This document shows, piece by piece, positions 1 to 39,464 of a DNA stretch of 39,464 nucleotides; position 1 is the first letter of the stretch, and each line of letters opens with the position of its first letter. The position numbers and the translations under genes were made by a program. The DNA is from Deinococcales bacterium (GTDB lineage Bacteria > Deinococcota > Deinococci > Deinococcales > JAAFIG01): positions 1-39,464 of the forward strand of contig JAYWGM010000020.1 in assembly GCA_043778225.1 (NCBI GenBank). The letters run 5' to 3'. Under the pieces are notes generated by a model. The model saw only the letters and a list, made by a program, of their open reading frames with translations. It ran no database searches and had not been told where the DNA came from.

Positions 1-121
1 TCCGCAAAAAACGCGGATTGCTTCGTACCTGTCAAAGACGGTATTTGTTGATACTCCTTTTAGTCGGGAAGTTCTACGAACTTCCTCAATTTGGTATTAG
101 ATTCCTTAGCCACCTCGAGAA

Positions 122-1150
122 TCAGCGCAAGAGCAGGGCTTCTTTTAATTCTGTCACCCGTAATTCGCGGCTATCGGGTGGCATAATCGCTTCGGGTTTG
201 ACCAATCCAAGCTCGAGCTTGAGCATTTCTGGGGCAAATAAAAATCCAGTCATCATCGAGAATCGCAAACCGCCAGATGGACGGGCGTTAATCTCGAGAA
301 TACAGGGTAAACCGTTTTTATCTTCTTTGAATTGAATGTTGTAAATCCCGTTGAGGTCGTAATGCTGCGTCAGTTCGGAACAAATTTGGTGTAGTTGGGG
401 GCGAGCAAGCGAACCACAGACCACTTGGACATTGCCAAGTCCGCCAACTTTTTGTCGAACCACAGCACCGACCAAATTTCCCCGAAAAGCCAAGCAATCG
501 ACGCTGTATTCTGCGCCCGGTAAAAATTCCATCACCAGCATCGGCGGGAATTTTTTGGCATTGGCAAAAACGTGTTCGGCTTGGGTATACGACATTCGGT
601 GCGTATCACCGCGTAAAAAATCGGCAATGTTTTCTTGTTTGGTCAGCAAGCGAAAACCATAGCCATAAATACCAACGGCTGGTTTGATGCAGACCAAATG
701 CCCGCAAGCTCGTAATTGCGCGGCGGCTGCCTCGAGTTCTGACCACGAATGCACCACGATTGTTTGGGCAACTCGAGCCACGAGTGCGGGCAAGGCTACC
801 GAGAAGGCAGCTTTATCCTCGAGATGATCAAGGGTGGCTTTATTGGCAACCTGTAGCACTTTTGTACCGATTTGGGCAAAGCGCGATTGATGGCTGGCAC
901 ATAAAGCCGCCTCTTTACTCGGCACAAATAAATCAATTTGTTTGTCGCTACAAATTTTAAGCGCATACTCGAGATACGCCGCCCCGACCAGACCGGCTGG
1001 CTCGAGAAAATGCTGCCAATCGCCGTACAGCATCGGGCTGTCGGAAGACGTGTGCGATGCAAAAACAGTGGCATGGGGCAGAAGGGCTTGGAGTGAATGG
1101 GTGGTGGGTGAAAAATTTTTGTTGTACCAGATTTTTAAGTCTCGAGCCAC
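122..1150 (-). CDS. ATP-grasp fold protein (Ter-cluster-associated carboxylate-amine ligase)
   Basis: ATP-grasp motifs CIKPAVGIYGYGF, MEFLPGAEYSVD and LEINARPSGG; directly downstream of two TerD genes (2-nt gap). Confidence 0.8.
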   Translation of the reverse strand: MARDLKIWYNKNFSPTTHSLQALLPHATVFASHTSSDSPMLYGDWQHFLEPAGLVGAAYLEYALKICSDKQIDLFVPSKEAALCASHQSRFAQIGTKVLQVANKATLDHLEDKAAFSVALPALVARVAQTIVVHSWSELEAAAAQLRACGHLVCIKPAVGIYGYGFRLLTKQENIADFLRGDTHRMSYTQAEHVFANAKKFPPMLVMEFLPGAEYSVDCLAFRGNLVGAVVRQKVGGLGNVQVVCGSLARPQLHQICSELTQHYDLNGIYNIQFKEDKNGLPCILEINARPSGGLRFSMMTGFLFAPEMLKLELGLVKPEAIMPPDSRELRVTELKEALLLR

Positions 1151-1152
1151 AG

Positions 1153-1734
1153 TTAGAGTAACCCACGGGCTGCCGTCACCAAGTCTTGGGCGGTGGTCGA
1201 GCGGGTGTTATGCCCAATGGCATGGAGTTGCCAATCTGAGCCAGAGCGCGATAACTTGACCATAATTTGTCCAGTGTGGCTGCCTTGGGAAGACAAATTA
1301 AAACGGGCGACTTCTTTTTTCGCGTCGTCCAGAAGCCGACAAAAAGCATTTTCGACTTTATCAAAGGTTTGTCCACGGTATGAAGAAACCGTAAAGACCA
1401 AGTGTGCCACTTGTGGCGGAACTCGAGTTAAATCTACGCTAATCACTTCGTCGTCGCCGTCGCCAGCCCCAGTTAAATTATCACCCATGTGTTGCACCGA
1501 ACCGTCTTTGGATTTGAGTTGTCCAAAAAAAATCGTGTCCACAGATTCGCCACCCACGCCAAACATCAAACACGAGGCATCGAGGTCAATGCTGTTGTTA
1601 CCGCCCGAAAAAGCCGCAAATAAACCCTTGGGTTTTGCCACATCCCAACCTAAGCCCATTTGGACTTTGGTTAAAGAACGTCCAGCAGTTTTTTCTAAAC
1701 TGATTGCCTGCCCTTTGGTTAATGAAATTGCCAT
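1153..1734 (-). CDS. TerD-family stress protein (TerZ/TerD-like)
   Basis: MAISLTKGQ...MGLGWD...IDLDAS...HMGDNLTGAGDGDDE; start moved to ATG 1734, which follows GGAGG. Confidence 0.9.
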   Translation of the reverse strand: MAISLTKGQAISLEKTAGRSLTKVQMGLGWDVAKPKGLFAAFSGGNNSIDLDASCLMFGVGGESVDTIFFGQLKSKDGSVQHMGDNLTGAGDGDDEVISVDLTRVPPQVAHLVFTVSSYRGQTFDKVENAFCRLLDDAKKEVARFNLSSQGSHTGQIMVKLSRSGSDWQLHAIGHNTRSTTAQDLVTAARGLL

Positions 1735-1774
1735 AAAGACCTCCAGTGGGGATGGGTTGCCCATCCCCTATGCT

Positions 1775-2350
1775 TTAGACGTTTACGCCATACGAAGCCA
1801 CCAAGGCTTTGAAACCTTCGTTAAAGCCTTGTCCAATGGCTTTGAATTTCCATTCGCCATTGTTGCGGTAAATCTCGCCAAAGACCATGGCGGTCACGGT
1901 CGAGCCATCTTCGGACAAATCGAATCTCGAGATTTCTGCGCCACCTGTTTCGTTGACCACCCGAATATAGGCTTTTTCGACTTGCCCAAAGGTTTGTCCT
2001 TTGGTTTCGCCGTCAAAAATCACCACGGCGGCAATCACTTTTTCGACATCAGCCGCTAAGTTAGCAAGGTCGATAACAATGCTTTCGTCGTCGCCTTCGC
2101 CTTCGCCCGAACGGTTATCGCCGGCGTGTTGGACTGTGCCATCTGCCGAAGTTTTATTATTAAAGAAAATAAAATCGGCATCGCTGCGAACCTTGCCACT
2201 GGCGGTGACCATAAATGCCAATGCGTCCAAGTCAAACCCTGCGCCGTCGGTTTTACGAACGTCCCAACCGAGACCAAGTTTAATTTTGGTCAGACCGGGT
2301 GCTTCTTTGCTCAAATTCACGTTACCGCCCTTGGTGAGTACAACTGCCAT
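1775..2350 (-). CDS. terD: TerD-family stress protein
   Basis: LTKGGNVNLSKEAPGL, GLGWD, FDLDA, HAGDNRSGEGEGDDE, GEIYRNNGEWKFKAIGQG; GGAGG RBS. Confidence 0.92.
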   Translation of the reverse strand: MAVVLTKGGNVNLSKEAPGLTKIKLGLGWDVRKTDGAGFDLDALAFMVTASGKVRSDADFIFFNNKTSADGTVQHAGDNRSGEGEGDDESIVIDLANLAADVEKVIAAVVIFDGETKGQTFGQVEKAYIRVVNETGGAEISRFDLSEDGSTVTAMVFGEIYRNNGEWKFKAIGQGFNEGFKALVASYGVNV

Positions 2351-2494
2351 AAGAACCTCCGAAAAAAAACTTAAAATTTAATTGCCTCTCGAGGCAACCA
2401 AGAACATCATACGAGAGAATGTCAGATTTTGTTCCAAGTGGCTTAGGTTGTCTGCTGGTATCTTGCTCGGTCTCGAGCTTGATAAGTGGCTCAT

Positions 2495-2511
2495 TTATGT
2501 TATTTGCATAA
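2495..2511. promoter_or_regulatory. RDRM-like (DdrO operator) 17-bp palindrome upstream of gyrA
   Basis: TTATGTTATTTGCATAA (TTATG-N7-CATAA) overlaps a candidate -35 TTGCAT (2504-2509), with -10 TATCAT at 2528-2533; gyrA is an established RDR-regulon gene in Deinococcus. Confidence 0.75.
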
Positions 2512-2555
2512 CGTATCGTTTTTATGTTATCATTATGGGCTTATGGAGGTTTCAC

Positions 2556-4982
2556 TTGTCAGAAGTTATCCCCGTTAATATCACCGATGAAGTCAAAGAT
2601 TCATTTTTGACTTACGCCATGTCCACGATTGTCGAACGTGCCTTGCCCGATGTGCGCGATGGCTTAAAGCCAGTTCAGAGGCGCATTTTGTACGCCATGC
2701 ACTCGGACTTAAATCTGCTCTCGACCCGCAAGCACTCAAAAAGCGCTGGTGTGGTCGGCGAAGTGATCAAAAAATACCACCCTCACGGCGATATGCCAAT
2801 TTACGAAGCGATGGTGCGCCTTGCCCAGTGGTGGAATTTACGCTATATGCTGGTGGACGGTCAGGGCAATTTTGGTTCGCTGGATGGCGACCCTGCCGCC
2901 GCCTACCGTTACACCGAAGCCCGTTTGACCAAAGCCGCCGAAACCATGCTCGAGGACATCGAAAAAGAAACCGTTTCTTTTCGCCCAAATTTTGATGAGT
3001 CACACCAAGAACCAACTGTTTTACCCGCCGCGTTTCCGTATATGTTGGTCAACGGTGCGGTTGGTATTGCGGTCGGTATGGCGACCAATATCCCGCCGCA
3101 CAACCTGACCGAAATCTGCAATGGATTGCTGGCAATTATCGCTAAGCCCGAAATTGAACTCGATGAACTGATGACCTATGTGACCGGTCCGGATTTTCCA
3201 ACCGGCGGACGACTCGGTAAAAAAGGCATCCGCGAAGCCTATGCGACCGGTCAAGGCAGCATTCGTTTACGTGGTAAAGCCCGAATCGAAGAAGTCAAAG
3301 GGCGCAGCCAGATTGTGATTACCGAAATTCCCTACCAAGTCAACAAAGAAAACTTTATCAAGACCATCAGCGCTTGTTATAAAGAAGGTAAAATTCCAGA
3401 CATCAGCGCCCTGCGCGATGAATCTGACCGCAAAGACCCGGTGCGAATTGTTCTCGAGCTCAAGCGTGGCACACTGCCCGATTTGGTCTTAAACCAGTTG
3501 TACAAGCACACCCAACTGCAAACCAGCTTTAACATTATTAACTTAGCGATTGTCAATGGTGCGCCTAAAGTGCTGCCGATTAAAGCCGCGATGGTGCATT
3601 ACCTTGACCACCGCAAAGTCGTGGTCACCAAGCGCACCGAGTACGACTTACGAAAAGCTCGAGCCAGAACCCATATTCTCGAGGGGCTGCTGGTGGCTTT
3701 GGACAACATTGACGAAGTGATTCGTCTGATTCGGGCTGCCCAGAGCGGCGCAGAGGCTCGAGATGCGCTGATGGTGCGTTTTGCGCTGTCCGAGCCGCAA
3801 TCGCAAGCCATTCTTGATATGCGCCTACAGACCTTGACGGGTTTATCTCGAGACCGCCTCAACGAAGAGTACCGCGAACTCCTGACCACAATTGGATTTT
3901 TAGAAGGGATTCTGGGCGACACAACCATTTTGTGGAACGAGATTATCAAAGAAATTACCAATCTGCGCGATAAATTTGGCGACGAACGCCGCACCATGAT
4001 TGCCGATTTATCCGAAGACATCACCAAAGAAGATTTAATTGCGGTCGAAGACATGGTGATTACCGTCACCAAGGGCGGCTACATGAAGCGCACGGCGCTC
4101 GAGGCATATCGTGTCCAAGCTCGGGCTGGGCGTGGCGCAAACTCGGGCAAACTGCGCGACGAAGACCTCAACACCAATTTGTTGGTTGGCAGCACCCACG
4201 ATTACTTGCTGTTTTTTACCGACAAGGGCAGAGTTTTCCGCGAAAAAATCTTTGATATTCCCGAAGCCGGACGCGATGCCAAAGGCGCTCATTTACGCAA
4301 CATTCTGCCTTTGCGCGACGACGAAAGCGTGGCTGGAATTTTAGACCTCAAAGACTTTAATGTGGCTGGCTCGTTGATTTTTTGCACCAAGCAAGGGATT
4401 ATCAAAAAGACCGAAATTGCTGACTACATCAACATTACTGCCGCAGGGCTGATTGCGATTAACCTACTCGAGAACGACCATTTAATCGAAGTCGCAGTCG
4501 TCAAACCGACCGAACAAGTCGTGCTGGCAACCCTAGACGGGCAAAGCATTCGTTTTAGCGAAGATGATGTTCGCGCCACTGGTCGCGCCACCCAAGGCGT
4601 GATTGGCATTCGCCTCAAGAAAGATGATGTTGTGGTCTCGATGAGCATTGTTCAACCCGACGACACTGGCGAATTATTGGCAGTTTCGGAAAATGGCTAC
4701 GGCAAACGCACCCCGATTTCTGAGTATCCACTTCAAGGACGTGGCGGACAAGGTGTGATTACCTTAAAAGTGACCGATAAAACTGGCAATCTGGTTTCGC
4801 TTGAGCGGGTTGGCGGCGACGAAGAACTGATGGTTCTGAGTGCCAATGGTGTGGCGATTCGCACCAGAGTCGAAGAAGTCTCGAGCTACGGGCGAAGCAG
4901 TCAAGGGGTCAAAGTGATGCGAATTGAAGACAAGGATAAAGTCATTCGTGCCTTTGCAATTCGCCAAGAGGAAACGTTATAA
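2556..4982 (+). CDS. gyrA: DNA gyrase subunit A
   Basis: [22 protein letters not shown], catalytic-Tyr region [10 protein letters not shown], GyrA-box-like QARAGRG and C-terminal pinwheel repeats; TTG start at 2556 after GGAGG. Confidence 0.97.
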
Positions 4983-5171
4983 AATTCACACTTTAGATTT
5001 CTCGAGCATCTTTGTGGCACGCAAAAGTATTACTTCTCACCGCAACTCGAGGATAATTCTCATCAAGCTGGACTAACTTAGTAAACGAAGGCGCAGCCAA
5101 CAGCGAACGCCTCCATACATCCCTCCCCCAGCCCCCGAAAGGGGGCGCAATTTTTGGCTGATTCTCGAGAT

Positions 5172-5218
5172 ACAGCCCAATCTTTGAGATGGTGACACAG
5201 CCCAATCTTTGAGATGGT
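5172..5218. repeat. 22-bp direct repeat, period 25
   Basis: ACAGCCCAATCTTTGAGATGGT at 5172-5193 and 5197-5218. Confidence 0.9.
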
Positions 5219-5279
5219 AAAGGGCTGACATAAAAGCGTTATACTCTACACTGAGCTTCAAAATTCAGGAGGAAACATT

Positions 5280-5996
5280 ATGTGGCCATTTGGTAAAAGT
5301 GCAACCGACAGCATCAAAGATGAAATGAAGAAATTCCCGTTCTTGGCAAATCAATCTATCACCTTCACCGAACGCGGAGGCTCGGTCTATTGGAATGGAG
5401 TCGTGGCAAATGATGCCATGAAAACGCTGCTTTCTAAGTTGCCAATTGGTATCAATGGTATTAAAACGGTAGACGTGAGTAATGTCACGGTGCTTGCCGC
5501 CGCCGAAGCCAGTGCCAGTGCCATCGAAAGCGTTGACGAAGCCACCATTCAAGAAGCGATTGACCGTAATGCCTTGGCTAAAAATGTCTTTGCTGCTTTC
5601 CAAGCCGACCCAGAACTGAACAACAACCCGATTGCTGTCTTGCAAAGCGGCGATGGTGTGGTGCTGCGTGGTGCTGTGGATTCACAACACGAATTTAACT
5701 TGGCAGTCAAACTTGCCCAAGAAAACGGTGCAAACCGCGTCATGTCCGATGAACTCGAGATTGTGGACAATGCCAAAGCCAAAGCTGCCGAATCTGCCAA
5801 AGCCGAAGAAGCCAAAAAACCAGCCTATGTCAACTTGCCAGACGAATACCATATCGTCAAACCGGGCGATACCTTGAGCGCCATTTCGCAAAAATACTTT
5901 GGCGATACCGACCACATTGATGACATTGCCAAAGCCAGTGGGGTCAGCAACCCAGATTTGATTAAAGTTGGGCAAAAACTGCAAATCCCACGCTAA
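5280..5996 (+). CDS. BON + LysM domain protein (YgaU/Kbp-like)
   Basis: BON-like VVLRGAVDS segment; C-terminal LysM YHIVKPGDTLSAIS...NPDLIKVGQKLQIP; AGGAGG RBS. Confidence 0.88.
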   Translation: MWPFGKSATDSIKDEMKKFPFLANQSITFTERGGSVYWNGVVANDAMKTLLSKLPIGINGIKTVDVSNVTVLAAAEASASAIESVDEATIQEAIDRNALAKNVFAAFQADPELNNNPIAVLQSGDGVVLRGAVDSQHEFNLAVKLAQENGANRVMSDELEIVDNAKAKAAESAKAEEAKKPAYVNLPDEYHIVKPGDTLSAISQKYFGDTDHIDDIAKASGVSNPDLIKVGQKLQIPR

Positions 5997-6006
5997 GAGC
6001 TAAGTT

Positions 6007-6050
6007 AAAAAGGGTAAAAGGTGAAAGGGTTAAAAGGCTTTCACCTTTTT
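6007..6050 (+). terminator. Hairpin made of AAAGG(T/G) repeat units; probable terminator
   Basis: AAAAGGTGAAAG (6016-6027) pairs with CTTTCACCTTTT (6038-6049), followed by a T-rich tract. Confidence 0.6.
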
Positions 6051-6066
6051 GTTTTAGTCTGCGCTT

Positions 6067-6657
6067 ATGGATATTTTTGCTCGAGTATTAGCCTTGGTTG
6101 CTTGTTATTTGATTGCGGCGGTCAGTCTTTCGGTGCTGTATTCAAAATCTCGAGGAGAAGACATTCGCAGTAATGATTTTGCTGGAGCAAGCGGCATGGT
6201 GCGGCGTTATGGCTGGAAAGTCGGGCTTAGTATTGCGGTTGCCGATGTGGTCAAAGGCTTTTTAGCCGCCTTGCCACTGTATTTTTTGGCTCGAGATTGG
6301 CTTTGGCTTGCCCCAGCCATGGTTGCCCTTGGGCATTGTTACCCGATTTGGCACGGTTGGGTTGGTGGACAAGGCGTTGCTCCTGCGACGGGCGCATTGT
6401 ACGGCGTAGACCCTCTGATTGGTGCAGTAGCGATGTTCGGTGGTTTAGGGCTGATGGGGCTTCATCGGGTTTTGAAACTTAAACCACTGGTGCGGCTTGG
6501 CAGTGTGCCATTTTCGGCGGTTCTAACGCTGTTGATACTTTTGGTTCTGGCATACTCGAGATACGGTCTTGCAGGGGTGAGCGGCATCGGGCTGTTGATT
6601 ATGGTCATGGGTATTCGGGGCTTGCAAGTGCTGCGTTCACCGCCACCGGGCGCATAA
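6067..6657 (+). CDS. plsY: Glycerol-3-phosphate acyltransferase PlsY
   Basis: Membrane protein with DIR...GA, DVVKG and LGHCYPIW..W.GGQGVA motifs. Confidence 0.8.
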   Translation: MDIFARVLALVACYLIAAVSLSVLYSKSRGEDIRSNDFAGASGMVRRYGWKVGLSIAVADVVKGFLAALPLYFLARDWLWLAPAMVALGHCYPIWHGWVGGQGVAPATGALYGVDPLIGAVAMFGGLGLMGLHRVLKLKPLVRLGSVPFSAVLTLLILLVLAYSRYGLAGVSGIGLLIMVMGIRGLQVLRSPPPGA

Positions 6658-6693
6658 CAGGTCTTGCCACCGGGCGCATAACAGGTCTTGCCA
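6642..6693. repeat. 24-bp tandem duplication spanning the plsY stop codon
   Basis: GCCACCGGGCGCATAACAGGTCTT twice (6642-6665, 6666-6689) plus GCCA. Confidence 0.9.
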
Positions 6694-6694
6694 A

Positions 6695-7555
6695 TCAACG
6701 GGTATTGCGTGGGTCAAGTGCGTCGCGCAGACCATCGCCGACCAAGTTAAACGCCAGCACCGCCAGCAAAATCGCAATCGCTGGGGCAGAACTTGCCCAA
6801 GGGGCTTCGGAAATAAAGTTGCGCGTTTCCGAGACCATCGCGCCCCATTCTGGAGTTGGTGGCTGCGCTCCAAAGCCAATAAAAGACAACCCTGCGGCGG
6901 TTAGAATGGCTTGCCCAACGTCAAAACTGGCTTGGATAAGCACAGGTGTTAAAGTATTTGGAAACACATGACGTAAGGCAATGCTGATTTGGCTTGTGCC
7001 GATGGCTCGAGCCGCCTCAACAAATTCGCGTTCGCGCAGTGCCAAGGCTTGAGCGCGTACTAGACGTGCATAACTGGGCCAACTGACAATTGCTACGGCA
7101 ATAATCGTATTGGTTAAACTCGGACCAAGGGCAGCCGCAATTGCCATGGCTAGAATTAAACTAGGAAAAGCAAAGAAAATATCGGTAATTCGCATTAAAA
7201 TGTTATCCCAGATGCCACCAAATGTACCTGCTAAAAGCCCCACCAGCACTCCAAGAGTCACAGCAATAGCCGTGACGATAAAACCAACTTGCAACGATAA
7301 CGACGCACCGTGCGCCACACGCCCCCAAACGCTGCGCCCAAGTTGGTCTGTGCCCAGTAAATGTTGGCTCGAGGGTGGCTGAAGGCGCTGCGCCAAATCT
7401 TGGAGAATCGGGTCTGGCGAAATAACCCGTGCAAACAGCGCAATCAAAACCAGCAAAACCAGCAATACCATACCGATGATTGAAGCTGGATTGCGCCAAA
7501 AGCGTTTTGAGGCTTTGGAGGCTTGTTTCTTTGGGGCTTGAGCAGCACTAAGCAT
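6695..7555 (-). CDS. Peptide ABC transporter permease (DppC/OppC family)
   Basis: HLLGTDQLGR, EAA motif REFVEAARAIG, LSFIGFGAQPPTPEWG, GDGLRDALDP. Confidence 0.93.
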   Translation of the reverse strand: MLSAAQAPKKQASKASKRFWRNPASIIGMVLLVLLVLIALFARVISPDPILQDLAQRLQPPSSQHLLGTDQLGRSVWGRVAHGASLSLQVGFIVTAIAVTLGVLVGLLAGTFGGIWDNILMRITDIFFAFPSLILAMAIAAALGPSLTNTIIAVAIVSWPSYARLVRAQALALREREFVEAARAIGTSQISIALRHVFPNTLTPVLIQASFDVGQAILTAAGLSFIGFGAQPPTPEWGAMVSETRNFISEAPWASSAPAIAILLAVLAFNLVGDGLRDALDPRNTR

Positions 7556-7592
7556 ACATAATCCTTGCTGTGTTAAGCATACATAATCCTTG
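7549..7592. repeat. 19-bp direct repeat (period 25) at the permease-permease junction
   Basis: TAAGCATACATAATCCTTG at 7549-7567 and 7574-7592. Confidence 0.9.
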
Positions 7593-8580
7593 GGTCAAAC
7601 AGCGCATAGAGTAAATCTGTCACCAAATTGATAATCGAATAGGCAATCCCAGCCAATAAAGTCACACCCATCACCGCCGGAAAATCAAGGCTGATGGCGG
7701 CATCGGTGGTGTAGCGCCCGACACCAGGCCAAGAAAAAATCGTCTCGGTCAGCACCGCCCCCGATAACAGCCCACCCAGCACCCCGCCCAACACCGTCAG
7801 AACGGGCAAAAAAGCGTTTCGCAAGGCGTGTTTGACCACCACTCGAGACTGGGCAATGCCTTTGGCTCTGGCGGTGCGAATATAATCTTGGCTCATGGTC
7901 TCGAGCATTGCGGCGCGGGTCATACGCGCCAGCAGCGCCGAGCTAAACGCCCCAAGCACAAACGCGGGCAAAATTAGGTGCATGAGGCTATCGCCAAAAA
8001 CCTGCCAATCGCCAGCGATAATCGAGTCTAGACCGACAAACCCCGTGACTCGAGGCGGCGCAATCAAATAAGCATCTAAGCGCCCGGGTCCGGGCAGCAG
8101 ACGCAATTTATTGTGCAGGAATTCCAGTAGCAAAATTGCCAGCCAATAAATCGGGGTTGCTCCACCCAGCAGCGCCAACAAGCGCACGATTAAATCAGGG
8201 GCTTTATTTTGGTTCAACGCCGCCAGTACCCCGGCTGGAATACCAATCAGCGCAGCAATCAAGAGGGCTGCCCCAGCCAACTCGAGTGTGCCGGGAAAAA
8301 AATCGCGCAGGTCATCGCTAATCGGGCGACCTGTTCGCAGGCTCGTCCCAAGGTCGCCTTGCAATAACCGCCCAAGATAACTAAAGTATTGGGTCACCAC
8401 AGGTTGGTCTAAGCCATTTTTGACCCGAAAAATCGCAATCATTTCGTCGGTGGCTTTATCGCCAAGAGCAGCCAAAGCTGGGTCGCCGGGGACGACTTGT
8501 GAGATAAAAAAAGTGGCAAGCGACACGCCCCAAACCACAAACAGCACAAAAAATAATCTTCGGATAATATAGTTCAGCAT
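7573..8580 (-). CDS. Peptide ABC transporter permease (DppB/OppB family)
   Basis: MLNYIIRRL, PGDPA, GDLGTS, DYIRTARAKG, ETIFSWPGVG; start set at ATG 8580. Confidence 0.93.
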   Translation of the reverse strand: MLNYIIRRLFFVLFVVWGVSLATFFISQVVPGDPALAALGDKATDEMIAIFRVKNGLDQPVVTQYFSYLGRLLQGDLGTSLRTGRPISDDLRDFFPGTLELAGAALLIAALIGIPAGVLAALNQNKAPDLIVRLLALLGGATPIYWLAILLLEFLHNKLRLLPGPGRLDAYLIAPPRVTGFVGLDSIIAGDWQVFGDSLMHLILPAFVLGAFSSALLARMTRAAMLETMSQDYIRTARAKGIAQSRVVVKHALRNAFLPVLTVLGGVLGGLLSGAVLTETIFSWPGVGRYTTDAAISLDFPAVMGVTLLAGIAYSIINLVTDLLYALFDPRIMYA

Positions 8581-8592
8581 TTTTCTCTTATG

Positions 8593-8625
8593 ACGCGAGG
8601 AGCGCATGGTCTGCGCTCCTCGCGT
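8593..8625. other. Strong intergenic hairpin between the binding-protein gene and the permease gene
   Basis: ACGCGAGGAGCGCA / TGCGCTCCTCGCGT, perfect 14-bp arms; probably stabilises or attenuates the mRNA. Confidence 0.65.
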
Positions 8626-8633
8626 GGGCAAAT

Positions 8634-10202
8634 TTACTTAGAAATCTTCTCGAAACGCACTTGCCCTTGGGCATTGCGAAGGTAGCCTTTGACAGTTGTC
8701 GAAAGCGTGACTGGTACTTTTGGTTGGTACAAAATAGCAAACGGACCTTCTTCAAGGTGAAGTTCGGTCAGTTGCTTATAAAGGGCGGCGCGTTTGGTAC
8801 TGTTGGTCTCGAGCGCGGCTTGTTGTGCCAATTTGCCGGCTGCTGGGCTGTTCCACGCATTGCGCCAAGCTAGGCTTTTTGCACCGTAGTCCGACATTGG
8901 TGTAGCGTTGCCGTCCGGATCCGGAAAGTCCGGCGACCAACCAACAATCACCATTTGGGCTTTCTGGGCGCGGTAAATACCCAAAAGTTCGGATTGGACA
9001 ATTTGTTTAATGTTGGCTTTAAGACCAATTTTACCAAGGTCAGATTGAATTTTAGCCGCTAAGTCGGCGCACGGGACACCCGCCGCACAAGAACCTTGTG
9101 GCACGAGCATTTCAAATTCAAAACCATTAGGTTTGCCAGCGGCTGCCAGTAATCCTTTGGCTTTTTCGACATTAACACTGTACGGGTTACTTGGGTTAAA
9201 ACCAAATAAGCCAGCCGGAATAATCGTTTGCACTTTACGAGCATTACCGCCCGCCAGCACATTGACGATGCTGTCTTGGTCAACTGCCCAACGCACGGCT
9301 TGACGGACTCGAGCATCCTCGAAAACGCTACCCGCACCCGTGTTCATCCCGAGGTACTGCAAGCGCAACGAATCGGCTTTATAGACATTAAATTTGCTAT
9401 CGGTGGCTTTGGCTTTAACCATATCAGGAGTCAGATTTTCGGCAATGTCAATCTCGCCGCTCTCGAGCGCGATTTTTTGGGTGTTGGCTTCTTTCATTTC
9501 ACGCAAAATAATGCGGCTTAGTTTAGGTTTGAGGCTCGAGTTGGGGTTGGCATCCAAAATCACTTGTTGGTTTTGGTCCCAACGGTTCAGGCTGTACGAC
9601 CCCGACCCTGCCGAGTTGCGTTTGAGCCATTCCGAGCCGTAATCGTTGCCGACTGCTTTGGTCTTGACCAAAACGCTATCCACGATACCGCCAATGTTAA
9701 AGGTTAAGAGGTTCAGGAACGCGGCTGGACTGGCGGTTTTTGGCAAAGTCACTTCGACTGTGGATTTACCAAGGGCTTTGGTGCTGCCGATTTTCATGTT
9801 GGCAACTTCATCGAATAAAAATGAACCGTTGCCTTTAAGAGCAATTGCACGGTCAAAGGTATAAACCACATCGGCGGCGGTGACTGGATTGCCCGAAGCA
9901 AATTTTTTATTTGCCAAATTAAAGGTTACTTTCCAACTGCTGCCAGCGTCCTTAACTGTCCAACGCGCCGCGATGCTGGGTTTTAAGGTGCTTAAATCTT
10001 CGCCCTCGAATTTAACAAGGGTTTCGTATAAATTATCGGTGATTAAACCACCTGAAAATTCATAGCTGATGCCGGGGTCTAAGGAAATTAAATCCGAAAA
10101 ATCCCCACCGTAGACTAAGGTACTCGAGCGGGAGTTCTGAGCCACACCGACTGCCAATAAGCCAATGCTAAGTAATGCTGCCGCGCCAATTCGTTTTCGC
10201 AT
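8634..10202 (-). CDS. Peptide ABC substrate-binding protein (family 5), paralog 2
   Basis: Signal peptide MRKRIG..., SLDPG, NLYETLV, KFASGNPVTAADV, WSPDFPDPDGN; AAAGGAGAGG RBS before ATG 10202. Confidence 0.93.
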   Translation of the reverse strand: MRKRIGAAALLSIGLLAVGVAQNSRSSTLVYGGDFSDLISLDPGISYEFSGGLITDNLYETLVKFEGEDLSTLKPSIAARWTVKDAGSSWKVTFNLANKKFASGNPVTAADVVYTFDRAIALKGNGSFLFDEVANMKIGSTKALGKSTVEVTLPKTASPAAFLNLLTFNIGGIVDSVLVKTKAVGNDYGSEWLKRNSAGSGSYSLNRWDQNQQVILDANPNSSLKPKLSRIILREMKEANTQKIALESGEIDIAENLTPDMVKAKATDSKFNVYKADSLRLQYLGMNTGAGSVFEDARVRQAVRWAVDQDSIVNVLAGGNARKVQTIIPAGLFGFNPSNPYSVNVEKAKGLLAAAGKPNGFEFEMLVPQGSCAAGVPCADLAAKIQSDLGKIGLKANIKQIVQSELLGIYRAQKAQMVIVGWSPDFPDPDGNATPMSDYGAKSLAWRNAWNSPAAGKLAQQAALETNSTKRAALYKQLTELHLEEGPFAILYQPKVPVTLSTTVKGYLRNAQGQVRFEKISK

Positions 10203-10292
10203 ACACCTCTCCTTTGTGAATCTGCACCAGTGTACGACATTTGACTTGACGACGGCATGACCCTCGAGTTTTGGCTCAAGGGTCATCAAAAA

Positions 10293-11864
10293 TTACTTGG
10301 AGATTTTTTCAAAACGAATCTGGTTTTGGGCGTTACGCACATAACCTTTGACCACTTTGTTGAGCGTTACCGAAACGGTCGGTTGGTAAAGCACCGCAAA
10401 TGGTCCATCCTCGAGTTGCAGTTCGGTCAGTTGCTTGTATAAGGCGGCACGCTTGGCTGGGTTTGGCTCGAGGGCGGCTTGTTGCGCCAATTTGCCAGCG
10501 CTTGGGTTATTCCAAGAATTGCGCCATGCTAGGCTTTTAGCGCCAAAATCAGACATCGGTGTGGCATTGCCGTCCGGATCTGGAAAATCTGGCGACCAAT
10601 CTACCAAAACCATATTGGCTTTTTGGGCGCGGTAGAGCGGATAAAGTTCGGAATCTACCAGTTGCTTGATGTTGACTTTAATCGCAATTTTCGCCAAGTC
10701 AGACTGAATTTTAGCTGCTAAGTCGGCGCAAGGAATACCCGCCAAGCAAGCCCCTTGTGGGGTCAGCATATCCACTTCAAAGCCAGCTTCTTTGCCAGCC
10801 GCTTTCAGTAAATTCTTGGCTTTCTCGAGGTCGAGGTTGTACGGCGTGGCGGCATTAAAGCCAAATAAACCAGCCGGAATAATCGTTTGCACTTTACGGG
10901 CATTGCCACCTGCAAGGCTTTTAATAATACCGTCTTGGTCAAGCGCATAACGCACCGCTTGGCGGACTCGGGCATCCTTAAATGGACTGGTTTCGGCTGC
11001 GCTCATACCGATGTACTGCAAATTTAAGCTGTCGGCTTTGTAGACATTAAATTTGGCATCAGTGGCTTTGGCTTTAACCATATCGGGCGTTAAGTTGTCG
11101 GCAATATCAATTTCTTCACTCTCGAGGGCGATTTTTTGGGTATTGGCTTCTTTCATCTCGCGCAGGATGACACGGCTAAGTTTTGGCATCAGTCTCGAGT
11201 TTTTATTGGCATCCAAGACAATGCTTTGGTTTTGATCCCAACGGTTAAGGATAAACGGTCCTGAACCTGCCGAATTGCGTTTTAACCATGTTGCCCCAAA
11301 ATCGTTGTTTTCGATTTTGGCTTTAACAATCACACTGTCCACAATCGCACCGATGTTAAAGGTTAAAAGATTCAAAAAAGCGGCTGGGCTGGCGGTTTTT
11401 GGCAGCGTTACTTCGACTGTATTTTTGTTGATGGCTTTGGTGCTACCGACTTTCATGTTAGCAACACTGGTAAACAAAAACGAACCGGGTCCTTTCATCG
11501 CAATGGCGCGGTCAAAGCTGTAGACCACATCTTCGGCAGTCACAGGGTTGCCCGAGGCAAATTTCTGGGTGCGTAAATTAAAAGTCACTTTCCAAGCGTC
11601 GCCCATGTCTTTGGTTGTCCAGCGTATGGCAATGCTCGGTTTGAGGGTGCTTAAATCCGTACCTTCAAATTTGACCAATGTTTCGTACAAGTTGTTGGTG
11701 ACAAGGCTACCAGCATATTCGTAACTCATACCGGGGTCTATTGTAATGAGACCCGAAAAATCCCCGCCGTAAATCAGGGTACTCGAGCGGGAATTCTGGG
11801 CGGTGACTGCCGCCAGTAAACCCGTACCGAGCAGGAAAGCCGCTAACCCCAAACGTTTTTTCAT
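10293..11864 (-). CDS. Peptide ABC substrate-binding protein (family 5), paralog 1
   Basis: Colinear and highly similar to 8634-10202; AAGGAG RBS. Confidence 0.93.
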   Translation of the reverse strand: MKKRLGLAAFLLGTGLLAAVTAQNSRSSTLIYGGDFSGLITIDPGMSYEYAGSLVTNNLYETLVKFEGTDLSTLKPSIAIRWTTKDMGDAWKVTFNLRTQKFASGNPVTAEDVVYSFDRAIAMKGPGSFLFTSVANMKVGSTKAINKNTVEVTLPKTASPAAFLNLLTFNIGAIVDSVIVKAKIENNDFGATWLKRNSAGSGPFILNRWDQNQSIVLDANKNSRLMPKLSRVILREMKEANTQKIALESEEIDIADNLTPDMVKAKATDAKFNVYKADSLNLQYIGMSAAETSPFKDARVRQAVRYALDQDGIIKSLAGGNARKVQTIIPAGLFGFNAATPYNLDLEKAKNLLKAAGKEAGFEVDMLTPQGACLAGIPCADLAAKIQSDLAKIAIKVNIKQLVDSELYPLYRAQKANMVLVDWSPDFPDPDGNATPMSDFGAKSLAWRNSWNNPSAGKLAQQAALEPNPAKRAALYKQLTELQLEDGPFAVLYQPTVSVTLNKVVKGYVRNAQNQIRFEKISK

Positions 11865-11921
11865 GTCTTCTCCTTAAATACCGACTCGAGCCGTGATGTT
11901 GCTGACGGCTGTTCTTGTGTT

Positions 11922-11972
11922 TAGCAATTTATCTTGCTAGATTATCTTAACAGTTTGCAAGAATTTTTGCAA
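11922..11972. promoter_or_regulatory. Pair of palindromic operator candidates (probably RpiR sites)
   Basis: TAGCAA-N6-TTGCTA (11922-11939) and TTGCAA-N6-TTGCAA (11955-11972), 33 bp apart, in the divergent SBP/RpiR promoter region. Confidence 0.55.
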
Positions 11973-12026
11973 GTTCTCAAAGCTGCCCATTTGTTTTAGA
12001 ATGCGCCTCTCGAGATTGGATAAATT

Positions 12027-12836
12027 ATGAACCTGCGCGAACGCATAGACCACAACATCGCTGATTTTTCGCCTTCCGAGACGCAAATTGCGGCGTACCT
12101 GTTGGCGCATCTCGAGGCTGCTCCACTTTTAACAGGGGCAGAACTGGCTGCTCAACTCGAAATCAGTGCCTCGAGCATTACCCGTTTTGCCCAGCGCCTA
12201 GGCTTTGAAGGCTACCCAGATTTACGCCGCGAACTGCGTCGCCAATGGCGCGAGCAACAAGCCCCAGATGTTCCTAAAACCAAAGAAGGGGTTTTTGCTG
12301 CTTACTGGACACGCGAAAAACAGAATCTCGAGGAACTCAGCCGAGTTTCCGAGACCTTACTCGAGCGAGTCTGCGAAACACTGGCAGCCGCCAAACAGCT
12401 TTGGGTTTTAGGCTCGCGCTCCAATTTTGGACACGCCGTTCTGACCCACGAATTATTGCTGGGGGTGCGCCAAGGGGTGCGCCTGCTCGAGTCCAAAACA
12501 ATCATCAGCCCAGAAACCCTGCTCGAGGTTAGCCCAGAGGACATTGTTTTAATTTTTGCCACCCGCCGTTATGCCCGAGCCACCACACAAATCGGGCTGA
12601 CTCTAAAAACCAAAGGCGCAAAAATAATTTTAATCACCGACAACGGCGATTCGCCACTTGTACCTCATGCCACTCAGGTTATTCGTGTTCCGACCCAAGC
12701 CATTAACCAATACGGCGCAACTGGTTTAATCTCGAGCCTCGCCCATTTATTGGTCATCGGCACAGCCCAACGCACCGACTCTACCCGCCGCAAGCAGTTA
12801 GAACAGTTACTCGAGGAATTGAGTGTTTTTGAGTAA
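12027..12836 (+). CDS. RpiR/MurR-family transcriptional regulator (HTH + SIS)
   Basis: SETQIAAY...ELA...SASSITRFAQRLGFEGY HTH; SIS segment IILITDNGDSPL. Confidence 0.92.
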   Translation: MNLRERIDHNIADFSPSETQIAAYLLAHLEAAPLLTGAELAAQLEISASSITRFAQRLGFEGYPDLRRELRRQWREQQAPDVPKTKEGVFAAYWTREKQNLEELSRVSETLLERVCETLAAAKQLWVLGSRSNFGHAVLTHELLLGVRQGVRLLESKTIISPETLLEVSPEDIVLIFATRRYARATTQIGLTLKTKGAKIILITDNGDSPLVPHATQVIRVPTQAINQYGATGLISSLAHLLVIGTAQRTDSTRRKQLEQLLEELSVFE

Positions 12837-12860
12837 AGCAAGTAAAGCACTTAGGTAGAA

Positions 12861-12943
12861 GGGAGAAAAGGTAAAAAGGTAAAAAGGTAAAATGAAAACC
12901 ACCCAACTTTTAACCCTTTGACCTTTTAACCTTGCCCTTCCCT
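12861..12943. repeat. Intergenic AAAGGT-type short tandem repeats with an inverted partner
   Basis: AAAAGGTA-type units at about 12866-12892 and complementary CTTTTAACC/CTTTGACC units at about 12907-12943. Confidence 0.7.
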
Positions 12944-12954
12944 TAGGAGTCTTC

Positions 12955-14061
12955 ATGAAACTCGAGCAAGTTCAAATCCGCGTAGTCAGTCTGCCTTTAC
13001 TTCATCCTTTTGAATTTTCCAATGCGGTCATTACCAATAAGGTTTTTCCGCTTTTAACGCTCTGTGCCGACGGTATTGAAGGCTATAGCGAAGGTGTGAT
13101 GGACATGACCCCCGAGTACCGCGAAGAAACAATTGTTGGCGCACTGGGTTTTTTGCGCGATACACTTTTGCCACAAGTCTTGGGGCGCGATTTTGCCAAT
13201 CCACAAGCGCTTTGGGACGAAATGCGAATTTGGCGTGGAAACCGCATGGCAAAAGCAATGCTCGAGATGGCATTTTGGGATTGCTGGGCAAAATCCTTGG
13301 GTTTACCGCTTTGGGTGTTGTTGGGTGGCAATAAACAAGCGGTTGAAGTTGGTGTCAGTCTAGGTATTGGCAGTATTCCAAGCACCCTCGAGCAAACCAA
13401 TACAGCCCTCGAGCAAGGGTACAAGCGGGTCAAACTCAAAATTAAGCCTAATCATGACCTTAAAGTTGTCCGAGCCGTCCGTCAAGCCTTCCCAGAAGCC
13501 CACCTGACCGTGGATGCCAACAGCGCCTATACGTTATCCGACCTTGGGACACTGCGCCAACTCGATGCTTACGGCTTAGATTACCTCGAGCAACCTCTGG
13601 CTTTTGACGACTTACTCGATCATATAATGGTACAAAAAGAACTAAAAACCCCGATTTGTTTAGATGAAAGTATTCTTTCGCCAGAAGACACCCGCAAAGC
13701 CCTGCAAATTGGGGCTGCCCAAGTGATTAACATCAAAGTTGGGCGGGTTGGTGGGCATCTCGAGGCGCGGCGGGTTCACGATGTGGCTGCTTCATTCGGA
13801 GCGCCGGTTTGGTGTGGCGGAATGCACGAAAGCGGGATTGGCAGAGCGCATAACATTCATTTGTCTACGCTGCCCAATTTTACCAAGCCGGGCGACACCT
13901 CGAGCGCCAGTCGGTATTTTGAAGCCGACATCACCGAGCAGCAACTCGAGGCAAAAGACGGCTTGATGCCTGTGCCGACGGGTATTGGCATTGGTGTGAC
14001 ACTGGACAAAAAACGGCTGGCGGCAGTCAGCAGCCAACTCGAGACGATTAAAACAACCTAG
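12955..14061 (+). CDS. N-succinylamino acid racemase / o-succinylbenzoate synthase (enolase superfamily, NSAR/OSBS subfamily)
   Basis: KLKI catalytic motif, metal ligands VDANSAY / EQPL / [23 protein letters not shown]. Confidence 0.88.
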
Positions 14062-14470
14062 AACGCATCGGGTGATTTGGCGCATACTCGAGTAAATCCC
14101 AAAGGTTGCCGTACAAATCCTTAAAAACCGCGACTGTGCCGTACTCTAAGGTTTTTGGTTCTCGAGTAAATTCCACACCTTTTTCGAGCATGGCGTTGTA
14201 ATCGCGCCAGAAATTATCGGTGGCTAAAAACAAAAAAACTCGCCCACCTGCTTGGTTTCCAATAAAGGCTGCTTGCTCGGGCGTGGAGGCTCGAGCCAGT
14301 AAAATGGTTGTGCCACCCAAGTTGGCTGGCGCAATCACCACCCAGCGTTTATCCTGCTCGGGCTGGTAGGTATCCTCGAGCAACACAAAACCGAGTTTTT
14401 GGGTGTAAAACGCAATCGCCTGGTCGTAATCTTTAACCACCAAAGCAATATGGGCAAGGGCTTGCTGCAT
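14048..14470 (-). CDS. VOC/glyoxalase family protein
   Basis: [16 protein letters not shown]...[16 protein letters not shown]; start ATG 14470 with TATTCT 5 nt upstream. Confidence 0.88.
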
Positions 14471-14556
14471 GAACCAGAATACCTCAGATATTGACTTTAC
14501 CCAACTTGAGTCTAAAATACGAGCCAGCATTTCGCTTTCTTTTGCTTGGAGGATAC

Positions 14557-14844
14557 ATGGAAACCGTGCGCGTTTCGGGTCAATCAAAACCAAATTCGGT
14601 GGCTGGGGCTATCGCGGCATTGTTGCGTTTACATGGCGAAGTCGAAGTCCAAGCGATTGGTGCAGTGGCGGTTAATCAGGCGGTTAAAGCAATTGCCATT
14701 ACCCGCAGTTATTTAAGTGTGGATAACATGGATTTATTTTGTGTCCCTGCTTTTGTTAAACTCGAGTTGGGTTCGGAGGAGCGCACAGCCCTCAAATTTA
14801 TTTGTAAATCCCATACGCTGGCTGTGCCAGAAACTTTTTTATGA
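14557..14844 (+). CDS. spoVS: SpoVS-family protein
   Basis: METVRVSGQSKPNSVAGAIA...AIGAVAVNQAVKAIAITR...PAF; GGAGG RBS. Confidence 0.92.
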   Translation: METVRVSGQSKPNSVAGAIAALLRLHGEVEVQAIGAVAVNQAVKAIAITRSYLSVDNMDLFCVPAFVKLELGSEERTALKFICKSHTLAVPETFL

Positions 14845-15668
14845 TTCTTGGACTAGATTTTGGCATGACCAACCTCGATGGGGTGCTGCTCGAGGACGGA
14901 GTTCTCAAGCGCGGCTGGCGTATGGACTGCACTGGCGCAAGCCTCGATTCAACCCGAGCCGCCTTGGGCATGGGTGGCGTAAAACTCGAGGAAGTTCAGG
15001 CGATTGGCACAACCGGCGGACGACACAAAGAATTACCCAACAGCTATAAAAACATTCGCTTGGTTAAAGTCAGCGAAGCCGATGCCGTTGGACGTGGCGG
15101 CTTACAGATGGCGGGTCTTGAGGAGGCGCTGGTCGTTTCGGCTGGTACTGGCACAGCCATGATTGCGGCTCGAGGCAAAATCTGTCGGCACGTGACTGGA
15201 AGTGCTGTTGGTGGTGGGACACTGCTTGGTTTAGCTAAACTCTGCCTTGGTACTGCCGACCCACTCGAGATTGCTGCTTTGGCATCAGCTGGCGACCCAG
15301 CCCATGTGGACGGCACACTGGCAGATGTGATTGGTGGTGGCATTGGCAGTTTACCCGCCGACGCGACAGCCGTTAATCTTGGGCGGATTGTGCGGCTTTC
15401 GGCTGCCCCCAGCCGCGAGGACTTGGCGGCGGGTTTGGTGACACTGGTCTCGCAAGTGATTGCAGTGATTGCCCTCAACGCCGCCAAAGCTAATCAACTC
15501 GAGCAAATAGTGATTGTTGGGCATTTGCCCGATTTAATGCCGATTCAAACTGCAATTCGGCGCGTCTGGGGTTTTTACGGGGTTGCCACGCCAGCCATTA
15601 TTCCGACTGACCGAGGTTTTGCAACCGCCCTTGGGGCTGCACTGGTGGCTCGAGACGCGCTACAATGA
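14841..15668 (+). CDS. Type II (fumble/CoaW-like) pantothenate kinase
   Basis: GLDFGMT, TTGG, SEADAVGRG, VSAGTGT, TGSAVGGGTLLGL (ASKHA fold). Confidence 0.78.
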   Translation: MILGLDFGMTNLDGVLLEDGVLKRGWRMDCTGASLDSTRAALGMGGVKLEEVQAIGTTGGRHKELPNSYKNIRLVKVSEADAVGRGGLQMAGLEEALVVSAGTGTAMIAARGKICRHVTGSAVGGGTLLGLAKLCLGTADPLEIAALASAGDPAHVDGTLADVIGGGIGSLPADATAVNLGRIVRLSAAPSREDLAAGLVTLVSQVIAVIALNAAKANQLEQIVIVGHLPDLMPIQTAIRRVWGFYGVATPAIIPTDRGFATALGAALVARDALQ

Positions 15669-16447
15669 CGGCGATGAAACCATTACTTGCCCTAAATTGG
15701 AAACTGCAAAAAGGTCCTGCCGAAAGTTACGCTTGGGGACGATCGCTGCTCGAGCAACTGCCCGAAGAAATGCCAGCCGAATTGGTGGTGGTGGCTGCCA
15801 GTGTCAGCTTAGACCGACTTGGCAATGCGCTGCGTGGCTCAGAAGTGCGTTTGGGCGCTCAGGATGTCTCGAGCCAAACCAAGGGCGCGTACACTGGCGA
15901 AGTAGCCGTGCAATGGCTGAACGAACTCGACTGTACTTATGTGGTCATCGGACATTCAGAACGCCGTCAGTACCACGGGGAAACCGACACGATGGCTGGT
16001 GAGAAAACGGCTGTCGCCATTCGCGGCGGAGTCAAACCTATTTTATGTGTCGGCGAAAAACTCGAGACCCGCGAAGCTGGTGATGCCGAAAAGTACACGT
16101 TGTCTCAACTCGAGACCGCGCTGGTATGGCTGACCCCAGAACTGGTACAAACCGAATTTGGCAATAGCCTCGAGTGGCTGACTGTGGCTTACGAACCGAT
16201 TTGGGCAATTGGCACAGGAAAAACCGCCACCCCAGACGATGCCGAGAACATGGGCAATGCCATGCGGATTTGGTTCGTCGGTAAGTACGGCGAAATCGCT
16301 AATCAGATGCGCTTATTGTACGGCGGCAGTGTCAAACCAGACAACATCAAGGTTCTGTGCAGCCGTAACAATGTTGATGGTGCATTGGTTGGTGGCGCAA
16401 GTCTTGAGTTGGACAGCGTTTTGAAGATGCTCGAAGCCCTTAAATAA
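15665..16447 (+). CDS. tpiA: Triosephosphate isomerase
   Basis: NWK, GAYTGEV, IGHSERR, AYEPIWAIGTG, LYGGSV, GALVGGASL. Confidence 0.98.
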   Translation: MTAMKPLLALNWKLQKGPAESYAWGRSLLEQLPEEMPAELVVVAASVSLDRLGNALRGSEVRLGAQDVSSQTKGAYTGEVAVQWLNELDCTYVVIGHSERRQYHGETDTMAGEKTAVAIRGGVKPILCVGEKLETREAGDAEKYTLSQLETALVWLTPELVQTEFGNSLEWLTVAYEPIWAIGTGKTATPDDAENMGNAMRIWFVGKYGEIANQMRLLYGGSVKPDNIKVLCSRNNVDGALVGGASLELDSVLKMLEALK

Positions 16448-16448
16448 T

Positions 16449-16799
16449 TTATTTGGCTCGAGGAAAAGCCGTACCCGAGATAATAATCTCATCGCGGGTA
16501 CGGTTGATTTGGATTTGCAACTCACGGTCATCTGTGCCAAATGTGCCGCTCTGTTCAAAAAACCGAATTTTAAGCAAGTCGTTGTTGTCCTCGAGAATTC
16601 GGTAGCGCCCTTGCTGGGTTAATTCAGGATAGCCAGTCTGCAAAAATGTGCCATTGGCACGAAATTCCCAACGCACAAACGAAGTAAAACCAGAAGCAAT
16701 TCGCTCAGAGCGCAACCAAGCACCAAGCAAAAAATCTTGGGATGAAACGGTTGGCACACAAGCCACCAAACTCGAGAGCAGCACCAGCCAACGCATCAT
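16449..16799 (-). CDS. Hypothetical lipoprotein
   Basis: Lipobox-like LVAC after a short hydrophobic signal; ATGA overlap with the upstream gene. Confidence 0.6.
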   Translation of the reverse strand: MMRWLVLLSSLVACVPTVSSQDFLLGAWLRSERIASGFTSFVRWEFRANGTFLQTGYPELTQQGRYRILEDNNDLLKIRFFEQSGTFGTDDRELQIQINRTRDEIIISGTAFPRAK

Positions 16800-17728
16800 G
16801 AACCGCCGCGCAGTAACTTGGTGTATTCGTCGAGCAAAAGAGGTTCTGAAATCGGACCCGCAATTAAGCGGTCTGGTCGTAAGTCATAACGAAAGAGTTT
16901 GGGGATGCTGCTTTTTTTCAGTAAGCCCATAATCTGTGTTTTACGTGCCTCTGGCACAACGGCGCTCATAATCACCAAACCGATATTGGCGCGTTGCAAC
17001 GACAACGACTCGAGCGAAACCTTATCGAGGCTCGAGTCGCGGTTGACTCCAACCACTTCAAAGCCCAAAGAAATCATCTGCCTGCCTGTATCCGAAGCGT
17101 TGCCACCACGGTAAACCGATTCGGTGGTCACAAAAAAGATATTCATGCGCTTACCTTTTGCCACCACATCCTGCAACAGGGCTTTATTGACCGTGGCGGT
17201 GCGCCCAAGATTTTTCTTGACTTCGGCGGCTCGAGTCAGCCGCCCAGTTGCCAATGCCACCGCATCCATCGCACGCTCCGAAGACCCAGCAATCGAAAAG
17301 TTAAACTCGAGGGTTGGCGCAACGACCCCAAGTTTTTTGTTGAGTTCATCAAAACGCACATCCGAAACAATTAAATCTGGCTTTAAGGCTTCGATTGCCT
17401 CGAGCGACGGATTGCTGGGCGAGCCAACCAAGACCGGCATGGTTTTAATCAGTTTAGCATAGGCTGGAATGCTGCTGATGGGCTTACCAAGCTCAGAATT
17501 TTCTGGGATATACGGCGCACTGCTACCGTAACCGACTGGCTGCAAGCCCAAAACCAGAGCCACCTCGAGCGTGATTGCCCCAAGCACAACAATTCTTTGC
17601 GGACGTTGAGCAATCTGAACTTCGCCGCCTTCATGTTTAACCACCACAGGATAAGTTGTGGTCTGTGCAATTGCACCAACCAAGAGTAAGCCCGAAAAAA
17701 GTATGGCAGCTTGCTTAAATTGCTTCAT
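16796..17728 (-). CDS. Iron-siderophore/metal-chelate ABC substrate-binding protein (orphan)
   Basis: YPVVVKHEGG...PQRIVVLG...LGLQPVG, PSLEAIEALKPDLIV, VAPT. Confidence 0.85.
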   Translation of the reverse strand: MKQFKQAAILFSGLLLVGAIAQTTTYPVVVKHEGGEVQIAQRPQRIVVLGAITLEVALVLGLQPVGYGSSAPYIPENSELGKPISSIPAYAKLIKTMPVLVGSPSNPSLEAIEALKPDLIVSDVRFDELNKKLGVVAPTLEFNFSIAGSSERAMDAVALATGRLTRAAEVKKNLGRTATVNKALLQDVVAKGKRMNIFFVTTESVYRGGNASDTGRQMISLGFEVVGVNRDSSLDKVSLESLSLQRANIGLVIMSAVVPEARKTQIMGLLKKSSIPKLFRYDLRPDRLIAGPISEPLLLDEYTKLLRGGS

Positions 17729-17751
17729 GCAAATAGCTTAACGGGAAAACA

Positions 17752-17843
17752 GGCAAAGGTCAAAAGCAAGGTTAAAAGTAGAAAAGGTCAAAAGGGTAAA
17801 AGTAAGAGCGCCCCTCACTTTTTACCCTTTTGACCTTTTTACC
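17752..17843. repeat. AAAGGT(C/A)-type repeats forming a long hairpin
   Basis: AAAAGGTCAAAAGGGTAAAA pairs with TTTTACCCTTTTGACCTTTT, with further upstream units. Confidence 0.75.
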
Positions 17844-18519
17844 TCTCCTCTATCAGCCAACGCGGTGGCTTGAGCTTATTGAACGTAACCTCGAGACCGG
17901 GTTGCAAAGTGAGCGCCAATGCCTGATGCTCGAGTTCTGTGCCGTGCGGCAAGTACAATTCTGAGAGCGCATAGACAATCGTGTCAAACCACTCGAGTCC
18001 TTTGCCATGGACTTTATCGCCAAATTGGCGCAGTGTGCCATCGAAGGCGGGTGAGATATGAAAAAGTTCGTGAACCAGTGTCTCGAGGCGATCGCGTGGG
18101 CTTAAACCCCAAAAACGTTCCCACGCAAACGCCACAATGTATTTGGCTTTTTTGCCGTGTTCGGTGGTGACACTTTCTAAGCGGTACGAATAACGCCCGC
18201 GTTTACGAATGCCACTTGGCAACGGGTAACACCGCGCAAAGGTCAAAATTCGTTTGGCGTGCCTCGAGTAAAAGACCGCAAAATGCACCCGCTCGAGGTC
18301 AATGTGACCAAGCTCTGGCACTTTTGCCACGATGTCCTCGGCGGCGACACGCAAGCCAGCCGTTAAATCAACGACTTGCCCAGCCACATTTAAGGCTCGG
18401 GCTGAGTAACGACCAGATTGGCTACTGGCGCTGAACCTCGGTGGCGCAGGGTCTCCGAACATCTGTTTACGATACTCGAGTTTGGTCATGGCTGGATGTG
18501 TCTGGGAATCTGGTTTCAT
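17839..18519 (-). CDS. Putative zinc metallopeptidase (HExxH; phage-metallopeptidase/SprT-like)
   Basis: LETLVHELFHI plus a downstream His; ELGHIDLERV N-terminal segment. Confidence 0.6.
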   Translation of the reverse strand: MKPDSQTHPAMTKLEYRKQMFGDPAPPRFSASSQSGRYSARALNVAGQVVDLTAGLRVAAEDIVAKVPELGHIDLERVHFAVFYSRHAKRILTFARCYPLPSGIRKRGRYSYRLESVTTEHGKKAKYIVAFAWERFWGLSPRDRLETLVHELFHISPAFDGTLRQFGDKVHGKGLEWFDTIVYALSELYLPHGTELEHQALALTLQPGLEVTFNKLKPPRWLIEER

Positions 18520-18580
18520 GCTGAGCAGAATTATACGCTAAAAATCGGTTTTAAGCAGATAAGCATTTTGCCGTATTGAC

Positions 18581-18958
18581 TTACTTGGCAAAGCGTTGAA
18601 TCGCATAACTTGTGCCATCGCACTTAACCATCACTTCGCCTGTGCCTTTAGCGGCAATCGAACAGCCCAAATAACGTAAAGCAGTTGGTGGAATCAGCAG
18701 ACCACGCACATCCACTTTGACCCCACGGTCAAGCGTGACTTTACGTGTTCCAACCAACGCCAACCTCGAGCCGGGGGTAACGGTCAAACGTCTGGCTTTG
18801 TCGTCCTCGCGCCCGATGGTGTATGTGCCGTTGCCATTGTCGGAAATGACATTGGCAAATCGGGTCGCAAATTCTCGAGCGCGAACATAACCATCTAAAC
18901 CTGAAGCAAAACTCGAGACCGAAAACAGCAACACCAGCAATACACCTAGTCTTTTCAT
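18581..18958 (-). CDS. Hypothetical secreted protein
   Basis: Signal peptide MKRLGVLLVLLFSVSSFA; leaderless-type -10 element. Confidence 0.65.
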   Translation of the reverse strand: MKRLGVLLVLLFSVSSFASGLDGYVRAREFATRFANVISDNGNGTYTIGREDDKARRLTVTPGSRLALVGTRKVTLDRGVKVDVRGLLIPPTALRYLGCSIAAKGTGEVMVKCDGTSYAIQRFAK

Positions 18959-18993
18959 GGCATCAGCCTAGCACTACAGGCTAGAATCTGAGT

Positions 18994-19755
18994 GTGATTT
19001 ATAAACGCATCATTCCCTGCCTCGACATAGACCGAGGAAAAGTGACTCGAGGGGTGCAGTACCAAAACGTCCGTGATGTTGGCGACCCGCTTGAGCTTTG
19101 TCGGCGCTACGATGCCCAGTTGGCAGATGAACTGGTTTTTTACGACATCACCGCCAGTTCAGACGGGCGTGGACTGATTTACGAGACCCTGACCCAAGTT
19201 GCCGAGAGTATTTTTATGCCCTTAACAGTTGGCGGCGGCGTAACAACGCTCGAGGATTTTAGGAAGCTGACCTTGGCGGGTGCAGATAAGGTCAGCATAG
19301 ACACAGGCGCAGTCAAAAACCCAGATTTAATTCGGGCTGCTTCTGAGCATTTTGGCAGCCAATGTGTGGTGTTAAGTATGCAGGTCAAACGCCGTAGCAA
19401 CGGTCAAGGCTGGGAAACCTTTATTAAGGGCGGACGTGAACCGACGGGTTTGGATGCCCTCGAGTGGGCGGCTCGAGCGCAAGCCCTAGGTGCTGGCGAG
19501 ATTGTCTTAAACAGCATAGATGGTGATGGCACAAAAAAAGGTTACGACCTCGAGTTGTGCGCTGCTGTCAAAGCCGAGGTGGATGTGCCAATTGTGGCAA
19601 GCGGCGGCGCGGGAACACTCGAGGATTTCTATAGTGTGTTGACTGTTGGTAAAGCTGATGCTGCGCTGGCTGCCAGCGTGTTTCATTTTGGAACATACAC
19701 GGTGCGAGAAGTGAAGGCGTATTTGGCATCTCGAGATGTACCCGTTAGATTGTAA
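18994..19755 (+). CDS. hisF: Imidazole glycerol phosphate synthase cyclase subunit
   Basis: [53 protein letters not shown]. Confidence 0.97.
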
Positions 19756-19756
19756 A

Positions 19757-19782
19757 CCGTAGGGGCGGGGCTTGCCTCGCCC
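19757..19782 (+). repeat. GTAG-type REP-like palindrome
   Basis: CCGTAG + GGGCGGGGC-TT-GCCTCGCCC immediately after the hisF stop. Confidence 0.55.
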
Positions 19783-19805
19783 AACCTGCCCAAGCCGAGG
19801 TGCTT

Positions 19806-20465
19806 ATGCCCAAAGATATTACTGTTCCTTTTTCGATTACCTCCATTACCTTCGACTCGAGCGGACTTGTACCCGTTATCGCCCAAGAAGCTGGCTCTGG
19901 TCGTGTCCTGATGCTTGCCTATGCCAACCGCGAAGCGCTCGAGCTAACCCTCGAGACCAAACGCGGCACATATTTCTCGAGGTCGCGCAATGCCATTTGG
20001 GTCAAGGGTGAAGAATCTGGTCACACCCAAAAAGTCTTGGCAGTCACGCTCGATTGCGACGGTGATGCGGTGCTGTACACGGTCGAGCAAACTGGCGAGG
20101 CTTGCCATAAACCAAATCAGCACTCGTGCTTTCATAACCCTCTTGAGGGTGAACTGCCGAATTCCTCGAGTTTTGGTAGCATCACCGCCGAAGTATACGC
20201 CACGATTTTAGACCGCATTCAAAACCCAACTGAAAGCAGTTACGTCTCGAGACTTCACGCTCAGGGCTTAGACCGAATTCTCAAAAAAATTGGCGAGGAA
20301 GCTGGCGAGGTGATTATTGCCGCCAAAAACCGCGATAAAGCCGAATTGACGCTCGAGGCTTCGGATTTGTTGTTTCATACGATGTGGGTTATGGCAGAAG
20401 TTGGTGTGACTTTAGATGATGTGAAAAACGAACTCGAGCAGCGACACGCTCCAAAAAAGTCTTAA
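19806..20465 (+). CDS. hisIE: Bifunctional phosphoribosyl-AMP cyclohydrolase / phosphoribosyl-ATP pyrophosphatase
   Basis: [22 protein letters not shown]...[30 protein letters not shown] 19806 after GAGGTG. Confidence 0.96.
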
Positions 20466-20971
20466 TGCTCGAGCTTCTTGGCAATTGCAGAAATCATGGC
20501 GAGGTGATGGTCGTCGTGTTCGGCAACAAAGTACATTGTGTCGAGAATACTCATGGGTGTGTTTAATCTTGGGTGCAACGCGGTTTTGCCATAATCTGAC
20601 GGCTCGAGTGTTTCGAGTTTAGTTACAAATGCGCTTCGGGCTTTTCGGAAATGCTCGAGTAAACCCTGTATCGGTTGGGCGTTGTGGTTGGCTTGGTCAG
20701 TGGCGGCATTGGCAAGGTCGGTGGCTCGGAGTTTTTCGTGACCAAACAAAATATCCTCGAGCCGATAACTCCAGAGTGCTTCGAGGTCGAGTAAATGCCC
20801 AAGATTTTCTTGGATTGACCATTTATTCTCGAGTTTGATAATCAAGTTTTCACTTGGAATCGCATGAATGCGTTCTTCTAATCGGGCTGGTGTACCGTGC
20901 AAGCGCTCTAAAAGATTTGGGTACATCCAAGTTGGAGTATTGGTCGGGAAGCTGCGTTCAAACCAGTTCAT
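20462..20971 (-). CDS. DinB/YfiT-family protein
   Basis: [13 protein letters not shown] and [10 protein letters not shown] 20971 after GGAGG. Confidence 0.85.
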
Positions 20972-20993
20972 CTGTGCCTCCGAACAAGTGTAC

Positions 20994-21716
20994 TCATGTG
21001 CGCCTCGAAACAATTTCGTGAATTAAAATGGCGGCAGCAACACTGGCATTTAAGGACTGGACTTGTCCTCGAGTTTCGATTTTTAAGAGTTCATCGCATT
21101 TTTCGCGCACAAGGCGGCGCAGCCCATCGCCTTCTGAGCCAATTATTAAGGCTATTGGGCGGTTAAAATCAAGGTTAGCGATTGTGGTTTTGGCTTCGCC
21201 GGCTGCGCCATAGACCCAAATGTTTTGTTCTTTGAGTTGGTCTATGAAGCGCGGCAGGTTTTTAATCTGCACCAGTGGCAAATGGGCGGTTGCGCCAGCA
21301 CTGGCTTTAATCACGACTGGGCTTAATGGTGCGCTGCGGCGTTCCTCAACCACCACGCCATGCGCCCCGAGGACTTCGGCACTGCGAATAATCGCGCCAA
21401 AATTGTGTGGGTCGGTAATCCCATCAAGCAGCACCAAGAGCAATTCTTCTTGGCGAGTCTTTGCCAATTCAAAACAATCCTCGAGTTCGCTCCAAACAGC
21501 ATCCTCGAGTTCCGCCACCACACCTTGGTGCTGGGTGGTTTTGACGGCTTGGTCAAGTTCGATTCTGGGGTGCCACTCCAAGCCAATATCGGCGCTTTGG
21601 CACAACATCTCGAGTTCTTTGGCAAAACTTTTTTCGACTCCATCGGCGGCATAGACTCGCAGCACTGCGCCACTTTGCAGTGCCTCGAGAACAGGGTTAC
21701 GACCATAAATCAGCAT
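20994..21716 (-). CDS. rlmB: 23S rRNA Gm2251 2'-O-methyltransferase (TrmH/SPOUT family)
   Basis: IYGRNPVLEAL, HQGVVA, LDGITDPHNFGAIIRSA, GSEGDGL, SLNASVA. Confidence 0.93.
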   Translation of the reverse strand: MLIYGRNPVLEALQSGAVLRVYAADGVEKSFAKELEMLCQSADIGLEWHPRIELDQAVKTTQHQGVVAELEDAVWSELEDCFELAKTRQEELLLVLLDGITDPHNFGAIIRSAEVLGAHGVVVEERRSAPLSPVVIKASAGATAHLPLVQIKNLPRFIDQLKEQNIWVYGAAGEAKTTIANLDFNRPIALIIGSEGDGLRRLVREKCDELLKIETRGQVQSLNASVAAAILIHEIVSRRT

Positions 21717-21717
21717 A

Positions 21718-22032
21718 TCAACCAAACAACTTGGTCAGTTGCATGGCAAAGCCCATATCGCCTTCGATTTTGAGTTTGCCGCTCATGGCTGCCATCATTG
21801 GGTTGAGTTCGCCACTCATGATTTTGGCAAAATCGCTGCTCGAGGCTTTGATTGAAATGCGTGGTGTTAAACCATGTTCGGCTGGCGCACCCGCCAGTAA
21901 ACCCGTGCCGTCGGCTCGAGCATCAAAGGTGTGGGCAACGCCATCAAATTCAAGTCCGATGACCGCGTTTAAGTCGGCTTTAATTTCTGGGGTGAGTTTT
22001 TGGCTGAGTTTCTCGAGGATGGCTTGGCTCAT
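21718..22032 (-). CDS. SCP2 sterol/lipid-binding domain protein
   Basis: SGELNPMMAAMSGKLKIEGDMGFAMQL; start ATG 22032. Confidence 0.88.
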   Translation of the reverse strand: MSQAILEKLSQKLTPEIKADLNAVIGLEFDGVAHTFDARADGTGLLAGAPAEHGLTPRISIKASSSDFAKIMSGELNPMMAAMSGKLKIEGDMGFAMQLTKLFG

Positions 22033-22045
22033 GGGTAAGAGCGTA

Positions 22046-22091
22046 AGGGAAAAAGGGAAAAAGGTCAAAGGGTAAAAAGTGAAGGTCAAAA
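22046..22091. repeat. AAAGG-type short tandem repeat tract (single arm)
   Basis: AGGGAAAAAGGGAAAAAGGTCAAAGGGTAAAAAGTGAAGGTCAAAA. Confidence 0.65.
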
Positions 22092-22121
22092 ACAGCGTGT
22101 GATGGTAGCCAATTTAACCAT

Positions 22122-22586
22122 TCAAAGTTCAGAGCCTAGCTTTGCCATTTTTAGAATGTGCTGGAAGTGCTTTTTTTCGATAGGCGTGACCGATAAGCGG
22201 TTGCCTTTACGCAGAATCAGCAGGGTCTCGAGTTCTGGTTCGGCACGCAAAGTATTGAGCTCGAGAAAGTGCAGGGCTTCTACAGGCTCGAGACAGATTT
22301 GAGACCAGCGTGGGTTCTCGAGCGGGCTTTTTGGGTCGTAATAATGGCTTTTTGGGTCAAATTGGAGTTGGTCTGGATGAGCGGTTTGGGTGATTCTGGC
22401 AACGCCAGCAATACCTGGTGGGTTGGTGCTGCTGTGATAAATCAGGGCTAAATCGCCGATTTCCATACTGCGGAGGTGATTGCGGGCGAGGTAATTACGG
22501 ATGCCATCCCATGGACTCGAGCCAAGGCGTACAAGGTCGGCATAGGAAAAAACATCGGGTTCGGTTTTTAAGAGCCAGTATTGCAC
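22122..22586 (-). CDS. EVE domain protein (Thy28-like)
   Basis: [35 protein letters not shown]...PRW, RLSVTP. Confidence 0.93.
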
Positions 22587-22743
22587 TTGCTTAGTCTACA
22601 TGGTTGTGCTACGCTTCCAAAGCCCAAATTGGTTACCCCAGTTTGTGGTACTCGAAAGAGTGCGGATTTGCAAGGATTTGCAGATTTCGCTTCGGGCAAA
22701 TTTTTTGCCCGCCGCTTTTTATAAAAAGCGCGAAGGAGAAATT

Positions 22744-23088
22744 ATGGCAGGAGCAGCACCAGTTGTTAAGAAGCTAAAACGCAAGGAACGTAAGGTCATT
22801 AAGTCCAAGCGTCGTGGTTTAGCTCAAGAAAAGCGCCATCGTCAGAGTTTGAAACGTCGCACCGCCAACCGTGCCACCAAAAGCACGATTAAGACCTTTG
22901 TAAAAAAAGCCCTTGTTGCCAATAGTGAAGGTGCAGCCGAAGCAGCCACCTTAACCCAACGCGCCGAGAGTTTGATTGACAAAGCTGCAAAAGGTAGCGT
23001 CATGCACAAACGCACTGCGGCTCGGAAAAAAAGCCGTTTGGCAAAAGCAATTAACAAATCCAAAGCTGCCCTTCAAACGGCTGCATAA
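22744..23088 (+). CDS. rpsT: 30S ribosomal protein S20 with an extended basic N-terminus
   Basis: [51 protein letters not shown] before ATG 22744. Confidence 0.95.
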
Positions 23089-23108
23089 GCCCACGTTATT
23101 TTCTCAAG

Positions 23109-23139
23109 ACCCAACAGTTTAGGCTGTTGGGTTTTTTTT
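23109..23139 (+). terminator. Rho-independent terminator of rpsT
   Basis: ACCCAACAG-tttagg-CTGTTGGGT followed by a T tract. Confidence 0.85.
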
Positions 23140-23200
23140 GCCCACAGGTTTTATGGGGTTTTTCGCAACGCAAATTGAAAAGCACGGTATGATGAGGTAC

Positions 23201-23229
23201 TTGACACATTTATGTTATTAACGTATTCT
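23201..23229 (+). promoter_or_regulatory. Sigma70-type promoter with an embedded RDRM-like (DdrO) operator
   Basis: TTGACA (23201-23206), 17 nt, TATTCT (23224-23229); TTATGTTATTAACGTAT at 23210-23226 fills the spacer and overlaps the -10. Confidence 0.75.
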
Positions 23230-23269
23230 TTTTGGCAGCCCAGCAGCCAGACATCATAAAGGAAACCCC

Positions 23270-24568
23270 GTGACCCAACTTAGTGCCACTCAAATCCTTG
23301 CTCTTGCCCCAGATGCTTCTTCGGCTTCAAGCGGCAAAGCCTTAAACAACACCAGCAAATGGAAAAACCTAGGCTCGAGCCAAACTGCCTTTTGGGGCGA
23401 ATGCCAAGGCAGCGGCAAAGACCCGTACCGCACCAGCGTGGATATAGCTGATTACACTGCCAAATGCAGTTGCCCAAGCCGAAAATTTCCTTGTAAACAC
23501 GGCATTGGTCTGATGCTGATGAACGCCGCCAAACCACTCGAGAGCGGTACACCGCCCGACTGGGTAAGCACTTGGCTCGAGGGCAGACAAAAACGTGCCG
23601 AAGCCAAGACCGCCCCGCAAGCCATCCCAGAAGACCTCGAGAAAGCTGCCAAGGCAACTGCCAAACGCCTCGCTTCCCGCGAGAAAAAAGTCGAAGCTGG
23701 ACTCGAGGAATTGGGCTTATGGTTATCTGACCAAATCAAAAATGGCGTGAGCAATGCACCAAGTCAGCCCTACAGTTATTGGGAATCTGTGGCAGCCCGC
23801 TTGGTGGATGCCCAAGCACCCGGACTGGCGCGAATGGTACGCGAATTGCCAGACGCAGCCGTCGGCGGCTGGCTGCTCGAGGCACTGGCACGTTTGCACT
23901 TAATTGTGAATGCCTACAGCCGACTCGAGACGTTAAGCCCAAGCATCCAAGCCGATGTCCGAGCCGCCGTTGGTTTTACCCAAGATAAAGCCGAATTGCT
24001 GCAACAAAACCCGCCCAAAGCCGTTTGGACAAGCCTTGGGCAAATAAGCGTTCAAGAGGATAATTTACGGGTTCGCCGCACTTACCTCGAGCATATAGAA
24101 AGTCGAGAAGTGGCGTTGTTGCTGGATTTTGCGATCAACAGCCAACCGATGGCGGTTGGTCTGCCAATTGGCGTGACCCTCGAGACCGAACTGATTTATT
24201 ACCCAAGCCATCTGCCTTTACGAGCGATTCTCAAACCAGATGTCAAAATCCTCGAGAACCTCAGCGAACTGCGTGGTTATAGCATTCAAACTGCCCTCGA
24301 GCAGTACGCAACAGCACTGTCAAAATGTCCGTGGCTTGAGCGTTACCCGATGTGCTTGACGGATGTGACTGTACAATTTGATGGTACAAATTGGCAAATT
24401 CAGGACTCGAGTCAGATGCTCCCGATTCAAACCGATGCTGATTGGTACATCCTCGCACTCTCAGGTGGGCATCCAGTCCAAATTTTTGGTGAATACGATG
24501 GCAAAACCTTTGTACCTTTGACCTTAGCCAGCAACGGCAGTATCTACACCCTCGCAAGGCAATCATGA
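23270..24568 (+). CDS. SWIM zinc-finger protein (YehQ/DdrT-like)
   Basis: CSCPSRKFPCKH SWIM motif, WGECQGSGKDPY, AARLVDAQAPGLA; AAAGGA RBS. Confidence 0.88.
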   Translation: MTQLSATQILALAPDASSASSGKALNNTSKWKNLGSSQTAFWGECQGSGKDPYRTSVDIADYTAKCSCPSRKFPCKHGIGLMLMNAAKPLESGTPPDWVSTWLEGRQKRAEAKTAPQAIPEDLEKAAKATAKRLASREKKVEAGLEELGLWLSDQIKNGVSNAPSQPYSYWESVAARLVDAQAPGLARMVRELPDAAVGGWLLEALARLHLIVNAYSRLETLSPSIQADVRAAVGFTQDKAELLQQNPPKAVWTSLGQISVQEDNLRVRRTYLEHIESREVALLLDFAINSQPMAVGLPIGVTLETELIYYPSHLPLRAILKPDVKILENLSELRGYSIQTALEQYATALSKCPWLERYPMCLTDVTVQFDGTNWQIQDSSQMLPIQTDADWYILALSGGHPVQIFGEYDGKTFVPLTLASNGSIYTLARQS

Positions 24569-26121
24569 ACGACCTTCGCGCCATCACCTCGAGTGCGCTC
24601 TTAGGCACTGAACGCAGCCCCTTGGGTGTTCTGGAGCATCCCCAACTTGAACAGGCACGCATAAGCCTCGAATCTCGAGGCAGTCCAGCCACCCTGCTTG
24701 GCGTGGCAATGTTGGCTTTTAACATGGCTCGAGCCGGTCAGCCAGCCAACTCGAGTCTGGGCAGTCTTGCCCCCGCCAGTCCTGATGTTCGAGCGGCAGT
24801 GCCTGAACTTGCCAGTGCGCGATTGGAACAGTTACTCGATTCACAAAAACAATTGCTGCCCGAATGGCTGGAGATGATTGCCCAAGCTGGTTATCGTCTG
24901 CCACATACAAATTTAGTGCAGTTACTCAACCAAGCCCAGCATAGCCCAGACCTCCGAGATGGCATTCGAGCCGTGCTGGACTCGAGAGGACAATGGTTAG
25001 CCAAGCAAAACCCCGCTTGGGCTTGGGCAGTCGGCGACACTGGTAGCACTGAATCGACACTCGAGACTTGGGAAACAGGTTCTAGGGCGGCTCGAGTTGT
25101 GGCATTACGCAGCCTCCGTGCCGAGCAACCAGCCCAAGCCCGAGCCTTACTCGAGGCGGTCTGGAAAAGCGAAGTTGCCGAGGAACGCAAAGCCTTTTTA
25201 GCCGAATTCGAGGCTGGCATTTCGAGTGCCGACGAACCTTTTTTGGAGTCTTGTTTAGATGACCGCAGCAAAGATGTCCGCCAAATTGCGGCTGGGTTGC
25301 TGGCAAAATTACCGAACAGTGCTTTTGTCGAACGGATGGTTGCTCGAGGCGAAAGCCTGCTGAATCGAGGTAAGAAAAAAGGCTTGATTGCGCTCAGTAC
25401 ACCCGAACTGGAAATCACCCTGCCCGAATGGAGTAGCGACCTTGGGCGCGATGGCATCGAGAAAAAAACGCCCTACTATTCTGGCGGCGACAAAGCCTAT
25501 TGGTTGGAACGGATTATCTCGAGTATCCCGATAGAAACATGGGAAATTCACTTGCGACTCGAGCCAAAAGAAATTTTGAAATTGCTGCCAAAAGACTGGC
25601 GCAACACCATCCAGACTGGTTTTGTCAATGCCATCAGCACATATCCAAACCCAACGTGGATTGAGGCATTGCTTAATTTCGACAGCAAATTTATGGAAAA
25701 CGCTGTTTTGATGAACACCCTACCGCTCGAGCAACGTGAAAAACGTGTCAGATACTTTATTTTTGCTAAGGAAAACACAAAATTTGACTGGCTTGCTTGG
25801 ATGAACCACCCGTGGAGTCTTGAATTTACTCGAGAATGTTTTGAATGGCTCGGTCAGCTTGGGCAGAAAATACTGGCTGGCAAAAACGAGTATCACAACA
25901 CCAGCCAAATTGCTTATCTTGCCAACCCAGAAATCACACTGCATTGGCACGACCCAAAACATTATCCGCACTGGACAGCCTTCCAACAAAAAACCAGTGG
26001 TTTTTTGCCAGACGAAAAAAATCGTCAGCATTATCAGGTGACCTATCACCTTGAGCAAATCAAAACCCTGACCACCACCCTCGAGACCCGCGCTGCGATG
26101 CGAAAGGAAATTTTATCATGA
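24565..26121 (+). CDS. DUF5691-like helical (HEAT-repeat-like) protein
   Basis: ALLGTER, RGQWLAKQNPAWAW, DEPFLESCLDDRSKDVRQIAAGLL; ATGA overlaps at both ends. Confidence 0.7.
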   Translation: MNDLRAITSSALLGTERSPLGVLEHPQLEQARISLESRGSPATLLGVAMLAFNMARAGQPANSSLGSLAPASPDVRAAVPELASARLEQLLDSQKQLLPEWLEMIAQAGYRLPHTNLVQLLNQAQHSPDLRDGIRAVLDSRGQWLAKQNPAWAWAVGDTGSTESTLETWETGSRAARVVALRSLRAEQPAQARALLEAVWKSEVAEERKAFLAEFEAGISSADEPFLESCLDDRSKDVRQIAAGLLAKLPNSAFVERMVARGESLLNRGKKKGLIALSTPELEITLPEWSSDLGRDGIEKKTPYYSGGDKAYWLERIISSIPIETWEIHLRLEPKEILKLLPKDWRNTIQTGFVNAISTYPNPTWIEALLNFDSKFMENAVLMNTLPLEQREKRVRYFIFAKENTKFDWLAWMNHPWSLEFTRECFEWLGQLGQKILAGKNEYHNTSQIAYLANPEITLHWHDPKHYPHWTAFQQKTSGFLPDEKNRQHYQVTYHLEQIKTLTTTLETRAAMRKEILS

Positions 26122-27194
26122 GCCAAGAACTACGCCAACACGCCGAACAAGAATTTGCCCACGAACTCGAGGCGCTGAGTCAACTCGACGATAAGCCCAA
26201 ACCGCCAAATTGGAAACTCAGCCCGTGGGCGGTAATTCAATACCTGATGGGCGGTAAGGTTGGTAAACTCGAGATAAAACCTAAGTACATTGGTAGCCAA
26301 CGCCTGATGGAAATTGCCGTCGCAACCCTCGCCACCGACCGTGCATTGTTGCTTTTGGGCGTACCCGGCACAGCCAAAAGTTGGGTCTCTGAACACCTTG
26401 CCGCTGCTATCAGTGGCGACAGCACCTTGCTGGTTCAGGGTACTGCTGGCACATCCGAAGAAGCGATTCGCTATGGCTGGAACTATGCCGAGTTACTCTC
26501 CAAAGGACCGAGTATCAAAGCAATCGTCGAAAGCCCAATTATTCGCGCCATGAAAACTGGCACAATTGCACGGCTCGAGGAACTGACCCGCATCCCAAGT
26601 GATGTTCAAGACGCACTGATTACGGTATTAAGCGAAAAAACCCTGCCGATACCCGAACTGAACACCGAAGTCCAAGCCAAAAAAGGTTTTAACATGATTG
26701 CCACTGCCAACAATAAAGACCGTGGCGTAAATGAACTCTCGAGCGCCTTAAAGCGCCGCTTTAATACCGTTATTTTACCTGTACCAGACAATATGGACGA
26801 AGAAATTCGGATTGTCCAAACAAGGGTTGCCGACCTCGGTCGCGCCCTCGAGTTACCCGCCCAAACCCCAGCGCTCGAGGAAATTCGGCGGGTGGTGCAG
26901 GTTTTTAGGGAACTGCGCGATGGCAAAACCACAGATGGCAAAACCAAACTCAAAAGCCCAAGCGGCACATTAAGCACCGCCGAAGCCATCGGGGTAATTA
27001 ACCAAGGGCTGGCATTGGCAGCCCACTTTGGCGATGGGGTACTGCGGGCGGGCGATGTCGCCTCGAGTTTAATTGGGGCGATTATTAAAGACCCCATACA
27101 AGACCGTGTGGTGATGCTTGAGTACCTCGAGACGGTGGTCAAAGAACGCGATGGTTGGAAAGATATTTACCGCGCCTGCCGCGACGTGGTGTGA
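26118..27194 (+). CDS. MoxR-type AAA+ ATPase (YehL-like)
   Basis: Walker A variant GVPGTAKS, YGWNYA, Walker B LEELTR, ATANNKDRGVNELSSALKRRFN, LSTAEAI. Confidence 0.9.
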   Translation: MSQELRQHAEQEFAHELEALSQLDDKPKPPNWKLSPWAVIQYLMGGKVGKLEIKPKYIGSQRLMEIAVATLATDRALLLLGVPGTAKSWVSEHLAAAISGDSTLLVQGTAGTSEEAIRYGWNYAELLSKGPSIKAIVESPIIRAMKTGTIARLEELTRIPSDVQDALITVLSEKTLPIPELNTEVQAKKGFNMIATANNKDRGVNELSSALKRRFNTVILPVPDNMDEEIRIVQTRVADLGRALELPAQTPALEEIRRVVQVFRELRDGKTTDGKTKLKSPSGTLSTAEAIGVINQGLALAAHFGDGVLRAGDVASSLIGAIIKDPIQDRVVMLEYLETVVKERDGWKDIYRACRDVV

Positions 27195-27195
27195 A

Positions 27196-29400
27196 ATGAG
27201 CTTACATTTTTTTGGTATTCGCCATCACGGCGCTGGTGGTGCAAGGTCGTTGTTGCGTGCTTTGCGTGTTCTCGAGCCAGATTGTGTGCTGGTCGAAGGT
27301 CCGCCCGATGCCAACGATTTACTGCCACTTTTGGCTCATACCGCCATGACCCCGCCAATTGCGCTGTTGCTGTACGCCAAAGACGACCCCTCGAGAGCCG
27401 TCTACTATCCATTTGCGGTCTTTAGTCCAGAATTCCAAGCCATACGCTATGCCCTCGAGGCACAAGTCACGGTGCGTTTTATGGATTTACCCCAAACCCA
27501 TCAATTAACCGTAGAAGCGGGCGAGGCAAGCTGTCTTGACCCTACAGTTGGTGATGATGTTGCCGCCGACCCGCTAGGTTGGTTGGCAAAAGCCGCAGGT
27601 TTTTCCGATGGCGAGCGCTACTGGGAATATCTGGTCGAACAGCGCCGCTCGGACGAAGATGTCTTTGCGGCAATTCTCGAGGCGATGACGGCACTGCGGC
27701 TCGAGTCAAAGACCCTCGAGCTACGCGAAGCCCAGCGCGAGGCGTTTATGCGCCAAAGCATTCGCAAAGCCCAAAAGGACGGTTTCAAAAAAATCGCGGT
27801 GGTCTCTGGTGCATGGCATTCGCCAGTCTTGGATAGTGACCAATTCGATGCCAAAGCCGATGCAGCCTTGCTCGAGGGTCTGCCAAAAACGGCGGTCTCG
27901 AGTACCTGGATTCCATGGACACACGGCAGACTGGCTCGCTCGAGTGGTTACGGCGCGGGCATTACCAGTCCGGGTTGGTATGCTCACCTGTGGGAACTCC
28001 AAGACTCGAGTTCGCGCAATGTGATTACCCACTGGTTGACCAAAGTGGCGCATTTGCTGCGAGCCGAGGATTTACCCGCCTCGAGTGCCAGTGTGATTGA
28101 AGCCGTGCGTTTAGCCGAAGCCTTGGCTGCCTTGCGTGGTTCGCCAATGCCGGGTTTGGAGGAATTAAACGAGGCTTCTCGAGCTTTGTTCGCGTGGGAT
28201 TCTGATTTGCCACTCCAGCTCATTGCCGAGAAACTGATTCTGGCAGAAACCCTTGGGGCTGTGCCGCCCGAAACCCCGACTGTGCCGTTGGTGCGCGACC
28301 TCGAGGCGGAACAAAAACGGTTGCGCTTTAAGCCCGATGCAGTTGCTAAAAATGTGGAATTTGATTTGCGTTCCGCCAATGATTTGGAGCGCAGTGTCTT
28401 GCTGCATCGGCTGCGCTTGTTGGGTGTGCCGTGGGGCGAGGTTATCGGCTCGAGTGGCAAAGGAACATTTAAGGAGGGCTGGCGGGTTCAGTGGCATCCC
28501 GAATTTGCGGTGCGGCTGATCGAAGCTGCCATGTTTGGTTCGAGTGTGTTGGAAGCCGCCACCCAGAGAGTCTTAGAAATCTCGAGTCTAACCAGTCATT
28601 TACCAACGCTTACAAAATTACTCGATGATATTTTGCTCTCGAACTTGCCCAATGCCGCCCAACTCGTGATGACGCGGCTCGAGGCAGCTGCCGCCCAAGA
28701 CGCGGACATTAACCACCTGATGCAGGCAATTCCGCCACTTGCAAGGGTGCAACGTTACGGCAGTGTGCGGCAACTCGATACAACCATGCTGGCTGGTGTT
28801 GTCTCTGGGCTGGTGCTGCGGGTCTGCGTTGGGCTACCGAATGCCTGTGTCAGTTTATCGGACGAGGCTGCGCTCGAGTTATTTCCGCATTTTTTCGAGT
28901 TGCACAGTGCTATTGCCACCCTCGAGCAACCCGATTTACTGACCTCGTGGCGCGAAGTGCTGGCAGTCTTAGCCGTGCAGCACAACCTGCATGGTTTAAT
29001 TGCTGGTCGAGCCTCGAGATGGCTGCTTGAAGCTGGTGTTTACAGTGCCACAACCACCGCCAATCGTTTATCGTATGTGGCTGGCGTTGCCACCGACCCA
29101 AACGAAGTGGCAGCTTGGACAGATGGTTTTCTGCGTGGTTCGGGCTTAGTCTTGGTTCACGACGATGCACTTTTTGGCGTGCTGGATTCATGGGTGCAGC
29201 ACCTCACCCCCGAGGCGTTTATTGCCATTCTGCCCCTGATGCGCCGTACCTTCTCGAGTTTTGAAGAAGCCGAAAAACGCGACATTGGTCAGAAAGTCAA
29301 AACCCCAAGGCAGCGACTCACGTCTCGAGCCGCCCAAAACCTAGATGTTTCTCGAGCCGAAAAAGTCATTCCGCTGATTGCCCAAATGCTAGGCATTTAA
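27196..29400 (+). CDS. DUF5682/YehM-like protein (putative metal-dependent hydrolase N-terminus)
   Basis: FGIRHHG, VLVEGPPD, YYPFAVFSPE, REAFM, GAWH, SGYGAG; start ATG 27196, 1 nt after the ATPase stop. Confidence 0.8.
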   Translation: MSLHFFGIRHHGAGGARSLLRALRVLEPDCVLVEGPPDANDLLPLLAHTAMTPPIALLLYAKDDPSRAVYYPFAVFSPEFQAIRYALEAQVTVRFMDLPQTHQLTVEAGEASCLDPTVGDDVAADPLGWLAKAAGFSDGERYWEYLVEQRRSDEDVFAAILEAMTALRLESKTLELREAQREAFMRQSIRKAQKDGFKKIAVVSGAWHSPVLDSDQFDAKADAALLEGLPKTAVSSTWIPWTHGRLARSSGYGAGITSPGWYAHLWELQDSSSRNVITHWLTKVAHLLRAEDLPASSASVIEAVRLAEALAALRGSPMPGLEELNEASRALFAWDSDLPLQLIAEKLILAETLGAVPPETPTVPLVRDLEAEQKRLRFKPDAVAKNVEFDLRSANDLERSVLLHRLRLLGVPWGEVIGSSGKGTFKEGWRVQWHPEFAVRLIEAAMFGSSVLEAATQRVLEISSLTSHLPTLTKLLDDILLSNLPNAAQLVMTRLEAAAAQDADINHLMQAIPPLARVQRYGSVRQLDTTMLAGVVSGLVLRVCVGLPNACVSLSDEAALELFPHFFELHSAIATLEQPDLLTSWREVLAVLAVQHNLHGLIAGRASRWLLEAGVYSATTTANRLSYVAGVATDPNEVAAWTDGFLRGSGLVLVHDDALFGVLDSWVQHLTPEAFIAILPLMRRTFSSFEEAEKRDIGQKVKTPRQRLTSRAAQNLDVSRAEKVIPLIAQMLGI

Positions 29401-29426
29401 CCGTAGGGTTTGCCATGGCAAACCCT
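29401..29426 (+). repeat. GTAG-type REP-like palindrome
   Basis: CCGTAG GGTTTGCC-AT-GGCAAACC CT immediately after the stop codon; same CCGTAGGG head as the element at 19757. Confidence 0.55.
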
Positions 29427-29464
29427 GTGACCTGCAAATCCCATCACCAAAAGGAGTCTAAATC

Positions 29465-30130
29465 ATGTCCCTGAAATCCCAAATCCCAGCATCGTGGCAA
29501 GCCGCTCTCGAGCCAGAATTCTCTAAGCCGTACATCGCAAAACTCGAGGCATTTCTCGAGACTGAACGAGCTGCACATCAAGTCTTCCCGCCACAATCAG
29601 AAGTTTTTTCGGCGCTCGAGTTTACGCCATTTGAGGCGGTGCGGGTGCTGGTGGTCGGTCAAGACCCGTATCACGATGCTGGTCAGGCGCATGGCTTGGC
29701 GTTTTCGGTGCAGCGTGGAACAAAAATCCCGCCAAGTCTGGTCAATATGTACAAGGAACTCGAGTCGGATTTGGCTGTGCCAAGGGCTAAGCATGGTTTT
29801 CTCGAGTCGTGGGCGCGGCAGGGTGTTTTGATGCTCAATACAGTTTTGACAGTTCGGGCGCACGAGCCAGCTTCGCATAAAGGCAAAGGTTGGGAAAACC
29901 TGACCGATGCGATAATTAAAGCGGTCAGTGCTAAGCCCGAACCTGTTGTTTTTGTTTTGTGGGGCGCTCATGCTCAGAAGAAACTCGAGTTAATTGATCT
30001 TAAAAAGCACACGGTTTTGCAGAGCGCTCATCCTTCGCCGTTATCGGCTCGGAATGGATTTTTTGGTTCTAAGCCATTCTCAAGCATTAACGCGGTTTTG
30101 GAAAGCCCAATTGACTGGAGTCTCGAGTGA
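29465..30130 (+). CDS. ung: Uracil-DNA glycosylase, family 1
   Basis: GQDPYH, QAHGLAFSV, PPSLVN, QGVLMLNTVLTV, LWG, HPSPLS; AAGGAG RBS. Confidence 0.97.
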   Translation: MSLKSQIPASWQAALEPEFSKPYIAKLEAFLETERAAHQVFPPQSEVFSALEFTPFEAVRVLVVGQDPYHDAGQAHGLAFSVQRGTKIPPSLVNMYKELESDLAVPRAKHGFLESWARQGVLMLNTVLTVRAHEPASHKGKGWENLTDAIIKAVSAKPEPVVFVLWGAHAQKKLELIDLKKHTVLQSAHPSPLSARNGFFGSKPFSSINAVLESPIDWSLE

Positions 30131-31308
30131 CCCTCGAGTCTGAGCGTTTGCGCCGTTGGCGGTTGCTGTTGGGTAGTGCTGCCGATGAGTCTTGTGGTGC
30201 GTGCAGTGCCTCGGATGCTCGGATTGACCTTGCGCTCGAGTCTTTGTATGGCGATGGTGACTCAAATATGTCGCCCGAAGACAAAGCCAAAAACCGCAAC
30301 AATGTTGGCAAGGGTAAATCCCAACCTAAAGTCGCTCGTTGGCTTGGCGACATCCGCGAATTTTTCCCCAGCAGTGTGGTGCGGGTGATGCAGCGTGATG
30401 CCTTTGAGCGCCTTGGCTTAAAAAGAATGCTGCTCGAGCCAGAGATGATGGAAGCTGTTACTCCAGATGTGCATATGGTCAGCACACTCTTGGCGCTAAA
30501 AAACATCATGCCGCAAAAAGCCAAAGAAACCGCACGGCTGATTGTGCGAAAAGTGGTCGAAGACCTCGAGAAAAAACTTGCCGAAAAAACCCGTCAGGCA
30601 ATTACAGGCAGCCTAAACCGTGCGATTCGTAACCGTCGCCCAAAGCACACCGAAATGGATTGGAACAGAACCATTCGGGCAAACCTCAAGCATTACCAAC
30701 CCGATTATCAGAGCATTGTGCCAGAAATCAAAATTGGTTTTGGGCGTAAACGCTCGAGCCTGCGCGACATTATTTTGTGCCTTGACCAGAGCGGTTCAAT
30801 GGGTTCGAGTGTGGTCTATGCTGGTGTTTTTGGGGCAGTCTTGGCAAGCCTCCCTGCGGTGCGAACTCGAGTCGTGGTGTACGACACGGCAGTCGTGGAT
30901 TTAACGGCAGAACTTCAAGACCCTGTGGATGTGTTGTTTGGCACACAACTTGGTGGCGGCAACGACACCCCTCGGGCTTTGGATTACTGCGCGGGCTTAC
31001 TCGAGAAACCCGAGGACACGATTTTTATTCTGATTTCGGATTTGTACGAAGGTGGCGGCAGTGCCGCAATGCTCGCTAAACTCGAGGCGTTTGTGGCGGC
31101 TGGCGTGACGGTTATTTCGTTGCTGGCGCTGTCCGACGACGGCAGACCGAGTTACGATGTCCAAAATGGTGCGGCGCTGGCAAAGATGGGCGTACCTGTG
31201 TTTGCTTGTACCCCAGACCTTTTCCCCGAGATGATGGCGGCAGCGATTTCGCGGCGCGATATTTCACAGTGGGCTGCCAGCGTTGATATTGTCACGACTC
31301 GAGCCTAA
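30127..31308 (+). CDS. VWA domain protein (CoxE/YehP-like)
   Basis: RRWRLLLG, RWLGDIREFFP, MIDAS DQSGSM, QLGGGND, LISDLYEGG; GTGA overlap with ung. Confidence 0.9.
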   Translation: MTLESERLRRWRLLLGSAADESCGACSASDARIDLALESLYGDGDSNMSPEDKAKNRNNVGKGKSQPKVARWLGDIREFFPSSVVRVMQRDAFERLGLKRMLLEPEMMEAVTPDVHMVSTLLALKNIMPQKAKETARLIVRKVVEDLEKKLAEKTRQAITGSLNRAIRNRRPKHTEMDWNRTIRANLKHYQPDYQSIVPEIKIGFGRKRSSLRDIILCLDQSGSMGSSVVYAGVFGAVLASLPAVRTRVVVYDTAVVDLTAELQDPVDVLFGTQLGGGNDTPRALDYCAGLLEKPEDTIFILISDLYEGGGSAAMLAKLEAFVAAGVTVISLLALSDDGRPSYDVQNGAALAKMGVPVFACTPDLFPEMMAAAISRRDISQWAASVDIVTTRA

Positions 31309-31928
31309 AAACAGGCGCGACCAACTCGCAACACGGTTGCGCCTTGGGCAATCGCCAGTTCTAAATCGTCCGACATTCCCATGCTCAGATGCTCGAGTCC
31401 AAGCTGGTCGCGGAGTTTTCGCAGCCCGCTAAAAGCCAATTGGGCTAATTCTAAGTTTTGCGGCGCAACCGTCATCAAGCCACGCACATTCAAACCCAAG
31501 TCTCGAGCAATTGCCAATAGTTCGGCAGCTTGGTCTGGCGCAACGCCGTGTTTTTGGGCTTCAAAACCCATGTTAATTTCTAAAAGTAAATCTGGAATGC
31601 GCTCCCAAGTCTGGCTGCGCTTGGCAATTTCCTCGAGTAAGCGTGGGCTATCGATGCTGTGAATCATACTAAAGCCAGCGCAGAACTTGACTTTATTGGT
31701 TTGCAGATGCCCAATTAAATGCCACTCGAGATTTGGTTCTGCCTCGAGTTTGGGTAGGGCTTCCTGAATGCGGTTTTCGCCAAGGATGCCATGACCATGG
31801 GCTAAAACAGCCGTCTGGATTTCTGATAAAGAATGCCCTTTGGTGACAGCAATCAGTTTGACCTCTTTGGGGTCGCGGTTGGCGGCTTGGCAGGCGGTTT
31901 TGATGCGGGTGAGTACGTCTTGAAGCAT
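31305..31928 (-). CDS. yggS: YggS-family PLP homeostasis protein
   Basis: LIAVTK, GENRIQE, WHLIGHLQTNK, GLMT, LSMGMSDD, VRVG-like end. Confidence 0.93.
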   Translation of the reverse strand: MLQDVLTRIKTACQAANRDPKEVKLIAVTKGHSLSEIQTAVLAHGHGILGENRIQEALPKLEAEPNLEWHLIGHLQTNKVKFCAGFSMIHSIDSPRLLEEIAKRSQTWERIPDLLLEINMGFEAQKHGVAPDQAAELLAIARDLGLNVRGLMTVAPQNLELAQLAFSGLRKLRDQLGLEHLSMGMSDDLELAIAQGATVLRVGRACF

Positions 31929-32764
31929 TATATCCTTTGTAAAATCGCCCGCAGCAACTTCTGGAAACGTGGCGCAGTGGCTTTGGCAGTTTCAATCACC
32001 TTGGCTTCGGTTGTGCCAGAGTGGTCGCCTTGGTCAGCTACTGCCATATCGGTCACGCTGCTCAGACCTAATACCCGCATTTTTAAGTAGTGCGCCACAA
32101 TCAATTCTTGCACGGTACTCATGCCAATTGCGTCCGCACCCCACATCCGAAACATTCGCAACTCGGCTTTTGGGGCATACATTGGTCCAGAAACCGCTAA
32201 ATACGTGCCTTCGCGCAATTCTAAATCTGTGGCTCGAGCAGCTGCTTTGGCAATTTGGCGGTACTCGAGGTCGTAAGCATCCATCATTGGCAAAAAGCGC
32301 TCGCCAAGGCTCGAGTCGTTTGCGCCAAGCAATGGATTTGTCCCCGTAAAATTGATGTAATCGGTTTGCAACATAATATCGCCAGCATTCCAAGCTGGAT
32401 TTAAGCCGCCGCAAGCGTTGGTCAGGATAATTTTTTTTGCTCCAAGCGCATGGGCAAAACGCACTGGAATTCCAGCTTCATGGGCGCTGTAACCTTCGTA
32501 CAGATGAACCCGCCCTTGGAATGCCAAAATCCGCTTTCCCTCGAGCATCCCCAGTACAGCCTTGCCAGCGTGTCCGGGCGCAGTCGAGACAGGAAAACCC
32601 GGCAGGTCTTGATACGGCACAACCACCGCATCCTCGAGATGGTCGGCAAGCGGTCCTAAGCCACTGCCAAGAATAATCGCAAGCTCTGGGGTGTGGCTCG
32701 AGTGCTGCCGCCAAGCACTCACAATACTTTGAATTCTTTCATTTATCGCAAAAGTCTGACTCAT
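31928..32764 (-). CDS. Purine nucleoside phosphorylase (trimeric PunA/XapA type)
   Basis: ILGSGLG, STAPGHAG, QGRVHLYEG, TNACGG, GADAIGMSTV; ATG 32764 has TAAGAT 7 nt upstream. Confidence 0.92.
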   Translation of the reverse strand: MSQTFAINERIQSIVSAWRQHSSHTPELAIILGSGLGPLADHLEDAVVVPYQDLPGFPVSTAPGHAGKAVLGMLEGKRILAFQGRVHLYEGYSAHEAGIPVRFAHALGAKKIILTNACGGLNPAWNAGDIMLQTDYINFTGTNPLLGANDSSLGERFLPMMDAYDLEYRQIAKAAARATDLELREGTYLAVSGPMYAPKAELRMFRMWGADAIGMSTVQELIVAHYLKMRVLGLSSVTDMAVADQGDHSGTTEAKVIETAKATAPRFQKLLRAILQRI

Positions 32765-32952
32765 GGTCTTCATCTTACGATGTTTGTCTGAGACTTCGCT
32801 CACCTTAAAGGACTTTGACTCGGGTAAACTTGCACGCTCTTGGCTTGTGACCAACGCTTAAAATACTTTATTAGCGCTTCTCACCCATGCTTCACGCACG
32901 CTGGTCAAAAAACCGCGAGACTCGAGCGCGTCAACAGATATATGGAGGTTTC

Positions 32953-35652
32953 ATGCGATTGCTAACTGGGTTTATTTTTTCGTGCTTATTTTTTCTCTCG
33001 GGGGTCACAGCCCAAACAGCGACTGGTCAAATAGATGAAATCGTTGTGGTCAGCACCATTGGTACACTCGACGAGGCACTGATTGGTTTGGTCAAAGTCA
33101 CCATTAGCGCTACGGTCGGCGACCCGACCGAAGGACTGAATCTAACTGGGATTGTCGGACAGGTTGAGGGCATTGGATTCTTTCAAGCCAATACCACCAA
33201 AGCTGTGCTGCTGGTCGAAAATGGGCGCAACATTTTAAGAATTACGGTTACGCCAAATCCAAGCATCGAAAAAGTCGAGGTTAAGGGACTGAGTGTGGTC
33301 ACATCAGAAGAAATCCTGCGTTTTCTCGAGCAGCGTTATAACGTCGCGGTTGGGGTAATGGTCAGCAACCTGAGGCTCGAGGAAGCACGAATTGGTCTAG
33401 GAACGGTTTACCGCCAGAGCGTTGGTTTTCCATTTACCCCGGAAGTCAAGCTCGAGGTTTCCAAACCCAAAGACAATAAAGTCACCATCACTTATACCGT
33501 CAACGAAAGCGCTACGGTGCGTGAGGTCAAAGTGCTTGGTGCAACGCTTGTACCGACCCTAGAAGTTGCCGCCCAGTTTCAAGACTTGGCTCGTTCTGGT
33601 AAATTCGAGATTCGCACCTACTTTCAGGGTTTACGTGGGGTGCGCGACTTGTATAGCAAAAAAGGTTATGGCGCAACCACCAAAGATGGTTACATCGGTT
33701 CGGGTCCAAATGTCGAACTTTCAAACCTCGAGAATGGAGTCTTGACGATCCAAATCAGCGAGGTCAAAATTGCTGCCATAGATGCCACTGCGCTTGGGAT
33801 TGACCCGAGTACCTTGTCGCAAAAACCAGGCGATTTCTTTAATTACCAAACGCTGATTCGTGAAACCCGTACTTTGGCTCGAGGACGTGATAAACAAGTT
33901 GGTATTCAACTTGAGCCAAGCGGCGACGGCTCGGTCATCGTCACTTTTATCATCGAAGATGCGGTTGCAGGACCGATTCAAACGATTCGGATTCTGGGCA
34001 ATACCGTTATTCCAACTGCCAGATTACAGCGTTTGGTAACGCAAAAATTAGGCGACACTTACAACGCCCAGATTGCTCGAGAAATTGATTTTACCGCCAT
34101 CTCCCAAGCCTACACCGAGGCTGGCTTTACTTTGGTCGGCACGCCAGATGTTGGCTACTTGGATGGTGTCTATACCATTCGGGTTCTCGAGGTTCGGCTA
34201 GTCGGCTACGAACTCAAGTGGCGCAATCCGCACCGCAGCCAAGACCGTATCATTTTGCGCGAATTGCCAAAAGCAGGCGGCTTACTCGATTTTAATAAAA
34301 TCAGAAATTCGTTTCGCAATATCCAAGCCCTAGGGGTTCTTAAAGACATTCGCCCAGATATTAAACCAGCCCCATCTGGCAAACCCGAAGAAGTGATTTT
34401 GGTTTTGGAACTCGAGGAAGGCAGCACTGGTGAGGTTTTACCGGGCTTGACGTTTTCGACTTTAGATGGTTTTGCTGGCAATTTAACCTACAGTGAACGC
34501 AATGCTTGGGGGGTAGCCCACCGCATGAACGTTACTTTTCAAGCCCAACCTAACGATGCTGGTCAAGCCGTTTCTGGTGGTTTTTCCTATTCAATTCCAT
34601 GGCTTGATTTTAACTTCTTAGATTTTGCAACCAACCGCACCGAGTTCTCGATTTACTTTAACTCGAATGTCGCAGGTAAAAGGGTGGTCGAGTTCAGTCG
34701 TGCTTTTGTTGATTTAAGCACCACCGCCAACGTCAACGAAGGTCCGCGTTATTTTAGCACCCGCAATACCGGGGCTGGAATCAGCTTGGGGCGGCAACTT
34801 TTTGCTAATTTTACAATTCGCATTGCTTTTGACTTTCAGTACGAACAAAATTTTCTCGAGACTCCGGGCAATGTCGCAACCGTACCTTTTAACAACACCA
34901 ACAACGATACCGCCGTAAACAACGCCAATAACTTGAGTAACGGCACGGGTGTACCGCAAAATAATTTAACCGCCTATGTCAGTTTGTCGGGCGAATTTAC
35001 CACCAAAAACCGCGAGGATTTTCCAACCACAGGTTGGTTGGTTCAAGGCAGCCTTGGTTATGGTTTTGGTACAGACCGCATAGACTCTACTATCGTTGGT
35101 GCGCCGCCACGTCCGCTTTCTTGGACACAAGGCACACTCGGTTTTCGCACCTATCTGGGTTTAGGCTGGGATACCCAAGGTAAATTTGGGGTCGGTGGCG
35201 AAGACCGCAATTTTGCACTGGCTTTTCGTTTTAACGCTGGTTCGCTGTTTGGCTCTGCGCCAAGCAGCCGTATTTTTAGTATTGGTGGCGCGACGGCTTC
35301 CGAAGCCATCAACTTGCGTGGTTTTGATTACGGCGATTTACGCGGCGATGTTTACTACACCGGTTCACTCGAGTTGCGCTTTGATTTTGGTTTACAGACC
35401 GCTTTCACGTATGGCTTACTCGGTATGGTTTGGATTGACTTTGGCAATGCTTGGGGCGGCGACAGCCAATTTCGGGCAAGCCGTGCCGATGGCACAAGAA
35501 TTCCCTTTGGTTTACAATTCGGCTATGGTTTGGGTTTACAGGTCAACCTTGGCTTTGGAGGCATTCAGCTGCCAGCTATCCGCTTAGATTACGGCTGGAG
35601 CGCTTGGAATCCGGGCGGTAAATTTTATTTTAGGCTTGGTTTCCCGTTCTAA
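32953..35652 (+). CDS. Omp85/BamA-family outer-membrane protein (POTRA domains + beta-barrel)
   Basis: Signal peptide, POTRA-like repeats, LRGFD loop, ELRF, IRLDYG, C-terminal Phe; ATG 32953 after GGAGG. Confidence 0.88.
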   Translation: MRLLTGFIFSCLFFLSGVTAQTATGQIDEIVVVSTIGTLDEALIGLVKVTISATVGDPTEGLNLTGIVGQVEGIGFFQANTTKAVLLVENGRNILRITVTPNPSIEKVEVKGLSVVTSEEILRFLEQRYNVAVGVMVSNLRLEEARIGLGTVYRQSVGFPFTPEVKLEVSKPKDNKVTITYTVNESATVREVKVLGATLVPTLEVAAQFQDLARSGKFEIRTYFQGLRGVRDLYSKKGYGATTKDGYIGSGPNVELSNLENGVLTIQISEVKIAAIDATALGIDPSTLSQKPGDFFNYQTLIRETRTLARGRDKQVGIQLEPSGDGSVIVTFIIEDAVAGPIQTIRILGNTVIPTARLQRLVTQKLGDTYNAQIAREIDFTAISQAYTEAGFTLVGTPDVGYLDGVYTIRVLEVRLVGYELKWRNPHRSQDRIILRELPKAGGLLDFNKIRNSFRNIQALGVLKDIRPDIKPAPSGKPEEVILVLELEEGSTGEVLPGLTFSTLDGFAGNLTYSERNAWGVAHRMNVTFQAQPNDAGQAVSGGFSYSIPWLDFNFLDFATNRTEFSIYFNSNVAGKRVVEFSRAFVDLSTTANVNEGPRYFSTRNTGAGISLGRQLFANFTIRIAFDFQYEQNFLETPGNVATVPFNNTNNDTAVNNANNLSNGTGVPQNNLTAYVSLSGEFTTKNREDFPTTGWLVQGSLGYGFGTDRIDSTIVGAPPRPLSWTQGTLGFRTYLGLGWDTQGKFGVGGEDRNFALAFRFNAGSLFGSAPSSRIFSIGGATASEAINLRGFDYGDLRGDVYYTGSLELRFDFGLQTAFTYGLLGMVWIDFGNAWGGDSQFRASRADGTRIPFGLQFGYGLGLQVNLGFGGIQLPAIRLDYGWSAWNPGGKFYFRLGFPF

Positions 35653-35690
35653 ATTAAAAGAGGCGAAAATCATTTTCGCCTCTTTTAATT
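35652..35690. terminator. Bidirectional terminator
   Basis: Perfect 19-bp inverted repeat AATTAAAAGAGGCGAAAAT-c-ATTTTCGCCTCTTTTAATT between convergent genes. Confidence 0.85.
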
Positions 35691-36932
35691 TTCTGGCAAG
35701 ACTGGACTCTCGAGTAAATTGGCTGGGGCATTGACTGGGGCGCTTAAAGTTTCTAAAAACGCCACCAACTGCTGCTGCTCGAGTTGGCTGAGTTTGAGGG
35801 ATTTAAGTTGGCTTGTACCGACCACCGCTTTGGGGGCATTGTTATAATGGCTAACGACATCGGCAAGGGTATAAAACTGCCCCGCGTGCATATACGGATA
35901 ATGATTCGCCACATTGCGAAGGCTTGGGGTCTTAAACGCACCGGCTGGGGCTTGAGCGGCGTTGGTGTTGCCACTGATGAGCCCACAATTGCTGCTCGAG
36001 TCTGAGTATGGCGACCAACAGCCAAATTCGCTTTGAATCAGCGCCCGCACTGCCCGTTGTCTGCCTTCGTCGGCTTGAAGTTTTTGTGGCGTTGGCACAC
36101 CAGTATTGTGAAATTTATCGTCGGTAAACCTTGTCCCTGAATGACAAGCAATACAGTTGGCTTTGCCGATAAAGAGCTTTAAGCCAGCCACTTCTTGACC
36201 CGTTAAACTCGAGACCGCCGCAGGTTTTTTAAGTTGGTCAGCATATTGGTCAAAACGGGTTGTACCGGGTTTAAGTTTGGTTTCAAAAGCCGCAATGGCT
36301 TTACCGATGTTCACAAAAACACGGTTAATCAGGTCGCGTTCGCCATAACTGAGTTTTTCCCAGGCTTGGCGCTCGATACTTGTGCCAGTTGGACCAGCTT
36401 TTTTTGGCAATTTTGCCCAGATACTATCGCTTGGCATCAAACCAAAAACAGCTTCGTATTCTTGTCGGTACAAACGCCGCACAACATTGGCATATTGGGT
36501 TCTTGTGCCAGCGTGTTCGAGTGGGTTCTCGAGCGGACCTAGCGCCTGCGCCCACAAGGAATCGGCTCGACCATCCCAGAACAACCATTGGCTGTAGGCT
36601 GCACCAACCACCGATAAGGCTTTGCGTGTGCCAATTCCGCGCCCTTCGGACAAGGCTAGGTTATCCACATAGTTGCTGCTTGGCATATGGCAAGTGGCAC
36701 AAGAAACACCATCATCGCCCGAGAAACGTGGGTCATAAAAAAACTGTTGCCCAAGTAGAATGGCTTTGGGGTTTTGCTGATAACGATTGCTTGGGTCGCT
36801 TGGTATCTCGGGCAGACGCGCCAAAGAAAGGGTCTCGAGAACCATAATTTCCGAGCGCTGCCAAACACTTTGCAAAGCAAAAGCCACGCCAGACAAAAAA
36901 ACCATCAAGGTAAAAGTTTGCTTAAATGACAT
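35685..36932 (-). CDS. Diheme cytochrome c peroxidase (bCcP/MauG superfamily)
   Basis: Two CxxCH motifs (CATCH, CIACH), FWDGRADSL, FHNTG, FKTPSLRNV, PYMHAG; signal peptide. Confidence 0.9.
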   Translation of the reverse strand: MSFKQTFTLMVFLSGVAFALQSVWQRSEIMVLETLSLARLPEIPSDPSNRYQQNPKAILLGQQFFYDPRFSGDDGVSCATCHMPSSNYVDNLALSEGRGIGTRKALSVVGAAYSQWLFWDGRADSLWAQALGPLENPLEHAGTRTQYANVVRRLYRQEYEAVFGLMPSDSIWAKLPKKAGPTGTSIERQAWEKLSYGERDLINRVFVNIGKAIAAFETKLKPGTTRFDQYADQLKKPAAVSSLTGQEVAGLKLFIGKANCIACHSGTRFTDDKFHNTGVPTPQKLQADEGRQRAVRALIQSEFGCWSPYSDSSSNCGLISGNTNAAQAPAGAFKTPSLRNVANHYPYMHAGQFYTLADVVSHYNNAPKAVVGTSQLKSLKLSQLEQQQLVAFLETLSAPVNAPANLLESPVLPEN

Positions 36933-37063
36933 GGCGCTACTCTACTCGAGTTGACTGCATAAAAAGCCATACCTAGAGTGAGGATGGGCTTCTTGATAAA
37001 CAATTGATAAACCATTCCAAAGTTGGGTGTGTCTTGAATGGCTAACTTCTAAAATACAAAACG

Positions 37064-38419
37064 ATGAAAAAATTCTTAGTGATGATATTGGCGGTTTTGT
37101 CCAGCACCGCCTGGGCGCAAAACAATCCAGCTTTTGAGGTGCGTCAGGTGGCATTACCTCTGGTTTCAGTCGGCAACGAAGTCAGTGCTGGCTTTGGGGT
37201 CGAAGATTACCGTTTGGTGGTCTCTGGCTCGAGTTTGGTGCGAACCGTGGTTGAAATTTTTAGCCCGGAAACCAATAAAGCCGATTACACCACCAACCGC
37301 AATACAGCTGCTTATTTTGGCGACGAAATGTATGGTCAAGACCCAGACTTAAAAACCACGTTCACGCTGCGTGAAGTCAGCGGACGTGCGCTGGCAAGCC
37401 GAACTTTTGGGGTCGGCGAAGAACACAACATCCAGCGCTTTTTTTCGGGAGTCTTGCGTCCGGGTAACTATAAACTCCAAGTGGTCTCCAAAGGCAATGG
37501 TAAAAATGCTTTTGCGGTGCGAGCATCCAATAATGTACGGCTCGAGGCAAGCGAATTTACCGTCAATTTGCGCGGTCAAGCCGACCAAGACCTGTTGGTT
37601 GGGTTTATTGATGTTCCTGCCAGTGGGGTTGGTCAAACCATCCAACTCAGCAACTACGATGCCGACGGCAAAGAAGAAATGCAACTGACTTTGGTCACGC
37701 CAGATGGCTCGAGCCGTGCCTTAACTTCATCCCCAGACGGGCAGTGGACAAGCGACGATATTCCCATGACCGAAGCCCTGATTGGACGTTGGCGGGTCGT
37801 GGCACGCACGCTCAGCAGCACCAAGCAATTTTCCAACTCATTTAGCTTGCGGGTGCGCTTAGGCGGCGAAGCCCTCTACACCACTTTTCCCGGTTTTCAA
37901 TCGCCAACCAATCTCAAAATCAATGCGGTCGCGCTTTCGTGTGGCTCGAGAACCGCTCTGCCCGCGCTTGAATTCAAAATCAACGGCACAAGTTTCAAAA
38001 CTGGCGATCTTATTCCAGTCACGGCGGGTCAAATCAATCTCGAGGCATTGCCCTTAGCGGGTGCAACCTTGCGCCCAGTTAAAGCCATAGCGATTCAAGA
38101 CCAAACCACCGAAATTACGCTTGAGTATGTTGTTTTGCAGCGCATTGTCTTAACCCCCAAACCGATTTCCGACAGCCAAGAACTGACCACCACGATTTCG
38201 ACTTTGTTCCCCTATGCCATTCCAACCAAAGCCGAATTGGCATTGCCAGAAGGCATCAGCAGCCCTAAGCCGCTTTCGGTCGAGGGGATGGTCTCGAGTG
38301 GTAGTCCGCTGATTTGGACTGTGCCAATTGAAAGTACCAAACCCTACACCCAAGCTCGAGCCATTGCTCGTCTTGGCAGAGATTGCGGGGGCAGTCACGC
38401 CATTTCTAGCGTCCGCTAA
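37064..38419 (+). CDS. Hypothetical secreted beta-rich protein
   Basis: Signal peptide MKKFLVMILAVLSSTAWA; 451-aa ORF; no family recognised. Confidence 0.7.
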   Translation: MKKFLVMILAVLSSTAWAQNNPAFEVRQVALPLVSVGNEVSAGFGVEDYRLVVSGSSLVRTVVEIFSPETNKADYTTNRNTAAYFGDEMYGQDPDLKTTFTLREVSGRALASRTFGVGEEHNIQRFFSGVLRPGNYKLQVVSKGNGKNAFAVRASNNVRLEASEFTVNLRGQADQDLLVGFIDVPASGVGQTIQLSNYDADGKEEMQLTLVTPDGSSRALTSSPDGQWTSDDIPMTEALIGRWRVVARTLSSTKQFSNSFSLRVRLGGEALYTTFPGFQSPTNLKINAVALSCGSRTALPALEFKINGTSFKTGDLIPVTAGQINLEALPLAGATLRPVKAIAIQDQTTEITLEYVVLQRIVLTPKPISDSQELTTTISTLFPYAIPTKAELALPEGISSPKPLSVEGMVSSGSPLIWTVPIESTKPYTQARAIARLGRDCGGSHAISSVR

Positions 38420-38427
38420 AAAAATGT

Positions 38428-38462
38428 AAAAATCGCCGCTCGAGACTCGAGCGGCGATTTTT
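38428..38462. terminator. Bidirectional terminator with two CTCGAG sites at its apex
   Basis: AAAAATCGCCGCTCGAG-a-CTCGAGCGGCGATTTTT between convergent genes. Confidence 0.85.
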
Positions 38463-38471
38463 TTGTCTGCT

Positions 38472-38723
38472 TTAAGCTGTTTTGTAAACGCCAGCTTGTT
38501 TCATTAAACGACGGGCGGTATCGCTGGCTTGTGCGCCAACCCCGAGCCAGTATTTGGCACGTTCGTTGTTGATGTTCAGCCAGTTCTCGGTGGTTTTGCG
38601 TGGGTCGTAGTGACCCAAGTTCTCGAGGTAGCCACCATCGCGTTTTTGCTTGGCATCCACGACAATTAAGCGGTAATGCGGGTTGTGGGTGTTGCCCAGA
38701 CGGGTGAGACGAATTTTGACCAT
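38472..38723 (-). CDS. rpsP: 30S ribosomal protein S16
   Basis: [20 protein letters not shown]...[13 protein letters not shown]...[16 protein letters not shown]. Confidence 0.97.
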
Positions 38724-38952
38724 TTTTTTATACACTCCTACGCGATTTTGAGGCTGTCACGCGACGGAGCGCAACATTTCATTCGACGATTTCAGCAGCC
38801 AAGCATCTCGCCGATAGCCGAAAGAGACTAGCACCAAAGTTATTTTTTCTCAAGGGACGCTCAAGTTCGATCTCGAGGAACGTTAAGCCATACCCCTAAA
38901 ATTAGAGCGCTTTGCACACATTGACCTCACTGCAAGCGGTATGCTAGAAACC

Positions 38953-39464
38953 ATGAAACGCCCGAATATCTGGGTTGTGTTGTTGATTGCCCTCGCCTTG
39001 GTGCTGTTGGTGAGCATTAATTTGCGTCCCGGTACGTCTGCCACCAACTATGAAATCAGTCAATTTGCCGCCAAAGTCAGTTCTAAACAAGTCAAAAGTG
39101 TGCTGATTGGTCGGGTCAACAACAATTTGGTCGAACTCGAGTTTACCCTGCGCGACGCTAAACCAGACACCAAGTACCGCACCAGCACGACTGCCGACGA
39201 CAATTGGGCAAAGCCAACTTATTTGGTCGCCCAAGGCATCACTGAAGTCAGTGTCCGTGAAGCTGGCAACATCGGTTGGTTGGCATTGGCATTAAACATC
39301 GTGCCGATTTTGATTTTGGGTGCATTTTTGTGGTTTATGGTGCGTGGAATGCGAAGTGGCTCGGACGGAGCAATGAGCTTTGGGAAATCTCGAGCTAAAC
39401 AAATCGAGAAACCAAGCACCCAATTCAAAGATGTAGCTGGTTGCGACGAAGCCAAAGAAGAACT
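38953..39464 (+). CDS. ftsH: ATP-dependent zinc metalloprotease FtsH (5' part, runs off the window; absent from the ORF track)
   Basis: Manual translation: MKRPNIWVVLLIALALVLLV... second TM ...GAMSFGKSRAK...TQFKDVAGCDEAKEE. Confidence 0.93.
   Translation, partial: MKRPNIWVVLLIALALVLLVSINLRPGTSATNYEISQFAAKVSSKQVKSVLIGRVNNNLVELEFTLRDAKPDTKYRTSTTADDNWAKPTYLVAQGITEVSVREAGNIGWLALALNIVPILILGAFLWFMVRGMRSGSDGAMSFGKSRAKQIEKPSTQFKDVAGCDEAKEE

Follow-up and report, generated by a model that had tools for sequence, protein, structure and literature searches.

The closest described systems are HIP1 (GCGATCGC) and the alternate HIPs of cyanobacteria, as treated in the available portions of Elhai 2015 (PMC4390886), Xu et al. 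2018 (PMC5861425) and Rodriguez-Cruz et al. 2026 (PMC13756078). HIP1 and CTCGAG are both exact short palindromes in tens-fold excess in coding and non-coding DNA; both spread by substitution, are kept beyond what codon usage explains, have a patchy phylogeny with losses and are scarce in imported genes. Each also occurs inside CRISPR repeats, HIP1 in a Synechocystis repeat (available portion of PMC6604393) and CTCGAG in five arrays of the family studied here. By contrast, CTCGAG belongs to a different phylum, is a 6-mer instead of an 8-mer, reaches ∼4,300–8,500 copies per Mb (300–2,700 per Mb for HIP1 in Table 2 of PMC4390886, available in part), goes together with an almost complete purge of other palindromes and shows short-range repulsion without clear long-range quasi-periodicity. 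While HIP1 has DmtC and DmtA, CTCGAG has no conserved cognate methyltransferase in the five families searched.

For three decades HIP1 has lacked an explanation and has passed for a peculiarity of cyanobacteria. CTCGAG represents a second, denser and independent HIP case in another phylum, so the phenomenon is general. It also offers contrasts that cyanobacteria lack (i.e. sisters with and without the trait, here G150 and G151, the lack of a conserved methyltransferase, a saturation distance that can be measured and invader DNA that copies the word), and these constrain any theory of how iterated words arise. No published description of a CTCGAG excess in this lineage was found in the literature searched; the palindrome purge, the family-wide distribution, the finding that no XhoI-type nuclease, Vsr or MutH tracks the trait, the short-range repulsion and the presence of the word in CRISPR spacers are new here.

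Three other systems bear comparison. The uptake sequences DUS (Neisseriaceae) and USS (Pasteurellaceae) are longer than 6 bp (9–12 nt), non-palindromic and present at ∼1 per kb. They resemble CTCGAG in being genome-wide over-represented words that are scarce in foreign DNA and whose accumulation is thought to go through many weak events, and the phylum carrying CTCGAG is known for natural competence; the competence genes ComEC and DprA, however, also occur in trait-free genomes. Chi, the self mark of RecBCD/AddAB, is asymmetric, replication-oriented, only several-fold enriched and found about once per 5 kb in E. coli. Both are short over-represented words that would protect resident DNA and that it would profit invaders to carry, a likeness that fits the spacer result described below. 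XhoI/PaeR7I-type restriction–modification systems recognize the same word, but under them the site does not normally exceed expectation, as seen in the Deinococcus-like genus (∼10–360 CTCGAG per Mb), and the XhoI-family nuclease (PF04555) was detected in 1 of 12 outgroup genomes but in none of the 19 from the family.

Abundance and distribution of CTCGAG

The window, i.e. the whole stretch of DNA analysed (39,464 bases), contains exactly 250 copies of CTCGAG over positions 1..39464, or one per 158 bp. This is a 26-fold excess over the uniform expectation (39464/4096, ∼10 copies) and matches the ∼250 copies and ∼25-fold excess originally tallied by hand. Relative to dinucleotide-preserving shuffles (n = 100; mean 5.41, maximum 13, none reaching 250) the excess is 46-fold. 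The whole assembly (4.03 Mb) holds 24,877 copies across 107 contigs, one per 162 bp, so the enrichment is not confined to one contig; the genome-wide observed/expected ratio (O/E) is 26.7 under a mononucleotide and 47.5 under a dinucleotide model, and CTCGAG is the top hexamer of the genome by a factor of 3. In 5-kb windows genome-wide, the mean is 6.2 CTCGAG/kb with an sd of 1.35 (Poisson 1.11). Positions 5001..10000 form a low-density stretch (3.6 CTCGAG/kb) with five copies of words that are otherwise avoided (GGCC and a set of 31 rare palindromic hexamers) and are among the genome's 5-kb windows richest in such words, yet CTCGAG is still far above chance there.

We used gyrA as a marker gene to find relatives and build a tree. 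Among 364 Deinococcota genomes, densities above 4,000 CTCGAG/Mb occur only in all 19 genomes of the source family, which consists of uncultured Deinococcus relatives, and in two of three genomes of one Deinococcaceae-like genus. An assembly artefact is ruled out because the 19 family genomes come from several studies and include one closed 5.09-Mb chromosome (G013). In the gyrA tree, trait-bearing G150 and trait-free G151 are sisters. The earlier hint that the TCGA core points to Thermus does not help, as CTCGAG in the Thermus-like genus (32 genomes) occurs at roughly the frequency of the reversed word used as a control.

Independence from codon usage and gene structure

All gene models are longest-ORF calls rather than curated annotation (36 genes in the window). 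By frame, 142 window sites read CTC-GAG, 42 and 49 fall in the other two frames and 17 are intergenic; 144 lie in plus-strand and 89 in minus-strand genes. The word thus occurs in all three frames, in genes of both strands and between genes, as claimed originally. Five of the six examples first listed as intergenic stand: 5001–5006, 5046–5051 and 5164–5169 in the spacer 4983..5279, and 11885–11890 and 12009–12014 in the spacer 11865..12026 between divergent genes (site count and gene model). The sixth, at 2472, lies inside the longest gyrA frame (DNA gyrase subunit A; 2382..4982, plus strand; Pfam DNA_topoisoIV 6e-156 and DNA_gyraseA_C), which holds 11 CTCGAG, 7 of them as Leu-Glu. It falls in the 5′ extension of that frame (TTG at 2382) and is also probably non-coding, because it lies upstream of the point (residues 53–60) from which the GyrA of every relative aligns.

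Genome-wide, the density is 6.18 CTCGAG/kb in coding and non-coding DNA alike, the intergenic O/E is 31.8 and the profile across ORF starts and stops is flat at ∼6/kb over −300 to +300. The 22,075 coding sites divide into 13,010 in frame CTC-GAG (59%) and 4,448 and 4,617 in the other two frames; within-gene synonymous-codon shuffles (n = 5) leave ∼1,640, 390 and 310 of these, respectively (∼2,330 in total), so that ∼90% of coding sites vanish on shuffling. Non-coding DNA and the two other frames serve as an independent control in place of a dicodon shuffle, which by its design leaves CTC-GAG intact. Codon bias alone is insufficient, as had been argued from the window, and CTCGAG abundance is independent of codon usage and gene structure.

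The word also rewrites proteins. Leu-Glu pairs are written CTCGAG in 13,010 of 18,842 cases (69%), whereas codon use elsewhere predicts 2.1% (log-odds shift, 4.65). No dipeptide is more over-represented than Leu-Glu (O/E 2.32, compared to 0.97 for Glu-Leu), and GyrA has 13 Leu-Glu and 18 sites in G150 but 5 and 1 in its trait-free sister G151. Protein composition in this clade is therefore partly dictated by a DNA-level rule.

Site context and turnover

No position flanking CTCGAG has an information content above 0.045 bit, and none of the 8-mers is conspicuous; 8-mers that would extend the palindrome are under-represented (e.g. CCTCGAGG, 243 seen vs 812 expected). A dispersed repeat element (REP/MITE) is rejected, as nothing is conserved beyond the core. 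In 12 orthologous loci, non-conserved sites align to substitution variants (e.g. CTCGAA, CTTGAA, TTAGAA and CCCGAG) with few gaps, so CTCGAG spreads via substitution and not by element insertion. That the word is a by-product of composition, codon-pair preference or a repeat element is consequently extremely improbable: the predominance of frame CTC-GAG among coding sites would suit such an origin, but the synonymous shuffles, the non-coding O/E, the uninformative flanks, the alignments and the persistence of 4–6.6 CTCGAG/kb in relatives spanning 42% to 64% GC all refute it.

In the same loci, CTCGAG is kept 1.5–2 times more often than average hexamers, yet is turning over. Its conserved share exceeds that of other hexamers in 10 of 12 loci (e.g. 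0.53 vs 0.32, 0.88 vs 0.32 and 0.75 vs 0.22, with 1–43 sites per locus), the exceptions being L010 (0.11 vs 0.13) and L012 (0 of 1). Shared sites amount to 23 of 43 at 79% identity and to 1–3 of 9 at 69–74%, while density is 4–6.6/kb throughout. Sites thus turn over at constant density.

Spacing of sites

CTCGAG sites repel each other within ∼50 bp, silent positions included. Their pair correlation is 0.31 at 6–12 bp, 0.47 at 12–18 bp and 0.73 at 18–24 bp, and reaches 1.0 only beyond ∼60 bp. At constant protein sequence, the fraction of Leu-Glu pairs spelled CTCGAG rises from 0.305 where the nearest other site is 6–12 bp away through 0.428, 0.590, 0.658, 0.692 and 0.726 to 0.77–0.79 at 72–200 bp. 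The same repulsion appears in intergenic DNA (0.55 at 6–12 bp) and in other trait genomes (0.61, 0.36 and 0.42), while abundant non-palindromic hexamers cluster instead (1.05–1.73) and other palindromic hexamers repel mildly (0.64–0.91, small counts). Pairs at distance 6 are forbidden, as they would create the avoided word GAGCTC, and part of the short-range effect could stem from a tendency to avoid inverted or direct repeats that lie close together (hairpins, slippage).

A role in nucleoid architecture, in which an abundant DNA-binding protein would anchor at regularly spaced CTCGAG for compaction, has a precedent in the structural role proposed for HIP1 from its quasi-periodic spacing. Neighbour exclusion within ∼20–50 bp does resemble a binding footprint, and the distribution is very even, both in the 5-kb windows above and in its gaps of 400–800 bp (1,467 vs 1,869 under a geometric model). 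However, no periodic spacing peak was found between 30 and 1,500 bp: the pair correlation is flat at ∼1.04 from 90 to 1,500 bp and the 3-bp codon signal is the sole periodicity. This role also leaves the CTCGAG of invader DNA unexplained, no candidate protein was found for it, and we regard it as very unlikely.

Purge of other palindromes

Of the 63 other palindromic hexamers, 34 are depleted >10-fold and 51 >3-fold in the genome, and 32 are absent from the window, which has 3 GGCC where 161 are expected and 14 GATC where 154 are expected. The 120 rarest hexamers include 34 palindromes; those that are not palindromic either fall into the sets GRCGYC, RCATGY, GDGCHC, GGNNCC and RGATCY or include GGCC. 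On this DNA, XhoI and most of the common six-cutters accordingly behave abnormally. The O/E of other palindromic hexamers is 0.83 in G151, against 0.30–0.43 in trait genomes.

This pattern shares with restriction-site avoidance (Rusinov et al. 2015, PMC4687349, available in part) that the rare words are palindromes and classic degenerate sites. The source genome (G000) has ∼20 intact DNA-methyltransferase genes, while trait-free G151, in which avoidance is lacking, has no match above cut-off in five DNA-methyltransferase families. The pattern differs in scale, as the depleted specificities outnumber the type II methyltransferases of the genome. Restriction-site avoidance accounts for the depletion and leaves the single word in excess unexplained. 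The near-erasure of palindromes would then be a separate process of this classic kind that travels with CTCGAG, in a lineage with many, fast-changing restriction–modification systems.

Candidate mechanisms and machinery

An exact palindrome in tens-fold excess, present in all frames and in intergenic DNA and kept beyond codon bias, means that a genome-wide site-favouring force must exist, and the HIP1-like reading of the original prediction holds. Our main reading, to which we assign a probability of about 0.4, is that CTCGAG is a HIP-like word under strong, saturating selection and read by a putative host factor. CTCGAG would be a bare 6-bp word without extended context, arising by point substitution, and a strong, ongoing, sequence-specific force would hold ∼6 copies/kb in all DNA living in these cells, be it coding, non-coding or invading. 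Selection is the most likely candidate mechanism for this density: the putative factor would read CTCGAG as a mark of resident DNA and spare, repair, recombine or take up the DNA that carries it, with a benefit that would saturate once a site stands within ∼50–100 bp, and the lineage's phages and plasmids would also be selected to carry the word. Three parts of this reading are inferred: the force being selection rather than biased repair, the existence of a protein that reads the word, and the effect of that reading. No protein reading CTCGAG was identified among the candidates searched.

Biased repair, or a mutational ratchet, has been published as Elhai's model for HIP1 (available portions of PMC4390886 and PMC13756078) and is a possible, though tentative, alternative for CTCGAG. 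A resident enzyme pair (e.g. a methyltransferase that marks the word and a mismatch-nicking activity) would preferentially repair heteroduplex or near-cognate sites towards CTCGAG, and the word would build up as a functionless molecular drive wherever DNA is replicated in the cell. Equal coding and non-coding density and the flat profile around genes are consistent with it, as is the fact that recently acquired genes are site-poor and older ones richer (methyltransferase genes range from 0 to 7.6 CTCGAG/kb). The complete decay of the trait in G151 is as expected on loss of one enzyme, and the lack of methyltransferase matches in that genome points the same way. The enzymes searched for, however, do not follow the trait. 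Vsr was found in none of the 19 family genomes and the MutH family in two, neither of these nor the XhoI-type nuclease tracks the trait, and NucS, which trait-free Deinococcus-like genomes have, was not found in G000. No orthologous methyltransferase of the five Pfam families is shared by G013 and G000 (C5, Dam-class and gamma-class, best 33% identity), and trait-bearing G149, only 58% complete, has none of these families. The earlier link to a methyltransferase or Vsr is thus not supported, while the statement that the enzyme is not in the window fits the lack of any methyltransferase of the five families on its contig. It is possible that a CTCGAG enzyme belongs to another family or that non-orthologous enzymes share the specificity. 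Two further observations argue against biased repair. The one-off neighbours of CTCGAG are not depleted (transitions O/E 1.1–1.4; CTTGAG/CTCAAG and TTCGAG/CTCGAA 1.36–1.42), although this is sharply predicted by neither the selection nor the drive model, and the drop at silent positions, which depends on distance, is not what a drive acting on independent sites predicts.

CTCGAG could alternatively be a watermark for DNA uptake, as now proposed for HIP1: competence or a post-uptake step would prefer the (possibly methylated) word, which would be spread among kin through uptake-biased recombination, and incoming DNA would survive better owing to the restriction-site purge. G000, G013 and G150 carry both ComEC and DprA, extreme restriction-site avoidance is expected of DNA that often moves between cells with different restriction–modification systems, and a benefit saturating per DNA stretch fits one site per fragment. 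However, these two genes do not tie CTCGAG to uptake, because both occur equally in trait-free G151 and in one Deinococcus-like and one Thermus-like genome (ComEC in four of five and DprA in seven of eight genomes, trait-free G151, G020 and G022 included; the sole miss is the incomplete G149). The length, asymmetry and density of known uptake sequences speak against it as well, and so does the full host density of CTCGAG in CRISPR-targeted DNA, which uptake plus homologous recombination does not predict for phages. We consider this watermark unlikely.

CTCGAG in CRISPR spacers

CRISPR spacers, taken as samples of invader DNA, carry the same CTCGAG signature. Spacers of trait genomes contain 22 CTCGAG in 95, which equals host density, whereas those of trait-free G151 contain 0 in 27. 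The complete type I-E locus has 10 in 43 spacers, against 0.26 expected from composition and 7.3 from host density, and none of the 43 matches elsewhere in the genome.

Phages commonly resemble their hosts in word usage. A signature shared with invaders is also the expected outcome of a host-imposed mutation or repair bias and in this respect favours biased repair, and the spacers could derive from plasmids, temperate elements or long-resident kin DNA. A stronger form of the selection reading, which we hold to be rather doubtful, is that CTCGAG is a dense 'resident DNA' password read every ∼50–100 bp by a putative nuclease, repair/recombination factor or defence system, such that DNA without the word would be treated as foreign and phages and plasmids would be forced to copy it. 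If true, this password and the restriction-site purge together would be a new innate self/non-self discrimination written genome-wide, Chi-like but palindromic and ∼30 times denser, and may generally explain HIPs. In practical terms, CTCGAG density flags imported DNA and helps to link viruses to hosts in these communities.

Five other species of the family have 12 CTCGAG in 52 spacers (0.45 expected) and the intermediate G032 has 3 in 48. Spacers are also poor in the avoided words, with GATC at 0 vs 4.6 expected and other palindromes at 7 vs 18.2.

Abundance and codon independence

The window holds exactly 250 copies of CTCGAG, the number originally estimated by eye, whereas 100 dinucleotide-preserving shuffles yield a mean of 5.41 and a maximum of 13; its GC content is 49–53% along its length. 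The sites lie in genes of both strands and in every frame (142 as CTC-GAG, 42 and 49 in the two other frames), and 17 are intergenic, as had been described from the sequence. Five of the six sites first cited as intergenic are so in our open reading frame (ORF) model, but the sixth, at 2472, falls in a 5′ extension of the gyrA frame that is probably untranslated. An Rfam search of the window gave no match.

The parent assembly (G000) is a MAG of 4.03 Mb in 107 contigs (89% complete, GC 48.7%, 16S gene absent). It contains 24,877 copies of CTCGAG (one per 162 bp), with observed/expected (O/E) ratios of 26.7 from base composition and 47.5 under a dinucleotide model. CTCGAG is its top hexamer by 3-fold, and the runners-up are overlaps of CTCGAG itself. 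Since no 8-mer is prominent and each of the eight positions to either side contributes 0.045 bit at most, the repeated unit is the bare hexamer.

Under a crude gene model of our own (non-overlapping ORFs of 100 aa or more, the longest being taken; 3,475 genes, 88.7% coding), CTCGAG density is 6.18/kb in coding as well as non-coding DNA. Per frame, five within-gene synonymous-codon shuffles left ~1,640, 390 and 310 sites, compared with 13,010, 4,448 and 4,617 in the real genes, and the 2,822 non-coding sites have an O/E of 31.8. The enrichment thus persists under both Markov-type and codon-shuffled models, and codon bias alone is insufficient, in agreement with the original reading. Non-coding DNA is a cleaner control than a dicodon shuffle, which keeps the main frame by construction.

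CTCGAG spells 69% of the 18,842 Leu-Glu pairs, against 2.1% predicted from codon use outside such pairs (log-odds shift 4.65), and is present at 56% of [SPTA]-Arg-[VADEG] and 42% of x-Ser-[SR] positions. No dipeptide in the proteome is more over-represented than Leu-Glu (O/E 2.32; Glu-Leu 0.97), which indicates that protein sequences are bent by the word. GyrA of G150, a trait-bearing member of a Deinococcaceae-like genus, has 13 Leu-Glu pairs and 18 CTCGAG sites, compared with 5 and 1 in its trait-free sister G151.

Placement along the genome and mutual repulsion

Around ORF starts and stops in G000 (−300 to +300), CTCGAG occurs at ~6/kb in each 30-bp bin; the deviating bins are the first 30 bp of ORFs (4.8) and those directly before stops (8.5). 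The 5-kb windows average 6.2 with a standard deviation of 1.35 (Poisson 1.11), the few CTCGAG-poor ones being low-GC islands, and imported-looking methyltransferase genes carry 0–3 sites/kb. Pair-distance analysis of G000 revealed no long-range periodicity. This counts against a role of CTCGAG in the nucleoid, which we consider very improbable.

At short range the sites repel one another, with a pair correlation that climbs from 0.31 at 6–12 bp through 0.47 at 12–18 bp, 0.73 at 18–24 bp and ~0.88 at 24–45 bp to 1.0 from ~60 bp. The same effect is seen at silent positions, where the protein is held fixed: the share of Leu-Glu pairs spelled CTCGAG is 0.305 when the closest other site lies 6–12 bp away, 0.428 at 12–18 bp, 0.590 at 18–24 bp, 0.658 at 24–36 bp, 0.692 at 36–48 bp, 0.726 at 48–72 bp and 0.77–0.79 at 72–200 bp. 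Intergenic sites have a pair correlation of 0.55 at 6–12 bp, and a spacing of 6 bp is never seen because GAGCTC would arise. Repulsion recurs in G013, a family member with a closed chromosome (0.61 at 6–18 bp), in G150 and its trait-bearing congener G149 (0.36), and in other species of the family (ten loci, 0.42). Among control hexamers, abundant non-palindromic ones cluster (1.05–1.73), and other palindromic ones have pair correlations of 0.64–0.91, with 8–18 pairs each. Two sites stand exactly 7 bp apart (CTCGAGNCTCGAG) in 123 cases genome-wide, compared with 30–53 for spacings of 8–11 bp, a small spike within the repulsion zone.

This distance effect is the main argument against a blind repair ratchet that makes CTCGAG. 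Such a ratchet fits the data well apart from the distance effect and the enzymes considered below, and we regard it as rather unlikely.

Avoidance of other palindromes

The other 63 palindromic hexamers are strongly depleted in G000, with O/E below 0.1 in 34 and below 0.3 in 51; examples in its 4 Mb are GACGTC, AGGCCT and GGGCCC (one copy each), GGCGCC (three) and GAGCTC (24). Among tetramers, GGCC has 131 copies (O/E 0.009) and GATC an O/E of 0.13. The rarest non-palindromic words are degenerate restriction sites (GRCGYC, RCATGY, GDGCHC, GGNNCC and RGATCY) or contain GGCC. This depletion is restriction-site avoidance, unusual in scale. G000 has ~20 intact DNA-methyltransferase genes (five C5, three N4/N6-beta, three Dam-class and ~9 gamma-class) and a further two or three that are broken or weak.

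Forbidden words persist at sites whose function does not permit change. The 68 tRNA genes (ARAGORN), 0.13% of G000, contain 13 of the 34 genome copies of TTCGAA; the 31 rarest palindromic hexamers total 596 copies, 25 of which fall in these genes. They hold six CTCGAG sites, compared with 32.7 expected at genome density.

Distribution across Deinococcota and turnover

The relatives identified through GyrA are uncultured 'Deinococcales bacterium' MAGs. In twelve gyrA-relative loci with GC contents of 42% to 64%, CTCGAG occurs at 2.6–6.6/kb and ranks first among hexamers in 11. A panel of 31 genomes includes the 19 of the family (five genera), each of which carries ~4,300–6,800 copies/Mb; GAGCTC, the reversed control word, has 0–25 copies in 16 of them and 114, 161 and 568 in the remaining three.

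We then tallied 364 Deinococcota genomes as raw copies/Mb with rounded genome sizes, normalisation for GC or codon use being confined to the sampled genomes; one of the 364, G325, is unpublished, and no claim depends on it. Outside the family only G149 (~8,500) and G150 (~7,000) exceed 4,000/Mb. Both share one genus of the Deinococcus-containing family with its third member, G151 (~300/Mb). G032 is intermediate (~3,600/Mb). Several genera that we guess to be Meiothermus-like and Truepera-like reach 2,000–3,500/Mb, and a presumed Thermus-like genus (32 genomes) has ~630–1,560/Mb with a similar count of the control word. In a presumed Deinococcus-like genus (111 genomes), CTCGAG is scarce (~10–360/Mb), the opposite of its sister family. 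The enrichment is therefore clade-patterned and extends far beyond one contig.

In sampled DNA, the O/E of CTCGAG and of the other 63 palindromic hexamers is, respectively, 14.6 and 0.41 in G013, 27.6 and 0.43 in G150, 30.5 and 0.30 in G149, 1.1 and 0.83 in G151, and 10.3 and 0.78 in G032. Enrichment and palindrome depletion thus usually occur together, yet G032 demonstrates that they are separable.

In a GyrA tree (single gene, 20 rows, quick method, SH-aLRT support only, midpoint root), support is 100 for monophyly of the family, 99 for its sister relation to the Deinococcus-containing family, and 100 for G150 and G151 as sisters. Together with the distribution, this single-gene tree implies that the trait either was gained more than once or is old with repeated loss.

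CTCGAG is conserved in orthologous DNA above average hexamers, yet it is turning over: 23 of 43 sites are shared at 79% identity (background hexamer share 0.32), 7 of 8 at 82%, 3 of 9 at 73% and 1 of 9 at 69%, and replaced sites align to substitution variants in the orthologs. Since density stays constant while positions shift, the process is active and no relic. Only two sequencing runs, both possible sources and available as contigs, contain this DNA, and at the ~0.1% divergence implied by word share the variants are too few to test polymorphism.

CRISPR spacers and invading DNA

Outside the window, contig C80 of G000 (16–11352) carries a type I-E CRISPR-Cas locus that is complete (cas3, cse1, cse2, cas7, cas5, cas6e, cas1 and cas2); its array, with 43 spacers between 44 repeats (29 nt), extends into the end of the contig. 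No spacer has a match of 24 nt or more in the rest of the assembly. The spacers contain 10 CTCGAG sites at varying positions in 1,399 nt (7.15/kb), whereas 0.26 are expected from composition (Poisson P = 4e-13) and 7.3 at host density. The host taboos are shared too: GATC is absent (4.6 expected), GGCC occurs once (3.9 expected) and other palindromic hexamers occur seven times (18.2 expected).

Arrays adjoining Cas1 genes in other genomes reproduced the result. Five other family species have 12 CTCGAG sites in 52 spacers (6.5/kb; 0.45 expected, P = 1e-13), intermediate G032 has three in 48 (1.8/kb) and trait-free G151 has none in 27. The word density of CRISPR-targeted DNA therefore follows that of the host.

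The C80 array had no protospacer match among GenBank phages and PLSDB plasmids, and the HK97 capsid family (PF05065, a prophage marker) had no match above cut-off in the 19 family genomes. A viral-contig scan for three CTCGAG within ~70 bp returned at least 80 long loci, mostly of high GC, where CTC-GAG is ordinary coding; among the viral loci listed, none has the full low-GC signature. The C80 repeat recurs among relatives only in G016 (three copies). Five other family arrays (L230–L234; in G003, G010, G006 and two in G009) carry CTCGAG inside the CRISPR repeat itself (35–37 nt), a parallel to the cyanobacterial highly iterated palindrome (HIP1) inside a Synechocystis CRISPR repeat (PMC6604393).

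These observations require a strong force that is exact in sequence, blind to position and exerted on every replicon of the cells, in line with the genome-wide site-generating or site-using system originally proposed, and one that weakens where a site already stands close by. We favour, with a probability of roughly 0.4, selection for CTCGAG as a word of resident DNA: a putative host factor would read it as the mark of such DNA, and invaders would mimic it.

Candidate enzymes and competence genes

The repair ratchet lacks each of the enzymes that could be tested. Among nucleases for CTCGAG, the search covered the XhoI family, which is found in none of the 19 family genomes and one of 12 outgroups. 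Vsr has the same counts (0/19 and 1/12), so the suggestion of a Vsr-like gene co-occurring with the enrichment is not supported. The MutH family is present in two of the 19. Four genera of the family have NucS, as does the trait-free Deinococcus-like genus; it was not found in G000, and most of the G000 genus gave only sub-threshold matches. The occurrence of NucS, MutH and Vsr does not follow the trait, and we reject them as trait enzymes.

A link to a methyltransferase fared no better in the five families searched. G013 has one C5, no N4/N6-beta, two Dam-class and four gamma-class genes, and tblastn of all these frames against G000 revealed no ortholog (C5 at most 33% identity, Dam-class none, gamma-class 25–30%). 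No match above cut-off to the five families was found in trait-bearing G149 (58% complete). The data thus give no support for what marks HIP1, a conserved cognate methyltransferase. A cognate enzyme may belong to an unrecognised family, or different enzymes may have the same specificity.

G000 and G150 share four restriction-modification genes (49–67% protein identity) that are absent from G013: two C5 genes (C33, 16098–17730; C2, 28346–29356; L020 and L023 in G150), a gene for a 1,353-aa enzyme (C93, 55659–59717; L034/L053) and HsdM (C15, 53821–55416; L042). One of the four has a neighbour gene in common too, and G150 belongs to another family. G151 (2.3 Mb, 95% complete) has no match above cut-off to the five methyltransferase families and shows neither palindrome avoidance nor a CTCGAG excess, and keeps Cas1 with its 27-spacer array, ComEC and DprA.

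ComEC and DprA are present in genomes with and without the trait and do not discriminate between them. A DNA-uptake watermark, now proposed for HIP1 (PMC13756078), gains no help from these competence genes or from the spacer result, and we think it improbable. In G000 (C89, 21497–24825), a Dam-class methyltransferase (389-aa frame) with no ortholog seen in G013 has dprA, whose product processes DNA in natural transformation, ~1.5 kb upstream in the same orientation; it is a candidate competence-linked methylase.

Literature and a further gene cluster

We found no published account of CTCGAG iteration in Deinococcota, subscription journals and supplements lying beyond the scope of the search. 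The word is absent from Elhai 2015 (PMC4390886), and the sole relevant match on its over-representation concerns the honey bee (PMC3903499). For iterated palindromes in Deinococci, the search led to a review of repair in cyanobacteria.

Positions 23270–29400 of the window encode a SWIM zinc-finger protein, DUF5691 and DUF5682 (Pfam E down to 4e-256), with a 358-aa frame between these genes. The cluster resembles a conserved system of unknown function.

Follow-up and report, generated by a model that had tools for sequence, protein, structure and literature searches.

Organization of the operon

The window, the whole stretch of 39,464 nucleotides that was analysed, belongs to the genome of an uncultured Deinococcales bacterium whose assembly is 89% complete. 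Open reading frames together with Pfam and NCBIfam matches define six co-directional genes between positions 23270 and 31308. They are flanked by housekeeping genes, coding for ribosomal protein S20, a YggS-like protein and a purine nucleoside phosphorylase (Pfam). The features of the locus are as follows.

23110..23144, + strand: hairpin with a T run, terminator-like, after rpsT (S20, Pfam match); seen in the sequence, with a terminator-like site listed at 23128-23144
23201..23229, + strand: sigma-70-type promoter, TTGACA (23201-23206), 17-nt spacer, TATTCT (23224-23229)
23211..23225, no strand assigned: RDRM (predicted DdrO operator), TATGTTATTAACGTA, in the promoter spacer and overlapping the -10 hexamer
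23270..24568, + strand: SWIM zinc-finger protein, ddrT-like first gene, 432 aa, GTG start (PF04434, 26.4 bits against a cut-off of 19.6)
24565..26121, + strand: DUF5691 protein, 518 aa (PF18944, 399.7 bits)
26118..27194, + strand: MoxR-class AAA+ ATPase (AAA_5), 358 aa (PF07728, 129 bits)
27196..29400, + strand: DUF5682 protein, 734 aa (PF18934, 852 bits)
29403..29429, + strand: REP-like hairpin GTAGGG..CCCTG in the DUF5682-ung spacer, 9-bp stem, no T tract
29465..30130, + strand: family-1 uracil-DNA glycosylase (ung), 221 aa (NCBIfam equivalogs)
30127..31308, + strand: VWA_CoxE protein, ddrX-like last gene, 393 aa, GTG start (PF05762, 155.8 bits)

The hairpin after rpsT marks the upstream boundary of the operon. 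Most of the gene junctions are tight, as the initial annotation had described: ATGA overlaps join SWIM to DUF5691 (24565-24568) and DUF5691 to MoxR (26118-26121), a single A at 27195 separates the MoxR TGA from the DUF5682 ATG, and a GTGA overlap (30127-30130) places the GTG start of the VWA gene over the ung stop codon. This start coincides with the beginning of a conserved N-terminus, ERLRRWRLLLG. The GTG start of the SWIM gene and its AAGGAA ribosome-binding site are likewise common to relatives in an alignment of the upstream regions.

The SWIM protein carries its CxC...CxH motif at residues 66-77, and the MoxR ATPase is 70-95% identical to its copies in relatives. In the VWA protein the MIDAS motif DQSGS is intact at residue 220, with D220, S222 and S224 invariant in 47 sequences, so that one operon holds an AAA_5 ATPase and a VWA protein with the MIDAS DxSxS, the gene combination of the MoxR/VWA pairs. 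The second gene had been called HEAT-like; its match to DUF5691 is strong, while all its HEAT matches are sub-threshold (E 0.04-0.33). Its product is probably a helical repeat protein.

Promoter and predicted DdrO operator

The promoter upstream of the SWIM gene scores 10/12 and is the best promoter-like site in the interval 23000-31600; position 23201, where the initial annotation had begun, is the first base of its -35 hexamer. Both hexamers are conserved in three close relatives (L005, L006 and L008), with divergent flanks. The scan of the same interval found no internal promoter, and no T-tract terminator inside the operon.

A DdrO-type operator had been proposed here, and the site at 23211-23225 matches the operator consensus TATGYYHTTARCRKA (PMC8533742) at 15/15 positions. 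It is one of two exact matches in 4.03 Mb, where 0.83 are expected, and this genome-wide count alone is not above chance; the operator owes its weight to its position and its conservation. It is retained with 0-1 mismatch in 3/3 close relatives having upstream sequence (the same three loci), and is absent from all 15 SWIM upstream regions taken from outside the Deinococcota. The genome also codes for both regulators. A 129-aa protein on contig C14 gives full-length matches to DdrO structures 6jq1 (E 1e-64) and 6rnx (5e-63), and a 261-aa protein on C75 matches the IrrE structures 8slm (E 6e-62) and 3dte (5e-59). Sites with at most two mismatches also lie upstream of gyrA, ligA, uvrB, ssb and ruvB, and the best site of ddrO itself, 182 nt upstream, has three mismatches.

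The ung gene and its junctions

The assignment of ung is supported by three NCBIfam equivalogs, which exceed their cut-offs at 311.7, 308.9 and 274.2 bits (NF003589, 311.7 against 223; TIGR00628, 274.2 against 185.75). The GQDPYH and HPSPLS blocks, which we take to be the water-activating loop and the leucine loop, are intact, with Q66, D67, P68, Y69 and H189, P190, S191, P192, L193 invariant in 30 sequences. A search for a second genomic ung found the operon copy as the one family-1 member, although a further copy could lie unassembled because the genome is 89% complete; the other gene of the superfamily, on C101, belongs to family 4. The gene holds the CTCGAG signature of the genome (8 copies in 666 nt, all in frame), and the Ung tree follows host groups. 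Its intact blocks, sole family-1 status, signature and host-like tree point to ung being a native housekeeping gene.

The junction between the DUF5682 gene and ung is not tight. It contains a 64-bp spacer (29401-29464), not described in the initial annotation, in which a strong AAAGGAG ribosome-binding site precedes ung and a REP-like hairpin is found (whole 86-nt fold -20.1 kcal/mol, z -1.1). A near-copy of this hairpin lies at C52:42363, the genome has eight GTAGGG..CCCTAC hairpins, and six related loci (L005, L006, L008, L011, L012 and L014) have hairpins with different stems at the same position. A promoter of its own was looked for upstream of ung, and the spacer holds no promoter-like site; its hairpin has no T tract, unlike the neighbouring rpsT terminator. 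At the other end of the gene, the ung-VWA overlap is again GTGA in L008, L011, L014 and L028, and ATGA in L006.

Distribution of ung in the operon

The initial annotation did not regard ung as a normal member of this operon, and a neighbourhood survey bears this out while showing that the arrangement recurs beyond the window genome. In 9/79 public loci ung adjoins the DUF5682 gene, all of them in Deinococcales/Deinococcota MAGs, and it lies within 3 kb of that gene in 5/69 sampled Deinococci genomes having DUF5682. Its position between DUF5682 and VWA is confined to one Deinococcota subclade of the operon; among the 79 loci none from another phylum has it, and neither do the Deinococcus-proper loci examined, where VWA follows DUF5682 after gaps of 9-120 nt. 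Identities to the largest genus of the class sample (g2, assumed to be Deinococcus) are 70-80% for MoxR, 46-52% for DUF5682 and 57-63% for VWA. In one relative, G164, an operon-type Ung is encoded elsewhere in the genome, so that ung has left the operon there.

Within the subclade the arrangement varies. Other small genes have been inserted between ung and VWA in six cases (L005, L007, L009, L012, G178 and G181), breaking the coupling, and in a second ung-bearing clade (L011, L012, L014 and L028) the operon is split, with no RDRM of two or fewer mismatches upstream of either half. DdrO control is therefore not the whole reason why ung stays beside DUF5682 and VWA. Two clades with 56% identity between their DUF5682 proteins nevertheless both retain the ung-VWA overlap. 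Furthermore, the slot has been filled from two different Ung lineages: G178 has a Deinococcaceae-type Ung there, and AU tests, with groups named after the tree had been seen, reject its grouping with the other operon Ungs (p 0.0005 and 0.004). The shared overlap and the separate lineage of G178 suggest that the arrangement has been kept by selection.

The other junctions of the operon also accept genes. Inserts in other lineages include DUF4240, DUF6348, NADAR (twice), Macro, GNAT, SUKH, DUF1963, FHA (three times), LRR (twice), MazF and an HUH nuclease-like family, and further cargo elsewhere comprises SMI1/KNR4 SUKH-1, DUF4262, Uma2, Schlafen AlbA_2 and AAA_21 with DUF4276. In the subclade of the window, an HUH nuclease-like gene with HxH and Tyr motifs fills the MoxR-DUF5682 slot at 6 loci in 5 lineages. 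REP-like hairpins and RAYT-like genes are also found at operon junctions.

Predicted fold of the DUF5682 protein

DUF5682 had been put forward as a candidate hydrolase, and its AF2 model (pLDDT 87.8, pTM 0.81) is in keeping with that proposal. It predicts a TIKI/ChaN/EreA-like alpha/beta domain (residues 1-221), an AAA-lid-like helical bundle (about 273-349) and an alpha-solenoid (about 400-734). Using VIA-align, residues 1-221 matched 8bqs_DQ (Z 9.6, 180 aligned), ChaN 2g5g (Z 8.0, 157), HopBA1 5t09 (Z 7.6, 141) and 2qgm (Z 6.6, 156), values that are middling and derive from the whole 734-residue model. We assume 2qgm to be Bcr135-like. ChaN, HopBA1 and the Bcr135 structure 3B55 are named as members of the TIKI superfamily, for which a catalytic set of two His, two Glu and a conserved basic residue is described (both in PMC6254334). 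The alpha/beta parallel-sheet core common to ChaN, HopBA1 and Bcr135 is present in the DUF5682 model, and R9, H10, H11, E34, E79, R181, E182, R186 and H208 are invariant in an alignment of 61 sequences. At the sequence level, the N-terminal domain matches no member of the superfamily in Pfam or PDB. The model thus predicts a TIKI/ChaN/erythromycin-esterase-like fold for this domain.

Interpretation

We lean towards the view that a ddrTUVWX-type operon of the DdrO/IrrE radiation-desiccation regulon has taken a housekeeping ung into an accessory slot between its DUF5682 and VWA genes. DdrO would bind the operator overlapping the -10 region, where both the site and the gene of the repressor are present. 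After DNA damage, IrrE would cleave DdrO and the six genes would be transcribed from the promoter at 23201-23229 as one message, which we infer because neither an internal promoter nor a T-tract terminator was found. Translation of Ung would start at the strong ribosome-binding site in front of its gene, and that of the VWA protein would probably depend on coupling to the ung stop codon that the start of its gene overlaps. The outcome would be damage-inducible uracil excision beside a core machine made of a MoxR ATPase ring, a VWA adaptor, a TIKI-fold hydrolase (DUF5682), the SWIM zinc-finger protein and DUF5691. Since the junctions receive variable inserts across phyla, we prefer to read ung as an accessory gene, limited to one subclade and co-expressed under DdrO, and do not take Ung for an obligatory subunit.

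A closer relationship is possible but doubtful. Ung might be a working partner that makes abasic sites or stays bound to them while the complex processes the intermediates, for instance by freeing or breaking down proteins trapped on DNA, or it might be a client recruited by the VWA protein. The overlap kept in two clades speaks for such a tie, as does an adjacency that survives down to about 50% DUF5682 and 54% Ung identity. The HUH nuclease-like neighbour in the same subclade, the predicted hydrolase fold of DUF5682 and the remodelling of clients through the VWA MIDAS described for MoxR/VWA pairs (PMC9976466), a motif intact here, point the same way. That two Ung lineages fill one slot could reflect a functional tie just as readily as a regulatory one. 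Even in the split operons, where no operator was detected, DUF5682, UNG and VWA are still neighbours; however, the downstream genes would have stayed adjacent by default after such a split, so this adds little. Against a working partnership stand the absence of ung from the operon at all loci outside the Deinococcota and at those examined in Deinococcus proper, the displaced ung of G164, and the inserts between ung and VWA. Furthermore, the 120 top-ranking of 1607 longer Ung homologues were all either HhH-GPD fusions or UDG by itself, and in none of them was Ung fused to VWA_CoxE, DUF5682 or any other operon protein. The initial annotation had taken ung and the operator as two independent hints that the machine acts on damaged DNA. 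This claim is not borne out, given that ung is restricted to one subclade, that unrelated genes enter the slots, that G164 carries it outside the operon, that no fusion was found in that set, and that one ung clade is split without a detected operator.

The opposite extreme, an adjacency devoid of functional meaning, appears very improbable. Under it, ung would be transcribed alone, the spacer hairpin would stop upstream transcription, and the gene would have landed in a permissive junction near REP-like elements. A stable hairpin and a separate ribosome-binding site in the 64-bp spacer, the insertion-prone character that REP-like hairpins and RAYT-like genes give the junctions, and the many unrelated genes accepted there are all compatible with this. 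Yet the spacer offers neither a promoter-like site nor the T tract of the rpsT terminator, the arrangement is conserved over deep divergence, and the VWA gene, which starts within the ung stop codon, lacks a separate initiation region, so that at least ung and VWA would share a message. We give very little credence to the proposal that this operon family carries exchangeable cargo on a common chassis for phage or toxin conflict, with Ung excising the uracil that deaminase toxins leave behind or acting against phage DNA that contains uracil. Its slots elsewhere do hold SUKH-1, DUF1963, DUF4262, NADAR, Macro, Uma2, AlbA_2, MazF and AAA_21 with DUF4276, and cargo families of this sort are common in immunity and defence contexts. 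However, PADLOC returned 0 families for the six proteins (E up to 0.01), the operon lies among housekeeping genes and is inherited with its hosts, this ung is the only family-1 copy found and follows host groups, and the Deinococcus operon is described as answering to radiation via IrrE/DdrO (PMC5552922).

The core machine could conceivably clear bulky or protein-linked DNA lesions, with slots that collect lesion-specific helpers, a reading that we regard as rather improbable. SWIM would bring the machine to DNA, the MoxR ring and VWA adaptor would pull the adduct and DUF5682 would hydrolyse it, in a functional analogue of the eukaryotic p97 route with SPRTN/Wss1. Ung would then serve uracil and abasic sites here, beside the HUH nuclease-like protein of the same subclade, and NADAR/Macro would serve ADP-ribosylated bases elsewhere. 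If this were true, the ung insertion would give the earliest indication of what class of substrate is handled by an operon whose range extends from E. coli to Deinococcus. As it stands, ung in the operon is a lineage-specific arrangement that hints at, and does not prove, a DNA-repair role. The ddrTUVWX/yehLMPQ genes form a widespread, strongly radiation-induced five-gene machine of no known function, and a variant that has kept the main uracil glycosylase of the cell over deep divergence, apparently coupled to the VWA adaptor, offers a concrete experimental handle. The junctions behave as variable slots, which calls for caution in guessing function from neighbourhoods, as an embedded gene may be a passenger.

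Comparison with known systems

The N-terminal domain of DUF5682 resembles the TIKI/TraB/erythromycin esterase/ChaN superfamily in its predicted fold and has invariant His, Glu and Arg residues; it differs from these relatives in that an AAA-lid-like bundle and a long alpha-solenoid follow it in the same protein. The MoxR/VWA pairs NorQ/NorD, CbbQ/CbbO, RavA/ViaA and CoxD/CoxE likewise combine an AAA_5 ATPase with a VWA protein whose MIDAS is intact, and are described as remodelling a VWA-bound client at the expense of ATP (PMC9976466, PMC7159879). By analogy, ATP-driven client remodelling is expected of the pair in this operon. Unlike those pairs, it has three more conserved partners (SWIM, DUF5691 and the hydrolase-fold DUF5682) and no metal-centre enzyme nearby.

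The core of the operon had been equated with E. coli and Deinococcus gene sets, and both correspondences stand. By annotation, E. coli K-12 has MoxR AAA+, DUF5682, VWA and SWIM genes in one cluster, yehL-yehM-yehP-yehQ, and YehM is 28% identical to the DUF5682 protein of the window over 586 aa (E 2e-39). The E. coli cluster differs in having SWIM last, no annotated DUF5691, DUF4132 genes upstream, no ung and no RDRM. The other counterpart is ddrTUVWX of Deinococcus deserti (Deide_18730 to Deide_18690), described as an operon of five genes with an RDRM, whose induction by radiation depends on IrrE and in which SWIM comes first and a CoxE-like VWA last (Blanchard 2017, PMC5552922); a review lists Ung apart from this operon (PMC6300522). 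Judged by the published description, the window shares with ddrTUVWX the same five core genes, the order from SWIM to VWA, an RDRM at the promoter and a host with DdrO and IrrE, and adds to it a sixth gene, a family-1 ung, placed between the fourth and the fifth and overlapping the fifth.

Results

Organization of the ung-bearing operon

The operon lies on contig C20 of genome G000, an assembly of 4.03 Mb in 107 contigs that is 89% complete. The initial annotation had described six co-directional genes, with ATGA overlaps, a 1-nt gap and a GTGA overlap between ung and the VWA gene. The ORF listing and direct reading of the sequence bear out the six genes on the + strand, and direct reading also bears out every one of the junctions:

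23270-24568, + strand, SWIM zinc finger gene, GTG start
24565-26121, + strand, DUF5691 gene, ATGA overlap with the SWIM gene
26118-27194, + strand, MoxR AAA_5 ATPase gene, ATGA overlap with the DUF5691 gene
27196-29400, + strand, DUF5682 gene, separated from the MoxR stop by a single base (27195)
29465-30130, + strand, family-1 ung, preceded by a 64-bp spacer
30127-31308, + strand, VWA_CoxE gene, GTGA overlap with ung

Family assignments of all six proteins passed curated cut-offs (Pfam, NCBIfam), and PADLOC models matched none of the six. The rpsT terminator forms the upstream boundary of the operon; at the downstream end, a convergent YggS-like gene extends over the VWA stop. Just upstream of rpsT, the opposite strand encodes an EVE-domain protein (22122-22586, - strand; 159 bits). 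In the spacer between the DUF5682 gene and ung lie a strong AAAGGAG ribosome-binding site and a hairpin with a 9-bp stem and no T tract. A search of sequencing runs for 27000-31400 turned up no RNA run; it listed four DNA runs, and three of them contain at least part of this stretch. The DUF5682 protein has its closest public relatives in uncultured Deinococcales MAGs (82-87% identity).

The sequence of the Ung is that of an ordinary family-1 enzyme, and its catalytic blocks are invariant. A check for a second genomic ung, which the initial annotation had proposed, found one family-1 copy in G000 (a genome 89% complete), where the other UDG-superfamily gene is of family 4. A sole family-1 copy was likewise found in the Deinococci genomes G189, G194 and G178, and two in G181. 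Among the best 120 of 1607 longer Ung homologues (P0001-P0120), none was fused to an operon protein, and we found either UDG alone or HhH-GPD fusions. Many of these metagenomic proteins join a family-1 Ung, 56-67% identical to the window Ung, to an HhH-GPD (endonuclease III-like) domain in chains of about 450-800 aa.

Predicted control by DdrO

A DdrO-type operator had been proposed upstream of the operon. Positions 23211-23225 match the RDRM consensus TATGYYHTTARCRKA, as printed in the part of Eugénie et al. 2021 (PMC8533742) available to us, at 15 of 15 positions. Exact matches number two across G000 against 0.83 expected, so that the count by itself proves nothing. The RDRM site, however, falls inside the best promoter-like sequence in 23000-31600, between its hexamers TTGACA and TATTCT, and in three close relatives (L005, L006, L008) both hexamers and the RDRM site are kept while the flanks diverge. 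Upstream of the SWIM gene in other phyla, none of 15 regions had such a site. G000 encodes a full-length DdrO (E 1e-64 to 6jq1), identified by similarity to solved DdrO structures, and the protease IrrE (E 6e-62 to 8slm); a scan of the HTH_3 genes of G000 for an adjoining RDRM with up to two mismatches, intended to locate ddrO, gave none. RDRM-like sites with up to two mismatches also precede gyrA, ligA, an intein-bearing uvrB, ssb, ruvB, a MutY-like gene and dnaE. Because of the position of the site within the promoter, its conservation, the DdrO and IrrE genes and the other RDRM-like sites, we regard the predicted DdrO control of the operon promoter as well supported, and the operator of the initial annotation stands. 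Since the housekeeping genes gyrA, ssb and uvrB also carry such sites, we infer that having the sole ung under a DdrO operator need not cost basal activity.

The gyrA site (TATGTTATTTGCATA, 2496-2510, one mismatch) lies 25 nt upstream of the gene (2535-4982), with a divergent TerD gene at 1775-2350. The uvrB gene (C32:79127-82711, L128) is a 1194-aa frame whose intein has a LAGLIDADG domain and an HTH; a palindromic RDRM-like site precedes it at C32:79053.

Distribution and history of ung in the operon

The neighbourhood survey of DUF5682 (YehM) relatives suggested earlier was carried out on 79 loci fetched from public species genomes. A co-directional ung directly follows DUF5682 in nine of them (L005-L009, L011, L012, L014, L028), all from Deinococcales/Deinococcota MAGs, so this position of ung is not peculiar to one genome, a case that the initial annotation had allowed for. 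At two more loci from Deinococcales (L004, L015) the contig breaks off, and these are uninformative. Among the 79 loci, ung followed DUF5682 in none from Actinomycetota, Cyanobacteriota, Chloroflexota, Acidobacteriota, Gemmatimonadota or Planctomycetota; in a Thiothrix locus ung lies beyond the VWA gene on the opposite strand. In a class sample of 201 Deinococci genomes, DUF5682 scored above cut-off in 69, and by coordinates ung lies no more than 3 kb from it in five (G000, G189, G194, G178, G181). In the largest genus of the sample, presumably Deinococcus, DUF5682 is followed by VWA at 9-120 nt, and many Ungs are encoded elsewhere in the genome in frames of about 770 aa, in keeping with the PhrB-Ung fusion that the accessible part of PMC6300522 describes.

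A DUF5682 tree of 46 rows, built with a quick method, places all ung-bearing operons within one 14-row group (SH-aLRT 92), which also includes two operons without ung (G164, G184) and L015, which ends at a contig edge. In an Ung tree of 41 rows, built with a careful method, the window and its closest relatives form one clade (97/90) with a second group of MAGs (L011, L012, L014, L028). Its sister is the Ung of G164, which is unlinked to the operon; the operon Ung of G181 branches next (98/88), and that of G178 is placed among Deinococcaceae Ungs. AU tests, with groups named post hoc and a long G178 branch, rejected a single group of all operon Ungs (p 0.0005) and likewise one to which G164 was added (p 0.004). 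From the tree and these tests, ung entered the slot after DUF5682, or was replaced there, at least twice, and left it at least once.

Variable junctions and a split operon

The ung-VWA overlap, ...CTCGAGTGA..., is common to the window, L008, L011, L014 and L028; L006 has ATGA instead. This overlap is exactly where the conserved VWA N-terminus starts. Other small genes lie between ung and VWA in L005, L007, L009 (MazF-like), L012, G178 (DUF6348) and G181. In the second MAG clade (L011, L012, L014, L028 with L179, L180; G201-G204) the operon is split over two contigs, SWIM-DUF5691-MoxR on one and DUF5682-ung-VWA on the other, and no RDRM with up to two mismatches was found upstream of either half.

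Junction gaps were measured over about 105 loci from several phyla (L004-L111, L143, L144). Insertions of 0.3-6 kb are frequent at the DUF5691>MoxR, MoxR>DUF5682 and DUF5682>VWA junctions. Pfam assigned a family to 4 of 11 co-directional gap ORFs in one set and to 21 of 53 in another: DUF4240 (between DUF5682 and ung in L006/G189); FHA at three loci, in cyanobacteria; NADAR and LRR at two loci each; and DUF6348, Macro, GNAT, DUF4262, Uma2, SMI1/KNR4, DUF1963, Schlafen AlbA_2, LRV, a receiver domain, MazF, and AAA_21 with DUF4276 at one locus each. When 80 gap ORFs were clustered, 46 were singletons. The gene junctions of this operon are thus variable slots across phyla.

One inserted family, absent from the window, occurs between MoxR and DUF5682 at six loci in five lineages (L005, L006/L089, G164, G178, G181) and is confined to exactly the ung-type subclade. 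Its proteins (181-254 aa, 40-54% identity) match Y1_Tnp weakly and carry MPNHxH and WQxxY motifs, typical of Y1/HUH (RAYT-like) nucleases. Genes of this family lie at:

L006:6240-7004, HUH nuclease-like
L005:6321-7004, HUH nuclease-like
L088:3759-4304, - strand, HUH nuclease-like
L143:7782-8393, HUH nuclease-like
L144:10975-11592, - strand, HUH nuclease-like

REP-like hairpins follow the DUF5682 stop, upstream of ung, in the window (29403-29429) and in L005, L006, L008, L011, L012 and L014; they share GTAGGG / CCCTAC feet and differ in their stems. The idea that the spacer hairpin belongs to a large repeat family was rejected, as G000 has only two near-copies (one at C52:42363) and eight loosely similar hairpins.

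The CTCGAG hexamer

CTCGAG is by far the commonest hexamer of G000 (24,877 copies in 4.03 Mb, one per 162 bp), at about 25 times the mean count of a hexamer. G000 has hardly any copies of other 6-bp palindromes (GAGCTC 24, CTGCAG 13, GGATCC 24, CTTAAG 8, TCGCGA 36). The window (1-39464) has 250 copies and the operon (23270-31308) 73, of which 45 are in frame as Leu-Glu in the six genes. Per kb, the window clade and the second MAG clade have 6-9 copies, G164 and G181 have 2.7-3.7, and Deinococcus-type loci have about 0-0.4. The hexamer looks like a highly iterated palindrome; a literature search on its over-representation found nothing relevant. The ung gene has eight copies, all in frame, and, carrying this extreme content, is a long-term resident of the genome.

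The core proteins

The MIDAS motif of the VWA protein is intact. In MoxR/VWA systems, according to the accessible parts of PMC9976466 and PMC7159879, the ATPase hexamer works through a VWA adaptor whose MIDAS binds an acidic patch of the client; SWIM is not mentioned in the available portion of Kaur 2020 (PMC7159879). The AlphaFold model of DUF5682 (61-sequence alignment) is confident (pLDDT 87.8, pTM 0.81), and VIA-align against 48,161 chains matched three parts of it. Residues 1-221 resemble 8bqs_DQ (Z 9.6), ChaN 2g5g (Z 8.0), HopBA1 5t09 (Z 7.6) and 2qgm (Z 6.6); residues 273-349 resemble AAA+ lid domains, namely BchI 1g8p (Z 9.0, rmsd 2.2 over 70 residues), dynein and ORC1; and residues 400-734 resemble alpha-solenoids. 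Foldseek with the full model against the PDB returned helical-repeat matches only, none at E <= 0.001, the N-domain profile against PDB sequences gave nothing below E 0.1, and against Pfam at E up to 10 the N-domain matched DUF5682 itself only. The TIKI superfamily, which includes ChaN, HopBA1 and Bcr135, has a 2His/2Glu set and a conserved Arg (PMC6254334, as far as its accessible text goes); invariant in DUF5682 are H10, H11, H208, E34, E79, E182, R181 and R186. Together, the modelled fold matches and these residues support, at the level of fold, the earlier guess that DUF5682 may be a hydrolase.

Discussion

The most likely reading, which we hold with modest confidence, is that ung is a lineage-specific accessory of the radiation-response operon ddrTUVWX, co-expressed under DdrO and coupled to VWA, and that it would provide damage-inducible uracil excision. 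That Ung is instead a true working partner of the SWIM/DUF5691/MoxR/DUF5682/VWA machine is possible but doubtful. Conservation of the ung-VWA coupling would fit such a partnership, as would the occupation of one slot by two Ung lineages, the persistence of the arrangement in the split clade without a detectable operator, and the neighbouring HUH nuclease-like accessory gene. However, most operons lack ung, the gene has been relocated in G164, insertions between ung and VWA break the coupling, and fusions of Ung to operon proteins are absent from the best 120 of 1607 longer homologues.

Two other readings are unlikely: that ung is conflict cargo, and that its adjacency to the operon means nothing. 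The initial annotation had taken the embedded ung as a hint that the machine acts on damaged DNA; it is not evidence of that, and its value is as a useful lead to the machine's substrate.

Among the papers that our literature search listed, none mentioned DUF5682, DUF5691 or yehLMPQ, and none dealt with this operon or with an ung inside it; the ung-bearing variant is new in the sense that we did not find it in print. The operon with ung is a real and clearly defined variant of an operon already known, though uncharacterised. In the accessible part of Blanchard et al., the operon those authors named ddrTUVWX begins with a SWIM gene, ends with a VWA CoxE-like gene, has an upstream RDRM, and is IrrE-dependent and strongly radiation-induced; the available text of a review (PMC6300522) records it in 7 of 11 Deinococcus species and handles Ung separately. 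In E. coli, the annotation gives yehL as MoxR, yehP as VWA and yehQ as SWIM, as in the core described here, and YehM is a DUF5682 homologue (E 2e-39).
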